Shown here: positions 1 to 50,327 of the stretch, in pieces
Layout: each line of letters begins with the position of its first letter
How positions within the stretch are numbered: position 1 is the stretch's first letter
The notes under the pieces: model-generated
Told to the model about the DNA's origin: nothing
Databases searched by the model: none
Seen by the model: the letters and a program-made list of their open reading frames with translations, nothing else
Translations under genes and position numbers: made by a program
From: Alphaproteobacteria bacterium
GTDB taxonomy: Bacteria; Pseudomonadota; Alphaproteobacteria; JACZXZ01
NCBI GenBank assembly: GCA_035604475.1
Contig: DATNIJ010000048.1
Span: 1 to 50,327 of the forward strand
Reading direction: 5' to 3'
Length of the DNA stretch: 50,327 bases

Positions 1-24
1 CACACATCTTTCCTCGCATGGTCT

Positions 25-107
25 CGTCATTCCCGCGAAAGCGGGAATCCATTCGCTGAAATGGCGGGGTTCTGCCGTTCTGGATGCCCGCTTTCGCGGG
101 CATGACG
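25..107. repeat. Inverted pair of REP-like palindromic units
   Basis: CGTCATTCCCGCGAAAGCGGGAATCC (25-50) and GGATGCCCGCTTTCGCGGGCATGACG (82-107). The second is the near-perfect reverse complement of the first. Each unit has its own CCCGCG-AAA-GCGGG hairpin. The pair is intergenic. Confidence 0.6.
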
Positions 108-158
108 AATTTGCTGCTGATCGATAGCGGGATTTCAATCCTCTGATTAACAAAGATA

Positions 159-175
159 ATTCACGATGCGTGAAT
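159..175. promoter_or_regulatory. Perfect 7-3-7 palindrome, candidate operator upstream of the methyltransferase gene
   Basis: ATTCACG-ATG-CGTGAAT lies about 65 nt upstream of the ATG at 239, in an AT-richer intergenic stretch. Confidence 0.3.
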
Positions 176-238
176 CCACTAGCGCTTCCGCGGGGGTGAC
201 GAGACGGACGTTTCCATTCGATTGGATATCGCCTTAAG

Positions 239-1351
239 ATGCCGCAGGGAAAAAGCGAAAGGGAACGCGCAATGAGAGCGAGGAGCAAGACGACGGGAAG
301 CTCCGCCAAGGGGCCGGGCTTGCTTCAGCGCCTGGCCAAGGGGCCGGTGATCTGCGCCGAGGGCTATCTCTTCGAGTTCGAGCGGCGCGGCTACCTGCAG
401 GCCGGTGCCTTCGTGCCGGAGGTGGTGCTCGAGCATCCCGATCTCGTGGAAGAGCTCCATCGCGAGTTCGTGCACGCGGGCTCCGATGTGGTGGAGGCCT
501 TCACCTACTACGGGCATCGCGCCAAGCTGCGCCTCATCGGGCGCGAGAAGGACCTCGAGCCGATGAACCGCCAAGCCTTGAGTATCGCCAAGAAGGTGGC
601 CCGGGCGACCGGGACGCTCGTTGCCGGCAACATCTGCAATACGACGACCTACGCGCCGGACGACGCGTCGACGCACAAGGCCTCGCGCCGCATGTTCGAC
701 GAGCAGATCGGCTGGGCGGCCGACGCCGGCGTCGACTTCGTCATCGGCGAGACCTATTCCCACGCCGGCGAGGCGCTGATCGGGCTCGCCGCGATCAAGG
801 CGGCCAAGCTGCCCGCCGTCGTCACGCTGGCGATCCACAACAAGGGTATGACGCGCGAGGGCTGGGACCCGGTCGATGCCTGCAAGCGTCTCGAGGACGG
901 CGGTGCCGACGTGGTCGGGCTCAATTGCAGCCGCGGCCCGCGCACCATGCTGCCGCTTCTGAGGCGCATCAGGAAAGCGGTCAAGTGCCATGTCGCCGCA
1001 CTTCCCGTGCCCTACCGCACGACGCCCAAGGAGCCGACCTTCCAGATGCTGAACGACCGTCATTGCGATTGCATCCCGAACGACCACCCCTTCCCCGTGG
1101 CGCTCGACCCCTTCACCTGCAACCGCTATGAGATCGCGGAGTTCGGCAAGGCGGCCTACGCGCTGGGCGTACGCTATCTCGGCGTATGCTGCGGTGCCGG
1201 TCCGCACCACATCAGGGCACTCGCCGAGGCGCTCGGCCGCCACCCGCCCGCGAGCCGTTATTCGGCCGATATGTCGAAGCATTACATCTTCGGAAAGACC
1301 AAGGGCTTGCGCGCGCAGAACCTCAAATACGCCAAAAGTCTTCGGGGCTGA
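239..1351 (+). CDS. Homocysteine S-methyltransferase family protein (betaine-homocysteine methyltransferase-like)
   Basis: 370-aa ORF. The N-terminus reads LLQRLAKGPVICAEGYLFEFERRGY...PEVVLEHPDLVEELHREFVHAGSDVVEAFTYYGH, and GLNCSRGP and VCCGAGPHHIRALAEALG follow; all are typical of the BHMT/Hcy-binding (pterin-independent) domain. The true start may be the internal Met at codon 12. Confidence 0.8.
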   Translation: MPQGKSERERAMRARSKTTGSSAKGPGLLQRLAKGPVICAEGYLFEFERRGYLQAGAFVPEVVLEHPDLVEELHREFVHAGSDVVEAFTYYGHRAKLRLIGREKDLEPMNRQALSIAKKVARATGTLVAGNICNTTTYAPDDASTHKASRRMFDEQIGWAADAGVDFVIGETYSHAGEALIGLAAIKAAKLPAVVTLAIHNKGMTREGWDPVDACKRLEDGGADVVGLNCSRGPRTMLPLLRRIRKAVKCHVAALPVPYRTTPKEPTFQMLNDRHCDCIPNDHPFPVALDPFTCNRYEIAEFGKAAYALGVRYLGVCCGAGPHHIRALAEALGRHPPASRYSADMSKHYIFGKTKGLRAQNLKYAKSLRG

Positions 1352-1363
1352 GCAGGGGCGGCC

Positions 1364-2617
1364 GTGATGAGCGAGACGGGCGAGGGGCGGGCGGCGCCGC
1401 GCTGGGCGAGTGCGGGCGTCAAGGACAACGAGCGCCAAATCGACATGCCGGCTTTGCGCGCCTATCGGATGGGGCGCGTCCAGGCGGAGCTGAGACGGCG
1501 CGACTACGGGGCCGCACTCCTCCTCGATCCCATGAACATCCGCTACGCCACGGGCAGCCGCAACATGTCCGTGTGGACCTCGCACACGCCGGCGCGCTAC
1601 TGCTTTCTGCCGGCGGACGGCAAGGCGATCCTCTTCGACTTCCACAATTGCGAGCATCTCTCGGCCGGGCTCGAGACCATCGCGGAAGTGCGGCCGGCGC
1701 GCGGCTTCTACTTCTTCGGCGCCGGCAGCCGCGTCGAGGAGAAGGCCAAGGCCTGGGCCGAGGAGATCGCGGAGCTCGTCGCCCGTCATTGCAGCACCAA
1801 CCGCCGGCTCGCGGTCGACCGCCTCGATCCGCCCGGCACCGCGGCACTGCTCGCACGCGGCATCCGGATTTTCGACGGGCAGGAAGTTTGCGAGCTCGCC
1901 CGCTCGATCAAGTCCGAGGAGGAGATCGCCTGCATGACGCACGCGATCGCCGTGTGCGAGGCCGGCATGGCGCGCATGCGCGAGGCGCTGAAGCCCGGCC
2001 TCTCGGAGAACGAGCTCTGGGCCACGCTGCACGAGACCAATATCCGGCTCGGCGGCGAATGGATCGAGACGCGCATCCTGTCCTCGGGCGAGCGCACCAA
2101 CCCTTGGTTCCAGGAGTGCGGCGACCGGCTCATCCGCGCGGGCGATCTGGTGAGCTTCGACACCGATCTGATCGGGCCGTTCGGCTATTGCGCCGACATC
2201 TCGCGCACCTATTTCTGCGGGCCGGGTAAGCCGAGCGAGGAGCAGCGCCGGCTCTATGGCCTGGCACTCGAGCAGATTCATTACAACATCGACAAGCTGA
2301 TGCGGCCGGGCCTCAATTTCCGCGAGGCCTCGGAGCTCGCCTGGCGCATTCCCAACGCCTTCGTGAAGAACCGCTATTCCTGCGTGGCGCACGGCGTGGG
2401 ACTGTGCGACGAATGGCCCAAGATCACCCACATCCAGGACCGCGAGAAGAGCGCCTATGACGGCGAGCTGGCACCCGGCATGACCATCTGTGTGGAGAGC
2501 TACATGGGCGAGGAGGGGGGACGGGAGGGCGTCAAGCTCGAGCAGCAGGTCCTCATCACCGACAAGGGCGCGCGCCTGCTCTCGACCTTCCCCTTCGAGG
2601 AAGCGCTCGCGACATGA
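1364..2617 (+). CDS. M24 family metallohydrolase (creatinase/prolidase/ectoine-hydrolase-like)
   Basis: 417-aa ORF. It has a creatinase-like N-domain (LLLDPMNIRYATG) and a pita-bread C-domain with metal-ligand context (DLVSFDTDLIGPFGYCADISRTY, VAHGVGL, ICVESY). Confidence 0.75.
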   Translation: MMSETGEGRAAPRWASAGVKDNERQIDMPALRAYRMGRVQAELRRRDYGAALLLDPMNIRYATGSRNMSVWTSHTPARYCFLPADGKAILFDFHNCEHLSAGLETIAEVRPARGFYFFGAGSRVEEKAKAWAEEIAELVARHCSTNRRLAVDRLDPPGTAALLARGIRIFDGQEVCELARSIKSEEEIACMTHAIAVCEAGMARMREALKPGLSENELWATLHETNIRLGGEWIETRILSSGERTNPWFQECGDRLIRAGDLVSFDTDLIGPFGYCADISRTYFCGPGKPSEEQRRLYGLALEQIHYNIDKLMRPGLNFREASELAWRIPNAFVKNRYSCVAHGVGLCDEWPKITHIQDREKSAYDGELAPGMTICVESYMGEEGGREGVKLEQQVLITDKGARLLSTFPFEEALAT

Positions 2618-2782
2618 AGGCGCGGAAGGGAGGCCGCACCGGTGCTGCCGGGCGCGCGCTTCCTTGACAAGCTTGGGCGCTTCTCGGAGGATGATTCGAC
2701 AACGAGAACCGGCCGCGGATCGCCAAGAAACCGTCGTTGAGAACGTGCAGGCTCCGAGCGGCCGTCTTCAAGGGAGGATGCC

Positions 2783-4468
2783 ATGGGTGACGACCGCGAA
2801 CACGCCTACATTCCCGTCCTGAAGCAGCAGCTGGCCGAGCGCAGGATCGACCGCCGCGAGTTCCTGCGCAGCGCCACCTTGCTCGGCATGTCCGCGGCCG
2901 CAGCCTATGCATTCGCGGGAAAGCTCGCGGGCGGCGATTTCGCGGCCCCCGCCGCGGCGCAAGCCGACATGCCCAAGGGTGGGGTGATCCGCATCGGCAT
3001 GCGCTGCCAGGACCTCAAGAGCCCGCACACCTACAGCTGGGTCGAATCCTCGAACGCCGCGCGCCTCGTCTACGACTATCTCACGGTCACCGGGGTCGAC
3101 AACGTGACGCGCCCGGCACTCTGCGAGAAGTGGGAGGCAAGCGACGACCTCAAGAGCTGGACGCTCCACCTGCGCAAGGACGTGAAATGGCATAACGGCC
3201 GCAAATTCACGGCCGACGACGTGATGTGGAACTTGAAGCACGTGCTCGACCCCAAGACCGGCTCCTCCGTGCTCGGCCTCTTCAAGGGATTCAGCCTCGA
3301 GGAGTACGACGCGGGCGAGAAGGACGCCAAGGGCAATCCCAAGAAATCGACCAAGCTGTGGGACGCGAACGCGCTCGAGAAGCTCGACGACTACACGGTA
3401 CGCCTCAACGGCAAGACGCCGCAGCTTGCCATCCCCGAGAATCTCTTCCACTACCCCCTCCTCATTCTCGATCCAGAGAGCGGAGGCGTGCACAAGGTGG
3501 GTGCGAACGGCACCGGAGCCTTCACCATGGTCGAGGACGAGGTCGGCCGACGCCAAGTCTACAAGCCGGTCAAGGGCTATTGGGGTCAAGGGCCCTACGT
3601 CGACGAATGGCAATACATCGATCTCGGCGACGAGGCGGCCGCCTTCTTGAGCGCGCTTGCCTCCAAGCAGGTCGACGGTCTCTACGCCGGCGAAGTGGCA
3701 CAGCTCGACGCCATGAAGCAGCTCTCCCACGTCGCCATGTACGAGGTGGGAACCGCCTATACCGCGGTCGCGCGCGTGCAGCCGCAGAAGCCTTTCGACG
3801 ACAAGCGCGTGCGCCAGGCGCTCCGCTATGCCACCGATCCGGCGAGCGTGCTGCAGATCTCCTATCGCGGCCTCGGCGTGGCCGGCGAGCACCACCATGT
3901 CGCCTCCGTCCATCCGGAGTATGCGAAGCTCGCACCCTTCACGCGCGACGTGGCCAAAGCCAAGCAGCTCCTCGCCGATGCCGGATATCCGACCGGCATC
4001 GACGTCGAGATTGCGGCGCGCCCCCAGCCGGATTGGGAGCTCGTCGCGGTGCAGACCATGGTCGAGCAGTGGAAGGAGGCCGGTATCCGGGTCAAGATCA
4101 ACGTCATGCCCTCGACCCAATATTGGGACGTCTGGACCAAGGTGCCCTTCGGCTTCACTACCTGGGCGCATCGTCCGCTCGGCATCATGGTGCTGGGGCT
4201 CGCCTACCGCACGGGCGTGCCGTGGAACGAGTCCCATTATTCGAACCCGGAGTTCGACAAGCTTCTCTCGGAGGCCGAGGGCCTGCTCGACGTCGAGAAG
4301 CGCCGCGCGGTGATGGCCAAGCTCGAGGCCATCATGCAGGACGACGGGCCGATCGTGCAGCCGGTCTGGCGCTCGCTCTTCACCTTCATGGACAAGCGCG
4401 TCAAGGGCTTCAAGATGCACCCGACGGGCTACATCTTCGGCAATGAGATCGCGATCCAGCCGGCGTGA
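2783..4468 (+). CDS. ABC transporter substrate-binding protein, family 5 (peptide/nickel/opine type), Tat signal
   Basis: 561 aa. A twin-arginine leader (RRIDRREFLRSATLLGMSAAAAYAFA) is followed by DppA/OppA-like body motifs (WHNGRKFTADDV, RVRQALRYATD). A GGGAGG Shine-Dalgarno lies 5 nt upstream. Confidence 0.85.
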   Translation: MGDDREHAYIPVLKQQLAERRIDRREFLRSATLLGMSAAAAYAFAGKLAGGDFAAPAAAQADMPKGGVIRIGMRCQDLKSPHTYSWVESSNAARLVYDYLTVTGVDNVTRPALCEKWEASDDLKSWTLHLRKDVKWHNGRKFTADDVMWNLKHVLDPKTGSSVLGLFKGFSLEEYDAGEKDAKGNPKKSTKLWDANALEKLDDYTVRLNGKTPQLAIPENLFHYPLLILDPESGGVHKVGANGTGAFTMVEDEVGRRQVYKPVKGYWGQGPYVDEWQYIDLGDEAAAFLSALASKQVDGLYAGEVAQLDAMKQLSHVAMYEVGTAYTAVARVQPQKPFDDKRVRQALRYATDPASVLQISYRGLGVAGEHHHVASVHPEYAKLAPFTRDVAKAKQLLADAGYPTGIDVEIAARPQPDWELVAVQTMVEQWKEAGIRVKINVMPSTQYWDVWTKVPFGFTTWAHRPLGIMVLGLAYRTGVPWNESHYSNPEFDKLLSEAEGLLDVEKRRAVMAKLEAIMQDDGPIVQPVWRSLFTFMDKRVKGFKMHPTGYIFGNEIAIQPA

Positions 4469-5309
4469 GCCGCGGGAGGAAGAAGCGGCAAGCGCGCTGA
4501 TCGATCTCGCGCGCTATCCGATCGACGATCTTAGGAGCGCGCCGGCCGCTGCGCTGGTCGCCGAATGCCGCCGGCAGCTCGCGGCCACGGGGGCCTGCCT
4601 CCTGCCGGACTTTCTGCGGCCCGCCGCACTCGCCGCCATGGCGGCGGAAGCGGCGAGCCTGGCACCGCTCGCGCACCGCACGCCCGGGAGCCGCAGCACG
4701 GCTTATCTGGAAGCGCCGGACGAGAGCTTCCCGCAAGAGCACCCGAAACGCCGTCTGCAGTCGACCTCGGTCGGGGCCGTCGCCTACGATCTCATTCCGC
4801 CCAAGGCACTCCTGCGCCGGCTCTACGAATGGGACGGCCTCATCGCCTTTCTCGCGCAGGCGCTCGGCAGGGAAAAGCTCTATCGCTACGCCGATCCGCT
4901 CGGAGCCCTCAATGTCGCGGTGATGGAAGACGGCGAGGGCCTCCTCTGGCACTTCGACCAGACCGATTTCGTGGTCTCGCTCCTGCTTCAGAAGTGCGCA
5001 CACGGCGGGGTCTTCGAATATGCGCCCCATATCCGCGGGCCCGATGAGCCCAACTACGACAAGGTCTGGCGCCTGCTCGATGGTGCGCGCGAGGGCGTCG
5101 TCGCGCTCGATATGGCGCCCGGCACGCTCGTGCTCTTCCAGGGCCGCTACTCGGTCCACCGCGTGACTGCGGTCGAGGGAGCGCTGCCGCGCCTCATCGC
5201 CCTTCTCGGCTATGACACCCAGCCCGGGACGATGAGCTCCGAGCGCTTGAAGCTGCGGCGATATGGAAGGGTGGAGCCCGTCGCCGCGACGCTGCTTCGC
5301 GCCGACTAA
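4443..5309 (+). CDS. Fe(II)/2-oxoglutarate-dependent oxygenase (BesD/HalD-like fold, hydroxylase-type HxD triad)
   Basis: 288-aa ORF. WHFDQTD gives His-x-Asp and GRYSVHRV gives the distal His plus Arg. The Asp (not Gly/Ala) argues for a hydroxylase rather than a halogenase. The start is uncertain because the ATG at 4443 overlaps the SBP gene by 26 nt. Confidence 0.6.
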   Translation: MRSRSSRREPREEEAASALIDLARYPIDDLRSAPAAALVAECRRQLAATGACLLPDFLRPAALAAMAAEAASLAPLAHRTPGSRSTAYLEAPDESFPQEHPKRRLQSTSVGAVAYDLIPPKALLRRLYEWDGLIAFLAQALGREKLYRYADPLGALNVAVMEDGEGLLWHFDQTDFVVSLLLQKCAHGGVFEYAPHIRGPDEPNYDKVWRLLDGAREGVVALDMAPGTLVLFQGRYSVHRVTAVEGALPRLIALLGYDTQPGTMSSERLKLRRYGRVEPVAATLLRAD

Positions 5310-5327
5310 CGCATCGCTGATCGCGAT

Positions 5328-5495
5328 AAGCCCCTCTCCCGCTTGCGGGAGAGGGAAGGGGCCCATCCCGAAGGGATGGGAAGGGTGAGGGAATGCCGGA
5401 TGTCGGCGCCGTCCCTCACCCTCCGACGGCCTTGCGGCCGCGGGTCCCTCGTCGATCCGCCTTGCGGCTCGACCCCGCAAGCGGGAGAGGGGCTT
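5328..5495. repeat. MITE/RIME-like intergenic mosaic element with 22-nt terminal inverted repeats and nested hairpins
   Basis: AAGCCCCTCTCCCGCTTGCGGG (5328-5349) is perfectly complementary to CCCGCAAGCGGGAGAGGGGCTT (5474-5495). Internal hairpins are CCCATCCC-GAA-GGGATGGG and GGGTGAGGGA...TCCCTCACCC. The element sits between convergent genes. Confidence 0.6.
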
Positions 5496-5530
5496 CTCCA
5501 AGAAGATTTAAGAATGCACTCATATGCTAG

Positions 5531-7594
5531 CTATCTTTCTTTCTCCGCGGCCGATGCCGCATTGAGCCGTTCGAGCTCCTTCGCCGGGATGTGGCAGGCG
5601 ATGCGGTGGCCCCCTTCCAGCTGCTGCTCCGGAGGCGGCGTCGTGTCGCAGATCTCGCCCACCTTGCGCGGGCAGCGCGAGGCGAAGGGGCAGCCGGCGG
5701 GAAGGTCGATGGCGCTCGGCAGCGTCCCCTCGAGGATGATGCGTTGCGAGCGCTGCTCCGGGTCGGGCACGGGAACGGCCGAGAGGAGTGCTTCGGTATA
5801 AGGGTGGTGCGGGGGAGCGAAGACCGCATCGGTCGGCCCGAACTCGACCACCTTGCCGAGATACATGACCGCGACGTGGTCCGCGAGATAGCGTACGACG
5901 GCGAGGTCGTGGGAGATGAAGATGAGGCTCTCGCGGCACTCGGCCTGAAGCTCCGACAGGAGGTTGATGATCGCCGCCTGGACCGAGACGTCGAGGGAGG
6001 AGACGGGCTCGTCAGCGATCACGATGTCGGGGTCGCCGGCAAGCGCGCGCGCGATCGCGACGCGCTGCTTCTGCCCGCCGGAGAGCTGCTGCGGCGTGCG
6101 CTCGGCGAGCTCGGGCGCCAGGCTCACCACCTCGAAGAGACGCCGCGTCCCGTCTGCGGCCGCGGCGGTGCCAAGTCCCTTGAGGCGCTTGAGCGCGCGG
6201 GCCACCGAGTAGCCGACGCGATGGCTCGGGTTGAGCGTGCTGTCCGGGTTCTGGAACACCATCTGGAGCTTGCGCTTGAGCGAATTCGGGCGGGCCTCGA
6301 CGCGCCGAGCGCCGATCTCCTCGCCATCGAGCTCGACGCGGCCCGCGCTCGCCACCTCGAGCCCGCTCAAGATGCGCGCGAAGGTCGATTTGCCGCAGCC
6401 GGACTCGCCGACGATCGCGAGCGTCTCGCCGCGCCGGAGCACCAGATCGACGGCGTTGAGCGCCTTGACCGGCCGCCCGCTTCTGCCGAAGGTGCTGATC
6501 GATTGACGGTAGGATTTGGCGAGCTTCTCCGCCTTGAGGAGCACCGGCGACTTCGCCTCGTCCCTGTCCTCGCCGGGAGCTCCGGGCTCGGGCCGCCAGG
6601 ACGCCAGCTCGCCCACCTTGACGCAGCGCGCGCGATGTCCGGGCTCGCCGGGGACCGCGAGGCTCGGGATGGGAGCGGCCATGCAGCGCTCCGGCTCGGC
6701 ATGGGGACAGCGCGGCGCGAAGCCGCAACCCGGAGGCCGCGCCAAGGGCGAGAGCGCCTGGCCGGGGATGGGCCTGAGCTTGCTCTCGTGCTTGCTGCGC
6801 CCGAGACGGGGGAGGCAGTCGAGCAGGCCGCGCGTATAGGGGTGGCGCGGATTGGCGAAAACCTCCCGGATGGACCCTTCCTCGACGAGCTCGCCGCCAT
6901 AGAGCACGGCGATGCGGTCGCACACCTGGGCGACGGTGCCGAGATTGTGGCTGATGAAGAGCAGCGCCGTGTCGTGCCGTTTGCGCAGCGCGCTTACGAG
7001 ATCGAGCACGGCGGCCTCGACGGTCACGTCGAGCCCGGTCGTCGGCTCGTCCATGATGAGGAGCGTGGGCCTGCCGATGAGCGCCATCGCGATGACGATG
7101 CGCTGCTGCTGTCCGCCCGAGAGCTGGTGCGGATAGCGCGCCATGATCGCGGCCGGATCGGCGAAATTGACCTCGGCCAGCATGGCTGTGGCGCGCGCGC
7201 GGGCCTCCTCCTCGCCGACACCCTCATGCAGCCTCGGCACCTCCATGAGCTGGCGCTCGATGGTCATGACGGGGTTCAAGCTGCTCATGGGGTCCTGATA
7301 GACCATCGCGATGCGGCGGCCGCGAATCGCGCGCAGCTCGGCCTCGCTCATGGCGGCTGTGTCGCGCCCCTCGAAGAGGATGCGTCCGCTCACGACGCGG
7401 CCGAGCGGGCCGAGATAGCGCACGATCGAGAAGGCGACGGTCGACTTGCCCGAGCCCGACTCGCCGACGAGGCCGAGCGCCTCGCCGCGCGCGAGCGCCA
7501 GGCTGAGGCCGGGCGTCACGTTGAGCTCGCCCTTCCGCGTCATGAAGGAGAGGCGTACGCGGTCGAGCTCGAGGACGGGTGCCGGCTCAGGCAC
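5531..7594 (-). CDS. ABC transporter ATP-binding protein, fused double ATPase (DppD/DppF-type)
   Basis: 687 aa with two Walker A motifs (GESGSGKST, GESGCGKST), two signature motifs (LSGGQQQR, LSGGQKQR) and two Walker B motifs (LIMDEPTT, VIADEPVS). Oligopeptide-type C-terminal extensions carry Cys clusters. Confidence 0.92.
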   Translation of the reverse strand: MPEPAPVLELDRVRLSFMTRKGELNVTPGLSLALARGEALGLVGESGSGKSTVAFSIVRYLGPLGRVVSGRILFEGRDTAAMSEAELRAIRGRRIAMVYQDPMSSLNPVMTIERQLMEVPRLHEGVGEEEARARATAMLAEVNFADPAAIMARYPHQLSGGQQQRIVIAMALIGRPTLLIMDEPTTGLDVTVEAAVLDLVSALRKRHDTALLFISHNLGTVAQVCDRIAVLYGGELVEEGSIREVFANPRHPYTRGLLDCLPRLGRSKHESKLRPIPGQALSPLARPPGCGFAPRCPHAEPERCMAAPIPSLAVPGEPGHRARCVKVGELASWRPEPGAPGEDRDEAKSPVLLKAEKLAKSYRQSISTFGRSGRPVKALNAVDLVLRRGETLAIVGESGCGKSTFARILSGLEVASAGRVELDGEEIGARRVEARPNSLKRKLQMVFQNPDSTLNPSHRVGYSVARALKRLKGLGTAAAADGTRRLFEVVSLAPELAERTPQQLSGGQKQRVAIARALAGDPDIVIADEPVSSLDVSVQAAIINLLSELQAECRESLIFISHDLAVVRYLADHVAVMYLGKVVEFGPTDAVFAPPHHPYTEALLSAVPVPDPEQRSQRIILEGTLPSAIDLPAGCPFASRCPRKVGEICDTTPPPEQQLEGGHRIACHIPAKELERLNAASAAEKER

Positions 7595-8486
7595 GGAAGG
7601 CCCTCTCGCGCAGGCCGATGGCGAGCAGGTTGAAGCCGATCACGAGCGAGGAGATCGCGGCGCAGGGAATGAGCGACATGTGCGGCCACACCGACATCAT
7701 GCCGTAGGTGTCCTTGACCATCCCACCCCAGTCGGGATCGGGCGGCGGCAGGCCGATGCCGAGGAAGCCGAGCACGCCGATGGTGATCGTCGTGTAGCCC
7801 ATGCGCAGGCACATATCCACGATGAGCGGTCCGCGCGCGTTCGGCAGGATCTCGACCAGCATGATGAAGAGCGCCCCCTCTCCGCGCATCTTGGCGGCGG
7901 CGACGTACTCGCGTTCGCGCAGCTCGAGCGTGAGGCCGCGCACGATGCGGGCGATGATCGGCGCCTTGGTGATGGCGATGACGAGGATGATGTTGAGCGC
8001 GGACGAGCCGAAAAGCGTCAACACGATCATGTAGAGGATGATCACCGGAAAGGAGAGCAGGATGTCGGCGACGCGGGAGATCAGAAGATCGGCAATACCC
8101 CGGTAGTAGCCGGCGACGAGTCCGAGAAAGCAGCCGACCACGGCGGCGGAAAGTACCGCGATTGGCGCCACCGTCAGCACGCGGCGCGCGCCCCACAACA
8201 CGCGCGAGAGGATGTCGCGGCCGAGATGATCGGTGCCGAGAAGGTGTGCTGCCGACGGCGTGGGATGCGTTGCCCCCAGCATGGCGGTCGCGTTCGGCGG
8301 GTAGGGCGAGAGGAGTGGTGCGAAAACTGCGGCTGCGACCCAGAACAGCACGATCGCGAGACCGACGAGCGTCGTCCTCGACCCGGCAAGGCCCGCAAGC
8401 GGGGAGAGCCGGGCCGCGAGCCGGCCGGGCCGACGCGCGGGGCGGGGGGAGGCTTCGTGCGTTCGTGCGATGCTTTCGAAGCCCAT
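7587..8486 (-). CDS. ABC transporter permease (DppC-like)
   Basis: The start is taken at MGFESIARTHE... (ATG complement at 8484-8486) inside a longer ORF. The multi-TM body has an EAA-like region (EYVAAAKMRGEGALFIM). An 8-nt overlap with the downstream ATPase gene suggests coupling. Confidence 0.85.
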   Translation of the reverse strand: MGFESIARTHEASPRPARRPGRLAARLSPLAGLAGSRTTLVGLAIVLFWVAAAVFAPLLSPYPPNATAMLGATHPTPSAAHLLGTDHLGRDILSRVLWGARRVLTVAPIAVLSAAVVGCFLGLVAGYYRGIADLLISRVADILLSFPVIILYMIVLTLFGSSALNIILVIAITKAPIIARIVRGLTLELREREYVAAAKMRGEGALFIMLVEILPNARGPLIVDMCLRMGYTTITIGVLGFLGIGLPPPDPDWGGMVKDTYGMMSVWPHMSLIPCAAISSLVIGFNLLAIGLRERAFRA

Positions 8487-8500
8487 GGCGGCGTCCTCGC

Positions 8501-9439
8501 TCAGGTGCGAATACGCGGGTCGAGCAGCATATAGGCGAGGTCGCCGAGGATCTGCGTGGCGACGGCGACGAATACGGAGACGAGGGCCCCCGCTTCGATG
8601 AGCGCTATGTCCTTGTAAAGCGAGGCCTCGAGCATCATGCGTCCGAACCCCGGATAGGCGAAGACGCTCTCGACCACCACTACCCCACTCACCAGGTAGT
8701 TGATCTGCAGGAGGATCACGGTGACGGGGTTGATCATGGCGTTGCGCAACGCGTGGCCGAGCACCACGCCGCGGAAGCGCATGCCCTTGAGCACGGCCGT
8801 CCGGATGTAGGGCTGGCGCATCACCTCGACCATGGAGGCCCGCACCATGCTCACGACGTAGCCCATGTCGAACAGCACGATCACCGCGACGGGCAAGACC
8901 AGCTGGACGGCGATCGGCCAGGACCCGCCGGGCTCGAGCGTCGCGGTACCGGGAAGCCAGCGCAGGCTCACCACGAAGATGCTGGCGAGAAAGACGCCCA
9001 TGGCGAACTCGGGCACCGAGGCGAGGACCGCACTCGTGAGCAGGATCACGCGGTCGAGCGCCGAGCCCTCGCGCATGCCGGCCACGATGCCGAAAAGCAT
9101 CGAGAGGGGCACGATGAAGAGGAACGAGACGAGTGCCAGAAGCCCGGTGTTGGCCAGGCGGTCGAAGATGATGTCCTTGACCGGTACGCGGAAGCGGGTC
9201 GAGACGCCGAGGTCGCCCGAGAGCATCTTGCCGACATACTCTACGTAGCGGACGAGCACGGGGCGATCGAGCCCCATTTGCTTGCTCAGGATGTCGACCT
9301 GCTCCTGCGTCGCGTAGGCGCCGAGGTACTTGCGTGCGACGTCGCCGGGGGTGAGCTCGGTGAGCATGAAGACAAGGAAGGAGACGACGACGAGCGTGAG
9401 GCAGAGGAAGAGGAGGTGCTTGATCAGGAATCGCGCCAT
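8501..9439 (-). CDS. ABC transporter permease (DppB-like)
   Basis: The start is taken at MARFLIKHLLFLCLTLVVVSF (classic DppB/OppB N-terminus). The motif YIRTAVLKGMRFRGVVLGHALRNA is present. Ends ...LDPRIRT. Confidence 0.88.
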   Translation of the reverse strand: MARFLIKHLLFLCLTLVVVSFLVFMLTELTPGDVARKYLGAYATQEQVDILSKQMGLDRPVLVRYVEYVGKMLSGDLGVSTRFRVPVKDIIFDRLANTGLLALVSFLFIVPLSMLFGIVAGMREGSALDRVILLTSAVLASVPEFAMGVFLASIFVVSLRWLPGTATLEPGGSWPIAVQLVLPVAVIVLFDMGYVVSMVRASMVEVMRQPYIRTAVLKGMRFRGVVLGHALRNAMINPVTVILLQINYLVSGVVVVESVFAYPGFGRMMLEASLYKDIALIEAGALVSVFVAVATQILGDLAYMLLDPRIRT

Positions 9440-9736
9440 CACCCGCCACTCGTCCGCAGACGTTAAACGGAAAGAGGGGGTGACGCGCGCGCTCGCCGCA
9501 GCACCTCTCCGCCTCCCCGGCATCCCGGAGCCGTCGTTGCTCTTTGCGGCTCTCTCAGGGGAGGATAGCGCCGGGGCGGGGGGGGGTCAAACGCTGGCGG
9601 GGCTAGCGCTCCCGCTATGCCGTGCGTGATCTCAGGCGATGGCATATGATCGTGCGGAAGGGAATGCCGGCACGCGCCTGACCGCGGTGACCGGGGAGCG
9701 GCGGACAAGTCTTCGAGAGCTGGCGCAGAGGGGGCG

Positions 9737-12151
9737 ATGAAGTCGCATGTTCGGGTCGCCGTGATCGGCGGCGGGGTGGTCGGGTGCAGCGTGCTCTATC
9801 ACCTGACCAAGGCGGGCTGGAAGGATGTCGTGCTGATCGAGCGCGACGAGCTCACCTCGGGCTCGACCTGGCACGCTGCGGGGGGCATGCATACTATCAA
9901 CCTCGATCCCAACGTCGCCAAGCTTCAGCAATACACCATCAATCTCTACAAGGAGATCGAGGAGATCTCCGGCCAGTCCTGCGGCGTGCACATCACCGGC
10001 GGACTCATGCTCGCGGGTACCCCCGAGCGGCTCGACTGGCTCAAGCAGGTGCACGCGCGCGGGCGCTACCTCGGCCTGGAGACGGAGTTCGTCTCGCTCG
10101 AGGAGGCCCAGCGCCTCTTCCCCCTCATGGAGAAGAAATATTTCGTGGGCGCGCTCTACGACCCGATCGAAGGCCACGTCGATCCCTCGGGCGTCACCCA
10201 CGCCTACGCGAAGGCGGCGCGCGTCAAGGGGGCCGAGATCTACCGCTTCACGCGCGTGGAGGCGCTCGAGCCGCAGAGCGACGGCGGTTGGCGCGTGATC
10301 ACCGACAAGGGGGCGCTCCACGCCGAGCACGTGGTGAATGCCGGCGGCCTCTGGGCGCGCGAGGTCGGCCGCATGGTCGGCCTCGAGCTTCCGGTCCTTG
10401 CGATGGAGCACCAGTATCTCATCAGCGAGGAGATCCCCGAGGTCAAGAGCTCCGCGCGCGAGATGCTCCACGTCATCGACTTCGAAGGCGAGATCTACAT
10501 GCGGCAGGAGGGGAGCGGCATGCTCATGGGCACCTACGAGCGCGCCGGCGTGCCCTGGTCCGAGCGCACCACGCCATGGGACTTCGCCCACGAGCTCTTG
10601 CCGCCCGATCTCGACCGCATAGCACCCAGCCTCGAGGTCGGCTTCAAGCACTATCCGCCGATCGAGCGGGCCGGCATCAAGAAGGTGATCAACGGCCCCT
10701 TCACCTTCGCTCCGGACGGCAACCCGGTGGTCGGGCCGGTGCGCGGCTTGCGCAATTACTGGGCGGCGTGCGGCGTGATGGCGGGCTTCAGCCAAGGGGG
10801 CGGGGTGGGGTTGACGCTCGCCAACTGGATGGTCGAGGGCGATCCCGGTGCAGATGTCTGGGCGATGGACGTAGCACGCTTCGGCGATTGGACGACGATG
10901 GCCTACACCAACGCCAAGGTGCGCGAGAACTACTCGCGGCGCTTCCGCATCCGCTTTCCCAACGAGGAACTGCCCGCGGCACGCCCCTTGCGCACCACGC
11001 CGGTCTATGACCGACTCAAGGAGCGCGGCGCTTTCTTCGGCGTCTCCTTCGGGCTCGAGCACGCGCTGTGGTTCGCCCCCGACGGCACTACGCCGAGCGA
11101 GGAGGTCACCTTTCGCCGCTCCAACGCCCATGGTGCTGTGGGCGAGGAATGCCGCGCGGTGCGCGAGGCGGTGGGACTCATGGAGATCTCGACCTACGCC
11201 AAGTACGAGGTGACGGGTGCCGGTGCCGAGGCCTGGCTCTCCCGTCTCCTCGTCAATCACATGCCGGAGGCGGGCCGCATCGTGCTCGCCCCCATGCTCA
11301 GCCCGAGCGGCAAGCTGATCGGCGACTTCACGGTCGCCAAGCTTTCGGCCGAGCGCTTCTACGTCTTCGGCTCGGGCATTGCCGAGGACTATCACATGCG
11401 CTGGTTCGAGGCGCACTTGCCGGAGAAGGGGGGCAGGGTCCGTCCATTGCGCGCCGAGCTCGTCGGCTTCTCGCTCGCAGGTCCCCGCGCGCGTGCGCTT
11501 CTCGAGCGCCTTAGCCATGCCGACGTCTCGAATGCGGCCTTCCCCTTCCTCGCTTTCCGCGAGGTCGAGCTCGGCATGATTCCGGCGAAGGTGGGACGCA
11601 TCACCTTCACGGGCGACCTCGGCTACGAGATCTGGGTGGCGGTCGACTATCAACAGGCACTTTACGACGACATCATCGCGGCGGGACGCGAGCTCGGCCT
11701 GCGCCACTTCGGCGCGCGGGCCTTGAACTCGCTCCGCCTGGAGAAGAGCTTCGGGACCTGGGCGCGGGAGTTCCGGCCGATTTACGGCCCCTTCGAGGCG
11801 GGGCTCGGGCGCTTCGTCGATCTCAGCAAGAACGATTTCATCGGCCGCGATGCAGCCCTCAGGGAGAAGGAGTCGGGGCCGCAGCGGCGGCTGGTCGGCT
11901 TCGCCGTGGAAGACAATGGTGCCGATGCGTTGGGCGACGAGCCGGTTTGGCATGACGGCAGGGTGGTGGGCTGGATCACCTCGGGCGGATTCGCCCATCA
12001 CCTCGGCAAGTCGTTGGCACTCGGCTACATCCCGGCGGCGCTCGCAGCGGCCGAGGACGGCTTCGAGATCGAGATTCTCGGCGAGCGCCGCCCCGCCAAG
12101 CCGGCGCGCGCCCCGCATTTCGACCCGCAGGGACGACGCATGCGGGGCTGA
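9737..12151 (+). CDS. FAD-dependent dimethylglycine/sarcosine dehydrogenase family oxidoreductase with C-terminal GcvT (aminomethyltransferase) domain
   Basis: 804 aa. The N-terminal dinucleotide fold reads VAVIGGGVVGCSVLYHL, with SGSTWHAAGG nearby. The C-terminal folate-binding GcvT-like region includes ITFTGDLGYEIWV and GWITSGGFAHHLGKSLALGYI. Confidence 0.9.
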   Translation: MKSHVRVAVIGGGVVGCSVLYHLTKAGWKDVVLIERDELTSGSTWHAAGGMHTINLDPNVAKLQQYTINLYKEIEEISGQSCGVHITGGLMLAGTPERLDWLKQVHARGRYLGLETEFVSLEEAQRLFPLMEKKYFVGALYDPIEGHVDPSGVTHAYAKAARVKGAEIYRFTRVEALEPQSDGGWRVITDKGALHAEHVVNAGGLWAREVGRMVGLELPVLAMEHQYLISEEIPEVKSSAREMLHVIDFEGEIYMRQEGSGMLMGTYERAGVPWSERTTPWDFAHELLPPDLDRIAPSLEVGFKHYPPIERAGIKKVINGPFTFAPDGNPVVGPVRGLRNYWAACGVMAGFSQGGGVGLTLANWMVEGDPGADVWAMDVARFGDWTTMAYTNAKVRENYSRRFRIRFPNEELPAARPLRTTPVYDRLKERGAFFGVSFGLEHALWFAPDGTTPSEEVTFRRSNAHGAVGEECRAVREAVGLMEISTYAKYEVTGAGAEAWLSRLLVNHMPEAGRIVLAPMLSPSGKLIGDFTVAKLSAERFYVFGSGIAEDYHMRWFEAHLPEKGGRVRPLRAELVGFSLAGPRARALLERLSHADVSNAAFPFLAFREVELGMIPAKVGRITFTGDLGYEIWVAVDYQQALYDDIIAAGRELGLRHFGARALNSLRLEKSFGTWAREFRPIYGPFEAGLGRFVDLSKNDFIGRDAALREKESGPQRRLVGFAVEDNGADALGDEPVWHDGRVVGWITSGGFAHHLGKSLALGYIPAALAAAEDGFEIEILGERRPAKPARAPHFDPQGRRMRG

Positions 12152-12159
12152 GCAGGCGG

Positions 12160-12366
12160 ATGGGCAAGGAGAAGGCACCAAGGAAAGCCGGCGGCGCGCG
12201 CGAGCCGCAGCTCACGCCGGCGCGCCTGGCGGCGCGGCGCACGCGCGCGGCCAAGCTCGCCGATGCGTTGCGCGAGAATCTGGGGCGGCGCAAGGCCGAT
12301 CTTGCGCAAAGGCAGGAGGGGGCTCTAGATCGGGCCGAAACAGGGAATCGGGCAAAGCGGCGCTGA
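12160..12366 (+). CDS. Possible small, highly basic hypothetical protein (68 aa)
   Basis: The ATG lies 9 nt after the dehydrogenase stop. GC-rich third codon positions are consistent with coding. The motif LADALRENLGRRKADLAQRQ resembles small conserved alphaproteobacterial basic proteins, but this is from memory only. Confidence 0.35.
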   Translation: MGKEKAPRKAGGAREPQLTPARLAARRTRAAKLADALRENLGRRKADLAQRQEGALDRAETGNRAKRR

Positions 12367-12389
12367 GCGGCGCTCTCCCCGTCAGCCTT

Positions 12390-12412
12390 CCTCTCCCGCA
12401 AGCGGGAGAGGG
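12390..12412. terminator. Solo copy of the CTCTCCCGC...GCGGGAGAG palindrome, candidate bidirectional terminator hairpin
   Basis: CCTCTCCCGCAAGCGGGAGAGGG has the same core as the ends of the 5328-5495 element. It sits between convergent genes (stops at 12151/12366 and 12422). No clear U-tract. Confidence 0.4.
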
Positions 12413-12421
12413 AAAGTCTCA

Positions 12422-13474
12422 TCAGAAGCTGATCTCGGCCCGGCGGTTGCGCGGCTCGCGCACGCCGATCGGCGTCGGCACGGCGGGCTCGCTCATGCCC
12501 TTCGCCGCGACCGCGATCTGGTCGGCCGCGAGACCGAGACGGATCATCTCGGCCTTCACGGCATTGGCGCGGCGCAGAGAAAGCCGCTCGTTGTATTTCT
12601 CGGGACCGGAACGGTCGGTGTGGCCGACCACCTGGATGCGCGTGAGCCCGTTCTGGCGCGAGTAGGCGGTCGCCTCCGACACGACCTTCTTGGCGCTTTC
12701 GTCGAGCATCGCGCTGTCGAAGGCGAAGAACACCACGAAGGAGCGCACCGCGGGTGCCGGGGCCGGCGGCGCCGGGGCCGGTGCCGGGGCAGGCGCCGCG
12801 GCGGGGGCGGGCTTGGGCTGCTCCGGAGCCTCGCCGAAGCTCCAGCGGACGCCGAGGGTCACCGTGTGCGACTGGTCGGCGCCCTGCAGCTTGACGCCGA
12901 GCCCGTTCTCGACATTCGAGCCATCGGGCGCGAAATAGCGGTAGGCGGCGACCAGCGCCAAATTATCGGTGAGATTGTAGGAGACGCCTACGATGCCTTG
13001 CATGGCGAAGACGGTATCGTTGTCCCTGACCGTCGAGCCGCCCACCGGGCTGATCGTGTTGAAGCCTGTGTAAGTAAAGCCGATACCCGCGCCGATGAAG
13101 GGGACGACGGGCAAGCCTAACGGGATGTCGTAGACGAGGTTGGACATCGCGCTTACGGCGCTCAAGCTGCCCGTGGCGGATGCGCCGTTGATCTTCGAGA
13201 TGGTGGCGCGACGGAATCCGGGCTCCTCCTCGATCCGGAAGTCATCCCAGAAGCGATAGCCAAACGCGCCCAGGATAGCCAGGCCGGTGTCCGGATAGGT
13301 ATGGGCGGTGACGCCGTTGCCCGAAAGCTGCTGGGTCGTCTGGAAGGTCGCCCCCGCCTCGCCGCTGACGTAGAACCCGTTGGGTGGATGTTGGGCCGAT
13401 GCCGGGGCAGACAATGCAGCGAGCGCCAGCACGCCGGTTGCGATTGCGCAGAGACGCGCCGATGCGGTTCTCAT
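12422..13474 (-). CDS. OmpA-family outer-membrane protein (N-terminal beta-barrel, Ala/Pro linker, C-terminal OmpA domain)
   Basis: 350 aa. Signal peptide MRTASARLCAIATGVLALAALSAPASA. The barrel segment has alternating aromatic residues. The linker reads PAPAAAPAPAPAPAPPAPAPA. The OmpA_C motifs are FFAFDSAMLD, GHTDRSGPEKYNERLSLRRANAV and NRRAEISF. Confidence 0.9.
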   Translation of the reverse strand: MRTASARLCAIATGVLALAALSAPASAQHPPNGFYVSGEAGATFQTTQQLSGNGVTAHTYPDTGLAILGAFGYRFWDDFRIEEEPGFRRATISKINGASATGSLSAVSAMSNLVYDIPLGLPVVPFIGAGIGFTYTGFNTISPVGGSTVRDNDTVFAMQGIVGVSYNLTDNLALVAAYRYFAPDGSNVENGLGVKLQGADQSHTVTLGVRWSFGEAPEQPKPAPAAAPAPAPAPAPPAPAPAVRSFVVFFAFDSAMLDESAKKVVSEATAYSRQNGLTRIQVVGHTDRSGPEKYNERLSLRRANAVKAEMIRLGLAADQIAVAAKGMSEPAVPTPIGVREPRNRRAEISF

Positions 13475-13839
13475 TCAGCCTGCCCTATTTATTTGCCGGG
13501 TGCTCAGTCTTGTGAGTCGCAGGTCGTCGAACCCAAGATACAATGATCCTTGGGATTTTAAAAGGCCGAATCGGGGAAAAACAGGGCACTTTCCGCCGCC
13601 GCGGCAGCGCGGGGAGGTGCTATCCCTTGCCCGGCGCCGCCGGGCGGCATGGCGGTATCGGGTGGGCATCTCGTCCGTGCCGGAACACTAGCCTTTCCGG
13701 CCGTCGGACCGCTATAAAGGGCCCTCAGCGGCCGGAGGCGAAGGGTCGTGCCCGTTGCCGCGTTCGGCAGCCGCCGCTACGCTACCTGCCACGCGCCGGA
13801 AATGTCGGGGTGCTGCCTCTCCCTCCTCGAGGATTTACC

Positions 13840-15126
13840 ATGGACAAGATCCGCATTCGCGGCGGCAGCAAGCTCAAGGGGACCATCCGGGTGGGCGGTG
13901 CCAAGAATGCGGCGCTGCCGCTCCTTGCCGCGAGCCTGTTGAGCGACGAGAGCCTGACGCTCACGAACCTGCCTCACCTCGTCGATATCACGACGCTTGC
14001 CAGCCTTCTCGGCGAGCTCGGCGTCGAGATCGAGATGAACGGCTACGCGCCGAATGGCGGCCACGCCGGCCGCGCGCTCTCGCTCACGGCCAGGCGCATC
14101 GCGAATACAACCGCCCCTTATGATCTCGTACGCAAGATGCGGGCTTCGATCCTGGTGCTCGGACCGCTCGTGGCGCGCATGGGCGAGGCCAAGGTGTCGC
14201 TGCCGGGTGGCTGCGCCATCGGCACGCGCCCCGTCGACCTGCATTTGAAAGGCTTGGCCCAGCTCGGGGCGGAGATCGACCTCTCCGGCGGATATATCAA
14301 CGCCACGGCCCCGGCCGGCCTCAAGGGCGCTCGCATCACCTTCCCCATGGTCTCGGTGGGTGCCACCGAGAACGTGCTGATGGCGGCGGCACTCGCAAGG
14401 GGCGAGACGCTGATCGAGAACGCGGCGCGCGAGCCCGAGGTCGGGGATCTGGCGCGCTGCCTCGTCGCCATGGGAGCGGAGATCGAGGGGATCGGCAGCG
14501 AGACGCTCCGCGTCCAGGGCAAGGCTCGGCTGCATGGCGCGCACCACGAGATCATCCCCGATCGCATCGAGGCCGGCACTTATGCCATCGCTGCCGCGAT
14601 CACCGATGGCGAGGTGGAGCTCTTGGGCGCGCGGCTCGACATGATCGGGGCGGTGGCCGAGACGCTCGCGGCTGCGGGGGTGAGCCTGCTCGAGACGAAC
14701 CAGGGCATCAAGGTCGGCCGGGCGAACGGCGCCATCAAAGGGGTCGACATGATGACCGAGCCCTTCCCGGGCTTTCCCACCGATCTGCAGGCGCAATTCA
14801 TGGCGCTCATGGCGATCGCCGAGGGCGCATCCATGATTACCGAGACCATTTTCGAGAACCGTTTCATGCACGCCCCCGAGCTCATGCGCATGGGGGCGAA
14901 CATCAACCTCCACGGCACCTCCGCCATCGTGCGCGGGGTGGCGCGGCTCTCGGGCGCTCCGGTGATGGCGACCGATCTCAGGGCCTCGGTTTGCCTGGTG
15001 CTGGCCGGGCTCGCGGCCGAAGGCGAGACGATCCTCAACCGCGTCTATCACCTCGACCGCGGCTACGAGCGGCTCGAGGAGAAGCTGACGGTCTGCGGCG
15101 CCGAAATAGAGCGCCTCAAGGACTAA
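13840..15126 (+). CDS. murA: UDP-N-acetylglucosamine 1-carboxyvinyltransferase
   Basis: The start is taken at [29 protein letters not shown] (428 aa) inside a longer ORF. The active-site context is [17 protein letters not shown]-terminus [15 protein letters not shown]. Confidence 0.93.
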
Positions 15127-15151
15127 GCGCGAGAGGCGAGCGAGGAGGGAG

Positions 15152-15634
15152 ATGGCGGGGACGCTGCAGCTGCGGGCGGAAGACGAGGAGGACCTCGCGG
15201 TCATATCGAGCTGCTTGCAGGACGCGCTCGTGCCGCTTTCCGACATGCAATACGACCGCGCGGCGCGGCGCTTCGTCCTCGCGGTCAATCGCTTCCGCTG
15301 GGAGGGCGGCACGCCGAGCCCGCCGGGTGCCCAGAGCTCGGACGCCGTATTCGAGCGCATCACCTGCGCCGTCACCTTCGAGGGCGTCAACAAGGTGAGC
15401 CTCACGGGAATCGACCAGGGCAAGCGCGACCATCTGCTCGAGCTCCTCGCCATCGTCACCGGAGAAGCCGCCGCGGCGCGGGGCGGTACTGGCGCGGGCG
15501 GGACGGCCATCCTTCTCGTCTTCGCGGGCGGCGGCACCATCCGCTTCGATGCGGATGCCATCCGCTGCCGGCTCGAGGATTTCGGGGAAGCCTGGCCGAC
15601 CCGATGGCGGCCCCAGCACCGGCTCAGGCCCTGA
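15152..15634 (+). CDS. DUF2948 family protein
   Basis: 160 aa. [47 protein letters not shown] matches the conserved alphaproteobacterial protein normally found next to murA/hisG. Confidence 0.75.
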
Positions 15635-15731
15635 GGGGCCGCAGGCAGCCGCGCCTTTTGACCTGGGGCGGCGATATCTGTATGGAATGGCTGCGAAATC
15701 GGGGCTCCGCCAGGGGCCGAGCCCGGTTGTG

Positions 15732-16430
15732 ATGACGACAATGGAGAGCGGCGGCGTGGCCGGCGACGAAAATCTCGTGCTCGCGCTTCCCAAGGGGCGC
15801 ATCTCTTACGAGCTCGGCCCGCTCTTCGCGCGCGCGCGCATCGTGCCGGAGCCCGCATTCGGCGATCCCGACTCGCGCCAGCTGCGTTTCCGCACCAACG
15901 AGCCGCGGCTCGCCATCATCCGGGTACGCAGCTTCGATGTCGCGACCTTCGTCGCCTTCAACGCCGCCCAGTTGGGCGTCTGCGGCAAGGACGTGCTGAT
16001 GGAATTCGATTATCCGGAGATCTACGCCCCGCTCGATCTCGGCATCGGCAAATGCCATCTTGCCGTGGCCGAGTCGGCCGAGCTCAAGAGGCGCGACGAT
16101 CCGCGGCGCTGGAGCCATGTGCGCGTCGCGACCAAATATCCCGAGATCACCAAGCGCCATTTCGCGGCGCGCGGCGTCCAGGCCGAGTGCATCGCGCTCT
16201 CGGGGGCGATGGAGCTCGCACCCGGCCTCGGGCTGTGCCGGCGCATCGTCGATCTCGTCTCCACCGGCAAGACGCTCGAGGCGAACGGCCTCGTCGAGGT
16301 CGAGCGGATTGCCGACATCACCTCGCGTCTCATCGTCAATCGCGCGGCGCTCAAGACTCGCCCCGAGGAGATCGGTGCCTGGATCGAGCGCTTCCGTCGC
16401 GCGGCCGAGGAGCTCTCACGTGCCGCTTAG
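15732..16430 (+). CDS. hisG: ATP phosphoribosyltransferase, short form
   Basis: An internal ATG (15732, alternative 15741) gives about 232 aa. Motifs: [59 protein letters not shown]. Confidence 0.9.
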
Positions 16431-17727
16431 GCTCGCAACGGAGAAGCCGGGATTCGAGCGGGCGTTCGCCAAGCTTCTCGCCAAGAAGCGCGAGCGCGGG
16501 GCCGACGTGAACGACGCGGTGGCGACCATACTCGCGGAGGTGAGGAAACGCGGCGACTGGGCCGTGATCGAGTACACCGAGCGCTTCGACCGCGTCCGCC
16601 TCACCCGCAGGCACTTGCGCGTGAGCGAGGAGGAGGTGGCGGACGCCTTACGCCGCTGCGACAAGCGCGCACTCGCAGCACTCAGCTTCGCGGCGCGGCG
16701 CATCGAGGCTTATCACCGGCGGCAGAGGCCCCGGGACCTCGACTACCGCGACCGCAGCGGCGTGCGGCTCGGTGCCTACTGGCGCGCGCTGGGCTCGGTC
16801 GGCCTCTACGTGCCGGGCGGCCGGGCCGCCTATCCGAGCTCCGTCCTCATGAATGCGATCCCGGCCAAGGTGGCAGGCGTGGGACGCATCGCGATCGCGG
16901 TGCCCGCACCCTACGGCGTCCTCAATCCCCTTGTGCTCGCGGCCGCCAGGCTTATGGGGATCGCCGAAATCTACCGTATCGGCGGCGCCCAGGCGATCGC
17001 GGCGCTGGCCTACGGCACGCGGACGATTGCCCCCGTCGACAAGATCGTCGGCCCCGGCAATGCCTACGTGGCCGCGGCCAAGCGCCAGGTCTTCGGCGCC
17101 GTCGGCATCGACATGATCGCCGGCCCCTCGGAGATCCTCGTCATAGCGGATCGCGACAACGATCCCTCCTGGATCGCGGCGGACCTCCTCTCGCAGGCCG
17201 AGCATGACGAGGCGGCGCAGGCCATCCTGATAACCGACGATCGCGGCTTCGCGGAGCGCGTGGCGGCGGCGGTCGAGAGCCATCTCACGACGCTGCCGCG
17301 GGCGCGCATTGCGCGCGCGAGCTGGCGGAGGAACGGCGCCGTCATCGTCGTGCGCTCGCTCGATGAGGCGGCAGCACTCGCCGAGCGCATAGCGCCCGAG
17401 CACATGGAGCTGGCGCTCGCCGAGCCCGAACCCCTCATCGCCAAGATCGCGAATGTAGGCGCCATCTTCTTGGGGGCGCACACGCCCGAGGCGGTCGGCG
17501 ATTATGTGGGCGGTCCCAATCACGTGCTGCCGACGGCGAGGAGCGCGCGCTTTTCCTCGGGCCTCGGCGTGCTCGACTTCATGAAGCGCACCTCGCTGCT
17601 CGGCTGCGACGCCAAATCGTTGCGCGCACTCGCTCCCGCGGCCATCGCGTTGGCCGAGGCCGAGGGACTCGAGGCCCACGCGCTCTCGCTCCGGCTGCGG
17701 CTCTCGGCACGAGAGCGCGGCTCCTGA
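16420..17727 (+). CDS. hisD: Histidinol dehydrogenase
   Basis: A GTG at 16420 (11-nt overlap with hisG) gives 435 aa. Motifs: [55 protein letters not shown]. Confidence 0.93.
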
Positions 17728-17735
17728 GGCGCTCC

Positions 17736-18230
17736 ATGGCGGAGCAGAGCGGCAAGGACAAGGGTCGCTGCCGGATCAGCCAGATCCATCTCGACGAGCA
17801 CAGCATCGTGCGGTGGAGCCCCGACGTCGAGCACGAGCGCGCGGTCGCCGTGTTCGACCTCCTGGAGGAGAACTACTTCGCGCCCGTCGGCGATTTCGCC
17901 GGCCCCTTCGTGCTGCGCCTCTCGATCTCGGAGAGCCGCCTGGTGATGGCGATCCATGACGAAGGGGACGCGCCGCTCATCACGGTCAATCTGCCCACTT
18001 CGCCCTTCCGCAAGATCATCAAGGACTACTTCACCGTCTGCGAGAGCTATTACGCCGCGATCCGCAGGGCGAGCCCGTCCAAGATCGAGGCGATCGACAT
18101 GGGCCGCCGCGGTCTCCACAACGAGGGCTCGGAGCTCTTGAAGGAGCGGCTTTCCGACAAGATCGACGTCGACCTCAATACCGCGCGGCGCCTCTTCACG
18201 CTCCTCTGCGTCCTGCACATCCGGGGATAG
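17736..18230 (+). CDS. UPF0262 family protein
   Basis: 164 aa. [32 protein letters not shown] and [16 protein letters not shown] are characteristic of the family conserved downstream of hisD in alphaproteobacteria. Confidence 0.8.
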
Positions 18231-18233
18231 GAC

Positions 18234-18677
18234 GTGGGCGGGCTTCCCTCGAGCGTGCTCTTCGCCTGCACCCGCAACTCGATCCGCTCGCCGATGGCGG
18301 AAGCGCTCCTCAAGCACCTCTGGCGCCAGCGCATCTTCGTCCAGTCGGTGGGTGTCAGGGCCGGCGAGCTCGATCCCTTCGCCGTCGCCGTCATGGCCGA
18401 GATCGGCATCTCGATCGAGGCGCACCGGCCGCAGAGCTTCGAGGACCTCCACGACAGCTCGTTCGACCTCATCATCAGCCTCTCGCCCGAGGCCCAGCAC
18501 TCGGCGGTCGAGCTCACGCGCACCATGGCCTGCGAGGTCGAGTACTGGCCGACGCTCGAGCCGAGCATCGTCGAAGGCAACCGCCAGACGCGGCTCGAGG
18601 CCTACCGCGCCGTGCGCGACCAGCTCATGATGCGCATCGAGGCGCGCTTTCCGCCGCCCTTGCGGCCGGAGGTCTAG
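18234..18677 (+). CDS. Low-molecular-weight phosphotyrosine phosphatase / arsenate reductase family protein
   Basis: 147 aa with the CX5R(S) P-loop VLFACTRNSIRSPMAE. GTG start. Confidence 0.8.
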   Translation: MGGLPSSVLFACTRNSIRSPMAEALLKHLWRQRIFVQSVGVRAGELDPFAVAVMAEIGISIEAHRPQSFEDLHDSSFDLIISLSPEAQHSAVELTRTMACEVEYWPTLEPSIVEGNRQTRLEAYRAVRDQLMMRIEARFPPPLRPEV

Positions 18678-18788
18678 CGCCGTGTCGGCGGCTTCCCGCG
18701 CTAAGCCGCGCATCCGCGCAAATCCGCTTGACCCCGAATGGGCTTGGTCTCATGTTCCCCTTCGCCAAAGCCGACACTGGTGAGGGGA

Positions 18789-19007
18789 ATGGCGAAGGAA
18801 GACTTGATCGAGGTTTCCGGGACGGTCACTGAGCTGCTGCCGAATGCGATGTTCCGCGTGAAGCTCGACAACGAACACGAAATACTTGCCCACACCTCGG
18901 GCAAGATGCGCAAGAATCGCATCCGCGTGCTGGCCGGAGACCGCGTGAACGTCGAGATGACGCCTTACGACCTCAGCAAGGGGCGCATTACCTTCCGCTT
19001 CAAGTAA
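18789..19007 (+). CDS. infA: Translation initiation factor IF-1
   Basis: [72 protein letters not shown] (72 aa) is near-invariant IF-1 sequence. Confidence 0.97.
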
Positions 19008-19050
19008 CCGGCGCGCGCGGGCGCGCCATTCGGGTGGAGACGATCGGGCG

Positions 19051-19620
19051 GTGCCGCGCTTGATCCTGGCCTCGGCGTCGCCGCGACGCCTGGAGCTCAT
19101 GCGCCAGATCGGCATCACGCCCGATCGGGTCGAGCCCTCCTTCGCGGACGAGAGCGTGCGCGCGCGCGAGTTGCCCCGAGCCCATGCCGCCCGCCTGGCG
19201 GACGCCAAAGCGCGCGCGGTCGCGCGCAGCTTCCCCGACGACTTCGTGCTCGCGGCCGATACGGTGGTGGCCTGCGGGCGGCGCATCCTGCCGAAGGCGC
19301 TCGACGAGGCGACGGCGCGCGTCTGCCTCGAGCGCCTCTCCGGCCGGCGGCACCGGGTGATCGGCGCGGTCGCGCTGATCGCACCCGGCGGGCGCGCCGG
19401 CACGCGGCTCGTCACCACCATCGTCGCCTTCAAGCGCCTCGAGCCGCAGGAGATCGCGGCCTATCTCGCCTCGGGCGAGTGGCACGACAAGGCCGGTGGC
19501 TACGCGATCCAGGGCCGCGCCGCCGCTTTCGTGCGGCATCTGAGCGGTTCATACTCGAACGTCGTCGGCCTGCCGCTTTACGAAACGGCGGCTCTCTTGC
19601 AGGGCTTCGGCTACCGGTGA
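19051..19620 (+). CDS. maf: Maf family nucleoside-triphosphate pyrophosphatase
   Basis: 189 aa. Motifs: LILASASPRRLELM, KAGGYAIQG, GSYSNVVGLPL. Confidence 0.9.
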   Translation: MPRLILASASPRRLELMRQIGITPDRVEPSFADESVRARELPRAHAARLADAKARAVARSFPDDFVLAADTVVACGRRILPKALDEATARVCLERLSGRRHRVIGAVALIAPGGRAGTRLVTTIVAFKRLEPQEIAAYLASGEWHDKAGGYAIQGRAAAFVRHLSGSYSNVVGLPLYETAALLQGFGYR

Positions 19621-21089
19621 GCGCCACTTACGAGATCGACGAGATACTCGTCAGCGTCTCCCCCGGCGAGACGCGGGCCGCCCTTGTCGCCGGGCGACGG
19701 CTCGTCGAGTTCCTGCTCGCGCGCGAGGCCAAGGGGAGCCTCGTCGGCAACATCTATCTCGGCCGCGTCGGCAAGCCGGTGCCGGGCGCGGATGCGAGCT
19801 TCATCGAGCTCGGCGAGGCGCGCGCCGGCTTCCTCGCCCGCGGCGATGCGAAGGGCGTGTTGAATGCGCGTGGCCAGCGGCACGCCCGCTCGCCGAGCGA
19901 GGGCGAGGCAGTGCTGGTGCAGGTCACTCAGGACGCCTTCGGCCGCAAGGGACCTCGCGTCGCGGCAACGTTGGCATTGCCGGGACATTGGCTCGTCTTC
20001 TCGCCGTCGCGGCCCGGGCTTGCGATCTCGCGCAGGATCGCGAGTGCCGAGACGCGCGCGCGCCTCGAGGCTCAATTGGCGCCGCATCTCGTCGAGGGCG
20101 AAGGGGCCGTGGTGCGCACCGCGGGCGAAACGGCGGATGGCGCGGTACTCCTCGACGAGCTCGTCCGCTTGCGCGCGATCTGGCAGAAGATCCTGGCGGA
20201 CGCGGCGCGCACGCGGGCGCCGGCCTTGATCCATGCCGACGCCGACGCGATCGAGCGGGTCTTGCGCGATCATGGCGGCCCGTCGCTGCGCCGTGTCTAT
20301 TGCGAGCGGCGCGAGGCAGTGACGCGCGCCGAGGACACGCTCGCGCGGCAAGGCAGGGCCGGCCGCGTCGAGGTGGTGCTGCACCAGGGCCCGGAGCCGC
20401 TCTTCGCGCGTCACGAGATCGACGAGCAGATCGCCGAGGCGCTCGAGCCGGTCGCCCCGCTGCCGTCCGGCGGCAGCCTCGTCATCGGCACGCTCGAGGC
20501 GCTCAGCGCGATCGACGTGAACACGGCGCGTCAGACGAGTATGAAGCACTTCGAGGAGGCCGCCCTCGCGGTCAATCTCGAGGCGGCCGCGGAGATCGCG
20601 CGCCAGGTGCGCTTGCGCAACCTCGCGGGCCTCATCGTGATCGATTTCCTGCACATGGAGCAGGCGAGCCAGCGCGCGCGCGTGACGGACGCGCTCATAA
20701 GCGCTTTCGCGGGCGATCCCGCCGGGGTGCAGCTCGTCGGCTTCACCTCGCTCGGCCTCTTCGAATTGACGCGCCGGCGCGTGCGCGAATCCCTGAGCGA
20801 CGCGTTGACCGAGGGCTGCGAGGCCTGCCGCGGCAAGGGCCGGGTGGCGAGTGCCGCGACGATCGCCTACGAGGTGCTGCGCGCGGTCGAGCGGGCGGCC
20901 CGCGCGGCACCCTCAGCGCGCTTGGGCGTGGTCGCGGCAGCACCCGTGATCGCGGCGTTGGAGGGGGAGGCGAGACCGGCGCGCGAGCGCCTCGAACGCG
21001 AGCTCGCGGCAGCACTCTCCTTGCGTGTGGGCCCGTCCCACCGCCGCGATGAGTTCGATATCGTGAGCGCTCCGAGGGCTGCCGGGTGA
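19617..21089 (+). CDS. rng: Ribonuclease E/G family protein (RNase G-like)
   Basis: A GTG at 19617 overlaps the maf stop (GTGA) and gives 490 aa. The S1-like N-terminus reads GNIYLGRVGKPVPGADASFIELG. The catalytic core includes SGGSLVIGTLEALSAIDVNTAR, GLIVIDFLHM and a C...CxxCxG zinc-link. Confidence 0.85.
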   Translation: MSATYEIDEILVSVSPGETRAALVAGRRLVEFLLAREAKGSLVGNIYLGRVGKPVPGADASFIELGEARAGFLARGDAKGVLNARGQRHARSPSEGEAVLVQVTQDAFGRKGPRVAATLALPGHWLVFSPSRPGLAISRRIASAETRARLEAQLAPHLVEGEGAVVRTAGETADGAVLLDELVRLRAIWQKILADAARTRAPALIHADADAIERVLRDHGGPSLRRVYCERREAVTRAEDTLARQGRAGRVEVVLHQGPEPLFARHEIDEQIAEALEPVAPLPSGGSLVIGTLEALSAIDVNTARQTSMKHFEEAALAVNLEAAAEIARQVRLRNLAGLIVIDFLHMEQASQRARVTDALISAFAGDPAGVQLVGFTSLGLFELTRRRVRESLSDALTEGCEACRGKGRVASAATIAYEVLRAVERAARAAPSARLGVVAAAPVIAALEGEARPARERLERELAAALSLRVGPSHRRDEFDIVSAPRAAG

Positions 21090-21097
21090 GGCGGGCG

Positions 21098-21307
21098 ATG
21101 GCGGAGATCACCAAGCTCAAGCCGGGACGCAAGGGGCTGCTATGTCCCATCTGCGGCAGGGCGCCCGACCAGCGCTACCGCCCCTTCTGCTCCAAGCGCT
21201 GCGCCGAAATCGATCTCGCGCGCTGGCTCGGCGGCGACTATCGCATCGCGACGGAGGAGAAGCCCGAGGAGGCGATTCCAAGCGAGCATGCGCCCGAGGA
21301 GAAATAG
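21098..21307 (+). CDS. yacG: DNA gyrase inhibitor YacG (zinc finger)
   Basis: CPICGRAPDQRYRPFCSKRCAEIDLARWLGGDY is the YacG C4 finger plus Trp motif. The start could also be the GTG at 21086. Confidence 0.85.
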   Translation: MAEITKLKPGRKGLLCPICGRAPDQRYRPFCSKRCAEIDLARWLGGDYRIATEEKPEEAIPSEHAPEEK

Positions 21308-21438
21308 TCGGAAGAGCGCCCGCCGCGGCCCGTCCGCACGCGCCCGCGCTTGCGGGCCTCAGGGCCGTCTGGACAGCGTCTGGACAGCCCCGCGCGAAGC
21401 CTCTATAAGCGGCCTTCGCCGGCCTTTGACCGCGGCAT

Positions 21439-21514
<76 letters not shown>

Positions 21515-22032
21515 TTTCATTGATCTATAAGAATTATTTCGGCTTGACGCAGGTTCAATTCCGCTTTGGCTGCGGCCATGTTCGCCTTCGACCACCGTCC
21601 CGTGTCCCGCTTCGTTTGAAATTCCTGCATTCTTGCAGCTTACTTCCAGCGTCACCATTATGTCGGCGAGCATAGGCGCGCTCGAGCGTGAGCACCTCAC
21701 AGTGTGTCGCGATCGCTCCATCGACGAAAACTGTTGGTAGTTTTGCTGGTATCACGCCACGGCTGTTGGTACGTGCCGTTCCGATATTGGCAGGGGCGGC
21801 TGGTGGCCTCTTCTTCACTTCTTCGAACGCGAGCGAGGCGTCCTGAAACGGCCCGAAGAGGACCATCGGTATGCGCGCCCGTGTCCGCTACTCTCTTCTC
21901 CAAGGACACGCGAACCGGCAAGTATATCGTGATGCCTTCAGCCTCACTCGATTCGCGTATGAACACCCGGAGCACCAGACGCCTGACGAGCGAAATATTT
22001 CGGACGTGGTCGAGGCGGGAGCAACAACACTC

Positions 22033-23067
22033 CTAGAACGCCCAAGAGAAGGCGATAAGGTTTTTCTTCCCGCAGTTGGTGCAGCGAAAACCATCCGTCA
22101 AGACGATCCTCCCCGCGTTATGTGAAGTGACCTTGAGCGGCGCCTTGCAATATGCGCACGCTATATTCGAAAGCATCGTACTCAGCTCCTTCAATGTCGC
22201 TTTCTTCCCTTCTCCGCCTTCCAGGAGCGAGAAGGCAAATAAGCTTCTTATGGCGAAAGCGGTCTTGACACCTTCGTCCATTCTCCGCATCCGGTCGAAC
22301 AAATCCAAGATCGTATGGGCGAGGAAGAACAGAAGATAAGGAAGCCGCTGATACAGCGCGTCGTACGTGTCGTCGTCGGCATAACTTTTAAATATGAAGT
22401 TAAAGTTCTGCGGCGTTGTGCGAAGTTCCATCCTTTCTACCGTAATGAGATGCACAGCATGCTCAAACGCCCGCTCGAAGCCGGAGTCGTACTTTCGGTC
22501 GTAAATCAACCTCTCCAATATTTCGGGAATGAAAGGTGATCCATCGGGCATCATCGAAATCGCTTTGGCGAAGATCTCCTTGCGTAAACTCCCGACCTTC
22601 TTCTGGGATAGGTTCTCAGGGTTACCCGACATGAATTCTGTGTAAAACCCGTCTTCATCACCGAGCATCCATGCGAGATAAAGTAGGTTTTGCTTGAGTG
22701 GCTTGCGCAATAGGTTGAAGCCGACAACGATTTTTCTCTTCTCGAAGCATTTCAGGGCTTCAAAAATGTGGTGAAGGCAGTCCGACACCATTCCCATCGT
22801 GATGGCATTGACGACGACTCGTCGGGCTTCGTCCGGGTATCCAGTTCGCAAAAGTGCTTCGGTGGGGTCTTTCTCCGCAAGCTTCTGAAATTCTTCGGCA
22901 CTGACCTGGCTTTCGAAGTTTATCGTGACAAGATGTGCGCGAGCAGCTTCATACTCGACCAAGGCGCGTACGCACTCGTCATGCAGGAAAAAGCAATAGG
23001 CGTGCGCCAGCTTGTATCGCTTGGGTATCCATTTGAGGCGGTTGCGTGGGATTAGCCCGATGCTCAT
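22033..23067 (-). CDS. Hypothetical protein, orphan, with C-terminal CxxC...CxxC zinc ribbon
   Basis: A clean 344-aa ORF in AT-richer DNA, with codon usage unlike its neighbours. The C-terminus reads CAYCKAPLKVTSHNAGRIVLTDGFRCTNCGKKN. I recognise no other motif. Confidence 0.7.
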   Translation of the reverse strand: MSIGLIPRNRLKWIPKRYKLAHAYCFFLHDECVRALVEYEAARAHLVTINFESQVSAEEFQKLAEKDPTEALLRTGYPDEARRVVVNAITMGMVSDCLHHIFEALKCFEKRKIVVGFNLLRKPLKQNLLYLAWMLGDEDGFYTEFMSGNPENLSQKKVGSLRKEIFAKAISMMPDGSPFIPEILERLIYDRKYDSGFERAFEHAVHLITVERMELRTTPQNFNFIFKSYADDDTYDALYQRLPYLLFFLAHTILDLFDRMRRMDEGVKTAFAIRSLFAFSLLEGGEGKKATLKELSTMLSNIACAYCKAPLKVTSHNAGRIVLTDGFRCTNCGKKNLIAFSWAF

Positions 23068-23363
23068 AGTGTAATGCTAATAGCACGTGGCGGCAAAGCT
23101 CGGCTATCGCCGAGGTCGGCCAATCTGAGCTGCGGACCCGGCCGAGCGAAGGTGCGCCGGGTATTCCGAAGATTGGCGAGGCCGACGGAGTTAGGCTAGA
23201 AATGGTCTGGCGCGCCCTGCGCGCCGAGCTCTACGAGAGCGGCGGTGGCAAGTCGCACCCTTGTTGGGCGTGACTTATCTCGCATACTGCGAGCCGGGCG
23301 TATAGACTTGGAATAACCACTTCTGGCACAAACAGACCCCTCCGGGCGGCTTCCTCCGGGGCC

Positions 23364-23392
23364 TTGACCAAATCTGTACGGCGCTGTACATT
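23364..23392 (+). promoter_or_regulatory. Candidate sigma70-type promoter with embedded near-palindromic operator for the phd-vapC operon
   Basis: TTGACC (23364-23369), a 17-nt spacer and TACATT (23387-23392). The spacer and -10 contain TGTACGGCGCTGTACA (14/16 palindromic). GGAGG follows, then the ATG at 23410. Confidence 0.4.
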
Positions 23393-23409
23393 TCTGCTGG
23401 AGGTGCCGA

Positions 23410-23664
23410 ATGAGCGCGGTGCGGCGCAAAGGTGCCGAAGAGGCCCGTAATCGGCTCCCTGAGCTTCTTGAGGCGGCTGAAAAGGGCCAATCGACGATCA
23501 TTACCCGGCACGGTAGGCCCGTTGCCGCGCTGATGCCTGTCGGAGCGCAGGACATTGCCGTCCGCCAGGAGCCGCTGGTCCCTCTCGAAGGATCCGGCCG
23601 CGGCCTATGGGGGAAGAATAGCAGCCGCACGCTCCGCAGGTTGCGTGACGAATGGAGCCGCTAA
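23410..23664 (+). CDS. Type II antitoxin, Phd/YefM family
   Basis: 84 aa. The N-terminus EARNRLPELLEAAEKGQSTIITRHGRPVAALMPV is the canonical Phd/YefM fold signature. It overlaps the toxin gene by 13 nt. Confidence 0.85.
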   Translation: MSAVRRKGAEEARNRLPELLEAAEKGQSTIITRHGRPVAALMPVGAQDIAVRQEPLVPLEGSGRGLWGKNSSRTLRRLRDEWSR

Positions 23665-24077
23665 AGCTCCAAGATCTGCCGGATCAGGCCTTGCTGCTGG
23701 TCGACTCGGCGCCGATTATTTACGTCCTCGAGGCTCATCCGAAATTCGGGCCGCGTTTCAAGCCGCTCTTTGAGGCGCATGCGGTCGGGCGTCTGCGCTT
23801 TGCCGTTACGACCCTGGCGATCGCCGAGGTATTGACCGGTCCGTTGCGAGCGGCAAACGAGGCGCTTGCGCGGCGTTACCGTGCAGTCCTCGAGTCATGG
23901 CAGCCCATTCCACTCGACGTTGACATTGCGGAAAGTGCCGCGCGATTACGAGCTTTGCTTCGTCTCGGGCTGGCGGACGCTGTTCAGGCCGCGAGCGCTC
24001 TCGCGATTAATGCAGCCGCTCTCGTGACGCATGATCGCGATTTCTCACGCGTTCATTCGCTGCGCGTAATTTGCTGA
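23652..24077 (+). CDS. vapC: Type II toxin, VapC (PIN domain ribonuclease)
   Basis: 141 aa. LLVDSAPIIYVLE supplies the first acidic residue, AEVL the second and ALVTHDRDF the distal Asp. Size and pairing with Phd are typical. Confidence 0.8.
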   Translation: MEPLKLQDLPDQALLLVDSAPIIYVLEAHPKFGPRFKPLFEAHAVGRLRFAVTTLAIAEVLTGPLRAANEALARRYRAVLESWQPIPLDVDIAESAARLRALLRLGLADAVQAASALAINAAALVTHDRDFSRVHSLRVIC

Positions 24078-24224
24078 TCAAGAGCGGCCACGATTCGTAC
24101 GAGCGCGCATGTCCGGCAAGATCGGCGAGCTTGGTGCCACGACGAAAGCCGCTGGCGTCCGCGCTGGTATGAGCCATGACGCGCTTCAAGAGCGAAATTT
24201 GATTTCAATGCCTTACATAAGGTA

Positions 24225-24246
24225 TTCGATTCCGCCCCTGGCATCA
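24225..24246 (+). repeat. Degenerate copy of the tRNA-Phe 3' end (candidate attR-type island boundary)
   Basis: TTCGATTCCGCCCCTGGCATCA compares with the tRNA 3' end TTCAAATCCGCCCCTGGGCACCA (21492-21514). They share the core TCCGCCCCTGG. There is no complete tRNA fold upstream. Confidence 0.45.
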
Positions 24247-24849
24247 TCGCTATTAAGTCATTGAATTATGACCAAATAGACATCCAACTTTGTGTTGGGA
24301 CGGGACATTTAAAATGTTTCACGGCACCGTTGTAGTTCTATTGGCCCTGATCAAAACTTCGTGTGATCCACGCGTTCAATGGTGGGATATCTGCGCCGTT
24401 CTCAATGGATGCGTCGACTCCCACACCTAAGCAGCAGGCCATGGTTCCACCCAATGCGAGCGAACCGGCCGTAAGCCCCGCCCCGACGGGGGCCTATTCG
24501 ACCGAGAGCGGCGAGGACACGTGAGCGCCTCATTTGGCGGTTACGGTAGTGTCAATCCCTGTGCGAGCGTGGACATCACATCAAGGTCGCTGGCAACAGC
24601 GTGTCGGGTCAAATTGAGAATTATTATGGTCGGAGCGCTATTTCCAGGACCATTGCAGCCAATGGGACGATGACGGCACAGGCGGGAGCGGATCAGCTAT
24701 CCGGCCGCTTTCAGGAGGATCGGTTCGAGGGAGGCCTTAAAGGTTCGTTATGTAGTTTCGGCGGTGCCAGCGACGCCCGCGACATCGCCATTTCGCTCAG
24801 GCGGCTCAAGCCATGAACTGGCCGCCCGGCGCGCGGCCGTTGGCGGCGG

Positions 24850-25002
24850 CGATCGAGACCCCAGCCTTCGCAGGGGTAGGCTCTTGACGCCGAACTCGTA
24901 GGGCCGGTGCGCCTTGCCGATGCCTTCCACCTCGGCGGCGTGCAGCGAGTAGAGCTTCCAGCCGCGCTCGTACCGGCGCTGCCCGCTTGGCCGGCCGGAC
25001 AT
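24850..25002 (-). pseudogene. IS5-family transposase fragment
   Basis: The minus-strand translation KLYSLHAAEVEGIGKAHRPYEFGVK matches the conserved IS5-family block (K-L-Y-S-L-H-A-P-E-V-E-C-I-x-K-G-K-A-x-K-P-Y-E-F-G-V-K) with a small deletion. Flanking sequence is unrelated, and there are no inverted repeats and no full ORF. Confidence 0.5.
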
Positions 25003-25120
25003 AGGACTGGCGCAGCGCCACCCCGTCCCTCCTGGCCATGAGCTGGCTTCCCCCCGAAGGGGGAGGGAGTGTCATCTCACGCGCCGATGATTCGTCGTAC
25101 AGCCACGCGACAGGCGCCGC

Positions 25121-25702
25121 TCAGTTCCCGAGATTGGCGATCTGCACCCGGCGATTGATCGCAGCCTCGGGGTGGGCGGGATCGAGAGGCTCGGAGGCTC
25201 CTTTGCCCACGGCCACGAGCCGCGTCGCCGGGACCTTCTCCTCGCGGGAGAGGTAGTCGCGGACCGCCTGCGCGCGCCGTTGCGACAGCTTCTCATTGTA
25301 GACGGCGCTGCCTTTGCTGTCGGTGTGCCCCTCGAGCTGGAAGCGGAAGTGCTGCAGGGCCGGCGACTGCATCGCCAGCGCGAGCTGATTGAGGAGCTCC
25401 TTGGATTCGCGTGTCAGCACGACGGAATTGAACGCGAAGTTCACGTTGAGCGCCACGACGGGCATGGCAGCCGGCTGCAGGTCGGTCGTGTGCGCGGTCT
25501 TCTTGGTCATGGTGAGGCCGCGGTATTGCACTGCCGGGTTGTCGGCGGTGCCGGCTGCGTGCGGCGTCAGCGCGTCGATGAGCTCGTCCGACGACGGGTT
25601 CTTGTCCATGAAGCTCTTGATGGTCTGCGCCGCCGCTGCGTTCGCGAGAAAGAGGCCGAGCGGGATAGCCCAAAAAATCGCTCTCCGCCATGTTCGTCTC
25701 AT
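25121..25702 (-). CDS. OmpA-like domain periplasmic/outer-membrane protein
   Basis: The start is taken at MRRTWRRAIFWAIPLGLFLANAAAA (signal peptide), giving 193 aa. The OmpA_C motifs are NVNFAFNSVVLT, EGHTDSKGSAVYNEKLSQRRAQAV and NRRVQI. Confidence 0.85.
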   Translation of the reverse strand: MRRTWRRAIFWAIPLGLFLANAAAAQTIKSFMDKNPSSDELIDALTPHAAGTADNPAVQYRGLTMTKKTAHTTDLQPAAMPVVALNVNFAFNSVVLTRESKELLNQLALAMQSPALQHFRFQLEGHTDSKGSAVYNEKLSQRRAQAVRDYLSREEKVPATRLVAVGKGASEPLDPAHPEAAINRRVQIANLGN

Positions 25703-26040
25703 CGCACATCTCCCTCGTTCAACCGACATTCCCCAGATGACCGGGGATCGGCGTGAACGATAGCATTCTGCTGGGGGTATCCGGAAGCCGAAAGGCGGCG
25801 TCGGGGACGCGTCCGGCGGTCGCAGTTCCCACGCTGCGGCCCGTCTTGACTGGATACGCGTTTCAAAGATGAGGCTAGTTTCAAAGGGTTGACCACCCGC
25901 CCCCCCCTGGACACACTTCAAGAGCCAATTTCTTCATAAATGACTGGTGCGACTTACGAATCGCCGAACTTCGGTCGCAAACTTCAGTCTTGGGAGTGAG
26001 CGCGGCACGGCGGGAATTGTGCCTGCCTCGGACGAGCGCA

Positions 26041-28464
26041 TTATTCGAGCGTCTGCAGCGTCACGGTCTCGGCAATGATCGACGCGCCGGGCCGCGCGCG
26101 TCGCAACGCCTCCGCGGCGGGCTTCAATGCCGCGAGGAAATCGCCGACCGGCTCGACGCCGGGCCGCAAGGCCGCGAACAGGCGCTCCGGCGACAACAGG
26201 GCTACGATCAGGAGATCGCCGGCCGGCGGCGAAATGAGCAGTTCCGGCTTGCCGTCGGGGAGGATCGAGCCGAACTTGTGCCGCATCCCCGCGGAAATGC
26301 GATTGTCCTGCTTGTCGTCGGTGGGAAAGAGATGGAGGACGTTGCCCTCGGGATCGATGACGGCGACGTAGAGGTACCCGTTGGCGGCACCGGCAGCGTT
26401 GACGGTGAACTCCAAGCTGTCGCCGTCGCGATAAACCGCGGAGCCATGATTTGGCACGATCCTGAGCGGGCCCTTCACAGCCCCCGGCGTGACCGCCTCA
26501 TCTTGCAGCAGCGCGAGCACCGCGCAGAATGGCCATTTGCGCACGCTCACGTGGAGGTTCACCTTGCTCACCCCGCCCAATGCGGCCAAGCGGACCGGCA
26601 AGGCGTCGAGGTCGCTCGGCGAGGAGACGAAACCGTCGATATCGACGATGCCGTTGCCGCTCACCGCGGCGCGCAGCGATTTGCACTCCATCGGCTGCAG
26701 CACCGACTGCACGCGCTCTCGCAAAGAGGGTTGCGTAAGCGGGGGCTGCACGTTCGCCACGACTTCGGGCGCCGGCTTGGCTTGCGCCTCGCTCGCCGGC
26801 GGCGTGGGGCTCGGCGGCGCGGGCTCGGCAGCCGGGGCGGATGCCACCGGTGGCGGCAACGGCTGCGGCGCGGCGACGGCGGCTGCCGGAGGGAGGTTCG
26901 GCGCCGCCGGTGCTGGCGCCACGGCGGCCGGTGGCGGTTGCGACTTCGCCTCCTCCGGTGCCGGTGCTGGCGCCGCTGCGGCCGGCGGCGGTTGCGCCTT
27001 CTTCTCTTCCGGTGCCGGTGCTGGCGCCGCTGCGGCCGGTGGCGGTTGCGGCTTCACCTCCTCCGGGGCCGGCGCTGGCTGCTCCGGTTCGAGTGCCGCC
27101 GTCGCGGCGAGGGCTGTCGTTGCCGGCTTTGCTGCTAAAGCGGCGGGCGCGGATTTGGCGCTCGACTCCGCCGGCTCGGCGGCGGCCTTCGTCGGCGAGA
27201 TTGCCGGCACCGGCTGTTCGGAGAGGGCTGCCGCACTCTGCGCTTCCGCCCCCGGAGCGGGTCCGGCGGCGACATCGCGCGCGGCACCGCCGAAGATTTG
27301 CGCGCGATAGGCGACGACGATGCCGCCGGCGACGAGAAGCGCCAAAACGCCGGCGCCGACCGCCGCATAAGGCCGGTGCAGCCGCGCGCTCCCGGCGCGT
27401 GCCGTGCGGACGGCGCGCGTCGCCCGAGGCGGCGCGGCCGGAGGTGGGAGGGGCACGGGCGCTTTGACCGGTCCGGGCCTGGGCGGGGCGAGCAGCTCGA
27501 CCATCGCGCGCGGCCGCAACGCGGGATCGGGCTGCAACATGGCAGTGAGTCCGCCGCGCAGCTCAGCAGGCACATCGTCGATCCTGGGGACTTCCTTGCG
27601 CCGCTCGAACAGGGTGGCGGGGGGCAAGCCGGCCGCTTCCACCGGGGTCCCGCCGGCGGCGGCCGCCAGAATGAGGCCGAGGCTATAGATGTCGGTCCGT
27701 TCGTCCACCTTGCCGCCGAAGAGCCCGAGCTGCTCGGGCGCCAAGTAGAGGGACTTCTTCTCGGGCTTTGGAGCGCTCGCGCTCTCAGCGGGCCGAGCGA
27801 ACTCCTTGCCAACGCCGAAATCGATGATTTTGGCCTGGTCCAGGCGTCCGTCCGCCAGAATAATGGTGTCGGGCGAGAGGCCGCGGTGGACGACGCCTTG
27901 CTCGTGGGCAGCCGCCAGACCACGCACCAGGCGGTCCCGCAAATTCATCACCTGGTTGGGCGGCATGGGGCCGAATTTCATGCGCTCCGCGAGCGACATG
28001 CCGTTGATGTATTCTGAGAGGAGAAAGAGACGTCCCGCCTCGTCCTGGTAGCAACCGAAGCAGCACGCGACGGCGGGGTCTTGCACCCTCGTGAGCGCCT
28101 CTGCCTCGGCGCGGAACCGCTGGAGGAACTTCTCGTCGGCGAAGAGCTCGCGGCGGACGAATTTGAAGACGACGGGCGTCCCCGACGCGGTATTGAGCCC
28201 GCGCCAGATCTCAGCGATGTCATCCTGGGCGATACGCGCGTCCAGCCGCAGCGTCTTTTGGATGATCAGGCCCGGCTGCAACGGCTGACCGAGCGGCACG
28301 GCCCCCGGCTCGGCCAACTCCGCAGCCGGGCGCAGCGGCGGAGGAAGGCCTGCCTCTTCGGGGAGGGCTTCCGGCGCCGCCGGCGCCGCCGCCTGCGGCG
28401 TCCGCCCGCCGCTCCCGTTCGGCGATGCCGGCACGCCCGGCGCTTGTGACTGCGTTTCGCCCAC
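26041..28464 (-). CDS. Ser/Thr protein-kinase-like (predicted pseudokinase) membrane protein with Pro/Ala-rich repeat linker and C-terminal DUF4384-like domain
   Basis: 807 aa. The kinase fold retains VVFKF (Lys), DFG and YLAPE. The catalytic loop reads VHRGLSPDT instead of HRDxKxxN, and the Gly-rich loop is degenerate. A TM segment (AAVGAGVLALLVAGGIVVAY) follows, then three 18-aa repeats, then YRDGDSLEFTVNAAGAANGYLYVAVIDPEGNVLHLFP. Confidence 0.85.
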   Translation of the reverse strand: MGETQSQAPGVPASPNGSGGRTPQAAAPAAPEALPEEAGLPPPLRPAAELAEPGAVPLGQPLQPGLIIQKTLRLDARIAQDDIAEIWRGLNTASGTPVVFKFVRRELFADEKFLQRFRAEAEALTRVQDPAVACCFGCYQDEAGRLFLLSEYINGMSLAERMKFGPMPPNQVMNLRDRLVRGLAAAHEQGVVHRGLSPDTIILADGRLDQAKIIDFGVGKEFARPAESASAPKPEKKSLYLAPEQLGLFGGKVDERTDIYSLGLILAAAAGGTPVEAAGLPPATLFERRKEVPRIDDVPAELRGGLTAMLQPDPALRPRAMVELLAPPRPGPVKAPVPLPPPAAPPRATRAVRTARAGSARLHRPYAAVGAGVLALLVAGGIVVAYRAQIFGGAARDVAAGPAPGAEAQSAAALSEQPVPAISPTKAAAEPAESSAKSAPAALAAKPATTALAATAALEPEQPAPAPEEVKPQPPPAAAAPAPAPEEKKAQPPPAAAAPAPAPEEAKSQPPPAAVAPAPAAPNLPPAAAVAAPQPLPPPVASAPAAEPAPPSPTPPASEAQAKPAPEVVANVQPPLTQPSLRERVQSVLQPMECKSLRAAVSGNGIVDIDGFVSSPSDLDALPVRLAALGGVSKVNLHVSVRKWPFCAVLALLQDEAVTPGAVKGPLRIVPNHGSAVYRDGDSLEFTVNAAGAANGYLYVAVIDPEGNVLHLFPTDDKQDNRISAGMRHKFGSILPDGKPELLISPPAGDLLIVALLSPERLFAALRPGVEPVGDFLAALKPAAEALRRARPGASIIAETVTLQTLE
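26907..27068. repeat. Coding tandem repeat, 3 x 54 bp
   Basis: The units start at 26907, 26961 and 27015 (each opening CCGGTGCTGGCGCC...), and a partial fourth starts at 27069. They encode PAPAPEE(V/K/A)K(P/A/S)QPPPAA(A/V)A on the minus strand. Confidence 0.9.
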
Positions 28465-29030
28465 GTCGCATCACCTCATGCCAAGCAATGTGCTGAACTC
28501 GACGCACATAACTCAAAAATGGCGCATCCTCAAGTGGTAAACACGGCTTTCGCATAGCGGCGGCACCGACCGGACGAGCAAGAATCGGACGCCCCGGGAG
28601 GGCCGGCAATTGGCGGCGACTTCCAAGCAAATTGCCGCCCGTTGCTCCCGGCGCATCCGGAACAAACGTCCGCGTCGCCGCATGGATGCCGAATATACCT
28701 GGTTGACGCCGTCGCGATATCGCAGACGAGGATTGAGGTCGACACCTCGGGCACAGACCGACGCCGTGAAGCGCGCGTCCGCTCGCTTCCTGGAAGGCGC
28801 ACGGCGAGGGCGGCGACCCGGCTGCCGGTGAAGGGGGAGACATGGGTTATCGGGTCCTGCAGCCCTCCCTGCCACGCCCGCCGAAAGCCGCGCTTGACTT
28901 CCAACCCAAAACCGCGCGGCCCACTCTAAGCTTTTGCAAGCGCGCGAGCTTCAGCTATAGTATTTGCGCATGCCCTGCGACACCGCTGCCCGAGCGGCCC
29001 GGCGTCGCGAAGCACCGAGATGGGGGGGAT

Positions 29031-30389
29031 ATGTCTCGCGCCGCTTTTCCTGCCGCGCTTTTGCGATGGACCATCGCAGGAGCGCTGTTGCTGCTCGCAG
29101 CCGCCGCCGGAACACCGCTCTACGCGCAGACCGCCGCTCCGCAAGCTCCAAGCACCCATCTCGGCGTGGCGACCTGCTCCGGCAGCACCTGCCACGGCTC
29201 GATGGAGCCGTGGAAGGGCTCGCACGTGCAGCAGAACGAGTACATCATCTGGACCAAAAAGGACAAGCACGCCCGGGCCTATTCCGTGCTTTCCAACGAG
29301 CGCTCGAAGCGCATCGTCGCCAACCTCGGTCTCAAGGCGGCGACCGAGGAGCCGGTCTGCCTCGAGTGCCACGCCGACTTCGCACCCCAGGACCAGCGCG
29401 GCACCCGCTTCCAGATCAGCGACGGGGTCGGCTGCGAGGCCTGCCATGGCGCCGCCTCGCGCTGGCTCGGCATCCACGTCTCCGGCATCAGCACCCATCA
29501 GAACAACATCAACCTCGGCATGTATCCGACCGACCAGCCGGTGGCGCGCGCGCAGCTTTGTCTCTCCTGCCACTTCGGCGACGGGCACCGTTTCGTCACC
29601 CACCGCATGATGGGGGCCGGCCATCCGCGCATCAACTTCATGGAGCTCGACACCTTTACGGCGATCGAGCCGGCACATTTCGTGGTCAACGACGCCTATC
29701 GCTCGCGCAAGAGCGCGCCGAGCGGGGTGCAGGTCTGGGCGATCGGCCAGGCGATCGCGCTCGGCAAGGTGCTCGATGCCTTGATGGATCCGAAGCGCAA
29801 TACCGACGGACTCTTCCCCGAGCTGGTGCTGTTCGATTGCTTCGCTTGCCACCATTCGCTCAACGAGCTCAAGTGGCAGCCCCGTGCGGCGACCGGCCTC
29901 GGCCCGGGCGTGCCGCGGATTAACGACGCCAACCTGGTGATGCTGCGCCTCATCGCCGAGCGCATAGCGCCCGGCACTGGCAAGGAGCTCACCGAGCGAG
30001 GGCGCGCCCTCCATGAGGCGGCGACGCGCAGCCGGGAGGCCATGGCCGAGGCCGCGCGCGCGCTCAAGACGGTCGTCAGCGGCATGGTGCCGATGCTGGA
30101 GCAGCACCAGTTCAGCCGCGAGGACTTGAGCGCGCTTCTGGCTACGATCGCCGAAGGGGGCCTGCGCGGCGACGAGTTCGATTATGCCGCGGCGGAGCAG
30201 TCGACCATGGCGCTGAGCGCGATCATCCACACCATGAAGAACATTGGTGCTGTCGACGAGAAGCAGTTTCAGGCGCTGGACACCGCACTCAACCGCGTCT
30301 ACGAGGCGGTCAACAAGGCGGACGGTTACAAGATGCAAGCCTTCCTTGCCGCCTTGGGCGAGTTCAAGCACGCGATCCCCAGCGGCTGA
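29031..30389 (+). CDS. Secreted multihaem c-type cytochrome (cytochrome c554-like N-terminal region plus helical C-terminal domain)
   Basis: The start is taken at MSRAAFPAALLRWTIAGALLLLAAAAGTPLYA (signal peptide), giving 452 aa. There are four CxxCH motifs (CLECH, CEACH, CLSCH, CFACH) and one CX4CH (CSGSTCH, followed by the W..S.H context seen after the first haem of c554-like proteins). Confidence 0.8.
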   Translation: MSRAAFPAALLRWTIAGALLLLAAAAGTPLYAQTAAPQAPSTHLGVATCSGSTCHGSMEPWKGSHVQQNEYIIWTKKDKHARAYSVLSNERSKRIVANLGLKAATEEPVCLECHADFAPQDQRGTRFQISDGVGCEACHGAASRWLGIHVSGISTHQNNINLGMYPTDQPVARAQLCLSCHFGDGHRFVTHRMMGAGHPRINFMELDTFTAIEPAHFVVNDAYRSRKSAPSGVQVWAIGQAIALGKVLDALMDPKRNTDGLFPELVLFDCFACHHSLNELKWQPRAATGLGPGVPRINDANLVMLRLIAERIAPGTGKELTERGRALHEAATRSREAMAEAARALKTVVSGMVPMLEQHQFSREDLSALLATIAEGGLRGDEFDYAAAEQSTMALSAIIHTMKNIGAVDEKQFQALDTALNRVYEAVNKADGYKMQAFLAALGEFKHAIPSG

Positions 30390-30416
30390 GCTCTCCCGCC
30401 AGCGCCCGAGCGCCGC

Positions 30417-32195
30417 TCAAAGCTTGAACGAAGTCTGCGCCAGCTGCTCGCTCGCGTAACGATAACCGATCTCGACAGCGCGATCGAAGGCCTTCCAGTC
30501 GAGGATGTCGACCGCCTCGAGCGGCGGGACGAGGAGGAGGTCGGCCTGCCGCCGCGCCAGCTCGTTCTGGATGTCCGAGCTGATGGTGCCGGCGCGCACG
30601 AGAACGGGAACGATCCAAGGCACGCCCCGGCGGCCCTTGAAGAGAAGCCGCCAGAGCGGCACGTTCTCCAGATCTTCCACGGCCGAGGTGAGCCCCCGCG
30701 TGGCGCCCACATTGACGCCGATCACCGGGCCGCGGTGCTGCGCGCGCATGAGATCGATGGGGAGATTGTCCATGACGCCGCCGTCGACCAGCACCTCGCC
30801 GCGCTCGATCACCGGCGGCAGCAGCCCCGGGATGGCGACGCTCGCGCGCAACGCCAGCCACAGCGGCCCGTCGCGATGCACGACCGAGCGCGCCGTCGTG
30901 AGATTGGAGGAAATGCAGAAATAAGGCCGCCACAGATCCTCGACCTGCACCTCGCCGAATTGCGCGCGCAGGAGGCGCGACACCTTACGCCCGCGGGTAA
31001 ATGCTATGAACGGCAGTGCCAAATCGGAAAGCGGATTGGTGTCCACGAAGGAGTGCCGCACCCGCGCACTCAGCTCCGCATCGGTCCATTCGAGGGCAAC
31101 GCCGGCCGCGATGATGGCGCCCATGCTGCTGCCGGCGACAAGATCGAATGCTATTCCGGCTTCGCGCAAGGCGCGGACGACGCCGATGTGGGCGAGTCCA
31201 CGCGCGCCGCCGCCGGAGAGCACGAGCCCCACGGCGCGGCCGAGCAGAAAGCGGGCCAAGCGCGCGGTGTCGCCTGCATTGCCCGGCCGTACGCGGCAAT
31301 GGAACTTTGCTGGGATACGGCTGAGCCAAGCGGAGGATGGTGCGGGCAAGGGACCGTCGGCGGACTCGAGCAGCACGAGATCGAGCGGCCGGTGCGCCAC
31401 CTCGGCGGGAGCGAGCTCGTGGAGCAGGACCGGCGGCAAGGGCTGATCCGGGCGGCAAACCAGGAGGACTCGGTCGGCTTGGCGCAGGCAAAGCCGCGTC
31501 CAGGGTGTAATTTCCGGCTCGGCGCAATAGACGCAGAAATCGCTCGCCAACTCGCGTGCTGTGAACCATTCGCTCTCGTGAAGGCCGTCGGCGGGACCCA
31601 GGATGCACACGCGTGGCGCGTGCGAGGCGAGGGCCGCGGCAAGGGCGCGGCCGAAGCTCTCGAGCGGCAGGTGGGGGGCAAGCGGCAGGAGAGCGAAATT
31701 CCGCGAGGCGCCGCCGAGCGCATCATGGCGCAGGCGCTGCGAGAGGCGCATGGCAAGATCGCGCGCGAGCGGCAACGCCACCCGCGGGTAGCGTTCGAGA
31801 ATACGCTCGAAATCTCGCCGCGTGATCTCCAGCACCTCGCTGTCACGCAGCGCCATCACCGTGGCCGAGCGGGTCTCGCCGGAGATGAGCGCCATCTCGC
31901 CGACGGTCTCGCCCACGCCGGCTTCCGCCACCACCACCGGCTCGCCGCTCGGCCCTTCGGCGAGGACGACGAGCCGCCCCGAGACCACGAGATAGAGCGC
32001 CTCGCCTTGCTCGCCCTGGCGGAAGAGAACGCTCCCTCCCGGCAGGCTGAACCAACTCATCTCCTCGAAAAATGCGGCGGCCACGGCGGCCGGCAGGCCG
32101 CGGAAAAGCGGCGCCCCGGCAAAGCAGTCGTGAACGCCTGCGATCCGCGAAGCGAAGAACGGTCCGCTTCTCTCTTCCTCCCCAGCGCCTGCCAT
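30417..32195 (-). CDS. Cyclic-nucleotide-binding domain / patatin-like phospholipase fusion protein (NTE/RssA-like)
   Basis: 592 aa. The N-terminal cNMP domain reads GEALYLVVSGRL...VGEMALISGETRSATVMALRDSEVL. The patatin core has LVLSGGGARGLAHIGV (oxyanion), AGSSMGA (GxSxG) and VDGGVMDNLP (catalytic Asp). Confidence 0.88.
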   Translation of the reverse strand: MAGAGEEERSGPFFASRIAGVHDCFAGAPLFRGLPAAVAAAFFEEMSWFSLPGGSVLFRQGEQGEALYLVVSGRLVVLAEGPSGEPVVVAEAGVGETVGEMALISGETRSATVMALRDSEVLEITRRDFERILERYPRVALPLARDLAMRLSQRLRHDALGGASRNFALLPLAPHLPLESFGRALAAALASHAPRVCILGPADGLHESEWFTARELASDFCVYCAEPEITPWTRLCLRQADRVLLVCRPDQPLPPVLLHELAPAEVAHRPLDLVLLESADGPLPAPSSAWLSRIPAKFHCRVRPGNAGDTARLARFLLGRAVGLVLSGGGARGLAHIGVVRALREAGIAFDLVAGSSMGAIIAAGVALEWTDAELSARVRHSFVDTNPLSDLALPFIAFTRGRKVSRLLRAQFGEVQVEDLWRPYFCISSNLTTARSVVHRDGPLWLALRASVAIPGLLPPVIERGEVLVDGGVMDNLPIDLMRAQHRGPVIGVNVGATRGLTSAVEDLENVPLWRLLFKGRRGVPWIVPVLVRAGTISSDIQNELARRQADLLLVPPLEAVDILDWKAFDRAVEIGYRYASEQLAQTSFKL

Positions 32196-32347
32196 TTCCC
32201 GGCAGCCTCTTCCCAGGGCATTCAGCGCCCGGTACTGCCGGAACGCTGGTGCCGAGCCGCGAAAATCAGGGCGTCACTCCCGCCCCGGCCTCTGCTTTCG
32301 CGGGGCAGGGCGTAAATCCCGTACCCATCTACCCATGATGTCGACCG

Positions 32348-35300
32348 CTACTGCGGCGGCGCCGCAGCGCGCTGCCGCCGACCGGAAAGCCGCGCCGGCG
32401 AGGCCGACGGCTCTGCCGCCGGCAATGCCCGCAGCAGGTCTTGCATGCGCACCTCGTCCGTGACGTACCAGGGCATGCCTTTGACATCGAGATAAAGCTC
32501 CTGCATCTCGGGAAGCGTGAAGGGACGCGAGCCGAGACGCCCGAAGACCGCGATCTGATTGCCGCTCTCATCGACGCCGCGGTCGCGCTCGAGGCCCTTG
32601 GAGAGCGAGAGCGCCGGCCACTCGGTCTTGCGCCAGGCGATGAGCTCGGGCTTGGGCTCGGGGCTGAAGCCGTAGAGATTGGGCTGGCTGTCGGGCGAGG
32701 TGAGCTGGATCACCTTGAGGCCGTTCTTCCCGTCCGCCACATAGGCGAAGAGCGAGGCGTTGGTGGTGCCGACCACCACGTCATTGGCGTCGTTCATCTT
32801 GCCGTCGGCGTTGAAGATCCGCGCGAGGTGCGGATGCTCCGGGCGCTCGACGTCGATGATGGCGAGCCCGTCGCGGCCGTCCGCGACATAGGCATAGGTA
32901 CGCGCGACATAGAAGCGCCGCGCGTCCGCGAGCGGGACTGCGGCGCCCGCAACCTGCTGGGGCGCCTCGGGATGGGTCACGTCGATCACCTTGAGCCCCT
33001 CGCGGTCGAGGGCGAAGAGATAGCGGAACTGAAGCGCCGTCGCGCGCACGCCGTCGAGCTTCACCACCGCGTCGAGCTTGGGATGCAGCGGGTCGCTCAT
33101 GTCGAGCACAACGATGCCGGCGTCGGCGGCGATGTAGAAATGGTCGCCGCCGATAGTGATGTGGCGGGCCCCCTTGAGCACGCCGCCCTCGTTCCAGGTG
33201 AGCGCCCGATTGAGGAATCTGTCGCGCGGCTCGCGGGAGGAAAGCGGGTTGACGTCGGTGAGGATCAGGCCCTCCTCCGCATCCGTGATATAGGCGTAAT
33301 TGTAGATCGGGTGCATGGGCTGCTCTTGATTGTCCTCGCGCATGAGCTTGCCCTGATTGCGCGCCGGATCGATCGACTGGTTGGTCGGCAGCGCCACGCA
33401 GGTGGCGTTGCGCGAGCCGATGTGCATGTCCTGGCCGAGCGGCGAGAAGGGTGCTGTGATGATGCGCTCGGAGACGTCCTTGTTGGCGACGCTCGCCACG
33501 TCGTAGGCGCGCATGCCGTCATCGCCCTCGGCGACATAGACAAATTCGCCGCGCTCCTGGATGCAGCCGCTGCGCCCGCCGGAATGGCTGTGCGCCTCCT
33601 CGAGCTCGCGGCCGCGCGCGAGATGCGCGTTGTACCAGTCGGGATAGGCGTATTTGTGGAGGTAACTGCCGATCACGGCTTGGGGCTCGTCCCACTCCGT
33701 CACCCGCACCGCCTCAATGCCGCCGTCCTCGCCGACCCAGCTGTTGTAGCCGATGAAGTTGACGAAGTTGGTCCCGAGCAACAGGAGCTGCGCCATGATC
33801 GCGTTGTTGTCGTTGGCCTCTGAGAGGTGGCAGTCGGTGCAGGTCTTGGTCTCGGTGGTGCGCTCGGTGTGCGGAAAGTGGGGTGCGAAGGCCTGGCTGC
33901 TGTAGCCGCTTGCGGCGATCGGCGGCTGCTGGATGTAGATGCGCTCGCGATTGATGTTGGTCGAGCTCAGCACCAGCGCCGAGGACGAGCGCACCGGCGC
34001 TATGATATTGCCCTCGACCGTGCTGTGCTTGCCGAGCTGGAACATGTCGTCGCGCGCAACTTGCGGATTGTAGGAGGCGAAGTTGCGGGTGATGCCGCCT
34101 TCGTAATGGTGCCGCTCGGTGCGCCAGTTGGCCTGGATCGGCAGGTGGCAGCCGCTGCAGCTCGTGGTCCACGAGGTATGGCAGCTGTAGCAGGCCATCT
34201 CGCTGCTCTTGTGCGCCAGGTCGGCCTCCGGCACGCCCGGGCCCCATTTGAAGGTGGTGCCCTTCGCCATCAGCTTGGCGCGCGCGGCGCGGGGGTTGAA
34301 GCGGGGATTGTTGGGATCGACGGTGTCCTTGACGAGGCTCACCTCCCACTCGAGCTTGGGATCGACGGCGGAGTGCTGGATGAGCTTGTCGCCGCGCCAC
34401 TCGAAGCGCCGCTGGCCGTCCTGGTTGCGCAGGAGGGCGAGGTCGTAGCCGCCTGGCTGCGCCGCGGGCCCGCTGGTCATGAGGGTGGGATAGCGCTCGA
34501 TAGTGCCGTGGCAATCGACGCAGCGGATCTCGATCGCCGACATCACCTCGCCGTAGATGTAGCCGTTGCCGTGGGCGTCCTGGCTGAAGTGGCAGTCGAC
34601 GCACTGCATGCCCTTGTCCACGTGGATCGAGCTCAGATGGACCGCCTTCTTGGCCCACGCCGGATCCTCGCGCGGCACGATCTGGCCCTTGGCGTCGAGC
34701 AAATCGCCCTTGCGGTCCTGCTTGAAGACGGCGCGGAAGTTCCAGCCGTGACCGTGATAGTCGGCGAACTGCGTCATCTTGAGCTTGGGGTTGAGCTCGC
34801 TCACCTGGTCGAGGAAGGCGGGGTCGCCCCACTTGCCGCGGATCGCCGCCTCCTCGGGATTGCGGTCGAGGATCGCCCGCGCCTCGGCGTCGCTCGGATA
34901 CTTCTGCTTCGCCGGCCACATGAAGGGTGCGTCCGCCTCGTAGTCCCACATGGTGTAGCCCAGCATGGTGTTGAGGAACATGTTGGGCTGGTGCATATGG
35001 CAGATCATGCATTGGCTGGTCGGGATCGCGTTCGTGAAGGAGTGGTGGATCGGATGCCCCGGCTCGTGCTTGGGGACGGTGGGGTCGGTGCTGGCGCTCT
35101 CGCCGTTGTGGCCGTAGACGGCATAGGGGCCAGAATGGCGAGGATCGCGGTCGTTGGCATAGACGACGTGGCAGGCGCCGCAGCCCGAGGTGCGGTAGTC
35201 GCCCGGATTGTCGTTGGTGCCGAGGAACCAGGTATAGGGATCATTGAGGCGCGTCTTGGCGAGGTTGAGCACCGGCACCGCGATCCTGAGCCCGGTGCCG

Positions 35301-36169
35301 AGCCCGCGGTTCGACTGGCGGATGTCCGGCTTGCCGGGCATCTCGAGCACCTGCAGCTTGCCCTCCGCATCGGGATTGCCGATGTCGGGGAACGCCGAGC
35401 CGATGCTGATGCCGCCGCGCTCGAAGACGCGGAAGATGTCGGCGGGCGGCACCACCTCCCAGGCCGGCAGCGGCAGGAGCTTCGGCAGGATGCCGTGGCT
35501 CTTCATGAGCGCGTCGGGATCCTTCGGGTTCTTGGCGATCGCCGCGGTGCCGTCCCGCGTATAGGCCTCGCCGAGAATGTAGTTCTTGTAGGGCAGGATG
35601 CCGTTGTTGTAGGAGGCCCCGCCCCAGAACATGGCGGCATTCGCCATCAGGCTGCGCTCGGCCGCCTCGATGATCTCGAGATGACAGGCGCCGCAGGCCT
35701 CGCGCGCGACGCGCAGGTCGCTCGGGTTGACGAAGCGGATGAACTCGGGCGCCTCGCGGTTGAGCAGCGTGTAGCTCTCCGCGGGCTTGCGGCTCTTGGG
35801 ATAGCCCCAGCTCTTGGGATAGCGCGGCAGCACGTGGGCGCGATTCATTGCCTCATCGTAGGCGGGCGTCCCGGACGCCCCCTGCCCCGGCCCCATCACT
35901 TGCGCATTGCCGCCGTGGCAGTCGGTGCAGCCGAGCGTCACTATGTCGCTCTCGTGCATGGTCAGGCTGTCGGTCGTGGTGTGGCAGGAGCGGCAGCCGG
36001 CACTCTTCGCCTTGGCCTCCTCCGGGAGCTGCGCCCGCGGCGCCGGCGGAGCCGGCGCGTAATGCACCTCGCGCGGGCTCTCCTCCTCGGGCATGGCCTC
36101 GAGGAAGCCGGCGCCCCCGAGGAGGAGCCAGGCCGAAGCCAGCAGCAGGACGGACGAGAGGCGGCGCAT
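32348..36169 (-). CDS. Secreted decahaem c-type cytochrome fused to a C-terminal LVIVD-repeat (beta-propeller-type) domain
   Basis: 1273 aa with signal peptide MRRLSSVLLLASAWLLLGGAGFLEA. Ten CxxCH motifs: CRSCH, CTDCH, CGACH, CGACH, CMICH, CVDCH, CVDCH, CYSCH, CSGCH, CTDCH. Six LVIVD-like repeats follow: FVYVAEGDDGMRAYDV, YAYITDAEEGLILTDV, FYIAADAGIVVLDM, YLFALDREGLKVIDV, YAYVADGRDGLAIIDV, FAYVADGKNGLKVIQL. Confidence 0.85.
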   Translation of the reverse strand: MRRLSSVLLLASAWLLLGGAGFLEAMPEEESPREVHYAPAPPAPRAQLPEEAKAKSAGCRSCHTTTDSLTMHESDIVTLGCTDCHGGNAQVMGPGQGASGTPAYDEAMNRAHVLPRYPKSWGYPKSRKPAESYTLLNREAPEFIRFVNPSDLRVAREACGACHLEIIEAAERSLMANAAMFWGGASYNNGILPYKNYILGEAYTRDGTAAIAKNPKDPDALMKSHGILPKLLPLPAWEVVPPADIFRVFERGGISIGSAFPDIGNPDAEGKLQVLEMPGKPDIRQSNRGLGTGLRIAVPVLNLAKTRLNDPYTWFLGTNDNPGDYRTSGCGACHVVYANDRDPRHSGPYAVYGHNGESASTDPTVPKHEPGHPIHHSFTNAIPTSQCMICHMHQPNMFLNTMLGYTMWDYEADAPFMWPAKQKYPSDAEARAILDRNPEEAAIRGKWGDPAFLDQVSELNPKLKMTQFADYHGHGWNFRAVFKQDRKGDLLDAKGQIVPREDPAWAKKAVHLSSIHVDKGMQCVDCHFSQDAHGNGYIYGEVMSAIEIRCVDCHGTIERYPTLMTSGPAAQPGGYDLALLRNQDGQRRFEWRGDKLIQHSAVDPKLEWEVSLVKDTVDPNNPRFNPRAARAKLMAKGTTFKWGPGVPEADLAHKSSEMACYSCHTSWTTSCSGCHLPIQANWRTERHHYEGGITRNFASYNPQVARDDMFQLGKHSTVEGNIIAPVRSSSALVLSSTNINRERIYIQQPPIAASGYSSQAFAPHFPHTERTTETKTCTDCHLSEANDNNAIMAQLLLLGTNFVNFIGYNSWVGEDGGIEAVRVTEWDEPQAVIGSYLHKYAYPDWYNAHLARGRELEEAHSHSGGRSGCIQERGEFVYVAEGDDGMRAYDVASVANKDVSERIITAPFSPLGQDMHIGSRNATCVALPTNQSIDPARNQGKLMREDNQEQPMHPIYNYAYITDAEEGLILTDVNPLSSREPRDRFLNRALTWNEGGVLKGARHITIGGDHFYIAADAGIVVLDMSDPLHPKLDAVVKLDGVRATALQFRYLFALDREGLKVIDVTHPEAPQQVAGAAVPLADARRFYVARTYAYVADGRDGLAIIDVERPEHPHLARIFNADGKMNDANDVVVGTTNASLFAYVADGKNGLKVIQLTSPDSQPNLYGFSPEPKPELIAWRKTEWPALSLSKGLERDRGVDESGNQIAVFGRLGSRPFTLPEMQELYLDVKGMPWYVTDEVRMQDLLRALPAAEPSASPARLSGRRQRAAAPPQ

Positions 36170-36179
36170 GGCGCTGATC

Positions 36180-37970
36180 TCAGTAGGTCAAGACGATATC
36201 GGCGAGCACGGAATAGAGGTAGCGCTGCTTGTCCTGGGACACATAGAGGTCCTTGAAGCCCTGCTGCGGAATGAGGATGCCACCGGACAGCCGCAGCACG
36301 ACGTTCTGCGTGAAGAACGGCCGGTAGGTCAATGCCGCCGAGAGATCGAAACCGATGCGGTCCTGGATCTCGCCCTGCTGGCGCAGCACCTCGAGCACGG
36401 AGGTGTTCTGGAAGCGCAGGTAATTGGCGTTGGTCGAGAGCTTGAGCTCGGGGAGGATGTCGGCATCCGAGCCGACGCCGAAAAGCAGCAGGCCCGGGTT
36501 GATGAAGTTCGATTGCCCCTGGTCCTCCGAGGTGCGCAGCGAGGGCAGAATCGCGTTGCGGCCGGAGAGCACGACGCCGCCGCCGCCGATGAAGGGAATG
36601 GCCTGGCGGATCCAGTAGCTGGTATCGGCGCCGGCGAACTGCGGGTTCTCCATGATGGCGTCGAAGCCCGTCTCGGTCCTGCCGTAGGGATTGCGGTCGC
36701 CGCTGGCGTAGAGGCCCGAGAGCCGCACGCGCAGCCAGTCGAAGTCCACCGAGGGCTCGATCGCCGCGAACTCGGCGCGGATGTCGGCGGGCTTGCCGCT
36801 GAAGGTGTTGTGACTGTCGTAGCCGTTCGCGTAGTAGGCCGAGCTCATCAGGTTGAAGCGGCCGATATGGCCGTTCATGTTCCAGCCGGCGTAGGTCACG
36901 TCGTAATTATGCCCGCGCTCGTCGCCGATGGGGGCCGGGCGGACGAGGAAGTCGTTGTCGTCGTAGAAGCGCTCGCCGCGCTCGCGGTTGCGGTTGTAAA
37001 CGACGGTGATCTGCTGGGTCAGGCCGGGCCAGGGCAGGTCCTGGCGGTAGAGGTTGGTGACGAGGACCCAATCCTTGCGCCGCGCCTGGGTCACGTCGTT
37101 GAGCCCGCTGTCGGTGTCCTTCTCCAGGCGCTGGAACATGGCAAGGTTGTACTGCCAGAGATTGTTGTCGCGGTTGCCGAAAAGCCGCGCGCCGAGCTGG
37201 TCGTCCTGGAAGAGGAAGCCGCGGAAATCGGTGGAGAAGGGCTGAATGCCGACGCGCAGCGAATCGAAATCGTAGCGCTCCGAGACGTCGCGCAGGTGGT
37301 AGTCGATGAACGCTTCCTGCAAGCCGACGAAGGTCTTCTGACGCGTGTCGCCCTTGCGCGGGTCGGCATTGACGATGCCGACCTCGTCGACCGAAAGGTA
37401 ATTGACGTTGAAGACCGGCGTCACCCGGAACTCGAACTCGGGCGGCTTGAAGGCGGTGTCGCCCTTGGTGAAGGAGAAGCTCGAAAGCAGATTCTCGTTG
37501 ATGAAGGCTTGGCCGATGCGGCCGTAGGTGTCGATCTCGCGCGAGTTCTTGGTCGACTGCACGCCGACCGGCGTCGGCACCGTGCGCGGCTCGAACACCG
37601 TATCGTTGACGAAGGACGTGCTGAAGAACCAATCGTTGCCGAAGAGCGGCCGGTCGCCCTTGAAGGTGTTCTGGCTGTAAGGATTCCACCAGTGCTCGTT
37701 AACCCCGATCTCCTCGATGAGGCGCCAGCGGTCCGGCACGGGGATGAACTCGCGAGGATAATCGCGCGTGGGCGGCGCCACCGCAGGGGGGCCGGTCTCG
37801 GGCGCCGGCGTCTCCTCGACCGGCGGCGGCTGGCCGGGCAGCCGCCGCCCGTCCTGGGCGATGTCGAGGTCCTCGGCGAGGGAAGGCTCGATTTGATATC
37901 CGGCCGCCCGCGCCGGGTGCGACAGCGAAAGCGCGAGCCCGACTGCCAGTAGCATGGACCACGGGCGCAC
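36180..37970 (-). CDS. Putative outer-membrane beta-barrel protein (porin-like)
   Basis: 596 aa with signal peptide MRPWSMLLAVGLALSLSHPARA. A Pro-rich N-terminal segment is followed by a long region of alternating hydrophobic/aromatic dipeptide pattern. The C-terminus ...ADIVLTY carries an OMP-type terminal aromatic. It is 10 nt from the downstream cytochrome gene and 9 nt from the upstream gene. GTG start at 37970, or ATG at 37955. Confidence 0.65.
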   Translation of the reverse strand: MRPWSMLLAVGLALSLSHPARAAGYQIEPSLAEDLDIAQDGRRLPGQPPPVEETPAPETGPPAVAPPTRDYPREFIPVPDRWRLIEEIGVNEHWWNPYSQNTFKGDRPLFGNDWFFSTSFVNDTVFEPRTVPTPVGVQSTKNSREIDTYGRIGQAFINENLLSSFSFTKGDTAFKPPEFEFRVTPVFNVNYLSVDEVGIVNADPRKGDTRQKTFVGLQEAFIDYHLRDVSERYDFDSLRVGIQPFSTDFRGFLFQDDQLGARLFGNRDNNLWQYNLAMFQRLEKDTDSGLNDVTQARRKDWVLVTNLYRQDLPWPGLTQQITVVYNRNRERGERFYDDNDFLVRPAPIGDERGHNYDVTYAGWNMNGHIGRFNLMSSAYYANGYDSHNTFSGKPADIRAEFAAIEPSVDFDWLRVRLSGLYASGDRNPYGRTETGFDAIMENPQFAGADTSYWIRQAIPFIGGGGVVLSGRNAILPSLRTSEDQGQSNFINPGLLLFGVGSDADILPELKLSTNANYLRFQNTSVLEVLRQQGEIQDRIGFDLSAALTYRPFFTQNVVLRLSGGILIPQQGFKDLYVSQDKQRYLYSVLADIVLTY

Positions 37971-37979
37971 GGGGCGGCC

Positions 37980-39884
37980 CTACTTCCCGGAGCAGGCGTT
38001 TTGGTTCTGCTGTCCGAGGAAGGGGTCCACCGGACAGTTGACGTAGCGCAGTGCCACACCCATCGGTGACAGGTTGTCGGCACGGATACCGACGGGGGCG
38101 TTGCCGATGCCCGTGTTGAGCACGCCGCCCGCGTTGTTGAGGCCGAGGAAGCTCACCAGATCGTCCTGGTCGACGCCGTCGCCCGAGGTGCCGATGCCGC
38201 CCACGAGCACGGAACCGCGGTAGATCGGCACGCTGCCGGGGAAAATCTGGATGCCGTTGGGCAGCCGCGCCACCCCGGTGCAGGCCACTACCGTATCGGG
38301 GTTGGTACCGAAGATGAAGCCCACGTGCTGCACGATGTTGGCGGCGACGAGATCGAGCTGGAGCCCGTCCGTGAATATGCTCCACTGGTTGATCGGATTG
38401 CTGAAGGGTCCGTTGGGCGTGCCGTCGATGCCGTCGGGGTAGTATGGGCGCGAGAGGTTGCCGTTGGCCCGATCGGTGAAGGCGTAGGCGCCGGTGAGCA
38501 TGGCCTGCCCGACGAAGGAACGCGCGGCACCCACGTAGCCGCCCATCCCGGCCGCGGCGAGATCGTTGCCGGCATAGGCGCCGGAGAAGAAGGCGGCGGT
38601 GCGCGCCTTCTGCAGCGCCACGTCGATGCCGAACACCGGCGCGTCGGGCGCGCGCACCGCGCCGAGGATGCCGCCGTTGGTGTCGACTACGAAACTCGAT
38701 ACCTGCGCGGCGCTGTTGAGCGGCTGGCGGATCTGCGAGCGCGCCTGGAGGCCGACCGCAAGGGCCTGGGCGAGGATCTGCTGCACCTCAGCTGCGGTGA
38801 GCGCAAGCGCCCCGTCGGTGCCGGGGCGGGGCGCGAAGCGGTTGACGTTGCTGGCATCGACTAGAACGTAGGCCTGCGCATTGCCGAAGAGGCCGGAGCT
38901 GTCCGGCGCAATGCCCGAGGCCGGCGTGCCGTAGACCGTGCCGTTGAGGGGGACAAGTCCCGCGGTATAGTAGCCGTTCACACTGACGAGCGCGCCGGCG
39001 GTGCCGTTGATCGCGGCGAAGGAAGGTGCGGCGCCCGGATTGGCGGCGAGTGCGGTGGTGTCGACGTCGGTGTAGGGCAGCAGGAGCCCGTTGATGGTGA
39101 TCTTGTTGGCCCGGATGCCGGCCGGGGCATCGAAGCCGACGGTGCCGGCGAGCGCTATCAGCTCGTCGGGATCGCTTTCGGTGACGAAGACGGTGAGGTC
39201 GTCGCTGTAGACACCGCGCGAGGTCACGCCGATGCCGCCTACGAGCACGCCGCCCGAATAGAGCGGTATGCCACCCGGATCCGCCGAGAGCCCGAGCGGC
39301 GAGCGCTGCGGCCCGATCATCCCGCTCGTGGGAAAGCGCGAAGAAAGGTCGGAGCAGGGCAGCTGGCTGAACTGCACGCCGAAGAGCGGGCCGGAGGGCT
39401 GGTCCTTCGTCCCGGGCGCGAAGTGCTCCTGCACGATGTAATTGGCCGTGCGCGTGGTGAAGGCGTTGCCGTTGGAGGAGAGGTAGGCGCCGGTGATCGC
39501 CTTGGCGATCGCGGCGGCGGTGTCCGGCACCACCGCATTCTCCAAGCCGCCCACCACGCCCCGGCCCGAGGTGATCGTCACGTCGAGCGGCGCGCCGTTC
39601 ATGCGGAAGACGCCGAGCACATTGCCGACCCGGTCCACCACCGCAATCGTCGCGGGTTGATGGCGCGCCGTGGCCTCGCCCACGGCCTGGGCGATGATTT
39701 GGGCTACGGCGTCGCTGGTGAGTTGCTGGGCCTCAGCCCGCACCACCCCGAACGATAAGACAGAGAGCGCTGCCGCCGCACATGCCGCGGCCGCCCGGAG
39801 AGCATGGCCTCGGCGGCGGCGGCCGACCGCTTCCCTCGCTGCCCCTTCCGCGCCACGACGAGGTCGCGATTCCGGCGCCATCAT
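37980..39884 (-). CDS. Secreted protein with two GlcG/HbpS-like (DUF336, haem-binding/degrading family) domains
   Basis: 634 aa. GGGGGGAG Shine-Dalgarno precedes ATGATG. The Arg-rich leader reads RRRRGHALRAAAACAAAALSVLSFGVVRAEA. Domain 1: AQIIAQAVGEATARHQPATIAVVDRVGNVLGVFRMNGAPL...AIAKAITGAYL. Domain 2: VQQILAQALAVGLQAR...SSFVVDTNGGILGAVRAPDAPVFGIDVALQKARTAAFF. Confidence 0.65.
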   Translation of the reverse strand: MMAPESRPRRGAEGAAREAVGRRRRGHALRAAAACAAAALSVLSFGVVRAEAQQLTSDAVAQIIAQAVGEATARHQPATIAVVDRVGNVLGVFRMNGAPLDVTITSGRGVVGGLENAVVPDTAAAIAKAITGAYLSSNGNAFTTRTANYIVQEHFAPGTKDQPSGPLFGVQFSQLPCSDLSSRFPTSGMIGPQRSPLGLSADPGGIPLYSGGVLVGGIGVTSRGVYSDDLTVFVTESDPDELIALAGTVGFDAPAGIRANKITINGLLLPYTDVDTTALAANPGAAPSFAAINGTAGALVSVNGYYTAGLVPLNGTVYGTPASGIAPDSSGLFGNAQAYVLVDASNVNRFAPRPGTDGALALTAAEVQQILAQALAVGLQARSQIRQPLNSAAQVSSFVVDTNGGILGAVRAPDAPVFGIDVALQKARTAAFFSGAYAGNDLAAAGMGGYVGAARSFVGQAMLTGAYAFTDRANGNLSRPYYPDGIDGTPNGPFSNPINQWSIFTDGLQLDLVAANIVQHVGFIFGTNPDTVVACTGVARLPNGIQIFPGSVPIYRGSVLVGGIGTSGDGVDQDDLVSFLGLNNAGGVLNTGIGNAPVGIRADNLSPMGVALRYVNCPVDPFLGQQNQNACSGK

Positions 39885-40003
39885 CTCCCCCCTTTGGCGC
39901 GCATCCCCTATGCGTGCCAGCCCCGATTAAAAGGCATAGGGTGGCGGAGGTCAAGATGCCGGCCGCGCTTTCTTCATTTTCTTTCCGATAGTTGGCCGGC
40001 TCG

Positions 40004-41686
40004 TCAGGGCCGTTTTGGGGCTGCGGCCTCGGCCGGTCGCATGAGCTCGAGATTGGCGCGGTGAAAGATGTGACAAAGCAGGCAAGGCGACGGCACCGCC
40101 GCCGTCGCCGCCGGGCCGCCGTGGCATTCGCGGCATTTGGCGATCTTGGGCATCATCACGATCTCGCTGGTCGTCGAGCGCTCAGCGCCCATGTGGCATT
40201 CCTGGCAGCGCAAGGTGCCATGCTTGCTGTGATCGAACTCCGCCTTGGGCATCCAACGCCGCGTGAGCAGCACGGGTGCGATCTCCCAGTTCTTGCTCGC
40301 ACTCGCCTCCGGCGGGACCACGGTGTGGCAGGTGCCGCACATGCCGCCGCCGAAGACGATCTTGCGCAGCGTGATCTTGGTCTGCTCGTCGGCCCACTCG
40401 CGCGCCTCCACGCGGTCCGCCTCGGCGAGCGGCTCGCCCGGCAGCCCGCCGAGGGTGGCAGGTATCACGCCGCGGCTCAGCGACCGCGCGGCATAGAAGT
40501 CGGCGACGATGCGGATGACCTCGGCCGGCTCGCCGTGCGGCAGCTGGCGCCTGGGCGCGGTCTCGTCGAACTGCAGGCGATGGCATCGCTGGCACTCGGT
40601 CTCCATGCGGGTCGGCCGGATGAATTTGCCGCCCGGCTCGAGCTTGTGGCAGTCGGTGCAGGTGAGCACCACTGTCCCCTTCTCGGGGTCGCGCACGCCC
40701 TTGGGATCGAGGTGCTTTTGGTGATTAAACTTGAGCCCGGAGTGCTCCACGAGCGGCGTGCTCGCGGCGAGCGACAGGCGCTCGCGCAGCTGCTTTGCCG
40801 GGTCGACCACGACCGTGGGACGGAACTCGGGGTGCGTGCTGGTGAAGTCGGAGACATCCTCGAGCGTGGTCTCCTTGTCCTTACGCTTGAGATCGGCGTG
40901 GCAGTCGGTGCAGAAGGCCTGGTCGTGCCGCACGATCGGCTCCTCGCCGCGGTGCTCCTGGTGGCAGACCCCGCAGCGCACGAGCTGCAGCTCCGCCAAG
41001 CGCAGCTGTTGCGGGGGGACGTGGTGATGGACCGTCTTATGGCAGGCGACGCAGGCCGCATCGGCGACCTTGGCAAAGGCCTCCCTGTGGCAGGCCTGGC
41101 AATTGCCGACGAGATTCTTGTGCGGCGCCGAGATCGTCCCGCTCGACACCATGCGGTCGGGCGGCAGCGCGGCGGCGGTAAGCATGCTGCGAACGTTCTT
41201 CGCGTAGAACGCCGCCACCGGCAGGGCCAGCGTGACGGCGATCACGCCAAGAAAGAACACCCAGGACCAGCGGCGCTTGCTCGGCAAGAGGGCCGCAAGC
41301 TGGAGGCCGGTGATCGCCGCTCCCTGGCTCGAGCCCTCCTCAAGCGGGTTGACGAGCTCGACCTCGACGAGGAGGTCGTGATCGCCCTCGGCCTCGTTGA
41401 GGCCGATGCGATAGGGACCGATGCCGATCTCGTCGCCCGGCTGGACGACGGCGCGGGCGACCGGGATGCCGTTGACCGTCATCAGGTTCCCGCCGCTCGC
41501 GGCGACGACGAAGGCGCCGTCGAGCAGCCCCAGCCGCGCGTGACCGAAGGCGACGCGGATGTCGGGAAGATAGACCTCGTTCGCGGTGCCGCGCCCGAAG
41601 CGCAGGATCGCCGTCTCGACGGGCTGGTCGGAATGGGAGATCGCGCCGCCGGCGCGCCGGGTTATGAATCTCACGAGCCAACGCAC
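40004..41686 (-). CDS. FHA domain - transmembrane helix - decahaem c-type cytochrome fusion
   Basis: 560 aa with a GTG start. The N-terminal FHA-like domain reads ILRFGRGTANEVYLPDIRVAFGHARL...NLMTVNGIPV...GDEIGIGPYRI. One TM segment follows (WSWVFFLGVIAVTLALPVAAFYA). Ten CxxCH motifs: CQACH, CVACH, CGVCH, CTDCH, CTDCH, CQRCH, CGTCH, CQECH, CRECH, CLLCH. Confidence 0.85.
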   Translation of the reverse strand: MRWLVRFITRRAGGAISHSDQPVETAILRFGRGTANEVYLPDIRVAFGHARLGLLDGAFVVAASGGNLMTVNGIPVARAVVQPGDEIGIGPYRIGLNEAEGDHDLLVEVELVNPLEEGSSQGAAITGLQLAALLPSKRRWSWVFFLGVIAVTLALPVAAFYAKNVRSMLTAAALPPDRMVSSGTISAPHKNLVGNCQACHREAFAKVADAACVACHKTVHHHVPPQQLRLAELQLVRCGVCHQEHRGEEPIVRHDQAFCTDCHADLKRKDKETTLEDVSDFTSTHPEFRPTVVVDPAKQLRERLSLAASTPLVEHSGLKFNHQKHLDPKGVRDPEKGTVVLTCTDCHKLEPGGKFIRPTRMETECQRCHRLQFDETAPRRQLPHGEPAEVIRIVADFYAARSLSRGVIPATLGGLPGEPLAEADRVEAREWADEQTKITLRKIVFGGGMCGTCHTVVPPEASASKNWEIAPVLLTRRWMPKAEFDHSKHGTLRCQECHMGAERSTTSEIVMMPKIAKCRECHGGPAATAAVPSPCLLCHIFHRANLELMRPAEAAAPKRP

Positions 41687-41707
41687 GGCGGGCGACCTTC
41701 GCGGATC

Positions 41708-42544
41708 TCAGAAATAAAAGAAGACCAAGACGATATGGGCGGTGAGGGCGGCGAGCAGCGCGAAGGCGAGCGGCACATGGACGTAGAGCCAGATCTCCAT
41801 CAGCGCCTTGTAGCGGAGGTCGAGCCGGACCTGCGCAACCAGCGCCTGCTTGCGCTGGAGCTCGCGGCGCAGGCGCATGACCGGCACGTCGAGCTTGGCG
41901 GGCACGGTGGCCGCGAGCTCTTCGATCCGGGCCAGCGCCCGCGTCGTGCCGCAGTTGCGATCGACGCCGCTCAACTGCCGGCGCAGCGAGCCGCCGATGC
42001 GCGTCTCCTGGTGGCTGATCCGCACCGCGGCGGCAAAATCGTCCGGCAGGTTGAGGCACGCCGCGCGCGATTCGCGGTCGATGTCGGCGAGCTTGATGAG
42101 CATGCTGCGCAAGGTCTCGCCGCGGCGGTTGTCGGTCATGAGCCGGGGATAGCGCGCATAGACGTAGATGCCGAAGAGGCCGCTCCCGATCACCATCATC
42201 ATGAGGGCATAGGCCAGCGTGTGGATGTTCCAATGGAAGCGGAAGCCGGTGTGCAGGGTGGCAATGACGGCGAGCGCCAGGCCGAAGTAGACGTGGCCGG
42301 AAAGCCAGGCCTCGAGCCGCCACTCGCCGGGGCCGTAGCGGCGCTTGCGCACGCCGAACCACATCAGCCAGACGACGAGAAGTGCTGCCACCGTGCCGAG
42401 CGTGTAGCCGAGCCAGGTGCTGCCGCTCGGCACGCCGCGCGGCGAGTCGACGGCGTACCAGACGAGTGCCGCCCCGGTCATCGCCGTGGCGACTTTGGGA
42501 TAGAGTAGGTTGCGGTAGACGAGGAAGGATTCGTGGAGGCTCAT
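41708..42544 (-). CDS. Integral membrane protein, about 5 TM helices with conserved-looking intramembrane histidines (possible b-haem carrier)
   Basis: The start is taken at MSLHESFLVY, where the ATG overlaps the upstream stop (ATGA at 42541-42544). Histidines sit in predicted helices (GHVYFGLALAVIATLH, NIHTLAYALMMMVIG, WLYVHVPLAFALLAALTAHIV). A soluble helical insert of about 100 aa lies between TM4 and TM5. Confidence 0.7.
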   Translation of the reverse strand: MSLHESFLVYRNLLYPKVATAMTGAALVWYAVDSPRGVPSGSTWLGYTLGTVAALLVVWLMWFGVRKRRYGPGEWRLEAWLSGHVYFGLALAVIATLHTGFRFHWNIHTLAYALMMMVIGSGLFGIYVYARYPRLMTDNRRGETLRSMLIKLADIDRESRAACLNLPDDFAAAVRISHQETRIGGSLRRQLSGVDRNCGTTRALARIEELAATVPAKLDVPVMRLRRELQRKQALVAQVRLDLRYKALMEIWLYVHVPLAFALLAALTAHIVLVFFYF

Positions 42545-44946
42545 TGCACCCCCCGGCCGAGCATCATGGTCTCCTCGGGGCCGCGCCGCACGGCGGCCCC
42601 CGTGGGACAGGCGCGCACGCAGGCGGGCCCGCCCTTGATGTCGCGGCACATGTCGCACTTGACGGCAAGCTTTGGCGCCTTGCTCTTGCCGTCGTGGCTC
42701 TTATGCGGGCTCTTGTCCTCGCCGGGGCCCGGGCCGCGGCCCAAGAGGAGCCACTGCAGGAGCCCCGGCTTCGGCGGCGGCAGTGCTGCGATCTGGATCA
42801 CGCCGTAGGGGCAGTTCACCTGGCAATTGCCGCAGCCGATGCAGCTGTCGTCGATCCACACTTCGCCGCCGGGCGCCCTGTGGATGGCATCGGGCGGGCA
42901 GTCGGTCATGCAGTGCGGATGCTCGCAGTGGCGGCACGAGGTGGGGATATGGAGCGAGCCGAAGGTCGGACCCGCCTCGCGGTCGAGGCGCGAGATGCCG
43001 TCATGGGTCTCGGCGCAGGCCTTTTCGCAATTGTCGCAGCGTACGCAGAGCGCCTCGTCGATGAGCAGCATGTCGGTCGCCTCACCGCCGCCCTGGGCGA
43101 GGAAGAATTCGAAGATGTTGCTGTGATCGATCTCCGCCTCGTGGCGCAGGTCATTGAGGAGATAGCGCCGCGCCTGCTCGTCGAACCTGGCTTTCACCTC
43201 CGGATTGTGCTCGAGCACGCGCCGCACCGCGCCGCCGTCGAGCTTGATCGCCTCGCTCTTGATCGCGGCGGTCACGGTGGCCGAGCGCGGCGCGCGGCGC
43301 AAGAGCGCCATCTCGCCCACGATCTTCCCGGCCGGAACGTAGCTCAGCACGATATCGCGGCCGCCGATCTTGCGCGACACTTTGACCGAGCCGGTGCGGA
43401 TGACGTAGACGCTGTCGTCGCCGACGGCACCCTCCTCGATGAGGCTTTCGCCGACGTTGAAGGAGACGATCTCCGCCGTGGAGGCCAAGTCGTGCAGATC
43501 CTCGTCGGAGAGGCCCTGCTCCAGATAGGCGCGCAGCTGGCGGACAAGCATGGTCTCGTCCATTAGGCGTTTGGTCGCGGGGATCGTGTTGATCAGCTTG
43601 ATGGCGGCAAAGCGCGGCACCTCGATGAGCGTGCACTCGGTCGCGGCACGGATCGTGGCGGAGCGCCGGCGCCCCGAGATGAGCCCGATCTCGCCGAAGA
43701 AGTCGCCTTTCCCGAGCGCAACAGTCCGGCTCGGGTCGTTGACATCGATCTCGATCGCGACCGTGCCGCCGAGGATCGCGAAGAGCGTGTCGCCGTAGTC
43801 GTTGCGCAGGAACACGGGCTCGCCCGGCGCTTTGACCAGTACCTCGCTGCCGAGGAGGAACTCGCGCAGCTGGAGGCGTGTGAGCCCGGAGAAGAGGCGC
43901 ACGGTTGCCACGATGCGGTCGAGCACCTCATTCACGCCGGGCCGGCCGGGGATGATCGCGAACTTCTCCTCCAGCAAGGGCTCGTCCGCGGGCAGGACGC
44001 TCTCGCCGCGGATGTACTCGATGACCTCGTATCCCTGGTTCATGCAATGCTTGATCAGCGGGTAGCCGGCCAGCGCGCCGATGATGTAGAGGCCCGGCAC
44101 GTTCGATTCGTAGGTGTTGCTGACCTCTGGGAACGACTTCGCGTCGCTGCTGCGGAACTTGACGCCGCAGGATTCGACGAACTTGCGCGGCGGATTGGCG
44201 CCGAGCCGCGCGATGATGCGGTCGCACGCGATCGTACCCTCCCCGGTGGGCCCCTTGAGCGCGATGCGGCCGGCCTCGATGCGCACGGGCTCGGCGTTGT
44301 ACTCGCACTTCAGGGTGCCGGATTCGATCGCCTGGCGGATCTGGTTGAGGTTGCCGGTCTTGGCCCGCGAGAACTCGCCGCGGCGGTTGACGATGACGAC
44401 GCGGTTCTGCCGCGCGAGCGCGATCGCGTTCTCGATCGCGGCGTCGCCCGCGCCGATGACCACGATGGATTCGTCCTTGTATTCGCCGGGATCGTCGAGC
44501 TGATACTGCACAAGCGACAGCTCCGCCCCCGGCACGGTCAACTTGTTGAGGTTGCCCTGGAGCCCGATCGCCATGACGACGTTCGCGGCGGTAATCGCGG
44601 TACCGTCCGCAAGCTTGACCTCGAAGGCGCCGCGCGAGCCGGCGATGCGCACGACCTCGCTGTTGAAGCGGACGTTGACGCCCTTCGCCTCGAGTCCAGC
44701 GCGCCAAGTGTCGAGGATGTCCTCGCGCGAGCCGGCAGCGAAGGCGAGCGCGCTCCTGAGCGGCAGGCGCGCCGGCGTCGCCATGACGTACTTGCCCTTC
44801 TGGTACTTCTGGATAGTGTCGGCGAAATGCGGAGCGCGCTCGAGGAGAAGATGCGAGACCTTGCATTCGGCGGCGCGTCCGGCGGCGCTGACGCCGGCGG
44901 GACCCGAGCCCACGATGACGACTTCGTAGCTCTCGCTCATTGCCAT
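42541..44946 (-). CDS. Fusion: TrxR-like FAD/NAD(P)H oxidoreductase (no CxxC) + two cyclic-nucleotide-binding domains + four-cluster [4Fe-4S] ferredoxin module
   Basis: About 800 aa. FAD fold VVIVGSGPAGVSAAGRAA and NAD(P)H fold IVVIGAGDAAIENAIALA. The cNMP domains read FFGEIGLISGRRRSATIRA and IVGEMALLRRAPRSATVTA. The Fe-S motifs are CVRCDNCEKAC, CRHCEHPHCMTDCP, CIGCGNCQVNCP and CDMCRDIKGGPACVRACP. I saw no redox-active CxxC in the flavoprotein part. Start at 44946 (MAMSESY) or 44940. Confidence 0.85.
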   Translation of the reverse strand: MAMSESYEVVIVGSGPAGVSAAGRAAECKVSHLLLERAPHFADTIQKYQKGKYVMATPARLPLRSALAFAAGSREDILDTWRAGLEAKGVNVRFNSEVVRIAGSRGAFEVKLADGTAITAANVVMAIGLQGNLNKLTVPGAELSLVQYQLDDPGEYKDESIVVIGAGDAAIENAIALARQNRVVIVNRRGEFSRAKTGNLNQIRQAIESGTLKCEYNAEPVRIEAGRIALKGPTGEGTIACDRIIARLGANPPRKFVESCGVKFRSSDAKSFPEVSNTYESNVPGLYIIGALAGYPLIKHCMNQGYEVIEYIRGESVLPADEPLLEEKFAIIPGRPGVNEVLDRIVATVRLFSGLTRLQLREFLLGSEVLVKAPGEPVFLRNDYGDTLFAILGGTVAIEIDVNDPSRTVALGKGDFFGEIGLISGRRRSATIRAATECTLIEVPRFAAIKLINTIPATKRLMDETMLVRQLRAYLEQGLSDEDLHDLASTAEIVSFNVGESLIEEGAVGDDSVYVIRTGSVKVSRKIGGRDIVLSYVPAGKIVGEMALLRRAPRSATVTAAIKSEAIKLDGGAVRRVLEHNPEVKARFDEQARRYLLNDLRHEAEIDHSNIFEFFLAQGGGEATDMLLIDEALCVRCDNCEKACAETHDGISRLDREAGPTFGSLHIPTSCRHCEHPHCMTDCPPDAIHRAPGGEVWIDDSCIGCGNCQVNCPYGVIQIAALPPPKPGLLQWLLLGRGPGPGEDKSPHKSHDGKSKAPKLAVKCDMCRDIKGGPACVRACPTGAAVRRGPEETMMLGRGVQ

Positions 44947-45022
44947 CCGTCGCGCGGGCGCGGAAGCGTACCAATCGGCGCGCATTGCGGATTGCCGTGC
45001 GCATGGGCACCCGTACGGTCAC

Positions 45023-45051
45023 AATCTTCAGCTTTTCGGCCTGGGTGTCAA
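45023..45051 (-). promoter_or_regulatory. Candidate promoter upstream of the oxidoreductase gene (duplicated at 48360-48388)
   Basis: The minus strand reads TTGACA, 17 nt, then AAGATT. Both hexamers and the spacing are conserved in the decayed duplicate. The -10 is weak (3/6 to TATAAT). Confidence 0.3.
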
Positions 45052-45128
45052 CGCGATCCCGCGCCTCCTTGCGCCGCGAGGGCGCGCCGCCGGCCTCGTG
45101 ACACGGCGCGCCCGACCGCCGCCAGGGC

Positions 45129-45899
45129 CTATTTGAACAGCTTTTCGCCCGACGCCGTGGCGCCGTCCACCACGCGCTGGTTCGACAATTCTTCGATCAG
45201 CGCCTTGGCTTGCACGGTGCAGCCGACCGTTGCCATCCAGCTCAGCACTTCGGCATCCGTCACGACTCTTGCGGGCATGATGCGCAGGGTCAGCTCGCGC
45301 GTCATTTCCGGCGGGGCGAAGGTGACGACATAGCCGGCGCCGTCCGCGGCCTTGACGCGCTTCGGCCAGGGCATGACGATCTGGTCCGCGGGCCACTCGA
45401 AGCTGCTGTGCTCCTTGGTGCCCTTGTGGGTGATGGTGATCGAGACGGTCTGCTTTGGCGCGGGCCGCCACAGCTCGAGCTCGGTCGCGGGCTTGATGCA
45501 CTTCGTCCCCGAGGCGGCGACGTTGATCGACCAGACCGTGGGCGTTTTGGCGGCGGCGCCCAAGCCCCGCGTCAAGCCGAGGGTGGTCAAGCCGCTCGAG
45601 CCCTCGGTCGTGACGATGGCGGCCATCCGCGTGAGCAGGCTGGGGCCGTCCGCCCGATCTTCCCCGCCCGGGATGCCGTTGTAGGGCCCCCTCACGGTAA
45701 CCACCTGGCCGCTCTCGTCCATCAGCACGACGTAGTTGTCGGCCTTGACAGCGAACTTTTGGCTGCCGTCCACGGTGTCGCCCTTCTGCAGCCCGGTGTC
45801 GGGCGAGCTCTCGAGCACGAGGAGCTTCGCCGCACTCGCCGGCACGGCCGAGAGCAGGAGTGCGGCGAGCACAAGCGCAAATCGTGACCAGCGCATCAT
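45129..45899 (-). CDS. Secreted hypothetical protein translationally coupled to the CHASE2 cyclase
   Basis: The start is taken at MMRWSRFALVLAALLLSAVPASA (signal peptide), giving 256 aa. The start overlaps the cyclase stop (ATGATG/TGA at 45896-45899). No motif was recognised with confidence; the N-terminal half is possibly a FecR-like beta-sandwich. Confidence 0.7.
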   Translation of the reverse strand: MMRWSRFALVLAALLLSAVPASAAKLLVLESSPDTGLQKGDTVDGSQKFAVKADNYVVLMDESGQVVTVRGPYNGIPGGEDRADGPSLLTRMAAIVTTEGSSGLTTLGLTRGLGAAAKTPTVWSINVAASGTKCIKPATELELWRPAPKQTVSITITHKGTKEHSSFEWPADQIVMPWPKRVKAADGAGYVVTFAPPEMTRELTLRIMPARVVTDAEVLSWMATVGCTVQAKALIEELSNQRVVDGATASGEKLFK

Positions 45900-47944
45900 T
45901 TGTCCTCCAACATGATTGTGATGCCAGTCTCCCCCCGCCGCAAGCGTTCCAGATGGAACGCCGCGAGCGGGTCCTCGGGCTGGCGTCGGTGGAGCGCCTC
46001 GAAGGCGCCCAAGGCTTGAGGGGAGCCTTGCCGCAGCAGCTCGAAGGCCGCGCAATAGTCGGCAAGGCCCGGAGACTCGTCCGCGGCAGGCGCGAAGACC
46101 GCGACGCTGTGCGCTTTGCCGCGTAGCACCACGTCGCCGACCGGCCGCAAGGGAATGTCGCCCGCCTCGGCCACCACCGCCTCGCTCGCGGCGATATCGG
46201 TATTGAAGTACTTGTTCGCACCCTCGAGCCGCGCCACGGTATTCACCGCGTCGCCGTGCGCCATGTATTCGAGCCGGGCGGCGCCGCCGAAATTGCCGAC
46301 CGTGGCGAGGCCGCGGTGGACGCCTATTCGAGTGCGCCCGAAATCGAGCCCTTCCGCCGCCGCCTTTCGGCGCTCTTCCTTGGCGAAGCGGTTCATTGCG
46401 AGTGCCGAGCGGAGCGCGTGCGCCGCCTGCTCGGGGTCATCGAGGGGCGCTCCCCAGAAGGCGAGGACCGCATCGCCGATGAAGCCGGCGACGGTGCCCT
46501 TGTGATCATAGATGATGCTCGTCATGCCGCTGAGATAGCGATTGAGCGCCGGCACCAGGGCCTTGGGATCCGCACTCTCGCACAGCGTGGTGAAGCCGGA
46601 GATGTCGGTATAGACGAAGCTCATCATGCGCCGCTCGCCGCCGAGCTTCATGTCCTCGGGGTGGAAGAGCAGGTGATCGACGACCTCCGAGGGCACGTAG
46701 CGGGTCAGGACCGAACGGATGAAGCGCCGCTCCGCGGCGTGGAGCTGGCGCGCGTGGGCAATGCCGATCGTCATGGCGATGAGGAAACCGGCGGCCGGCG
46801 TCACGAGCGGGAAGATCGGCCCCGGCGTCACCACCGGCGCCGTGGCGCCGCCATAGTGAAAGATCGCCCCGGCCGCGGCCAAGAGCAGCATGATCGTGGC
46901 GAACCCGACGGTCACGCGCAGCGACCACGCCATCTCCCGGCGGCCGATGAGGAAGCCGAAGGCGGCCAGGCCGGCAATGAGCAAATCCGCGGCCCACGAG
47001 GGCACCGCCTCGACCTCGCGCCCGTCGAGAAGCTGGGCCAGGCCTTGCGCCTGAAGATAGACCCCCGGCGTGGCAGATTGGCCAGTCAGCGGATCGCTGG
47101 CAAAGGGCGTGCGGTGGAGATCGACATTGAGAAGATTGGCGCCGATGAGCACGACGCGATGGGCAAGCGTGCTGCTTTGCACCCGCCAGATCTGCGGCAT
47201 CTCGGGAAAGAGCAGGTGCGCCGGAAAGCGAATGAAGGGCTGCTGGTCCTTGAAGGGATGGCCGTAATAGGCGAGCGGCAGCGTGAGGCCGGGGGGCGCC
47301 GCGCCCCCGGCGCTCTTGCTGAGGAGGAGATCGAAGGTCTCCCGGACCGTGCCCGCCGGCACGCGCAGGACGAGCTGCCGCACCACCCCGTCGCGATCCT
47401 CGCGCATCACGCTCAAGCCGGGCACGACGAGCGGATTGTCGATGCGCTTGATGAAGTTCTCGAGATACGTCTCCTGCCAGCGCTCGATGGCGCCCGGCGC
47501 ATTGACCGCATCGATCCAGCCCAGCACCACGGGCACGCGCACGTGGTGCAGTGCGGCCAGGAGGGCTGCATCCTTCTCGGGCTCGCTCGGCTCGTCGAAG
47601 AGCACGTCGATACCGATCGCCGCCGGTTCGGCGGAGGCCACGGTGTCGACGAGCTTGGCGAGAAGGCCGCGGTCCACCGGCGAGCGGCGGCCGATCTTGG
47701 CCGCCGTCGCCTCGTTGATCTCGACCACCGCCACCTTGGGATGCGGGGGTGCCGACGGCGCCAAGAGCGCCAGACGTAGATCGCCGAGCCAGGTCTCGAG
47801 CAGGCTGAAGGGTGGCACCCGCGCGGCGAAGAGGAGTGCTGCGAGCAGCGTCGCGAGACTTGCCGAGGAGCGCAGCCAGATCTTCCATGGGCGCGGCGAC
47901 TCTTCCAAAAGCGTAGTGCCACGCCCATCTCGGGACCGCATCAA
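45896..47944 (-). CDS. CHASE2 sensor domain - TM - class III nucleotidyl cyclase
   Basis: 682 aa. N-terminal TM, then a periplasmic CHASE2-like region (VAVVEINEAT...IGIDVLFDEP...VVLG), three TM helices, then the cyclase domain (MSFVYTDISGFTTL, GFIGDAVLAFWGAP, RIGVHRGLATVGNFG, GDAVNTVARLE). Confidence 0.88.
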   Translation of the reverse strand: MMRSRDGRGTTLLEESPRPWKIWLRSSASLATLLAALLFAARVPPFSLLETWLGDLRLALLAPSAPPHPKVAVVEINEATAAKIGRRSPVDRGLLAKLVDTVASAEPAAIGIDVLFDEPSEPEKDAALLAALHHVRVPVVLGWIDAVNAPGAIERWQETYLENFIKRIDNPLVVPGLSVMREDRDGVVRQLVLRVPAGTVRETFDLLLSKSAGGAAPPGLTLPLAYYGHPFKDQQPFIRFPAHLLFPEMPQIWRVQSSTLAHRVVLIGANLLNVDLHRTPFASDPLTGQSATPGVYLQAQGLAQLLDGREVEAVPSWAADLLIAGLAAFGFLIGRREMAWSLRVTVGFATIMLLLAAAGAIFHYGGATAPVVTPGPIFPLVTPAAGFLIAMTIGIAHARQLHAAERRFIRSVLTRYVPSEVVDHLLFHPEDMKLGGERRMMSFVYTDISGFTTLCESADPKALVPALNRYLSGMTSIIYDHKGTVAGFIGDAVLAFWGAPLDDPEQAAHALRSALAMNRFAKEERRKAAAEGLDFGRTRIGVHRGLATVGNFGGAARLEYMAHGDAVNTVARLEGANKYFNTDIAASEAVVAEAGDIPLRPVGDVVLRGKAHSVAVFAPAADESPGLADYCAAFELLRQGSPQALGAFEALHRRQPEDPLAAFHLERLRRGETGITIMLEDK

Positions 47945-48154
47945 GCCTCTCCCAACCGTCCCCTTAACGGGCGAACTATAACCCTAACGAGGCTCCGCCT
48001 CAGACGGACGAGGCGTGTGGTGACTGTGGCTCCGATCGCCGGTTCATGACGAGCTCTCGTAGAACCAGGCTCAGATGGGACCGATGAACGGTCTAAACGC
48101 CTTCAAGAGGCATAACCGCACGACTGGAGCCGAGGCCATGATAGCACAGAGTGT

Positions 48155-48318
48155 GGCCGGCCTCGATGCGCACGGACTCGGCGTTGTACTGGCACTTCAA
48201 GGCGCCGGAATCGATCGCCTGGCGGAGCTGGTTGAGGTTGCCGGTCTTGGTCCGCGAGAACTCGCCGCGACGGTTGACGATGACGACGCGGCTCTGCCGC
48301 GCGTTCTCGATCGCGGCG
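48155..48318 (-). pseudogene. Decayed internal fragment of a paralogue of the 42541-44946 oxidoreductase gene
   Basis: Aligns by eye to 44268-44443 with scattered substitutions and a 12-nt gap. There is no start codon and no continuation. Confidence 0.75.
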
Positions 48319-48430
48319 CATTGCGGACCGCCGTGCGCATGGGCCCCCCGTACGGCCACAATCTTCGGCTTTTCGGCCTGGGTGTCAACGCGATCCCGCG
48401 CCCTCCTTCCGCCGCGGGGGCGCGCCACCG
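48319..48430 (-). repeat. Duplicate of the oxidoreductase upstream region (44981-45090), including the candidate -35/-10
   Basis: CATTGCGGACCGCCGTGCGCATGGGCCCCCCGTACGGCCACAATCTTCGGCTTTTCGGCCTGGGTGTCAACGCGATCCCGCGCC... compares with CATTGCGGATTGCCGTGCGCATGGGCACCCGTACGGTCACAATCTTCAGCTTTTCGGCCTGGGTGTCAACGCGATCCCGCGCC... Confidence 0.8.
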
Positions 48431-48537
48431 CTCCGCCGGCAATCCGGCAGTACCGGCCGCGGCTTTCCTCGCGAGGCACCTGTTGCTATTATCGCCGCCA
48501 CGTCCGTCCGCGACAGCATAGAGCAAGGTGTAACATA

Positions 48538-49665
48538 ATGGACAGGCCGGCAAAAGGGGGACGACGAGGCGGACCGCCGTCCGCCGCAGCGGCGCGGCGG
48601 CGCGGCGGCGGACGCGATGCGAAGGAGGCCTGCTGGGCGGCAGGCCCAGGCGGTCTCAAATGGATCAACCTCGCACTGCAAGGCGGCGGCGCCCACGGCG
48701 CTTTCGGCTGGGGCGTGCTCGATCGCTTGCTCGAGGACGAGCGCATCGCCATTGACGGCATCTCCGCGACCAGCGCCGGCGCCATGAACGCGGTCGTGCT
48801 CGCGAGCGGCCTTTCTGCCGGCGGGCGCGCGGGTGCGAAGAAAGCGCTCGCCGATTTTTGGCGCGCCGTCGCGCAAGCCGCGGCGTTCAGCCCGCTTCAG
48901 CCCACACCCTTCGACCGGCTGACGGGCAACCGCGCGCTCGAGGCCTCGCCGCCTTACGTGTTCTTCGACCTCCTGACGCGGCTCTTCTCGCCCTACCAGC
49001 TCAATCCGCTCAATTACAATCCGGTGCGCGACGTGCTCGCCGCCACGGTCGATTTCGCGGCACTCGCCGAAGCCAGCTGCCCGGTCAAATTATTTCTCTC
49101 CGCGACCAACGTGCGCACGGGTAAGATCCGCGTCTTCACCAATGAGGAGATCGGAGCGGACGAGGTGCTCGCGTCGGCCTGCCTGCCGCTCTTCTTCCAG
49201 GCCGTCGAGATCGAAGGCGAGCATTATTGGGACGGCGGCTACATGGGCAATCCGGCCCTCTATCCGCTCATCTATCATTGCGAAAGCCGCGACGTCGTGA
49301 TCATCCACATCAATCCCATCGAGCGCCGCGCCCTGCCCAAGACTGCCGCCGAAATCCTCAACCGCATCAACGAGATCAGCTTCAACTCCTCGCTCATGCG
49401 CGAGATGCGCGCGATCGCTTTCGTCAGCCGCCTCATCGAGGAGGGCAAGTTCCGCGACAACGACATGAAGAAGATGCTGATCCACGGCATCGTACCCGGC
49501 GAGGTGATCGACGAGCTCGGCTACGCGAGCAAGCTCAACGCCGACTGGGGGCATCTCATGGGACTCATGGAAGTCGGCCGCGAGCGGGCGGACGCCTGGC
49601 TCGGCGAAAGCTTCGAGCGCATCGGCGTCGAATCGACCGTCGATATCCGCGCGAACTATCTCTAG
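48538..49665 (+). CDS. Patatin-like phospholipase family protein
   Basis: The internal ATG at 48538 gives 375 aa. Motifs: LALQGGGAHGAFGWGVL (oxyanion hole), ISATSAGAMNA (nucleophile elbow, variant AxSxG), HYWDGGYMGNPA (catalytic Asp). Confidence 0.85.
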   Translation: MDRPAKGGRRGGPPSAAAARRRGGGRDAKEACWAAGPGGLKWINLALQGGGAHGAFGWGVLDRLLEDERIAIDGISATSAGAMNAVVLASGLSAGGRAGAKKALADFWRAVAQAAAFSPLQPTPFDRLTGNRALEASPPYVFFDLLTRLFSPYQLNPLNYNPVRDVLAATVDFAALAEASCPVKLFLSATNVRTGKIRVFTNEEIGADEVLASACLPLFFQAVEIEGEHYWDGGYMGNPALYPLIYHCESRDVVIIHINPIERRALPKTAAEILNRINEISFNSSLMREMRAIAFVSRLIEEGKFRDNDMKKMLIHGIVPGEVIDELGYASKLNADWGHLMGLMEVGRERADAWLGESFERIGVESTVDIRANYL

Positions 49666-49747
49666 CACCGCCTCAACTGGCCCTCTCCTGCTTGCACGAG
49701 AGGAAATTAGGGCGATTACGCAGGACTTGGCAGCCGCGGCGGCCCGG

Positions 49748-50327
49748 CTACGCGATGCGGTCGCCCTTCTTGACGTGGACCGCGCGGCTGTCCACCGCCG
49801 GCAGCATGCGCGCGGGGTCGCGCGTCACCATGACGTCGATCACGGTCGGGCGGCTTCGCTCGGCAATGCCGCGCCGAAGGGCGCCGCCGAGCTCGGCCGG
49901 GTCCTCGACCCTTATGCCGCGACATCCCATGGCCTCGGCGATGCGCGCATAATCCATCTCGACCAAGTCACTCGACTGGTAGCGCTCTCCGTACATCGCA
50001 TGCTGGAGCGCCTTGACGTAGCCCGAGGCTGCGTTGTTGACGACGACCGTCGTCAGGTTGGCGCCCGTGCGGCGCGCGGTCTCGAGCTCGCCGAGCGCCA
50101 TGTTGAAGCCGCCGTCGCCGCTCACGGCCACGACCGGCACCTCCGGGGCGGCAAGTGCTGCGCCGATCCCGCCGGGGAGTCCGTAGCCGATGGAGGCGAG
50201 ACCGCGGTCGGCGATGTAGCGCCGCCCGGGCGACTTCGTGTCGTAAAGCAGGCTGGTCCAATGGGCGGCGAAGCCGCCGTCGGCCACGAGGATGCTCTCC
50301 GCCGGCATCGCCTTGTTGAGCTCCGCC
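49748..50327 (-). CDS. Thiamine-diphosphate-dependent enzyme (acetolactate-synthase-like), C-terminal part; the gene runs off the window
   Basis: The ThDP-binding motif reads VVAVSGDGGFNMALGELETARRTGANLTTVVVNNAASG (GDG...NN). The ORF is open to the window edge. Confidence 0.8.
   Translation of the reverse strand, partial: AELNKAMPAESILVADGGFAAHWTSLLYDTKSPGRRYIADRGLASIGYGLPGGIGAALAAPEVPVVAVSGDGGFNMALGELETARRTGANLTTVVVNNAASGYVKALQHAMYGERYQSSDLVEMDYARIAEAMGCRGIRVEDPAELGGALRRGIAERSRPTVIDVMVTRDPARMLPAVDSRAVHVKKGDRIA

Follow-up and report, generated by a model that had tools for sequence, protein, structure and literature searches.

A widespread, unnamed multihaem gene system with a possible role in cyclic-nucleotide-controlled electron export

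In multihaem porin-cytochrome conduits of the Mtr type, the barrel MtrB, with its 26 strands, sheathes a decahaem cytochrome. For the Pcc porins of Geobacter, only some 20 strands are predicted. The barrels AlgE and OprD are solute-specific channels. Multihaem conduits of the Mto and Pio type run inward (PMC10734462).

The window analyzed here is a stretch of 50,327 nucleotides, positions 1 to 50,327 of contig DATNIJ010000048.1 of an alphaproteobacterial genome. A first-pass annotation had described nine minus-strand genes in it as a trans-envelope electron conduit under cyclic-nucleotide control. An ORF check of the window finds all nine, with the domains and overlaps claimed for them and with coding-type GC3 values of 0.81-0.91. 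The nine genes are listed below in the direction of transcription, followed by two neighbors.

47944-45896, minus strand, CHASE2 cyclase, 682 aa
45899-45129, minus strand, secreted protein, 256 aa
44985-42541, minus strand, oxidoreductase, 814 aa
42544-41708, minus strand, membrane protein, 278 aa
41686-40004, minus strand, FHA-cytochrome, 560 aa
39884-37980, minus strand, HbpS-like protein, 634 aa
37970-36180, minus strand, barrel, 596 aa
36169-32348, minus strand, LVIVD cytochrome, 1273 aa
32195-30417, minus strand, cNMP-binding, NTE-P-loop patatin phospholipase, 592 aa
28842..30389, probable start 29031, plus strand, c554-like pentahaem cytochrome with a Cytochrome_C554 Pfam match
26041..28464, minus strand, Hanks-type Ser/Thr kinase with a TM helix and DUF4384

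Within the array, ATGA overlaps are found at 42541-42544 and 45896-45899 and short intergenic gaps measure 21, 9 and 10 nt; longer gaps precede the oxidoreductase (143 nt), the HbpS-like gene (119 nt) and the patatin (152 nt). A motif scan confirms the counts of 20 haem motifs in the array and five in the 29031-30389 gene, and Pfam matches confirm three cNMP-binding domains, two in the oxidoreductase and one in the patatin.

Membership and distribution of the conserved unit

The earlier interpretation is partly right, and the system extends further than it supposed. The conserved unit is seven genes, not nine. Its first triad comprises the flavo-FeS-cNMP oxidoreductase, the putative di-haem b membrane protein and the FHA/TM decahaem cytochrome, and the remainder consists of the c554-like pentahaem cytochrome, the tandem HbpS-like protein, the barrel and the decahaem-propeller cytochrome. 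Gene presence was counted in the 47 genome loci with full flanks. The HbpS-like, barrel and LVIVD cytochrome genes are each present in 47/47, the FHA-cytochrome in 40, the membrane protein in 38 and the oxidoreductase in 34, and the c554-like gene, previously treated as a mere neighbor, is a core member found in 43. Two invariant gene triads co-occur in 34-47 of the 47 loci, laid out either as a single operon or convergently. Co-occurrence elsewhere, on which the original proposal had been made to depend beforehand, is found both in these loci and in seven outside Proteobacteria (Nitrospirota, Acidobacteria, KSB1, Wallbacteria and two unassigned genomes). Because the same gene order recurs in dozens of species, the array is more than a product of chance. 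When all flanking ORFs were clustered, no other conserved enzyme gene emerged, so the system appears to be self-contained.

The gene set is known from a minimum of 580 bacterial species, some of them cultured aerobes that offer organisms for testing the system. The barrel has more than 7,900 homologues and is present in at least 580 species genomes. In every locus reaching that far the barrel gene lies directly upstream of the propeller cytochrome gene, and this pair spans Alpha-, Beta- and Gammaproteobacteria, Nitrospirota, Acidobacteria, KSB1 and Wallbacteria. The system is widespread yet unnamed: in agreement with the first-pass annotation, no name for it appears in HMM libraries, genome annotation or searchable literature.

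The remaining three genes of the array are absent from most loci or rarely linked, and the unit is therefore not the nine genes first proposed. The patatin (domains cNMP_binding, NTE_Ploop and Patatin) is missing from all 47 full-flank loci and has a counterpart in the close relative L001 alone; it is thus not part of the system and is probably a neighbor that acts as a separate cNMP effector. For the cyclase (CHASE2 and Guanylate_cyc in Pfam), 17/80 genome loci (~21%) have a counterpart no more than 10 kb away, at varying positions; in a Nitrospirota locus a cyclase gene immediately precedes the operon. The secreted protein has a signal peptide and a GC3 of 0.90, is translationally coupled to the cyclase and matches nothing in Pfam, NCBIfam, PADLOC or PDB. 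It is linked in 2/47 loci, and weak homologues adjoin the cyclase only in L065 and L079. FecR-domain proteins adjoin several of the linked CHASE2 cyclases in other loci.

There is a slightly better than even chance that the patatin, possibly with the cyclase and the secreted protein, is an independent cNMP or Pycsar/CBASS-like module that merely adjoins the unit, a reading orthogonal to those of electron flow. It accords with the distribution of the patatin, with a second patatin at 48151-49665, with the 152-nt and 143-nt gaps that set these genes off from the core and with PADLOC matches of the cyclase to PycC (84 bits) and of the patatin to Pycsar/CBASS effectors. However, the PADLOC matches are domain-level only, and Pycsar systems are not known to feature a CHASE2 membrane sensor. 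CHASE2 cyclases also recur beside the core in unrelated arrangements, a core protein itself has predicted cNMP-binding domains, and L001 likewise retains a cNMP-patatin next to the system.

Cytoplasmic entry and passage through the inner membrane

We see a roughly even chance that the window holds one copy of a self-contained multihaem electron-export system leading from a cNMP-switched NAD(P)H entry step to an outer-membrane module. Electrons from NAD(P)H appear to pass 27 haems to the outer-membrane barrel under cyclic-nucleotide control. NAD(P)H would reduce the FAD of the cytoplasmic oxidoreductase, whose four [4Fe-4S] clusters would relay the electrons onward. This protein carries Pyr_redox_2/3, two cNMP_binding and Fer4 domains (Pfam/NCBIfam), which form a YpdA/TrxR-like NAD(P)H/FAD module and a DmsB/HycB-type four-cluster ferredoxin with the two cNMP-binding domains between them. 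Its PDB sequence matches are Bdr/YpdA, PKA-R/PKG and HycB, and no TM segment is predicted in it. In 42 homologues the 16 FeS cysteines are all conserved, as are the two phosphate-binding cassettes, FGE.GLISGRRR.AT and GEMAL..R.ATV.

The cNMP-FeS fusion is found in 6/7 non-proteobacterial loci; the distant L089 has the barrel and cytochrome and no cNMP-FeS gene in its flanks. In these loci the cNMP and Fer4 part is often a separate gene of ~510-540 aa, accompanied by a different, FHA-bearing flavoprotein: a protein with FHA, FAD_binding_6 and NAD_binding_1 in L085, and one with Pyr_redox, FHA and Fer2 in L084. L088 and L090 have a fused Pyr_redox module, as in the window. Such non-orthologous swapping of the flavin module argues that pyridine-nucleotide input is the selected function.

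The two cNMP-binding domains would switch the entry step. The signal, probably cAMP, would be made by the CHASE2 class III cyclase, a candidate source that is accessory and lineage-variable, and would be cleared in other genomes by a linked phosphodiesterase. A SpdA/CpdA-like metallophosphoesterase gene (cNMP-phosphodiesterase-like) follows the FHA-cytochrome gene in 36/83 loci, and Crp-type regulators adjoin the system in L037 and L077. The window cyclase reads AGFIGD versus DK[FY][IV]GD in the other linked cyclases and lacks the adenine-specifying Lys. The cyclic-nucleotide link proposed earlier recurs in several independent forms, namely the fusion, the nearby cyclases and the phosphodiesterase-like gene.

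The five-TM protein is a predicted di-haem b transmembrane electron carrier. His84 and His98 lie on one helix and His256 and His270 on another, 13 residues apart in each pair, and all four are invariant in 54 homologues; the Ni_hydr_CYTB match is marginal (31.3 bits against a cut-off of 30.1). The start of its gene overlaps the oxidoreductase stop, and the gene always follows that of the FeS protein. Electrons would cross the inner membrane via its two bis-His b haems and load the membrane-anchored periplasmic decahaem. This FHA-cytochrome (Pfam FHA and Cytochrome_C7/c3) has a cytoplasmic FHA domain, one TM helix at residues 142-160 and a periplasmic 10-haem domain. Its ten CxxCH motifs and ten further His are kept in 55 homologues, among which the phosphothreonine-binding Ser of the FHA domain is not conserved; this non-canonical FHA domain would probably dock cytoplasmic partners. 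With FeS cysteines, His pairs and decahaem ligands all conserved, the cytoplasm-to-periplasm anatomy of the earlier proposal stands.

It is faintly possible that the Hanks-type kinase (Pkinase and DUF4384) provides a second regulatory input through FHA domains. L084, L085 and L087 carry Pkinase genes, and L090 a PP2C phosphatase gene, at most 10 kb from the system; of the proteobacterial loci, only 1/80 has a Pkinase gene nearby.

An outward direction of flow is suggested by the low potential of NAD(P)H as a donor and by the membrane potential, which favors outward movement. The converse, in which an external or periplasmic donor of the Fe(II)/Mn(II) type is oxidized and its electrons pass via the b-type protein to quinone or the cytoplasmic flavoprotein, is very improbable. 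The inward-running Mto and Pio conduits offer a precedent for it, the b-type protein falls marginally in a quinone-reactive family, and groundwater Nitrospirota and Casimicrobiaceae are among the hosts of relatives. It would, however, be strongly uphill for c-type haems to reduce NAD(P)+, and the membrane potential would oppose the inward movement of electrons. Moreover, what is invariant on the cytoplasmic side is an FeS protein together with an NAD(P)H flavoprotein rather than a protein with a quinone site.

The outer half and its location

For the proposed export system, the c554-like pentahaem cytochrome would ferry electrons to an outer-membrane-associated module made of the HbpS-like protein, the 18-strand barrel and the decahaem-propeller cytochrome. 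The final acceptor would lie at or beyond the outer membrane, with Fe(III)/Mn(IV), humics and O2 as candidates. Sequences and models directly show the domains, the cofactor motifs with their conservation, the linkage of the genes and the barrel fold; from these, the bound cofactors, outward flow, cNMP gating, transfer through the outer membrane and the acceptor are inferred. The c554-like gene has four CxxCH motifs and one CX4CH (CSGSTCH), all five kept in 61 homologues, and is most often found immediately upstream of the HbpS-like gene or downstream of that for the LVIVD cytochrome. The gene first labeled GlcG-like encodes instead a tandem HbpS-like/DUF336 protein with three HbpS-like matches and EfgA as its nearest solved relative. 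At least 46/75 of its homologues begin with a lipobox and, after it, a Gly/Ser/Pro/Thr linker. The signal of the window copy is of SPI type, and in most other lineages the protein is a predicted outer-membrane lipoprotein. The gene was not seen in loci L084, L085 and L089.

The barrel protein has a signal peptide, no Cys, a C-terminal ..LTY, an N-terminal extension of ~110 residues and no Pfam or NCBIfam match, and its identity to homologues in other phyla is 27-44%. Its AF2 model (pLDDT 62) has 18 strands, and the best Foldseek match is AlgE (E 5e-16), followed by Occ/OprD channels. The LVIVD cytochrome has ten CxxCH motifs, LVIVD and c3/C7 Pfam matches and a C-terminal propeller that is modeled confidently, with haem domains at pLDDT below 50. 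Across proteobacterial classes its identity is 57-72%, an unusual degree of conservation for a protein at the cell surface; in other phyla it is 40-55%. The ten motif positions and ten further His are conserved across phyla, and the pattern of ten motifs with ten further His, found in both decahaems, fits electron-transfer rather than catalytic haems. The protein has a plain signal peptide in the window lineage, and some distant members are lipoproteins. The barrel fold, the adjacency of barrel and LVIVD cytochrome and the predicted lipoprotein forms of the HbpS-like protein and of distant LVIVD cytochromes support an outer-membrane association.

Metal respiration is not known in many of the hosts, which are obligate aerobes. 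This counts against electron export, as do the plain signal peptide and high identity of the LVIVD cytochrome, the scarcity of linked secretion genes, the low-confidence haem models, the narrow barrel, the Lys missing from the window cyclase and the flanks of L089. The hosts, mostly aerobes, accord with a periplasmic redox system, in which the inner half is unchanged, the barrel is a solute channel, the decahaem-propeller acts on a small or polymeric substrate inside the periplasm and no electrons cross the outer membrane. This reading, unlikely on balance yet with an appreciable share of the probability, also draws on a barrel fold typical of substrate channels, on the very high conservation of cytochrome and barrel expected for a specific substrate, on the Sec signals of all partners and on the scarcity of linked secretion genes (T2SS in 3/83 loci, Slam in 1). 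However, the ten haems appear bis-His and an open-site ligand pattern is not conserved, the propeller has no Cys/His metal site conserved across phyla and no conserved catalytic subunit is linked. The lipoprotein forms of the cytochrome and HbpS-like protein, moreover, speak for a tight complex at the outer membrane and not for an enzyme free in the periplasm.

Comparison with porin-cytochrome conduits

Taken literally, the first-pass annotation would have the TM-anchored decahaem threaded through the barrel to meet the LVIVD decahaem at the surface, as in an Mtr-type conduit. The sets of parts agree, since here too two decahaems are encoded next to a barrel and are conserved with it; the strand number predicted for the Geobacter Pcc porins offers some latitude, and 18/30 family members have weak matches to MtrC/MtrF domains. 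This arrangement is nevertheless improbable. The window LVIVD cytochrome scores 13.8 bits against the MtrC model, for which the cut-off is 30, and is not a lipoprotein in the window lineage, and the first decahaem has its anchor in the inner membrane and its gene in the other triad, which is often separate and convergent. The beta-barrel itself proved real, but in the model its 18 strands, compared with 26 in MtrB, would be too narrow to sheath a decahaem in the MtrB manner, which bears on the barrel width that the first-pass annotation had itself required for its proposal. It is without similarity to MtrB or PioB and shares instead the fold of the AlgE and OprD channels.

Gene content of the window

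The window is chromosomal DNA with a GC content of about 67% from an alphaproteobacterial metagenome-assembled genome (MAG), and the closest barrel homologue among the matches listed is 93% identical and comes from an 'Alphaproteobacteria bacterium'. Positions 30417-47944 hold nine minus-strand open reading frames (ORFs) with GC3 values of the coding type (0.81-0.91). The ATGA overlaps that the first-pass annotation placed at 42541-44 and 45896-99 are both present in the sequence, and further genes of the array are separated by 21, 9 and 10 nt. Longer gaps precede the oxidoreductase (143 nt), the HbpS-like gene (119 nt) and the patatin (152 nt). Every domain named in that annotation is recovered by Pfam and NCBIfam searches, and its haem-motif counts, 10 and 10 CxxCH in the array and four CxxCH with one CX4CH in the adjacent c554-like gene, are reproduced exactly. 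A promoter and terminator scan of the window was uninformative.

Features of the window, with domains matched by Pfam and NCBIfam models
21439-21514, plus strand: tRNA-Phe
22033-23067, minus strand: 344-aa ORF without a family
23652-24077, plus strand: PIN/VapC-like ORF
25121-25921, minus strand: OmpA-family ORF
26041-28464, minus strand: Hanks-type Ser/Thr kinase with a TM helix and DUF4384, adjoining the c554-like gene
28842-30389 (probable start 29031), plus strand: c554-like pentahaem gene, four CxxCH and one CX4CH
30417-32195, minus strand: cNMP-patatin, cNMP_binding, NTE_Ploop and Patatin
32348-36169, minus strand: LVIVD cytochrome, LVIVD and c3/c7
36180-37970, minus strand: barrel
37980-39884, minus strand: HbpS-like protein, three HbpS-like (DUF336) matches
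40004-41686, minus strand: FHA-cytochrome, FHA and c7/c3 haem
41708-42544, minus strand: membrane protein, marginal cytochrome b561/Ni_hydr_CYTB match
42541-44985, minus strand: oxidoreductase, Pyr_redox_2/3, two cNMP_binding domains and a four-cluster Fer4 module
45129-45899, minus strand: secreted 256-aa protein
45896-47944, minus strand: cyclase, CHASE2 and Guanylate_cyc
48151-49665, plus strand: second patatin-like phospholipase, without a cNMP domain, divergent from the cyclase
49748-50308, minus strand: TPP_enzyme_C ORF at the window end

The system discussed below consists of seven of these genes: an inner triad (oxidoreductase, membrane protein and FHA-cytochrome), an outer triad (HbpS-like protein, barrel and LVIVD cytochrome) and the c554-like gene. 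Separately, the tRNA-Phe gene is followed by a stretch whose GC fraction is 0.57-0.61, against about 0.67 (window 21439-26000). This stretch, with its PIN/VapC-like, OmpA-family and 344-aa ORFs, looks like a small island inserted at tRNA-Phe.

Inner-membrane and outer-membrane proteins

Homologues of the oxidoreductase keep 16 of 16 cluster cysteines and both phosphate-binding cassettes (…RRSAT… and …PRSATV…), and its nearest solved relatives are YpdA/Bdr flavoenzymes, the tandem CNB domains of PKA-R/PKG and HycB-type ferredoxins. The membrane protein passes the Pfam gathering score of Ni_hydr_CYTB marginally (31.3 bits, cut-off 30.1). Its His84/His98 and His256/His270 are invariant, each pair being 13 residues apart on one helix, which is the classic geometry for two stacked b haems and predicts them here. 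By the positive-inside rule, its 115-residue basic loop would be cytoplasmic and could dock the FeS module. In the FHA-cytochrome, all 10 CxxCH and 10 additional His are conserved. FHA domains that read phosphothreonine use a conserved Gly-Arg, a Ser-x-x-His and an Asn. Across 55 homologues the Gly-Arg and the His are conserved and the Ser position, Ala here, is not; the domain also matches the pThr-independent Yop-YscD_cpl family of Pfam. Given the missing phosphate-binding Ser and the YscD-type resemblance, a docking role appears at least as likely as phosphothreonine reading.

The LVIVD cytochrome likewise has 10 CxxCH and 10 additional His conserved across phyla, and the same cross-phylum comparison finds no conserved Cys/His cluster in its propeller. 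Because each decahaem pairs 10 CxxCH with 10 further His, both appear to be bis-His electron carriers and not haem enzymes with a catalytic role. The AF2 model of the LVIVD cytochrome has pLDDT below 50 over the entire haem region, and Foldseek matches of its propeller are generic WD40/BamB/AztD-type propellers only, which give no functional lead. PDB sequence searches with the LVIVD cytochrome, the barrel and the secreted 256-aa protein returned nothing useful. One distant metagenomic LVIVD cytochrome (P0252, 1648 aa) has a large N-terminal extension dense in c7-type CxxCH and would in effect be a long haem 'wire' fused to the decahaem-propeller.

The 596-aa barrel protein starts with a signal peptide, ends in an aromatic residue and lacks Cys; it matches no Pfam or NCBIfam family, Alginate_exp included, at E up to 0.01; one homologue bears the UniRef name 'Alginate export domain'. 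Its AF2 model (26 homologues, pLDDT 62) has 18 strands and a disordered, partly conserved N-terminus of about 110 residues. The best structural match in Foldseek is AlgE (E 5e-16, TM-score 0.65 normalised to target length), followed by the 18-strand OprD/Occ channels, with E from 5e-16 to 1e-9 over both groups. The 50 top matches listed consist of AlgE, Occ/OprD and other porins, without MtrB. The protein as modelled is a true outer-membrane barrel, but a narrow one, with a lumen that simple geometry puts at roughly 20 Å at most, against about 35 Å for the 26-strand MtrB. Residues 442-489 form a near-invariant Gly-rich stretch (…ENPQFAGADTSYWIRQ.IP.IGGGG…SGRN…L.SLR…GQSNF.NPG) that the model places, at very low confidence, between strands 13 and 14 and that may be a plug or a partner-binding loop.

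These dimensions bear on the role given to the barrel in the first-pass annotation. A literal Mtr-type sheath around a cytochrome keeps the neighbouring decahaem genes in its favour and has the narrow lumen against it, and we regard it as improbable. A periplasmic redox system with a substrate channel accords with the AlgE- and OprD/Occ-like fold and is a possible, though rather doubtful, reading. The alginate system also encodes a lipoprotein partner (AlgK) beside its barrel. Unlike AlgE, the present barrel has cytochromes as partners and conserves both the N-terminal extension and the Gly-rich loop, and no genes for polysaccharide synthesis, alginate included, were found in 83 loci.

The relatives of the outer triad point to its location. 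At least 46 of 75 HbpS-like homologues start with a lipobox followed by a Gly/Ser/Pro/Thr-rich linker, and several distant LVIVD cytochromes are lipoproteins; in the window's lineage the HbpS-like protein has an ordinary signal peptide and the LVIVD cytochrome no lipobox. Together with the invariant adjacency of the barrel, the lipoprotein forms support a terminal module attached to one face or the other of the outer membrane.

Conservation, regulation and proposed electron path

Both the barrel and the LVIVD cytochrome have more than 7,900 homologues at 90% clustering, each number being a lower bound. The system occurs in at least 580 species, a number from a scan of one genome per GTDB species, and in at least five phyla; among its hosts are the common aerobic soil and water genera Sphingobium, Novosphingobium, Sphingomonas and Brevundimonas. 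Cultured hosts include five species of Sphingobium as well as Novosphingobium, Sphingomonas, Tsuneonella, Pontixanthobacter and Hyphococcus. Further carriers are MAGs placed in Brevundimonas, Caulobacter and Phenylobacterium and, in addition, several Beta- and Gammaproteobacteria. When the window proteins were compared by tblastn with the fetched loci, 47 of which have complete 10-kb flanks, the HbpS-like protein, barrel and LVIVD cytochrome were each present in 47/47, the c554-like pentahaem in 43/47, the FHA-cytochrome in 40/47, the membrane protein in 38/47 and the oxidoreductase in 34/47, several of its copies being cut by the flank end. The flanking array genes were found less often: the cyclase in 10/47, the secreted 256-aa protein in 2/47 and the patatin in 0/47. 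Gene order inside each triad is constant in the fetched loci, and the two triads form a single operon, as in the window, or convergent units elsewhere, in agreement with the 119-nt gap. In Sphingobium herbicidovorans MH the gene set lies on the conjugative megaplasmid pMSHV (positions 801035-817324), where PGAP labels its members only as 'cytochrome c family', 'heme-binding protein', 'hypothetical', 'multiheme c-type cytochrome', 'cytochrome c3 family' and 'cyclic nucleotide-binding domain-containing protein'.

Clustering of the flanking ORFs yields no conserved terminal enzyme; the clusters found are a phosphodiesterase, a cyclase, FecR, a TPP enzyme with aldehyde dehydrogenase, and shadow ORFs. 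The TPP-dependent enzyme and aldehyde dehydrogenase recur near the system in 11 loci (L047 1800-5131 and 10 others), which may reflect lineage synteny or a metabolic link. A T2SS link, suggested by loci L001 and L002, is rejected with T2SS genes in only 3/83 loci, as is a Slam/SlipAM link, seen in one locus of 83. In Sphingobium and Novosphingobium, a protein of about 2,050-2,140 aa with no Pfam match is encoded just upstream of the c554-like gene (L083 384-6662, L037 369-6497, L053 3-6413). In L083 a gene for a ShlB/FhaC two-partner-secretion transporter comes before it, with another such gene about 20 kb downstream.

Distant relatives were collected by searching 50%-identity representatives and by a second search seeded with a distant member. 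Full-length LVIVD relatives at 40-55% identity occur in Acidobacteria/Thermoanaerobaculia, KSB1, Wallbacteria and Nitrospirota. In each of the seven non-proteobacterial loci analysed, the gene directly upstream of the LVIVD cytochrome encodes a barrel homologue (27-44% identity), and in six of the seven a cNMP_binding plus Fer4 protein is followed by a membrane protein of about 255-285 aa and a multihaem cytochrome. The window's seven-gene order is repeated exactly in L088 (Nitrospirota), where a cyclase gene starts the set, and in L090. In L084 and L085 no flavin module is present in the cNMP-FeS protein, and the NAD(P)H flavoprotein is a separate gene of different fold (Pyr_redox, FHA and Fer2 in L084; FHA, FAD_binding_6 and NAD_binding_1 in L085), with additional FHA-only proteins alongside. 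Since the flavin module is replaced while the FeS-cNMP core is kept, these loci make the best comparative case for pyridine-nucleotide input under cNMP control as the selected function. Two variants were also noted. L089 7725-9980 is a reduced form whose barrel homologue has an N-terminal AMIN domain, flanked by a monohaem cytochrome c and a multihaem cytochrome, with the cNMP-FeS gene absent there. In Wallbacteria (L086 20232-21920, minus strand), an ETF:quinone oxidoreductase gene adjoins a cNMP-FeS/membrane/cytochrome triad without a flavin module and could be an alternative electron input, or a coincidence.

Genes of cyclic-nucleotide metabolism recur beside the system. A metallophosphoesterase directly follows the FHA-cytochrome in 36/83 loci, its best matches being the cNMP phosphodiesterases SpdA and CpdA, both under their cut-offs; CHASE2 cyclases occupy several different positions across loci, and Crp-type regulators are adjacent in two. 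Among class III cyclases, Lys with Ser/Thr is the adenylate-cyclase signature. The window cyclase (residues ~470-580) reads AGFIGD and YMAHGD where linked CHASE2 cyclases elsewhere read DK[FY][IV]GD and Y[ST]xIGD, so that Gly and Met replace Lys and Ser/Thr, and with the adenine-specifying Lys missing its nucleotide product is uncertain. We lean slightly towards a separate cNMP module comprising the patatin and perhaps the cyclase, an arrangement compatible with any account of the electron path and in line with the rarity of these genes at other loci. PADLOC matches the cyclase to PycC (84 bits) and the patatin to effector cNMP and phospholipase domains; these Pycsar/CBASS matches are at domain level only. 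Pycsar and CBASS are compact two-gene units of a cytosolic cyclase and a cNMP-activated effector; the window cyclase carries a CHASE2 membrane sensor, with seven genes between it and the patatin.

Phosphorylation may provide a further input. Besides the window kinase, L084, L085 and L087 have Pkinase genes no more than 10 kb from the system and L090 likewise has a PP2C (SpoIIE) phosphatase, which suggests signalling through the FHA domains; a Ser/Thr kinase is near the system in just 1 of 80 proteobacterial loci.

The system is real, strongly conserved and so far unnamed. The core of the first-pass annotation, an envelope electron conduit under cNMP control, stands, whereas its limits, the part assigned to the barrel and the membership of the patatin have to be revised. 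Judged from gene content and conserved residues, the system would be a multihaem envelope conduit that takes in electrons in a new way, from a cytoplasmic NAD(P)H flavo-FeS protein, and has a second-messenger switch built in. Electrons would pass from NAD(P)H to the FAD of the oxidoreductase and on to its four [4Fe-4S] clusters, an entry step switched by cNMP, then through the two b haems across the inner membrane to the anchored decahaem, the c554-like pentahaem and the decahaem-propeller at the barrel. They might leave the cell through a Cyc2-like single haem or peptide in the pore, through a substrate entering the pore, or through a surface-exposed partner. Donor potential and membrane potential would both favour an outward direction, and inward electron uptake is very improbable. 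An on/off switch would make physiological sense, as outward flow costs the cell both NAD(P)H and membrane potential, and electrons escape to O2 from low-potential bis-His haems. If this mechanism is correct, regulated non-respiratory export of reducing power would be a common bacterial trait and cyclic nucleotides would control redox chemistry directly at the protein level. Cultured, genetically tractable carriers such as S. herbicidovorans MH make it directly testable.

Comparison with known systems

Like MtrCAB, MtoAB and PioAB, the system has a barrel gene beside decahaem genes and a haem chain of sufficient length to bridge the periplasm and outer membrane. It differs in an 18-strand, AlgE-like barrel instead of a 26-28-strand MtrB/PioB porin (26 in MtrB), in a beta-propeller terminal cytochrome with no lipoprotein form in the window instead of the surface lipoprotein decahaem MtrC/OmcA, in a TM-anchored FHA-cytochrome with no DmsE-family match instead of the soluble, porin-inserting decahaem MtrA/DmsE, and in its cytoplasmic NAD(P)H flavo-FeS input instead of a CymA-type quinol dehydrogenase. 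None of the MtrA/DmsE, MtrB_PioB and MtrC family models in Pfam and NCBIfam exceeds its threshold for the system proteins: the LVIVD cytochrome scores 13.8 bits against the Mtrc-MtrF_II-IV_dom model (cut-off 30), and the c554-like protein is the only match to decahem_SO (18 bits, cut-off 192). The window and conserved flanks contain no CymA/NapC-type tetrahaem gene.

Geobacter Pcc/Ext, Gallionellaceae PCC3 and Tenderiales Uet also combine a non-Mtr barrel with periplasmic and outer multihaem cytochromes, and Uet and Desulfovibrio clusters contain beta-propeller (NHL) proteins. The cNMP-FeS-flavoprotein input is absent from the Pcc/Ext, PCC3 and Uet clusters. Identity with Geobacter Ext/Pcc is rejected with no equivalog-level match to Ext or Oma/Omb/Omc proteins; the ExtM match is local (50 residues, 60 bits, cut-off 800), and ExtN/ExtO reach about 21 bits (cut-off 200). 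In PCC3 the periplasmic cytochromes have 21-27 haems and the outer ones are long and linear with 10-35 haems (PMC10734462); PCC3 is rejected on haem numbers, the system proteins having 10, 10 and 5 motifs plus a propeller. The LVIVD protein described for Tenderiales in a preprint is separate and non-haem. A Methylobacter cluster considered as published precedent is MtrAB-type and was set aside, and a limited search of the open literature found no description of the system.

Cyc2, with 16 strands, is evidence that even a narrow barrel can support outer-membrane electron transfer, by letting the substrate into the pore or by housing a single haem there. Cyc2 is a fused cytochrome-porin, whereas the present barrel lacks Cys and a haem motif and other proteins carry the haems. 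The system has none of the features that define Mtr/Mto/Pio, Geobacter Ext/Pcc, PCC3 or Cyc2, and membership in each is rejected.

The Hmc, Tmc, Qrc and DsrMKJOP complexes of sulfate reducers share a periplasmic multihaem cytochrome, a b-type membrane subunit and a cytoplasmic FeS protein with the system, so a cytoplasm-to-periplasm haem/FeS wire is an established design. HmcA and QrcA matches are weak and at motif level only. Those complexes run inward to cytoplasmic sulfate reduction, whereas the system is proposed to run outward, and they lack the NAD(P)H flavin module, the cNMP domains and the outer-membrane module, all three of which it has.

NOX/FRE and MsrQ-Fre likewise pass electrons from NAD(P)H through flavin and two b haems (His pairs 13 apart on two helices) to an acceptor on the outer face, in a tightly regulated reaction that dissipates membrane potential. 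The system has a Pyr_redox-type flavin module and, between flavin and haems, a four-cluster ferredoxin module, and it would deliver electrons to a 25-haem c-type chain where NOX/FRE reduce O2 or Fe directly. No system protein matches the ferric-reductase domains Ferric_reduct and FAD_binding_8/NAD_binding_6 in Pfam, and the relation to NOX and ferric reductases is one of analogy, in His-pair geometry and overall logic only, not of membership. Taken further, the analogy gives a tentative and on balance unlikely reading, in which the system is a bacterial counterpart of the eukaryotic NADPH oxidase/ferric reductase that spans the whole Gram-negative envelope and spends NAD(P)H and membrane potential on cue. 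An outside cue would then act through CHASE2 and cAMP, perhaps also through Ser/Thr phosphorylation and the FHA domains, and electrons at the cell surface would generate superoxide or a reductant outside the cell, which might serve, for instance, to mobilise iron or manganese. If true, it would give a genetic explanation for the extracellular superoxide and metal reduction of aerobic heterotrophs, which are widespread and, to our knowledge, enzymatically unexplained.

By analogy, the inner half resembles NOX/FRE or MsrQ-Fre in logic and Hmc/Tmc in layout and is a member of none. The Mtr, Pcc, Mto/Pio and Cyc2 conduits serve respiration, connect to the quinone pool and have been studied in a small number of specialists that respire metals or oxidise iron. 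Compared with these known conduits, the system is built from unrelated proteins, would draw on a cytoplasmic pyridine-nucleotide source and carries a predicted second-messenger receptor inside its electron-entry protein.

Follow-up and report, generated by a model that had tools for sequence, protein, structure and literature searches.

The window (the whole 50,327-nt stretch of DNA that was analysed) carries on its minus strand, in order, genes for a flavoprotein, a dihaem cytochrome b, an FHA-TM-decahaem protein, an HbpS-like protein, an outer-membrane beta-barrel and, last, the target of this study, a c-type cytochrome with ten haem sites and a fused LVIVD beta-propeller (Table 1). Spacing along this order is a 4-nt overlap followed by gaps of 21, 119, 9 and 10 nt; from the coordinates, the flavoprotein/cytochrome b overlap is an ATGA start/stop, and the 10-nt gap, given correctly by the initial annotation, lies between the end of the barrel TGA at 36180 and the target ATG at 36169. 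The target reading frame is of coding type (GC3 = 0.91), with full-length homologues at 61-93% identity.

Table 1. Features of the window, with positions and the evidence used
Feature	Position	Strand	Evidence
Target gene, 1273-aa decahaem c-type cytochrome with LVIVD beta-propeller	32348..36169	-	ORF, translation, homologues
Target Sec-type signal peptide, aa 1-25, MRRLSSVLLLASAWLLLGGAGFLEA	36095..36169	-	hydrophobic segment aa 4-22
Target haem domain, ten CxxCH, aa 59-781	33827..35995	-	motif positions, Pfam, alignment
Target beta-propeller domain, aa about 806-1196, ~7 blades	32582..33754	-	AlphaFold2, Foldseek
Six LVIVD-signature repeats, aa 876-1155	32705..33544	-	Pfam PF08309, repeat positions
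Outer-membrane beta-barrel, 596 aa, 18 strands, AlgE/OprD-like	36180..37970	-	AlphaFold2, Foldseek
HbpS-like/GlcG (PF03928) exported protein, 634 aa, three stretches	37980..39884	-	Pfam E=2.1e-19
FHA-decahaem protein, 560 aa	40004..41686	-	Pfam FHA and cytochrome c7/c3
Membrane cytochrome b, Ni_hydr_CYTB-like, 278 aa	41708..42544	-	Pfam PF01292
Cytoplasmic flavoprotein, 814 aa	42541..44985	-	Pfam, NCBIfam, sequence, alignment
c554-like cytochrome, four CxxCH and one CX4CH	28842..30389	+	Pfam Cytochrome_C554 E=3.3e-11
CHASE2 sensor and class III nucleotide cyclase	45896..47944	-	Pfam

The cluster and its neighbours

The order of these genes is shared by Alpha-, Beta- and Gammaproteobacteria and Acidobacteriota. 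The barrel adjoins the target in 73 of 80 genome loci, and the HbpS-like and FHA-decahaem proteins are present in 67/80 and 59/80 respectively. The c554-like cytochrome, whose true start is probably near M64 (nt 29031), adjoins the cluster in half of the genome loci (40/80) and in 24/80 of those from metagenomes. When the search was anchored on the flavoprotein, the target was present in 23 of 80 metagenome loci, most of the others being short contigs. We refer to the HbpS-like protein, barrel and target as the head and to the inner-membrane module as the engine; the head was found without an adjacent engine in loci L049, L052 and L060. The initial annotation missed the conserved NAD(P)H-flavoprotein, cytochrome b and FHA-decahaem module, which is related in gene content to the ptd operon discussed below.

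In the flavoprotein a TrxR/FNR-like FAD-NAD(P)H domain that has no redox CxxC is joined by a pair of cNMP-binding domains and by four cluster motifs of the CxxCxxCxxxC(P) type, all of whose Cys are invariant in the alignment. Two helices of cytochrome b carry invariant His pairs with a spacing of 14 residues (H84/H98 and H256/H270), which imply, at the level of sequence, two stacked haems b. In the FHA-decahaem protein a single TM helix (aa 142-160) links an FHA domain on the cytoplasmic side to a periplasmic ten-CxxCH domain. A lipobox and Gly/Ser linker are carried by many Beta-, Gamma- and Acidobacteriota homologues of the HbpS-like protein, and it is this neighbour, not the target, that is the lipoprotein of the cluster in many lineages. 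A CHASE2 cyclase homologue adjoins the flavoprotein gene in 5/80 metagenome loci and in none of the 80 target-anchored loci, whose flanks end just upstream of the flavoprotein gene; as an occasional neighbour it could be the source of a cNMP signal. Other neighbours are a metallophosphoesterase (6/80) and a PP2C-like protein (8 loci). No FNR, CRP or Fur motif was enriched upstream, and no cluster neighbour indicates the acceptor for electrons.

Haem domain and propeller of the target

Ten CxxCH motifs had been counted in the first ~800 residues and all ten are there, at aa 59, 81, 159, 330, 387, 523, 550, 660, 671 and 777. They use 20 of the 22 Cys in the target, whose own Cys and His frequencies would yield ~0.01 such motifs by chance; the target sequence holds no CxxCK or long-spacer haem motif. 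Pfam Cytochrom_c3_2 and Cytochrome_C7 score above threshold here, AlphaFold2 pLDDT is <50 over the domain, and no solved relative of it was found by sequence. Haem density is ~one per 72 aa, with long inserts that lack a haem motif and are as conserved as the haem segments. Low density and conserved inserts would suit an enzyme-like body, not a bare wire. A pure electron wire is, on the alignment, equally possible, because the target has no catalytic-haem signature (all ten motifs are canonical CxxCH) and the 12 invariant non-motif His of the family would be enough for bis-His ligation of every haem.

For the C-terminal part, the Pfam LVIVD model (PF08309; cut-off 20.2 bits) matches at 69.8 bits and E=1.2e-19, bearing out the assignment first made by eye, and three of the stretches are significant singly. 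The six repeats lie at about aa 876-890, 957-972, 1010-1023, 1049-1063, 1092-1106 and 1141-1155, with the pattern hydrophobic-x-hydrophobic-hydrophobic-A-D/E-x(2-4)-G-hydrophobic-x-hydrophobic-hydrophobic-D. The count of six in about 32640-33630 thus stood, but the stricter consensus first proposed, Y-x-(Y/F)-(V/I)-A-D-x-x-x-G-L-x-(V/I)-(I/L)-D, is exact only in 1092-1106 and degenerate elsewhere. AlphaFold2 models the domain as the expected propeller with pLDDT of about 85-95, and its Foldseek matches are beta-propellers only. Each repeat supplies strands three and four of a four-strand blade; a seventh, closing blade appears to be made of two N-terminal and two C-terminal strands, a reading that rests on strand order.

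We had to consider whether an assembly artefact or frameshift joined two genes. On the evidence of its homologues the decahaem-LVIVD fusion is ancient and conserved, and no such artefact, because exactly ten CxxCH occur in 118 of the 120 close homologues listed, LVIVD is kept in relatives as distant as 42% identity, and the protein is encoded in at least 595 species genomes. Its cultured carriers include Sphingobium herbicidovorans MH, Duganella guangzhouensis and Zavarzinia sp. CC-PAN008.

Enzymes that combine haem c with a propeller are known, cytochrome cd1 nitrite reductase and hydrazine synthase among them, and the propeller of the target might itself be catalytic or bind a cofactor, fed by the ten haems, so that the target would be a self-contained periplasmic enzyme acting on a small molecule. 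Its conservation (0.77) equals that of the haem domain, with many invariant polar residues and two invariant Cys (Cys869 and Cys924), and cd1 nitrite reductases are among the Foldseek matches at E about 1e-6. However, those matches are generic, with DDB1, WD40 proteins and AztD scoring equally or better; only one His is invariant, there is no His or Cys cluster resembling a metal site, and no cofactor-biosynthesis genes are linked to the cluster. We give this possibility little probability.

The barrel and the location of the target

The initial annotation suggested looking for a lipobox or secretion signals in the target. A Sec-type signal is present, its cleavage site probably at the end of aa 25, and the N-termini of the family are mostly Sec-type. 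The signal peptide has neither Cys nor lipobox (the first Cys of the target is C59), no lipobox is conserved across the family, and the target has no C-terminal sorting signal.

The barrel has 18 long strands in its AlphaFold2 model. Its top Foldseek match is AlgE (4e-16), followed by Occ/OprD channels, and no MtrB-type porin is among the 50 matches listed. Standard barrel geometry makes a barrel of 18 strands too narrow for a decahaem domain or an MtrA-style insert. Periplasmic turns of the barrel are conserved at 0.74-0.97 vs 0.46-0.65 for most outside loops, and a periplasmic N-terminal extension (aa 70-113) is also conserved. The long loop L7 (aa 423-493, 71 aa, conservation 0.82) resembles in its conservation a lumen or constriction loop. 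The earlier porin-cytochrome reading is supported in so far as a genuine outer-membrane barrel adjoins the target, and weakened where it would have that barrel take up a decahaem.

Barrel-plus-cytochrome adjacency is a hallmark of porin-cytochrome conduits. As the surface-exposed terminal cytochrome of a true conduit, the target would take electrons delivered via the barrel to acceptors that are insoluble or polymeric (Fe(III)/Mn(IV) oxides or humic matter, for instance), and its propeller would either bind the solid or anchor the protein to the outer loops of the barrel. The retained barrel gene 10 nt upstream argues for this, as do the ~25 haems c encoded by the cluster, the unusually conserved L7 and L4 that could form an external docking site, and, in one lineage (L052, L060), the presence of gspJ/gspK of type II secretion at ~8 kb from the head. 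LVIVD repeats are described by Pfam mainly from cell-surface proteins, and a preprint on the sister ptd operon reads it as a putative porin-cytochrome complex (bioRxiv 10.1101/2023.11.21.568154). Against these points stand the missing lipobox, the strand number, fold and width of the barrel, a score of the MtrC/MtrF domain model on the target of 14.6 bits against a cut-off of 30, and the lack in the cluster of a small insertable cytochrome; nor is the T2SS linkage general across loci. Surface cytochromes evolve fast, and the very high conservation of the target is atypical of exposed ones. Cultured carriers, Sphingobium, Duganella and Arenicella among them, are aerobes not known to respire metals. 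We consider a surface conduit unlikely, and the first proposal, that the propeller anchors the protein at the surface or binds a solid substrate, is speculation.

A periplasmic target served by a substrate channel is the reading we prefer, because the Sec signal comes without lipobox or C-terminal sorting signal, the barrel is 18-stranded and closest to AlgE and OprD/Occ substrate channels, its periplasmic turns outscore most outside loops in conservation, and no other protein of the set is as conserved as the target (61-72% for the target vs 26-65% for the others). The cluster would then form an envelope-spanning electron-transfer system in which the target is the periplasmic terminal multihaem subunit, docked under the channel; we put the chances of this at about even. 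Our best guess for its role is a terminal electron-transfer or reductase subunit.

Electron flow and likeness to known systems

In such a system, NAD(P)H electrons would enter the FAD of the flavoprotein and pass to four [4Fe-4S] clusters, with the two cyclic-nucleotide-binding domains, set between its redox parts, acting as a gate. Dihaem cytochrome b would carry the electrons across the inner membrane to the membrane-anchored decahaem with its cytoplasmic FHA, the presumed periplasmic receiver, and the soluble c554-like cytochrome would also belong to the engine set. In the head, made up of the triple HbpS-like protein (haem-binding-type, often a lipoprotein), the AlgE/OprD-like channel and the target, the last would stay periplasmic and gather electrons from the engine cytochromes on its ten haems. 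Its 7-bladed propeller may be a docking or ligand-binding platform that holds the cytochrome to the periplasmic face of the barrel or to its conserved N-terminal extension, and the barrel may admit a soluble acceptor or release a product, serving as a channel and not as a cytochrome sleeve.

Outward flow is proposed on domain logic, and all the cofactor chains are in principle reversible. The head might instead oxidise a donor in the periplasm or outside the cell (Fe(II), reduced humics, or a sulfur or nitrogen compound in reduced form), with electrons moving inward via the cytochromes and cytochrome b to the Fe-S flavoprotein and reducing NAD(P)+ or another cytoplasmic acceptor. MAGs that contain the cluster include one of Nitrosomonas and others from marine oxygen-minimum and deep waters; for the sister ptd operon, transcription in an oxygen-deficient zone and occurrence in nitrite oxidisers are reported (bioRxiv 10.1101/2023.11.21.568154). 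However, NAD(P)+ reduction from donors at the level of cytochrome c would be uphill and there is no energy-coupling subunit, cytochrome b with the four clusters has the look of a plain wire, and most cultured carriers are heterotrophs; inward flow seems improbable. The built-in FHA and cNMP-binding domains, together with the CHASE2 cyclase, metallophosphoesterase and PP2C-like neighbours, would also fit a system that is mainly a sensor, its haem chain signalling periplasmic redox state to the cytoplasm through those domains with no bulk flux, and HbpS proper is in the literature a component of a redox-stress sensor. For this purpose ~25 haems c, two haems b, four Fe-S clusters, FAD and a dedicated outer-membrane channel would be very costly, and the parts are laid out as a complete chain from donor to acceptor; we regard a primarily sensory role as very improbable indeed. 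Under the preferred outward, periplasmic reading the gene set, which is widespread, seems built to move electrons from the cell interior to the outer membrane, and its bearers are mostly oxygen-breathing bacteria of soil and water.

With MtrCAB and OmbB-OmaB-OmcB of Shewanella and Geobacter the cluster shares a decahaem gene adjoining an outer-membrane barrel gene and a multihaem chain placed to span the envelope. It differs in its 18-stranded, AlgE-like barrel (26 strands in MtrB), in a target that has no lipobox and falls below threshold for the MtrC/MtrF domain, in the sparse haems, large inserts and fused propeller, and in an input that looks like an NAD(P)H flavoprotein and cytochrome b rather than a quinol dehydrogenase of the CymA/ImcH type. 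In the Ext system, periplasmic cytochromes reducing soluble oxyanions are paired with an outer-membrane channel, which is the logic we favour for this cluster. Target haems 6-7 (aa 513-563) locally resemble Geobacter ExtM (E=1.2e-16), and haems 8-10 (aa 645-782) show local similarity of about 1e-4 to ExtN and ExtO (NCBIfam NF040943, NF040967 and NF040968 for ExtM, ExtN and ExtO). These matches are limited to short haem modules, scores are far below the equivalog cut-offs (60 vs 800 and 21-22 vs 200), and Ext proteins have no propeller.

For the engine only, the four-cluster ferredoxin-type domain and dihaem cytochrome b with His pairs 14 apart recall FdnH/FdnI of formate dehydrogenase-N, here in reversed orientation with the Fe-S domain cytoplasmic. 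In NADPH oxidase (NOX) a flavin and then two stacked haems b carry cytoplasmic NAD(P)H electrons outward, a likeness of principle. Neither offers a counterpart to the cNMP and FHA regulatory domains or to the 25-haem chain downstream. Putative electron-transfer gene clusters encode NHL proteins in Desulfovibrio ferrophilus IS5 (PMC5815863) and both NHL and LVIVD proteins in Tenderiales (bioRxiv 10.1101/2022.05.06.490989). These propellers, one of them LVIVD, are linked genomically or functionally to multihaem systems and were proposed to stabilise complexes or serve attachment (PMC5815863; bioRxiv 10.1101/2022.05.06.490989); there the propeller is a separate polypeptide (NHL-type in IS5), whereas that of the target is covalently fused, across phyla.

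The ptdABCDEFG operon of marine Alphaproteobacteria UBA11136 and others, whose function is stated to be completely unknown, matches by its published description in a cNMP-binding 4Fe-4S protein, a ferric-reductase-like/cytochrome b membrane protein, a decahaem and a tetrahaem; the preprint makes no mention of a propeller or LVIVD (bioRxiv 10.1101/2023.11.21.568154). Three metagenome loci (L100, L121, L149) carry flavoprotein homologues at 53-56% identity, FHA-decahaem homologues, a cytochrome b homologous by position and N-terminal sequence, a pentahaem and a secreted, barrel-sized protein of ~530-550 aa, as described for PtdA and PtdB. In our cluster the HbpS-like protein, AlgE-like barrel and decahaem-LVIVD take the place of the PtdA pentahaem/beta-sandwich and PtdB porin. 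BLASTP detects no similarity between the two heads, and they never occur together in one of the loci examined. The engine would seem to combine with either of two heads as a modular system, of which the HbpS/barrel/decahaem-LVIVD part appears to be undescribed.

The decahaem-LVIVD protein and its family

Ten CxxCH motifs had been claimed by the initial annotation, and a motif scan confirmed them, at residues 59, 81, 159, 330, 387, 523, 550, 660, 671 and 777 (spanning aa 59-781); by our own arithmetic, chance alone would give a protein of this Cys and His content about 0.01 such motifs. Twenty of its 22 Cys sit in these motifs, no CxxCK or long-spacer haem motif was found in the protein, and exactly ten CxxCH occur in 118 of the 120 listed homologues. 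Two Pfam haem families score above their cut-offs, Cytochrom_c3_2 (32.4 bits against 25) and Cytochrome_C7 (25.5 against 24.8). The N-terminus consists of basic residues followed by a hydrophobic stretch (aa 4-22), a predicted Sec-type export signal, with no Cys ahead of the first haem motif. Judged by its motifs and this predicted signal, the protein is a multihaem c-type cytochrome, presumably loaded with haem.

The haem domain is unusual in its low haem density, about 72 residues per haem, and its long inserts without a haem motif are conserved as strongly as the haem segments. Twelve non-motif His are invariant in the aligned family, sufficient to give each of the ten haems a second His ligand, so the alignment is neutral as to whether one haem might be catalytic. 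An AlphaFold2 run on residues 27-1226 with an alignment of 49 sequences gave the haem domain a pLDDT below 50, too low for haem geometry, coordination or the domain interface to be read from the model. Sequence searches of the PDB with the protein alone, the family profile and the barrel profile returned nothing usable (the sole match was ActA, E=0.12), and thus no solved relative of the haem domain was found there by sequence.

At the C-terminus, a profile search placed the Pfam LVIVD family (PF08309) well above threshold, at 69.8 bits against 20.2 (E=1.2e-19) in three independent stretches. Six repeats of a strict consensus had been proposed; the six repeats stand, at aa 876-890, ~957-972, 1010-1023, ~1049-1063, 1092-1106 and 1141-1155, as a looser FxYVAD...GLxVID-type pattern, and the strict consensus fits one of them only. 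The domain at aa ~806-1196 was modelled confidently (pLDDT ~85-95) as repeating four-strand units, in each of which the last two strands come from one LVIVD repeat. Judging by the order of the strands, the propeller is probably closed by a seventh blade, made of two strands from its N-terminal end and two from its C-terminal end. Foldseek matched the model exclusively to beta-propellers, with no specific relative, bearing out the propeller that had been expected. One His and two Cys (Cys869 and Cys924) in the propeller are invariant in the aligned family. Members of the LVIVD family are typically described at the cell surface, a location that does not strictly define them (Pfam PF08309).

A catalytic propeller, of the type found in cytochrome cd1 nitrite reductase, is a less likely reading. 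Similarity to cd1-type enzymes is present but generic (E ~1e-6; Foldseek TM-score 0.18 by query and 0.35-0.44 by target), and clustering of the ORFs in 80 related genome loci revealed no cofactor genes linked to the cluster.

The fusion is, on sequence grounds, real, old and widespread. A search over 5.8 billion proteins gave at least 7,917 significant matches among 8,000 candidates scored, that is, a family of more than 7,900 clusters at 90% identity; the 120 matches listed are full-length at 66-93% identity, and each is unnamed or a "hypothetical protein". In a second search, with one representative per 50%-identity cluster from ~15 billion proteins, full-length relatives reached down to 42% identity with LVIVD kept, and LVIVD was above threshold in the divergent relatives P0257, P0252, P0258 and P0246 as well. 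An assembly or frameshift artefact joining two genes is thereby ruled out. Two apparent propeller-less relatives (P0255 and P0326) were rejected, since their gene calls are frameshifted and contain Arg-rich stretches read out of frame. A scan of one genome per species found at least 595 stretches encoding a relative, carried by Alpha-, Beta- and Gammaproteobacteria and Acidobacteriota of soil, freshwater and marine habitats, including cultured Duganella, Arenicella and Zavarzinia; Sphingobium megaplasmids encode it too. Among the cultured carriers are Sphingobium herbicidovorans MH (WP_037469316.1, on pMSHV), Duganella guangzhouensis FT80W and Zavarzinia sp. CC-PAN008. Members were seen annotated solely as "hypothetical protein" or "multiheme c-type cytochrome", the latter being the PGAP name of the S. 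herbicidovorans relative, and the system has no subunit for which a curated NCBIfam model exists. Literature searches for LVIVD with a cytochrome fusion found no paper combining them, and those for propeller with decahaem, alginate export with multihaem, the carrier genera, and HbpS with multihaem returned nothing on this family.

A conserved and modular gene set

The gene is the last of six on the minus strand, separated by one 4-nt overlap and gaps of 21, 119, 9 and 10 nt. The first three encode what we call the engine (flavoprotein, cytochrome b and FHA-decahaem protein) and the last three the head (HbpS-like protein, barrel and decahaem-LVIVD protein). The window's proteins were compared by tblastn with 80 genome loci anchored on the decahaem-LVIVD gene, in which misses fall mostly at contig ends, and the same gene order was recovered in all major lineages. 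The conserved unit is a seven-gene system, the six-gene string plus a c554-like cytochrome. The decahaem-LVIVD protein is its most conserved member, with 61-72% identity versus 26-65% for the others.

Features of the window and of related loci (L-numbers), with the number of the 80 loci anchored on the decahaem-LVIVD gene that carry each window gene
Feature	Sequence	Coordinates	Strand	Description	Loci of 80
Flavoprotein	window		-	814 aa; TrxR/FNR-like FAD-NAD(P)H domain without redox CxxC; two cNMP-binding domains; four CxxCxxCxxxC(P) motifs	57
Cytochrome b	window		-	two invariant His pairs, each 14 residues apart	57
FHA-decahaem	window		-	FHA domain, one TM helix and decahaem domain in a single protein	59
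HbpS-like protein	window		-	exported; three HbpS-like stretches	67
Barrel	window		-	596 aa	73
Decahaem-LVIVD protein	window	32348-36169	-	1273 aa; coding-type codon usage, GC3 0.91
c554-like cytochrome	window		opposite	near the six-gene string	40
cNMP-binding patatin-like phospholipase	window	30417-32195	-	152 nt downstream of the decahaem-LVIVD gene, same strand
Second patatin	window	48151-49665	+
CHASE2 nucleotide cyclase	window	45896-47944	-
Ser/Thr kinase	window	26041-28464	-	with DUF4384
308-aa protein	window	45129-46055	-	signal-anchor-like hydrophobic segment; between CHASE2 cyclase and flavoprotein genes
tRNA-Phe	window	21439-21514
344-aa ORF	window	22033-23067	-	no Pfam match
Phd/YefM antitoxin and PIN toxin pair	window	23410-23664 and 23652-24077
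~166-aa secreted protein	L025	5677-6198		between FHA-decahaem and HbpS-like genes
PP2C-like protein	L060	14952-15767		phosphatase motif judged by eye
Calcineurin-type metallophosphoesterase	L124	9839-10687		directly after FHA-decahaem gene
Calcineurin-type metallophosphoesterase	L125	15214-16062		directly after FHA-decahaem gene
Calcineurin-type metallophosphoesterase	L081 (Sphingobium)	18993-19841		directly after FHA-decahaem gene
gspK and gspJ	L052	21830-23490		type II secretion
gspK and gspJ	L060	~23170-23625		type II secretion
Two ShlB/FhaC/HecB transporters and a 2,092-aa hypothetical protein	L081 (S. herbicidovorans pMSHV)	509-8662 and 28122-29801		two-partner secretion; flank the cluster

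All-against-all clustering of ORFs from the 80 genome loci revealed no further widely conserved family. Two minor ones emerged, a ~166-aa secreted protein without a Pfam match (16 loci) and the PP2C-like protein (8 loci, L060 and seven others), which from its motif would fit FHA/phospho-threonine signalling. In 38 loci the region preceding the flavoprotein gene was scanned for FNR, CRP and Fur sites, and their frequency did not exceed that in shuffled controls.

Export of the HbpS-like protein varies with lineage. A lipoprotein signal (L-x-x-C, then a Gly/Ser-rich linker) is found in many beta- and gammaproteobacterial and Acidobacteriota loci (L020, L031, L040, L043, L046, L048, L052, L063-L069 and others), and hence the lipid-anchored member of the head is not the cytochrome. 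The alphaproteobacterial proteins, the window's included, have plain signal peptides. No twin-arginine signal is conserved on the HbpS-like protein, many of its homologues having the lipoprotein signal instead.

The engine resembles part of one published operon. In ptdABCDEFG, a pentahaem cytochrome with a beta-sandwich and a porin (PtdA and PtdB) are encoded with an FAD oxidoreductase, a tetrahaem cytochrome, a cNMP-binding 4Fe-4S protein, a ferric-reductase-like membrane protein and a decahaem cytochrome, and the function of the operon is "completely unknown" according to its authors (10.1101/2023.11.21.568154). A literature search found no follow-up of that preprint, whose Ptd accessions include MBT5131319-25. 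We scanned metagenomes with the flavoprotein as anchor and obtained 80 loci, of which those without the decahaem-LVIVD head are mostly short contigs. The decahaem-LVIVD head is present in 23 of them, and in three (L100, L121 and L149) there is instead a pentahaem cytochrome with a ~530-550-aa secreted protein, matching the description of PtdA and PtdB; never did both heads occur in one of these loci. The PtdA- and PtdB-like proteins of L100 have no BLASTP similarity to the decahaem-LVIVD protein and the barrel. Some long loci (L108, L124 and L125) have the engine and no head within ~7-10 kb, implying either that the head is encoded elsewhere or that the engine is able to work alone. In L049, L052 and L060 no engine adjoins the head, and in Sphingobium the head is divergent from the engine. 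Since the same engine occurs with either head, and each occurs apart, the system is modular. As far as we found, the engine has been described once and the HbpS/barrel/decahaem-LVIVD head is undescribed.

In the window, the cluster is surrounded by signalling and lipase genes. The window's two patatins and Ser/Thr kinase were rejected as members, as they are all but missing from the 160 related loci (none for the cNMP-binding patatin, none for the kinase, one for the second patatin). The 308-aa protein has no Pfam or NCBIfam match, and its true start is probably further downstream because the ORF overlaps the 3' end of the cyclase gene. Type II secretion genes lie ~8 kb downstream of the head in L052 and L060; as a general sign of surface export this linkage was rejected, these two loci being one gammaproteobacterial lineage, joined by a weak match in L161. 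In another part of the window, past the tRNA-Phe gene, GC drops to 0.57 (versus ~0.67 elsewhere) in a stretch that holds the 344-aa ORF and the toxin-antitoxin pair; the region 21439-24077 has the look of a small island that entered at this tRNA gene. On the Sphingobium plasmid pMSHV, the two-partner-secretion transporters flanking the cluster are accompanied by a 2,092-aa hypothetical protein.

The barrel and the location of the cytochrome

The barrel gene ends exactly 10 nt ahead of the cytochrome's ATG, as had been claimed. The encoded protein has a signal peptide and an aromatic C-terminal residue, and AlphaFold2 modelled it as 18 long strands. Its closest structural match in Foldseek is the alginate exporter AlgE (4e-16), followed by OprD/Occ substrate channels; no MtrB-type porin was among the 50 matches listed. 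The model thus points to an outer-membrane barrel that is not of Mtr type. With conservation mapped onto the usual barrel topology, the periplasmic turns score 0.74-0.97, the periplasmic N-terminal extension (aa 70-113) 0.73 and most outside loops 0.46-0.65. The outside loops L7 (71 aa, 0.82) and L4 (0.77) are highly conserved and in this resemble the pore-constricting loops of this class of channel. The radius of a barrel follows from its strand number, and for 18 strands we estimate a lumen of ~2 nm, too small for an MtrA-like decahaem and more so for a haem domain of 800 residues.

The position of the gene had suggested a porin-cytochrome operon, in which the cytochrome would be exposed at the surface in the role of MtrC. 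This is rather unlikely in our judgement. The barrel and cytochrome genes are adjacent and co-conserved, as in an MtrCAB-type complex, and this part of the proposal stood. In such a complex, however, the decahaem on the outer surface is lipid-anchored and has MtrC/OmcA-type domains, and a ~26-strand porin sheathes a periplasmic decahaem, whereas here the barrel is 18-stranded and AlgE/OprD-like, and the MtrC/MtrF-type domain PF22113 scores 14.6 bits on the cytochrome against a cut-off of 30. The cytochrome has no lipobox, none is conserved across the family, and no sorting signal was seen. Overall, then, what the initial annotation observed was confirmed, and its interpretation was supported in part.

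We favour a periplasmic location for the cytochrome, because neither this protein nor the family as a rule has a lipobox or sorting signal along with the Sec signal, because the barrel is 18-stranded and of the substrate-channel type with a conserved periplasmic face, because the cytochrome itself is extremely conserved, and because it is the HbpS-like protein that provides the head's lipoprotein. The propeller of a periplasmic cytochrome would then serve as a docking or ligand-binding platform beneath the substrate channel.

Proposed electron route, signalling and known systems

From the domains encoded, electrons would pass from NAD(P)H to FAD and on to four [4Fe-4S] clusters in a cytoplasmic flavoprotein. 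Pairs of His 14 residues apart, such as those of the cytochrome b, classically mark a protein in which two haems are stacked through the membrane, and two haems b would carry the electrons over the inner membrane. The anchored decahaem would then pass them to the c554-like cytochrome, and this to the decahaem-LVIVD protein at the outer membrane. The whole would form a complete chain from donor to outer membrane, its flow direction, cofactor loading and acceptor being inferred; flow in reverse, for electron uptake, is less likely.

A mainly sensory role is also less likely, although signalling domains are built into the chain and further signalling genes adjoin it. Among the 80 flavoprotein-anchored loci, a CHASE2 cyclase adjoins the engine in five and tblastn found a calcineurin-type metallophosphoesterase in six. 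The latter, a member of the family to which the cAMP phosphodiesterase CpdA belongs, is possibly a CpdA-like cNMP phosphodiesterase, and both genes fit cyclic-nucleotide control.

A bolder reading, which we hold to be distinctly improbable, is that in aerobes the seven genes encode a machine exporting NAD(P)H electrons under signal control, a bacterial functional counterpart of NADPH oxidase reaching across two membranes, with interchangeable heads. Gating would come from cyclic nucleotides via the two cNMP domains of the flavoprotein and from phospho-threonine signalling via the FHA domain on the anchored decahaem; the heads would be PtdA/B or the HbpS-like protein, AlgE-like channel and decahaem-LVIVD protein; and the latter head would, at the cell boundary, reduce Fe(III), Mn(IV) or humics, or else O2, in which case superoxide or peroxide would be made on purpose. 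Aerobic heterotrophs are widely observed to make extracellular superoxide in an NAD(P)H-dependent way and to mobilise metals reductively, with no enzyme known to account for this; such a system, if real, would give both a molecular basis. The family is very large and unannotated, with cultured, tractable aerobic hosts. The LVIVD repeat has been assigned no function, and a role in an envelope electron chain would for the first time place it in a defined molecular context. Were the protein merely a periplasmic electron carrier, the work would amount to a useful family definition and no surprise.

The decahaem-LVIVD protein belongs among the multihaem envelope electron-transfer systems. Such conduits are usually tied to anaerobic metal respiration or iron oxidation, and that picture would broaden if mostly aerobic heterotrophs have a conserved chain that is linked to NAD(P)H and contains signalling domains of its own. 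To the Geobacter proteins ExtM, ExtO and ExtN the matches are local only and fall below the whole-protein NCBIfam equivalog cut-offs (60.2 against 800, 21.8 against 200 and 21.3 against 200, respectively). The ptd operon is alike, by its published description, in bringing together a cNMP-binding Fe-S protein, a cytochrome b/ferric-reductase-like membrane protein, a decahaem and a tetrahaem, and it differs in its PtdA pentahaem with beta-sandwich and PtdB porin, neither of which the window encodes. One engine combined with either a PtdA/B head or the decahaem-LVIVD head constitutes a natural experiment.

Follow-up and report, generated by a model that had tools for sequence, protein, structure and literature searches.

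FHA domains are phosphothreonine readers in signalling, while the covalent attachment of haem to c-type cytochromes takes place in the periplasm. What, then, could an FHA domain do on a multihaem cytochrome? The question is raised by one gene in the window, i.e. the whole stretch of 50,327 nucleotides of an alphaproteobacterial contig that we analysed. The original prediction, made from the sequence alone, had described its product as an FHA domain joined through one transmembrane (TM) helix to ten CxxCH motifs, and had left open whether the FHA domain is a signalling input or a phospho-independent scaffold. Our analysis confirmed that the gene encodes a cytoplasmic FHA domain, one membrane helix and a ten-haem periplasmic cytochrome, with Pfam, AlphaFold, hydropathy and the motif count in agreement. 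The features discussed here are collected in Table 1.

Table 1. Features of the window, with coordinates, strand and the evidence for each assignment
Feature	Coordinates	Strand	Evidence
FHA / single-TM / decahaem c-type cytochrome gene	40004..41686	(-)	ORF of 560 aa; ten CxxCH; Pfam FHA and cytochrome c7/c3
FHA domain, aa 1-111, predicted cytoplasmic	41354..41686	(-)	Pfam, PDB profile, AlphaFold, Foldseek
Low-confidence linker, aa 112-140, ending in SKRR before the helix	41267..41353	(-)	AlphaFold
Single transmembrane helix, aa 141-162, signal-anchor, predicted N-in	41201..41266	(-)	Hydropathy
Decahaem domain, aa 163-560, predicted periplasmic	40007..41200	(-)	CxxCH motifs, Pfam
5-TM protein, 278 aa, putative dihaem b-type cytochrome	41708..42544	(-)	Motifs, PF01292, AlphaFold helices
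NAD(P)H-flavoprotein (TrxR/YpdA-like) / two cyclic-nucleotide-binding domains / 4-cluster [4Fe-4S] ferredoxin fusion, ORF of 814 aa	42541..44985	(-)	Pfam, NCBIfam
Exported HbpS-like (DUF336/GlcG-type) repeat protein, 634 aa	37980..39884	(-)	Pfam HbpS-like, three stretches
Exported protein, 596 aa, putative outer-membrane barrel	36180..37970	(-)	Signal peptide, C-terminal ...VLTY, cluster position
Multihaem (10 CxxCH) protein, 1273 aa, C-terminal LVIVD beta-propeller repeats	32348..36169	(-)	Motifs, conservation
Cytochrome c554-like tetrahaem protein, frequent seventh cluster member	28842..30389	(+)	Pfam; four CxxCH
CHASE2-adenylate/guanylate cyclase, accessory, not core	45896..47944	(-)	Pfam

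The fusion could be an artefact of misassembly, a frameshift or a wrong start, or else a decaying remnant, given that the ORF starts with GTG and that the NCBI call on this contig begins 4 codons later. There is practically no chance of this in our judgement. A Shine-Dalgarno-like motif, GAAGG, lies 9 nt 5' of the GTG, and the NCBI version (556 aa) still includes the FHA domain. Homologues share the start position (MRxLVRF...) with the window protein and the first strand of the AlphaFold2 model consists of residues 2-10, hence the true start does not lie downstream of the FHA-like region, a case that would have refuted the original prediction. The same architecture and N-terminus recur in more than 100 genomes of three proteobacterial classes. 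The FHA domain is functional and under purifying selection: its dN/dS, calculated for 12 close pairs that are independent of each other, is 0.02-0.26 and resembles that of the haem domain. Wrong start and misassembly are refuted by these conservation data and were dropped.

The FHA assignment is supported by both sequence and predicted structure. Pfam PF00498 matches aa 29-90 with 26.6 bits, above its gathering cut-off of 20.7, and the hallmarks that had been noticed by eye are found at G31-R32, H49, N67-x4-N72-G73 and G84-DEIGI-G90, so the profile check came out in favour of the prediction. Using phmmer against the PDB we found GarA/OdhI at E=1e-5 for the window domain, while the family profile gave 32 matches, nearly all of them FHA-domain proteins, with GarA at E=8.5e-11. 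The AlphaFold2 model of aa 1-140 is an eleven-stranded beta-sandwich with pLDDT 90-98 over residues 1-110. All 50 Foldseek matches listed for it in the PDB are FHA-domain entries, led by GarA/OdhI (best E=5e-7). We also considered a YscD-type identity and dropped it, as Yop-YscD_cpl (PF16697) scores 21.2 bits, under its cut-off of 33.2.

The canonical phosphothreonine pocket is degenerate across the whole family. In the alignment with GarA, whose phosphothreonine-contacting Ser we take to be S95, that Ser stands opposite Ala46 of the window protein, so the Ser-to-Ala change had been read correctly. Among the 83 genomes compared, the Ser position of S-x-x-H is occupied by Ala in 42 and by Thr in 10, and by Ser in none. 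G31-R32, which includes the phosphate-contacting Arg, pairs with the GR of GarA; G31 is present in 83/83 and R32 in 82/83 genomes, and the structural His of S-x-x-H (H49) is kept in 74 of the 83 family members. N67 of the window protein pairs with the Asn in the beta6-beta7 loop of GarA, a position that holds Asn in 4/83 genomes. No genome combines Arg, Ser/Thr and Asn at the pocket positions. The comparison of binding positions proposed with the original prediction thus gives a mixed outcome, i.e. Gly-Arg and His are retained but Ser is absent and Asn rare. As Arg32 is near-invariant and Thr replaces the Ser in 10 of the genomes, the domain may still bind a phosphate or a carboxylate.

The rest of the protein fits the predicted topology. 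There is only one hydrophobic segment (aa ~141-162; peak Kyte-Doolittle 2.35), with SKRR directly before it, and no signal peptide. Each of the 80 family members analysed has a single segment of this kind and lacks a hydrophobic stretch at the N-terminus, with K+R before the helix exceeding K+R after it in 55 and equalling it in 17. An N-in/C-out orientation is predicted from these features and the positive-inside bias, which would put the FHA domain in the cytoplasm and the haem domain in the periplasm, in line with the earlier claim. In the linker, pLDDT is below 50 over aa 118-140, and L130 and R138 are nearly invariant; P156 in the helix is invariant. The ten CxxCH motifs (aa 196, 212, 238, 259, 343, 365, 450, 494, 518 and 535) are all invariant, and no variant haem motifs were found in the window protein. 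Ten more invariant His, namely H189, 222, 245, 285, 322, 325, 384, 486, 489 and 542, are consistent with bis-His haems. The haem domain matches Pfam Cytochrome_C7 (50.2 bits) and Cytochrom_c3_2 (38.4 bits). A quinol dehydrogenase of the NapC/NirT/CymA type was dropped as a candidate, with no NapC/NirT tetrahaem match in Pfam or NCBIfam.

The search for the same fusion in other genomes, suggested by the original prediction, showed it to be widespread. We collected about 90 full-length homologues of the cytochrome, and at least 124 species genomes, from Alpha-, Beta- and Gammaproteobacteria, contain a relative; the locus search across genomes was seeded from a 5-sequence alignment. There are 285 representatives at E<=1e-30, and among the 81 full-length top matches 74 have 10 CxxCH motifs and 3 have 9. 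Most of the hosts live as ordinary heterotrophic aerobes or methanotrophs (Sphingomonas, Dokdonella, Rhodospirillales, Methylococcales), and relatives are also found in Gallionellaceae iron oxidisers and a biocathode Parasphingopyxis MAG. Cultured carriers include Sphingomonas zeicaulis DSM 100587, Sphingomonas colocasiae JCM 31229, Sphingobium aquiterrae DSM 106441, Parasphingopyxis lamellibrachiae DSM 26725, Algimonas arctica KCTC 32513 and Zavarzinia sp. CC-PAN008. Our literature searches for a Parasphingopyxis biocathode cytochrome and for combinations of cNMP, 4Fe-4S and multihaem retrieved nothing.

The cytochrome gene travels with a set of conserved partners. The 5-TM gene with two WX3HX13H motifs is directly upstream of it in 80/80 loci. 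The flavin/Fe-S fusion two genes upstream, previously named as a possible partner of the FHA domain, turned out to be near-obligate, a flavin/cNMP/Fe-S reductase gene being near the cytochrome in 52 of the 53 loci with full flanks. Over the same 53 loci the HbpS-like protein is found in 45, the porin-like protein in 48 and all five partners together in 44. The c554-like protein also travels with the cluster, with homologues in about 40 loci. No protein of the cluster is better conserved than the LVIVD multihaem protein, which shows 60-71% identity between classes and has no sequence relative in the PDB. The porin-like protein has no match in Pfam, NCBIfam or PDB, nor does the 308-aa protein at 45129-46055 in PDB or Pfam. 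The cyclase has weak homologues near the cluster in about 10/84 loci, and the cNMP-patatin and OmpA-like genes of the window do not travel with the cluster across loci. A promoter and terminator scan of 32000-48200 gave nothing above shuffled expectation; the operon structure is based on gene spacing only. The original prediction had overlooked the intervening gene with its dihaem-b signature and the conserved six- or seven-gene cluster.

The 5-TM protein is a putative haem b binder and likely the transmembrane step between the reductase and the cytochrome. Its motifs are W80x3H84x13H98 in TM3, S121GxxG125 in TM4 and W252x3H256x13H270 in TM5, plus an invariant H108, and its five His, including the two Hx13H pairs, are invariant in 81 sequences. 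PF01292 matches 45/47 members of the family, while PF01794 matches 13/47, weakly; on the window protein PF01292 is barely above threshold (31.3 vs 30.1). Some homologues are named 'Ferric reductase like transmembrane component' in UniRef. The AlphaFold model has a conserved long helical insert at aa ~131-245, which we infer from its K/R content to be cytoplasmic. No significant structural match was found by Foldseek against the PDB, the helical matches being below significance, and the profile matched only spurious coiled-coil or ATP-synthase-b sequences there. The dihaem-b assignment therefore rests on the motifs and Pfam. The ATG of this gene overlaps the stop codon of the reductase gene upstream (ATGA). 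The reductase itself has no export signal and is cytoplasmic, and its PDB relatives differ by domain, i.e. YpdA/TrxR and TrxR-type FNR for the flavin part, the PKA-R/PKG tandem for the cyclic-nucleotide-binding domains, and HycB/PsrB/ArrB for the Fe-S part.

Parts of this module have been described before. The original prediction had stated that no characterised FHA-multihaem fusion was known, and this holds; the fusion itself has, however, been catalogued. He et al. 2017 tabulated the module for Gallionella spp. in their Table S6 (MHC 544-556 aa, IMP 308-310 aa, redox protein 796-805 aa), Hoover et al. 2023 listed the cluster in their Table 1 as 'Forkhead-associated protein, 10 CXXCH', and the Ferrigenium straubiae preprint (bioRxiv 10.64898/2026.01.22.701106) pointed out the FHA fusion in a nonahaem cytochrome, 'NHC'. 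Like the window protein, NHC has a cytosolic FHA domain, one TM and a periplasmic multihaem domain, next to a 5-TM and a [4Fe-4S] protein. The Table S6 and NHC trio matches the window in sizes, order and domains, a likeness drawn from the descriptions. NHC has nine canonical haem motifs and the window protein ten; ten is the rule in the family, and some representatives have 9 CxxCH. In Gallionellaceae the locus adjoins no porin or LVIVD cytochrome, in contrast to the complete cluster of six or seven genes in the window, and no redox motif was reported for the 5-TM protein in the preprint, whereas that of the window has the dihaem-b signature. He et al. 2017 defined the IMP of PCC3/PCC4 by five TM, SGxxG on TM4 and WX3HX13H on TM3 and TM5, and proposed it to be a dihaem b protein; the window 5-TM protein has all of these motifs. 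PCC4 shares further traits with the window: it includes cytochromes of 10 and of 4 haems as well as a porin, and in its subgroup II the IMP is preceded upstream by an Fe-S gene. By its description PCC4 has 4-, 5- and 10-haem cytochromes and no LVIVD protein, whereas the window cytochromes have 4, 10 and 10 haem motifs.

The N-terminal domain of the cytochrome co-varies with the type of the reductase and not with the 5-TM protein. Where the cytochrome has an FHA domain, the reductase is the fused Pyr_redox-cNMP-Fer4 protein; a cytoplasmic Cys-rich N-domain is accompanied by FNR-like and cNMP-Fer4 proteins (3/3 loci), and a short N-terminus by no reductase nearby (3/3 loci). The two FHA-less classes comprise 3 loci each on short contigs, and a reductase gene may be located in another part of these genomes. 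The 5-TM insert is found also where the cytochrome has no FHA domain. Two non-homologous NAD(P)H-flavin modules fill the same slot in different variants, which speaks for NAD(P)H as an integral part of the system.

We speculate that the FHA domain is a phospho-independent docking domain on a cNMP-gated electron-export module running from NAD(P)H through FeS and haem b to haem c. This is the reading we favour, tentatively and at a little below an even chance. The reductase would take electrons from NAD(P)H to FAD and through four [4Fe-4S] clusters, and the two cyclic-nucleotide-binding domains between its flavin and Fe-S parts are probably gating; the likely source of the cNMP signal is the CHASE2 cyclase. 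The two Hx13H pairs of the 5-TM protein would carry two b haems stacked across the membrane, and the cytochrome, anchored by one helix, would reach into the periplasm with ten bis-His c haems. In most genomes these may feed the HbpS-like protein, the porin-like protein and the conserved LVIVD multihaem protein. The FHA domain, on a flexible linker of about 25 residues, would tether or position the cytoplasmic reductase at the membrane complex through the retained Gly-Arg loop, not a full phosphothreonine pocket, and may also couple the cNMP-dependent state of the reductase to the complex. The net electron flow would most plausibly be outward, with NAD(P)H as donor and an acceptor in the periplasm or outside the cell, resembling a split, Fe-S-wired NOX/ferric reductase; the basis for this direction is thermodynamic reasoning only. 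Between the two explanations left by the original prediction, the phospho-independent scaffold is favoured, since the pocket Ser is found in no genome and the Asn in few, and no kinase is a conserved neighbour; the partners of the FHA-less relatives suggest the same.

The FHA domain could instead be a genuine phosphothreonine reader, in which case a Hanks-type Ser/Thr kinase would phosphorylate the linker of the cytochrome itself, the insert of the 5-TM protein or the reductase, and the conduit would be switched on or off as the FHA domain binds. Its nearest fold matches are the phosphothreonine-binding GarA, OdhI, Rv1747 and EmbR, nearly all genomes keep the Arg and most the His, the window protein keeps the Asn, and a Ser/Thr kinase (Pkinase) gene is located 11.5 kb from the cytochrome gene, at 26041-28464. 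This kinase is not conserved, however, with 1 weak match near the cluster in 84 loci, the annotated neighbourhoods contain neither a PP2C phosphatase nor a kinase, and the full pocket triad exists in no genome. We consider such a reader quite improbable. A somewhat better candidate, still unlikely in our opinion, is an assembly or oligomerisation module like that of T3SS YscD/PrgH, which would bind the 5-TM insert or other FHA copies and not the soluble reductase, and would build the b/c cytochrome complex. The layout of an N-in FHA domain, one TM and a periplasmic part is that of YscD-type proteins, the weak Yop-YscD_cpl match points in this direction, and the T3SS FHA structure 4d9v is at rank 41 of the Foldseek list; the 5-TM gene is also the tightest neighbour, with its conserved helical insert probably in the cytoplasm. 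But the Yop-YscD_cpl score stays under the cut-off, the insert needs no FHA as it is present without one on the cytochrome, and the N-domain type tracks the reductase.

The direction of the flow may also be questioned. Periplasmic or extracellular electrons, e.g. from Fe(II) or a cathode, could enter through the c haems and reduce a quinone at the 5-TM cytochrome b, with the flavin/Fe-S protein as a separate NAD(P)H:quinone branch and the FHA domain as a regulatory appendage. He et al. 2017, who proposed a quinone-active dihaem b for this membrane-protein class, and the preprint (bioRxiv 10.64898/2026.01.22.701106), which proposed an Fe(II)-to-quinone route, both favoured inward flow to quinone in iron oxidisers. 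Quinone-reactive cytochromes b do belong to PF01292, and the Gallionellaceae and biocathode relatives would suit such a role. Most hosts have other lifestyles, however, the gene for the NAD(P)H-flavin/Fe-S protein is almost always present and, by the ATGA overlap, coupled in translation to that of the 5-TM protein, two unrelated NAD(P)H-flavin modules have taken the same slot, and inward electrons would, by our reasoning, move against the membrane potential. We regard inward flow, or flow through quinone, as an unlikely explanation.

The favoured docking role can be compared with known systems. GarA/OdhI, the best sequence and structure match of the window FHA domain, are actinobacterial FHA regulators of 2-oxoglutarate dehydrogenase, and bind this metabolic redox enzyme via their phosphothreonine-binding face without phosphorylation. 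The entries 6i2q and 8p5x, among the Foldseek matches listed, are published complexes of GarA/OdhI with their target enzymes, in which the binding is phospho-independent, and offer a precedent for the docking role. GarA/OdhI are small and soluble; their R/S/N pocket is intact and their N-terminal tail can be phosphorylated, whereas the window domain has lost the Ser, does not conserve the Asn in its family and is tethered to a membrane cytochrome. In T3SS inner-ring proteins, FHA-like domains act independently of phosphorylation to attach a cytoplasmic machine to an assembly in the membrane. YscD/PrgH/EscD share with the window protein the N-in topology and the order of FHA-like cytoplasmic domain, one TM and periplasmic domains, but the Pfam match is below threshold, the periplasmic part is unrelated and the context is not secretion.

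On the electron-transfer side, the proposed logic is like that of the NOX and FRE ferric reductases (NADPH-FAD plus a dihaem-b domain), i.e. from NAD(P)H to flavin, to two b haems (Hx13H, TM3 and TM5) and to an outside acceptor. The weak PF01794 matches and the UniRef names link the 5-TM family to ferric reductases, although this homology is marginal and PF01292 scores better. The window module differs in its separate polypeptides, the added four-cluster Fe-S wire and two cNMP domains, and a tethered decahaem as acceptor. CymA/NapC/NrfH and the Geobacter ImcH and CbcL are, like the window protein, inner-membrane-anchored c-type multihaem proteins that feed periplasmic or outer-membrane cytochromes, and in CbcL a multihaem c domain is likewise combined with a membrane domain of the b type. 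To our knowledge none of them has a cytoplasmic FHA domain. The window cytochrome differs from this group in having no Pfam NapC/NirT match, and its electrons are proposed to come from a dedicated cytoplasmic NAD(P)H enzyme, not from the quinone pool.

An FHA domain on a multihaem wire, with its pocket eroded yet under selection, points to a protein-docking use of this fold in an electron-transport complex. The core module is widespread, catalogued and uncharacterised. It consists of a decahaem cytochrome, a dihaem-b-like protein and an NAD(P)H-flavin/Fe-S protein that carries two cNMP domains, and is often joined by the porin-like and the highly conserved LVIVD multihaem proteins. If NAD(P)H electrons are exported under cAMP/cGMP control, this would be a new periplasmic or extracellular reduction route in bacteria not known for extracellular electron transfer, and would bear on the passage of electrons across the inner membrane of the iron-oxidising Gallionellaceae. 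A bolder version, which we hold as possible and well short of even probability, is that the FHA domain is the docking adaptor of an unrecognised respiratory bypass, in which a cNMP-gated NOX-like complex bypasses the quinone pool and takes electrons of cytoplasmic NAD(P)H by way of Fe-S clusters, two b haems and the tethered decahaem wire directly to the periplasm or the surface of the cell, in many ordinary aerobic Proteobacteria (sphingomonads, Dokdonella, Rhodospirillales, methanotrophs and Gallionellaceae). The FHA domain would then gain a phospho-independent role in bioenergetics that is linked to a second messenger.

The FHA cytochrome is built as the original prediction described it, with FHA hallmarks at the N-terminus followed by one helix and ten CxxCH motifs. 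The FHA domain (Pfam) covers aa 29-90 and scores 26.6 bits, above its gathering cut-off of 20.7, the sole hydrophobic segment spans aa ~141-162 with SKRR just before it, and ten CxxCH motifs were counted (aa 196, 212, 238, 259, 343, 365, 450, 494, 518 and 535), the C-terminal part consisting of cytochrome c7/c3 domains (Pfam). All 80 relatives have exactly one hydrophobic segment (median start residue 142) and none of them has a hydrophobic N-terminus. Positive charges average 3.1 before the helix vs 2.0 after it, being more numerous before it in 55 of the 80 relatives and equal in 17. Covalent haem attachment is a periplasmic event and therefore the protein is predicted to be N-in/C-out, with its two halves on opposite sides of the inner membrane as had been proposed. 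The start does not lie downstream of the FHA-like region, since the homologues share the same first residue (MRxLVRF / MSFxIRQ...) and residues 2-10 form the first strand in the AlphaFold2 model. GAAGG is found 9 nt upstream of the start, and the stop of the preceding gene 21 nt before it. NCBI annotates a 'cytochrome c3 family protein' starting 4 codons downstream (556 aa), with no effect on this reading.

Sequence and structure comparisons both lead from the N-terminal domain to FHA proteins. A phmmer search of aa 1-139 against the PDB sequences gave GarA/OdhI at E=1e-5, with G31-R32, H49 and N67 aligned to the Gly-Arg, His and Asn of GarA. A family profile (26 members, aa 1-168) reached GarA at E=8.5e-11 and matched 32 PDB sequences, nearly all FHA-domain proteins. 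The AlphaFold2 model of aa 1-140, built from the 80-sequence family alignment, has 11 strands and a pLDDT of 90-98 for residues 1-110, and low confidence for the linker (aa 118-140). The 50 Foldseek matches listed against the PDB are FHA-domain entries (GarA, OdhI, Rv1747, FhaA, EmbR, Ki67, kinesin-3 and others), headed by 7rj3 (E=5e-7) and with the type III secretion FHA structure 4d9v at rank 41. The YscD-type model of Pfam falls below its cut-off on this protein (21.2 vs a threshold of 33.2).

The phosphothreonine pocket has been lost across the family. Ala46 aligns with the GarA Ser that contacts the phosphothreonine, so the Ser-to-Ala change noticed in the sequence is real. We scored the pocket positions in 83 species genomes, and the protein set shows a like pattern. 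Gly31 is Gly in all 83 and Arg32 is Arg in 82, and His49 is His in 74; the Ser position holds Ser in none, Ala in 42 and Thr in 10, and the Asn position holds Asn in four. No genome among the 83 combines Arg, Ser/Thr and Asn. Despite the pocket loss the FHA domain is under purifying selection: across 12 close, independent pairs its dN/dS is 0.02-0.26, similar to the 0.02-0.16 of the haem domain. The original prediction left two roles for the domain, i.e. a cytoplasmic signalling input docking onto the electron wire, or a phospho-independent scaffold. No kinase or phosphatase was found in the annotated neighbourhoods, and the Ser/Thr kinase of the window has one weak match near the cluster in 84 loci. 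The FHA domain as a candidate scaffold is thus better supported than the signalling input.

The original prediction proposed to seek the same fusion elsewhere, and relatives occur in 124 genomes in a scan of one genome per species, several cultured strains included. They cover Alphaproteobacteria (Rhodospirillales, Sphingomonadales including a biocathode Parasphingopyxis MAG, Hyphomonadaceae/Algimonas), Gammaproteobacteria (Dokdonella/Lysobacterales, Steroidobacteraceae, Methylococcales) and Betaproteobacteria (Rhodoferax, Usitatibacter). The closest match has 42% identity, so the window's species is absent from the scanned representatives. A homologue search gave ~90 relatives of full length, at 28-99% identity and 97-100% coverage; their names are 'cytochrome c3 family protein' or 'FHA domain-containing protein', and every one has ten CxxCH. 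Searching exhaustively with a profile of aa 1-168, we obtained 285 representatives at E<=1e-30; of the 81 full-length proteins (500-720 aa) among the top matches, 74 have ten CxxCH and three have nine. In the 80-sequence alignment the ten CxxCH and ten further His are invariant, the number needed for ten bis-His haems.

The FHA cytochrome is encoded in a remarkably constant gene context. We searched the window proteins against 84 related loci by tblastn, and counted partners in the 53 loci flanked by 9 kb or more to either side. The 5-TM protein (~278 aa) is immediately upstream of the FHA cytochrome in 80/80 loci with room for the gene. The ~800-aa flavin/cNMP/Fe-S protein is within 10 kb in 52/53 loci, the porin-like and LVIVD multihaem proteins are each present in 48/53, the HbpS-like protein in 45/53, and all five partners jointly in 44/53; a c554-like tetrahaem protein is found in about 40 loci. 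Some genomes have the three-gene core alone (loci L001, L006, L052, L076 and L029). The six window genes all run in one direction, spaced by -4 (ATGA overlap), 21, ~120, 9 and 10 nt, and a consensus scan detected neither promoters nor terminators inside the cluster beyond the level of chance.

Features of the window discussed in the text
Feature	Coordinates	Strand	Description
tRNA-Phe	21439-21514	+	
Low-G+C stretch	21500-25100		G+C 0.57-0.61 vs ~0.67
PIN-domain gene	23652-24077		
Hanks-type Ser/Thr kinase	26041-28464	-	807 aa; long Pro/Ala-rich repeat region; C-terminal DUF4384
c554-like tetrahaem protein	28842-30389		
cNMP-binding patatin-like phospholipase	30417-32195	-	directly downstream of cluster
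LVIVD multihaem protein	32348-36169	-	1273 aa; 10 CxxCH; LVIVD repeats at C-terminus
Porin-like protein	36180-37970		596 aa
HbpS-like protein	37980-39884	-	634 aa; exported
FHA cytochrome	40004..41686	-	560 aa; GTG start; FHA / single TM / decahaem
5-TM protein	41708-42544	-	between reductase and FHA cytochrome genes
Flavin/cNMP/Fe-S reductase	42541-44985	-	814 aa
308-aa protein	45129-46055	-	exported; between cyclase and reductase
CHASE2 adenylate/guanylate cyclase	45896-47944	-	directly upstream of cluster
Second patatin gene	48151-49665		

The 5-TM protein carries the signature of a dihaem cytochrome b. Five His are invariant in 81 sequences, i.e. H84 and H98 (Hx13H), H108, and H256 and H270 (Hx13H), and W80, W252 and S121-G-x-x-G125 are likewise conserved. 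This is exactly the motif set of the PCC3/PCC4 'IMP' of He et al. 2017 (PMC5566968), which has five TM helices, SGxxG and WX3HX13H twice (TM3 and TM5), and for which two b haems were proposed. Of 47 members, 45 match PF01292 (prokaryotic cytochrome b561) and 13 weakly match PF01794 (ferric reductase TM component); some homologues are named as ferric reductase in UniRef. Neither Foldseek nor the PDB sequences gave a significant match. The AlphaFold model has five TM helices as well as a long insert, also helical, at aa ~131-245, which we infer from its K/R content to be cytoplasmic. With the topology taken from charge, H84/H256 would bind the haem on the cytoplasmic side and H98/H270 that on the periplasmic side. 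The gene starts at the ATG at 42544, which overlaps the reductase stop; the longest ORF, with its start at 42658, is an overcall.

The reductase has no export signal and consists of three regions. The first is a TrxR/YpdA-like FAD/NAD(P)H module, with YpdA/Bdr, thioredoxin reductase and TrxR-type ferredoxin-NADP reductase as PDB relatives. The second comprises two PKA-R/PKG-like cyclic-nucleotide-binding (CNB) domains, both with canonical phosphate-binding cassettes (FGEIGL...RRSATIRA and GEMALL...PRSATVTA), and the third is a four-cluster ferredoxin part similar to HycB/PsrB/ArrB. Weak homologues of the CHASE2 cyclase occur in about 10 loci.

The cytoplasmic N-domain changes in step with the reductase, both its type and its presence, as indicated by two classes of distant decahaem homologues without FHA (three loci per class). 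In the Cys-rich class (loci L086, L088 and the P0095 contig; relatives P0095, P0097, P0098 and P0101) a ~95-aa cytoplasmic domain with about 10 Cys and no family match takes the place of the FHA, and the reductase comes as two proteins in 3/3 loci, one FNR-like (FAD_binding_6/NAD_binding_1/Fer2) and one of the cNMP-Fer4 type. The other class has only ~25-30 aa before the TM helix, and no Fe-S or flavin partner was found near these cytochromes in 3/3 loci. The same slot is thus filled by two non-homologous NAD(P)H-flavin modules. Small as the numbers are, they are the strongest evidence at present for an N-domain that would work together with the reductase and for NAD(P)H as an integral partner.

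The LVIVD protein is the most conserved member of the cluster, with 60-71% identity from Alpha- to Gammaproteobacteria vs 30-42% for the FHA cytochrome, which suggests that it is a terminal component with catalytic function and not a passive wire. No PDB sequence relative of it was found. The HbpS-like protein has three HbpS-like (DUF336/GlcG-type) stretches, and an RRRR before its N-terminal hydrophobic region may be a Tat-type signal.

Our analysis suggests a path in which electrons would pass from NAD(P)H through FAD and four [4Fe-4S] clusters, then across the membrane through two b haems to the ten c haems, and would end at the HbpS-like, porin-like and LVIVD multihaem proteins as periplasmic or outer components. 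The CNB tandem could gate this flow. The FHA domain on its flexible tether may keep the reductase in place, set its position or sense the state it is in, through the retained GR loop. A precedent for such docking is provided by GarA and OdhI, which bind target dehydrogenases, reportedly in a phospho-independent manner, and whose complexes are among the Foldseek matches listed. Outward electron flow is favoured by reasoning from redox potential and membrane potential; inward flow to quinone was preferred for iron oxidisers by He et al. 2017 (PMC5566968) and a 2026 preprint (bioRxiv 10.64898/2026.01.22.701106).

Several other features were observed in the window. A cyclic-nucleotide theme is apparent, with the cyclase on one side of the cluster, the two CNB domains in the reductase and the cNMP-binding phospholipase on the other side. 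The Hanks-type kinase is 11.5 kb from the FHA gene and has no synteny to the cluster in other genomes. The 308-aa protein has no Pfam/NCBIfam match and no homologue in the 84 related loci. The low-G+C stretch after the tRNA-Phe, which encodes ORFs without family besides the PIN-domain gene, may be a small integrated island.

The family of the FHA cytochrome has been catalogued but is uncharacterised. He et al. 2017 (PMC5566968, Table S6) listed the trio in Gallionella capsiferriformans ES-2, Gallionella sp. AAA018-N21 and the culture-KS Gallionellaceae, where the MHC has 544-556 aa and 9 haem sites, the IMP 308-310 aa and two Hx13H, and the redox protein 796-805 aa; FHA goes unmentioned there. 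Hoover et al. 2023 (PMC9900912) listed 27 Gallionellaceae genomes encoding a 'Forkhead-associated protein' with 10 CXXCH. The 2026 preprint described a cytosolic FHA in the 'NHC' of Ferrigenium straubiae, called the combination of FHA and multihaem previously unreported and left its function open. It also reported the neighbouring 5-TM protein to be without redox motif, whereas the homologue here carries the Hx13H pairs, SGxxG and WX3H. Full-text literature searches found no biochemical or genetic characterisation of the family, so the statement that no characterised example is known stands, while complete novelty does not. Our analysis adds the loss of the phosphothreonine pocket throughout the family in a domain under purifying selection, a strict core of three genes and the six-/seven-gene cluster in three proteobacterial classes, the dihaem-b signature in the middle gene of this family, and the cytoplasmic N-domain that varies together with the reductase type.

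Follow-up and report, generated by a model that had tools for sequence, protein, structure and literature searches.

The window analysed here, a stretch of 50,327 nucleotides, encodes a fusion protein that we read, with a probability of roughly 0.55, as the cytoplasmic subunit through which electrons enter a redox chain that spans the membrane and is gated by cyclic nucleotides (cNMPs). The fusion, its cyclic-nucleotide-binding (CNB) and other domains, and the two genes that follow it are listed below.

42541..44946, minus strand: fusion ORF, 801 aa, consisting of flavoprotein, CNB-A, CNB-B, and 4x[4Fe-4S] polyferredoxin
43942..44928, minus strand: FAD/NAD(P)H two-Rossmann module, residues ~7-335, TrxR/YpdA fold
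43537..43935, minus strand: CNB domain A, residues ~338-470 (Pfam PF00027), cassette FGEIGLISGRRRSAT
43132..43536, minus strand: CNB domain B, residues ~471-605 (Pfam PF00027, best stretch 494-581), cassette VGEMALLRRAPRSAT
42577..43071, minus strand: HycB/HydN/CooF-type polyferredoxin, residues ~626-790, four Cys motifs with 16 Cys
41708..42544, minus strand: membrane protein, 278 aa, putative dihaem cytochrome b (Pfam, TM scan, and His conservation)
40004..41686, minus strand: FHA domain, TM helix, and periplasmic decahaem cytochrome c (Pfam FHA, Cytochrome_C7, and c3)

These domains, the 16 Cys residues, and the synteny with the dihaem-type protein and the decahaem cytochrome lend good support to the central proposal of an earlier, sequence-only reading, i.e. 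an NAD(P)H-to-Fe-S entry or exit point coupled to a His-rich membrane protein. The translation of the fusion begins with MAMSESYEVVIVG. An in-frame ATG upstream at 44985 would lengthen it by 13 aa, and the start at 44946 is supported as the preferred one because the homologues are 795-806 aa long. At its other end, the stop codon overlaps the start of the membrane-protein gene in an ATGA, the junction being read directly as ...GTG CAA TGA GCC TCC AC, which confirms the translational coupling proposed earlier.

The Pfam models Pyr_redox_3 and Pyr_redox_2 match residues 7-305 of the fusion (E 2e-32 and 5e-25), and both dinucleotide folds picked out in the sequence-only reading, GSGPAG (residues 13-18) and GAGDAA (165-170), were recovered and are invariant or nearly so among 83 aligned sequences. 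The latter is part of a GAGDAA...N187-R188-x-x-E-F-x-R194 stretch, in which the NADPH-type pattern GxGxxA...NRxxEFxR is conserved in the alignment. YpdA/Bdr (7a76 and 7a7b; E ~1e-18, 21-23% identity), which shares the two-Rossmann arrangement for FAD and NADPH and likewise lacks the TrxR CxxC, is the best match in both sequence and fold over residues 5-295 (Foldseek TM 0.82), and the AF2 model has a pLDDT of ~90 over the module. In the fusion, unlike YpdA/Bdr, this module is joined to CNB and Fe-S domains. The YumC-type FNRs suggested earlier for comparison do match, but in second place: the TrxR-type FNRs (Bacillus subtilis YumC 3lzw, C. tepidum 3ab1, R. palustris 5ygq, and B. cereus FNR1/2) gave Foldseek E values of 1e-20 to 1e-22 and TM scores of 0.5-0.75. 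They share the TrxR fold, have no redox disulfide, and transfer electrons from NAD(P)H to an iron-sulfur protein, in likeness to the fusion; the Fe-S protein they work with is a small, unattached ferredoxin, whereas in the fusion a four-cluster domain is attached beyond two CNB domains.

Because the best matches are Bdr/YpdA and TrxR, and because JGI pipelines label relatives 'thioredoxin reductase' or 'YpdA family', the module might be taken for a true disulfide reductase acting on low-molecular-weight thiols or thioredoxin, with the Fe-S part as a redox sensor. The alignments contradict this. Residues 1-620 contain neither a CxxC nor, in the homologue alignment, any invariant Cys; in the phmmer alignment to Lactococcus lactis TrxR (5mh4), the TrxR CAVCDG falls on QLDDPG, which belongs to the invariant VQYQLDDP of the fusion family. 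The lack of a CxxC, on which the sequence-only reading had staked itself beforehand, thus held on alignment. In addition, the active-site Cys of YpdA/Bdr (Cys14 of GGGPCG) is replaced by Ala or Gly here, and the NCBIfam scores are far below the cutoffs (133 vs 340 for YpdA and 60 vs 343 for TrxR). We regard a disulfide reductase as highly improbable. Devoid of every redox cysteine, the flavin module would therefore act as a dehydrogenase or ferredoxin-reductase type enzyme.

The two cNMP signatures noted earlier are both canonical cassettes and are conserved in the 83-sequence alignment. Pfam cNMP_binding was matched twice (112 bits vs a cutoff of 27.5), and the cassettes read F417-G-E419...L422..G425-R-R-R428-[ST]-A-T in CNB-A and G544-E545-M-A-L....R554-[ST]-A-T in CNB-B. 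The Glu and Arg of the phosphate-binding cassette, a point to be checked by alignment, are present in both domains (E419 and R428 in 82-83 of 83 sequences, E545 in 83/83, and R554 in 82/83). The best PDB matches over residues 346-600 are PKG, PKA-R, MloK1, and SthK. PKA-R and PKG have, like the fusion, a tandem of CNB domains with canonical cassettes, and MloK1 and SthK are the bacterial matches; the output of these proteins is a kinase or a channel, whereas the CNB domains of the fusion are located at the junction of two redox modules and have neither of these outputs nor a DNA-binding domain. A long helix (residues 582-604 in the AF2 secondary structure) at the C-terminal end of CNB-B runs into the Fe-S domain. 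The tandem, with the input module on one side and the first cluster on the other, would be the point of control. Nucleotide binding may switch electron flow on or off, either by moving the flavin module with respect to cluster I or by moving the Fe-S domain with respect to the cytochrome b.

A possible source of the nucleotide is encoded upstream of the fusion in the same orientation.

45896..47944, minus strand: CHASE2-sensor class III nucleotide cyclase (Pfam CHASE2 and Guanylate_cyc)
45129..45899, minus strand: secreted 255-aa protein, start-stop coupled to the cyclase gene, with a signal-peptide-like N-terminus

In the source genome, a periplasmic cue would act through the CHASE2 cyclase to supply nucleotide to the fusion. 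The catalytic residues of the cyclase are present, and its specificity pair, Gly/Met, is non-canonical for purine. An adjacent full-length cyclase was found only in the locus of a 95% relative (L002), four other loci gave partial matches only (24-41% coverage, 29-36% identity), and none of the 30 loci with 9 kb or more of sequence to either side contains the gene. The cyclase is likely to be the local cNMP source, as a lineage-specific neighbour. The 255-aa protein had no match in a Pfam search, and a homologous neighbour was found only in L002.

The electron route could exist as proposed without the CNB domains being an allosteric gate, if they were a spacer or dimerisation scaffold, bound another ligand, or controlled assembly or localisation. 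CRP-family domains are known that bind non-nucleotide or other ligands (CooA, haem; NtcA, 2-oxoglutarate; CprK), most neighbourhoods have no cyclase, the specificity residues of the local cyclase are non-canonical, and some relatives (P0223 and P0263) have a single CNB domain. We nevertheless consider this unlikely. The ribose-binding Glu, the phosphate-binding Arg, and the flanking Gly/Ala/Thr are kept in 82-83 of 83 sequences, a degree of conservation not easily accounted for unless the ligand is a cyclic-nucleotide phosphate, and the nearest solved relatives are true cNMP binders. Fusions of cNMP domains to TrxR are already known, namely the ATII-TrxR/Cupriavidus type (PMC6544261). This type has, like the fusion, a CNB domain joined to a TrxR-fold flavoprotein, so that second-messenger domains on TrxR-fold flavoenzymes have a precedent; it differs in having one N-terminal CNB domain, a true CxxC, TrxR activity, and no Fe-S domain.

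In the C-terminal domain, the Pfam dicluster models Fer4_11 and Fer4_7 match residues 628-784. The four CooF/DmsB-type Cys clusters reported earlier within the one ORF (C634/637/640/644, C671/674/679/683, C702/705/708/712, and C764/767/776/780) are confirmed, all 16 Cys being 99-100% conserved among homologues. Residues 627-784 align to HycB (7z0s_B; E 5e-18), and HycB and HDCR HycB3/4 match over the whole length of the domain; the order and spacing of the motifs are those of HycB/HydN/CooF/FdnH subunits. A conserved insert, LLxWLLxGxGPGPGED, lies between Cys motifs III and IV, and W732, G736, G738, P741, and G742 are invariant. The AF2 pLDDT is <60 across this domain. In FdnH-FdnI, a four-cluster ferredoxin subunit is partnered with a bis-His dihaem cytochrome b, and the fusion and the membrane protein appear to share this logic. 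Unlike the HycB/HydN/CooF/FdnH subunits, the Fe-S domain of the fusion is placed in the cytoplasm and joined to its own dehydrogenase and sensor domains, and the protein it meets in the membrane bears only marginal similarity to established cytochrome b families.

This 278-aa membrane partner scored 31.5 bits with Pfam Ni_hydr_CYTB, barely over the cutoff of 30.1, and has ~5 TM helices according to the TM scan. His84 and His98 share one helix and His256 and His270 lie on the last, each pair being 13-spaced, and these four residues and H108 are invariant in 64 sequences. A basic 115-aa loop separates TM4 and TM5, and the positive-inside rule places it in the cytoplasm. The protein is therefore described here as a putative dihaem cytochrome b. 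In 63 of 72 loci its gene is the one immediately after the fusion, and that of the FHA-decahaem cytochrome comes next in 54 of 61. The latter protein has 10 CxxCH motifs, all conserved among homologues, and one TM helix at 142-160, with the FHA side in the cytoplasm.

A quinone site is the usual end point of polyferredoxin and cytochrome b pairs, and the Ni_hydr_CYTB family, which the membrane protein weakly matches, is reactive with quinones. Together, the fusion and cytochrome b could be an alternative NAD(P)H:quinone oxidoreductase, with the multihaem cytochromes in a separate, quinol-linked branch. No quinone-site motif was identified, and the TM-anchored decahaem cytochrome is co-transcribed right after the cytochrome b in the 54 loci mentioned above. 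It also accompanies flavin-less relatives (two cNMP domains plus polyferredoxin): a cytochrome b-like gene follows in all three loci examined and is adjoined by a multihaem cytochrome c in two, which suggests a direct b-to-c hand-over. We hold the quinone reading to be decidedly improbable. In a Planctomycetota relative, a [2Fe-2S]/Nqo3-like (NuoG-like Fe-S) input takes the place of the flavoprotein, and since the flavoprotein is swapped there, the cNMP tandem always lies between an input redox module and the polyferredoxin. These relatives show a conserved partnership of cNMP tandem, polyferredoxin, and cytochrome b, usually with a multihaem cytochrome c, in which the flavoprotein is an exchangeable input.

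Second-messenger control of an electron-transfer flavoprotein had been called unusual; in sequence space, the architecture is not. Full-length homologues are encoded by 591 or more species genomes from the Alpha-, Beta-, and Gammaproteobacteria and form ~50 clusters at 50% identity; the fusion belongs to a widespread family known from sequence and is not an isolated oddity. Most carriers belong to aerobic heterotroph lineages, for which dissimilatory metal reduction is no obvious role. The gene order after the fusion is almost always cytochrome b and then FHA-decahaem cytochrome c, and four further genes are often found as well.

37980..39884, minus strand: secreted protein with three HbpS/GlcG-like (haem-binding type) domains (Pfam HbpS-like, three stretches)
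36180..37970, minus strand: outer-membrane beta-barrel, AlgE/OprD-like, ~18 strands (AF2 and Foldseek)
32348..36169, minus strand: secreted decahaem cytochrome c, 1273 aa, with C-terminal LVIVD repeats of beta-propeller type (Pfam LVIVD and Cytochrom_c3_2)
28842..30389, plus strand: c554-like tetrahaem cytochrome c, membrane-anchored or secreted (Pfam Cytochrome_C554, four CxxCH)

The triple HbpS-like gene is present in 18 of the same 30 long loci, and the c554-like gene adjoins the fusion in many loci. The 1273-aa LVIVD protein contains ten CxxCH motifs and has the highest conservation in the cluster (59-70% identity). The barrel protein gave no match in a Pfam search; its AF2 model is all-beta with AlgE (3rbh) as best Foldseek match (E 4e-17), 'Alginate export domain' and 'OM beta-barrel' are among the source names, and the protein is a putative conduit porin.

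A similar operon, ptdABCDEFG with PtdE, has been described independently, its function being declared unknown and a porin-cytochrome conduit or complex suggested (bioRxiv 10.1101/2023.11.21.568154). Likened by description, PtdE/PtdF/PtdG, with PtdD, are among the nearest known systems: the taxa match (Alpha- and Gammaproteobacteria, Nitrospinota, and Planctomycetota), both clusters include a porin, and the c554-like protein corresponds to PtdD by position and description. For PtdE, two clusters are counted and a flavin module is unmentioned in that paper, whereas the fusion has a flavin module and four clusters; ptd has a separate FAD/NAD(P) oxidoreductase, PtdC (bioRxiv 10.1101/2023.11.21.568154). 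The outer modules also differ, i.e. pentahaem/beta-sandwich PtdA and porin PtdB in ptd versus the triple HbpS-like protein, AlgE-like barrel, and decahaem LVIVD protein here.

In the proposed chain, electrons would run from NAD(P)H through FAD, 4×[4Fe-4S], and haem b2 to multihaem c, toward the periplasm and the outer membrane. NAD(P)H, probably NADPH, would reduce FAD in the TrxR/YpdA-fold module, and the electrons would enter the four-[4Fe-4S] wire at the C-terminus of the same chain. From there they may pass to the coupled membrane protein, in which each of the two His pairs would bind a haem b, one close to either face of the membrane, and on to the periplasmic decahaem cytochrome c. In the source lineage, the c554-like tetrahaem protein, the decahaem LVIVD protein, and the AlgE-like barrel are possible onward steps.

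The flow could instead be inward, with the cytochromes of periplasm and outer membrane oxidising a low-potential donor, either external or periplasmic, electrons passing through haem b, the clusters, and FAD to NAD(P)+, and the cNMP domains opening uptake when needed. TrxR-type FNRs are reversible, and formate dehydrogenase-N and hydrogenase-2 have polyferredoxin and dihaem-b pairs that can run both ways. To judge from Pfam names, oxidative pathways also use c554-like and other multihaem proteins, and ptd occurs in nitrite oxidisers, its authors leaving the direction open (bioRxiv 10.1101/2023.11.21.568154). With typical periplasmic donors, however, reduction of NAD(P)+ (-320 mV) costs energy, no ion-pump coupling subunit was found in the cluster, and NAD(P)H is plentiful in the mostly aerobic heterotroph carriers; we consider inward flow quite unlikely.

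The outward chain shares its working logic, by analogy only, with the eukaryotic NADPH oxidases and ferric reductases (NOX/FRE) and bacterial SpNOX. In these, cytoplasmic NAD(P)H reduces FAD, from which electrons cross two bis-His b haems to an outside acceptor under signal control. The NOX flavin domain has the FNR fold and no homology to the flavin module of the fusion, and, compared with NOX, the chain has the additional four-cluster wire and multihaem c cytochromes.

The flavoprotein, the two cNMP-binding domains (CNB-A and CNB-B) and the polyferredoxin are encoded by a single 801-aa ORF (the fusion), whose neighbours are as follows.

Genes around the fusion, in transcription order on the - strand from the cyclase down to the patatin-like lipase, followed by two further genes. 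Fractions are occurrences among the 30 fetched homologous loci with at least 9 kb on either side of the fusion.
45896-47944, - strand: CHASE2 and class III cyclase (0/30)
45129-45899, - strand: 255-aa secreted protein
42541-44946, - strand: fusion, 801 aa, N-terminus MAMSESYEVVIVG
41708-42544, - strand: 278-aa membrane protein (putative cytochrome b, here cyt b), about five TM helices (28/30)
40004-41686, - strand: decahaem, with an FHA domain, one TM helix and ten CxxCH (30/30)
37980-39884, - strand: secreted protein with three HbpS-like domains (18/30)
36180-37970, - strand: 596-aa predicted barrel protein, no Pfam or NCBIfam match (19/30)
32348-36169, - strand: 1273-aa protein with ten CxxCH and LVIVD repeats (LVIVD decahaem; 19/30)
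30417-32195, - strand: cNMP-binding patatin-like lipase (CNB, NTE P-loop-like and patatin phospholipase)
28842-30389, + strand, divergent: c554-like tetrahaem protein (10/30)
26041-28464, - strand: Ser/Thr kinase with DUF4384

All of the features that the sequence-only reading had listed as seen in the fusion are present (Pfam, alignments and direct reading), and its domain-level reading is real and correct, with Pfam recovering the three kinds of domain, i.e. flavin, cNMP (twice) and 4Fe-4S. An in-frame ATG at 44985 would give a product 13 residues longer; the start originally chosen, at 44946, is borne out by the lengths of the homologues (795-806 aa) and by their consensus N-terminus, MAExYxVAIVGSGP. 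Translational coupling to the membrane-protein gene had also been proposed, and the ATGA overlap of the fusion stop with the cyt b start was confirmed by direct reading (...GTG CAA TGA GCC TCC...). An AlphaFold2 (AF2) model built from 46 sequences had a mean pLDDT of 76 (approximately 90 over the flavin module) and a pTM of 0.69. Foldseek searches with the whole model returned single-domain matches only, with no solved structure sharing the full architecture, and a literature search found no match for cNMP with TrxR and 4Fe-4S or for cNMP with a polyferredoxin.

The flavin module is matched by Pyr_redox_3 and Pyr_redox_2 over residues 7-305 (E 2e-32 and 5e-25). Its closest solved relatives by sequence are YpdA/Bdr (7a76 and 7a7b, E ~1e-18), followed by TrxR and TrxR-type FNRs, and Foldseek ranked the AF2 module in the same order (Bdr first, then FNRs and TrxRs); the overall YpdA/Bdr fold is shared, with a target-normalised TM of 0.82 and E of 1e-25 to 7a7b. 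The redox-active CxxC of the TrxR NADPH domain is, however, absent, as the sequence-only reading had held: CAVCDG of L. lactis TrxR lies opposite QLDDPG, and the surrounding VQYQLDDP is invariant across 83 aligned family members, in which no invariant Cys occurs within residues 1-620. The active-site Cys of YpdA/Bdr (GGGPCG) is likewise replaced by Ala in the window protein, position 17 being Gly in 39, Ala in 34, Ser in 8 and Cys in 2 of the 83 sequences. A disulfide reductase was rejected on these alignments, in which the window protein has neither the TrxR CxxC nor the YpdA Cys. The NCBIfam scores also fall below the family cutoffs, at 59.9 vs 343 bits for TrxR (TIGR01292) and 133.5 vs 339.9 bits for YpdA (TIGR04018). 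Since both thiol sites are missing and both family scores are sub-cutoff, the module is predicted to be a thiol-less NAD(P)H dehydrogenase of TrxR/YpdA fold. Alignment and Foldseek agree that the module, like YumC, has a TrxR fold without the redox disulfide, and it is predicted to work in the manner of TrxR-type FNRs, but it lies outside the curated YumC, TrxR and YpdA families.

Both dinucleotide motifs of TrxR, GxGxxG for FAD and GxGxxA/HRRxxxR for NADPH, have counterparts in the flavin module, i.e. GSGPAG and GAGDAA...N187-R188-R-G-E-F-S-R194. The second of these, in full GAGDAAIENA...VNRRGEFSRAK, is similar to the NADPH type; R188 and R194 are each kept in 78/83 sequences, and N187 and K196 are also conserved. 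The motif suggests that NADPH would be preferred over NADH. Past residue 295, the modelled chain runs into the N-terminal helices of CNB-A. One published cNMP-TrxR fusion, which has a true CxxC, was expressed and proved to be a TrxR (PMC6544261); CNB domains on a TrxR-type flavoenzyme fold therefore have a precedent.

The two cNMP_binding (PF00027) stretches score 112.4 bits against a gathering score of 27.5, and over residues ~338-605 the pair aligns in tandem with PKG and PKA regulatory subunits, and one domain at a time with MloK1 and SthK. Cassette A reads F-G-E419-x-[GS]-L-I-S-G-R-R-R428-[ST]-A-T and cassette B G-E545-M-A-L-x5-R554-[ST]-A-T. The phosphate-binding-cassette residues on which the proposal of nucleotide control had been staked are present in both domains, the Glu for the ribose 2'-OH (E419/E545) and the Arg for the phosphate (R428/R554) each being kept in 82-83 of 83 sequences. 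An [ST] residue after the cassette Arg is found in cAMP binders and cGMP binders alike. In the AF2 model, the long C-helix of CNB-B leads directly into the first Cys motif.

The remaining part of the fusion is covered by 4Fe-4S dicluster models over residues 628-784 (Fer4_11, 36.5 vs 26.2). It contains four Cys groups, C634-644 (CxxCxxCxxxC), C671-683 (CxxCxxxxCxxxCP), C702-712 (CxxCxxCxxxCP) and C764-780 (CxxC(x8)CxxxCP), in which each of the 16 Cys is 99-100% conserved, a pattern shared with four-cluster subunits of the HycB/HydN/CooF/DmsB type. Along its full length it can be aligned with HycB of formate hydrogenlyase (7z0s_B, E 5e-18; HycB residues 5-163) and with HycB3/4 of HDCR. Cys groups III and IV are separated by a conserved insert, LLxWLLxGxGPGPGED (residues ~727-744, window 42700-42790), in a region of low AF2 confidence; W732, G736, G738, P741 and G742 are invariant in it, and our guess is that it touches the membrane or cyt b.

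In cyt b, His84 and His98 share one TM helix and His256 and His270 the last, 13 residues apart within each pair, and these four residues together with His108 are invariant in 64 homologues. Two such pairs on two TM helices, as in dihaem cytochrome b subunits, are the classic arrangement for two stacked transmembrane bis-His b haems (cytochrome b, FdnI and NOX). PF01292 is barely over its cutoff on this protein (31.5 vs 30.1 bits), and there is no NCBIfam match. All 64 homologues also carry a basic, probably helical, soluble insert of 115-148 aa between TM4 and TM5 (residues 129-247 in the window protein). The Lys/Arg-rich loops would place this insert, given as 115 aa long in the window protein, in the cytoplasm, where the Fe-S domain might dock on it. 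The cytoplasmic FHA domain of the decahaem (residues 1-100) has conserved Gly-Arg and Asn-Gly motifs and lacks the canonical phospho-Thr-binding Ser. In another locus, L044, a kinase of the same type as that of the window and a PP2C phosphatase are encoded just upstream of the c554-fusion genes (5724-8524). The FHA domain and the recurrence of Ser/Thr kinase and PP2C neighbours in the window and L044 hint at a second regulatory input.

Far from being a singular curiosity, the fusion belongs to a large family, which has been named once. A scan of one genome per species gave at least 591 confirmed relatives, the best 80 of which are from Alpha-, Beta- and Gammaproteobacteria and are 53-60% identical. 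An exhaustive HMMER search found 844 clusters (50% identity) at E < 1e-30, with about 50 full-length and reaching down to 33% identity. Among the loci with enough sequence, the cyt b gene is immediately 3' of the fusion in 63/72 and the decahaem is next in 54/61. Two marine and other alphaproteobacterial loci (L013 and L028) have a minimal module only, consisting of fusion, cyt b, decahaem and tetrahaem. Cultured carriers include Nisaea acidiphila, Oceanibacterium hippocampi, Zavarzinia, Glacieibacterium frigidum and Pseudomarimonas arenosa.

Many clusters, e.g. from Nitrospinota, contain flavin-less relatives of ~445-520 aa with two cNMP domains and the polyferredoxin only. Assembly fragmentation was rejected as an explanation for these short forms, which are complete genes on long contigs with cyt b neighbours of their own: a cyt b-like gene (~265-278 aa) follows in 3/3 loci (L083, L084 and L085), succeeded in two of the three by a multihaem cytochrome c (~275 aa), and none of the three has an adjoining flavoprotein gene. 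In a Planctomycetota relative, a NuoG-like input ([2Fe-2S] Fer2_4 and Nqo3-like Fe-S) replaces the flavoprotein ahead of the cNMP domains and polyferredoxin; the flavin-less and NuoG-like-input forms are represented by proteins P0405, P0391, P0420 and P0472. Some relatives have a single cNMP domain. The invariant unit is therefore the cNMP domain or domains, the polyferredoxin and cyt b, usually with a multihaem cytochrome c, and the flavin-less and NuoG-like variants indicate that the upstream electron-input module is exchangeable. Such variants would be expected if the cNMP tandem controls electron entry into, or docking of, the Fe-S wire; a tandem that had merely been fused in by chance would hardly account for them.

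A related gene order has been described as the ptdABCDEFG operon of oxygen-deficient-zone Alphaproteobacteria, in which PtdD is a periplasmic tetrahaem, PtdF, the counterpart of cyt b by description, is named 'transmembrane ferric reductase-like', and PtdG is a periplasmic decahaem (10.1101/2023.11.21.568154). According to the same authors, PtdA is a pentahaem with a beta-sandwich, PtdB a porin and PtdC an FAD/NAD(P) oxidoreductase; in their words the function 'remains completely unknown', and a porin-cytochrome complex is what they suggest. All four genes of the inner D-E-F-G module (tetrahaem, cNMP/Fe-S, TM b-type and decahaem) occur in the window, and in four other loci (L039, L044, L050 and L053) the end of the c554-like gene is separated by 20-59 bp from the fusion, which is on the same strand. 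This likeness, compared by description only, consists of the D-E-F-G description, the gene order and the taxa in Table S7, and the PtdE accessions of that table had no match among the members looked up in our homologue clusters. The outer module differs: the window does encode a barrel, but together with the decahaem LVIVD protein and the triple HbpS-like protein rather than with a pentahaem PtdA, and without a separate FAD protein such as PtdC.

What is observed, namely conserved motifs for cofactors and ligands, translational coupling and synteny, is consistent with a path in which NAD(P)H would reduce the FAD of the flavin module, electrons would enter the four-cluster wire and cross the membrane via two b haems to the TM-anchored decahaem cytochrome and, in the window lineage, would pass on to further multihaem proteins and the outer-membrane barrel. 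The cNMP tandem, which separates the input module from cluster I, would serve as a hinge that the nucleotide operates and that sets the FAD-to-cluster or cluster-to-haem distance, with the local CHASE2 cyclase supplying the signal. We assign a probability of about 0.55 to this chain of path and control as a whole; our confidence is much higher in the architecture and in cyt b and the decahaem as partners, and lower in the outward direction and the allosteric gating.

To our knowledge, there is no demonstrated case of direct cNMP control of an electron-transfer protein, and the idea of such control over an electron-transfer chain is, together with a handle on ptd-like envelope cytochrome clusters, the main interest of the system. 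If gating is true, the fusion would be the first known biochemical case of a cyclic nucleotide directly switching an intramolecular flavin-to-iron-sulfur path, and a function and control logic would be assigned to ptd-like porin-cytochrome clusters, which occur widely among marine and soil Proteobacteria, Nitrospinota and Planctomycetota and are transcribed in oxygen-deficient zones. With donor site, sensor and wire on one soluble polypeptide, the fusion offers a tractable entry point. A bolder proposal, which we put forward tentatively and with the odds against it, is that the cluster exports electrons across the envelope, fuelled by NAD(P)H and gated by a second messenger, and would thus be the functional equivalent in bacteria of NOX/ferric-reductase systems. 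On this view, many aerobic Proteobacteria would reduce Fe(III), O2 (to superoxide) or another acceptor outside the cell or in the periplasm as a non-respiratory activity under signalling control; the cyclic nucleotide would act allosterically, directly on an intramolecular electron-transfer step, and control may have a second layer in an FHA/Ser-Thr-kinase input to the decahaem subunit.

In the catalytic domain of the cyclase (45896-46699), the Asp residues for metal binding are retained, as are the Asn and Arg of the transition state, and the purine-specifying positions are Gly (GTVAGFIGD) and Met (YMAHGDAVN). These positions are Lys/Asp-Thr in adenylate cyclases and Glu/Gly in the guanylate cyclase Cya2. 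Because of the Gly and Met, the nucleotide made by the CHASE2 cyclase is uncertain. The cyclase and the 255-aa protein are common only to the window and L002, a 94-95% identical metagenomic relative, and membership of the cyclase in the conserved system was rejected, since it is lineage-specific and absent from all 30 long loci.

The interval from the cyclase gene to a divergent patatin gene (window 48021-48430) contains second copies of two pieces of the fusion locus: 48152-48315 is a 92% copy of a fusion-internal piece (44265-44428, residues ~173-228), and 48310-48430 is a 90% copy of the 5' upstream region of the fusion (44974-45092). Relative to L002 (94% identical), 48021-48315 is an insertion. 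A ~55-bp element (TGTG.CCG.AC...GCCCA.GCGC.CGGCAATCCGCA.TGCG) precedes the cyclase as well as the fusion, in the window and in L002 alike, and may be a common regulatory site of the two genes. Consensus scans of 39800-48200 found no promoter-like site, and terminator-like sites were not commoner than in shuffled sequence.

The 596-aa protein, labelled 'alginate export' or 'OM beta-barrel' in some sources, has no relative in a PDB sequence search and was resolved only by AF2 and Foldseek: the model, with a signal helix, a disordered N-terminal stretch (~100 residues) and ~18 long strands, resembles AlgE and OprD-family porins (E 4e-17), and the protein is predicted to be an AlgE/OprD-like outer-membrane barrel. 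Of all the proteins of the cluster, the 1273-aa one shows the strongest conservation (59-70% identity, compared with 53-60% for the fusion); a PDB sequence search found no solved relative, and the literature on LVIVD with multiheme yielded one unrelated Tenderiales paper only. A set of type II secretion genes is located directly upstream of the cluster in Nisaea acidiphila (L001), an arrangement that would fit surface export of such a cytochrome. The patatin-like lipase is the second cNMP-binding protein of the cluster, with a cassette region 80% identical to that of the fusion over 54 bp of nucleotide sequence, and its position beside the fusion is not conserved in other loci. An Rfam scan of the window detected one tRNA and nothing else. 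After this tRNA (21439-21511) the G+C content drops (0.57-0.61 vs ~0.67) over a stretch that contains a 344-aa orphan ORF without a Pfam match (22033-23067) and two ORFs (23410-23664 and 23652-24077) that look by eye like an antitoxin/PIN-toxin pair; the region from 21439 to 25000 is probably a small integrated island.
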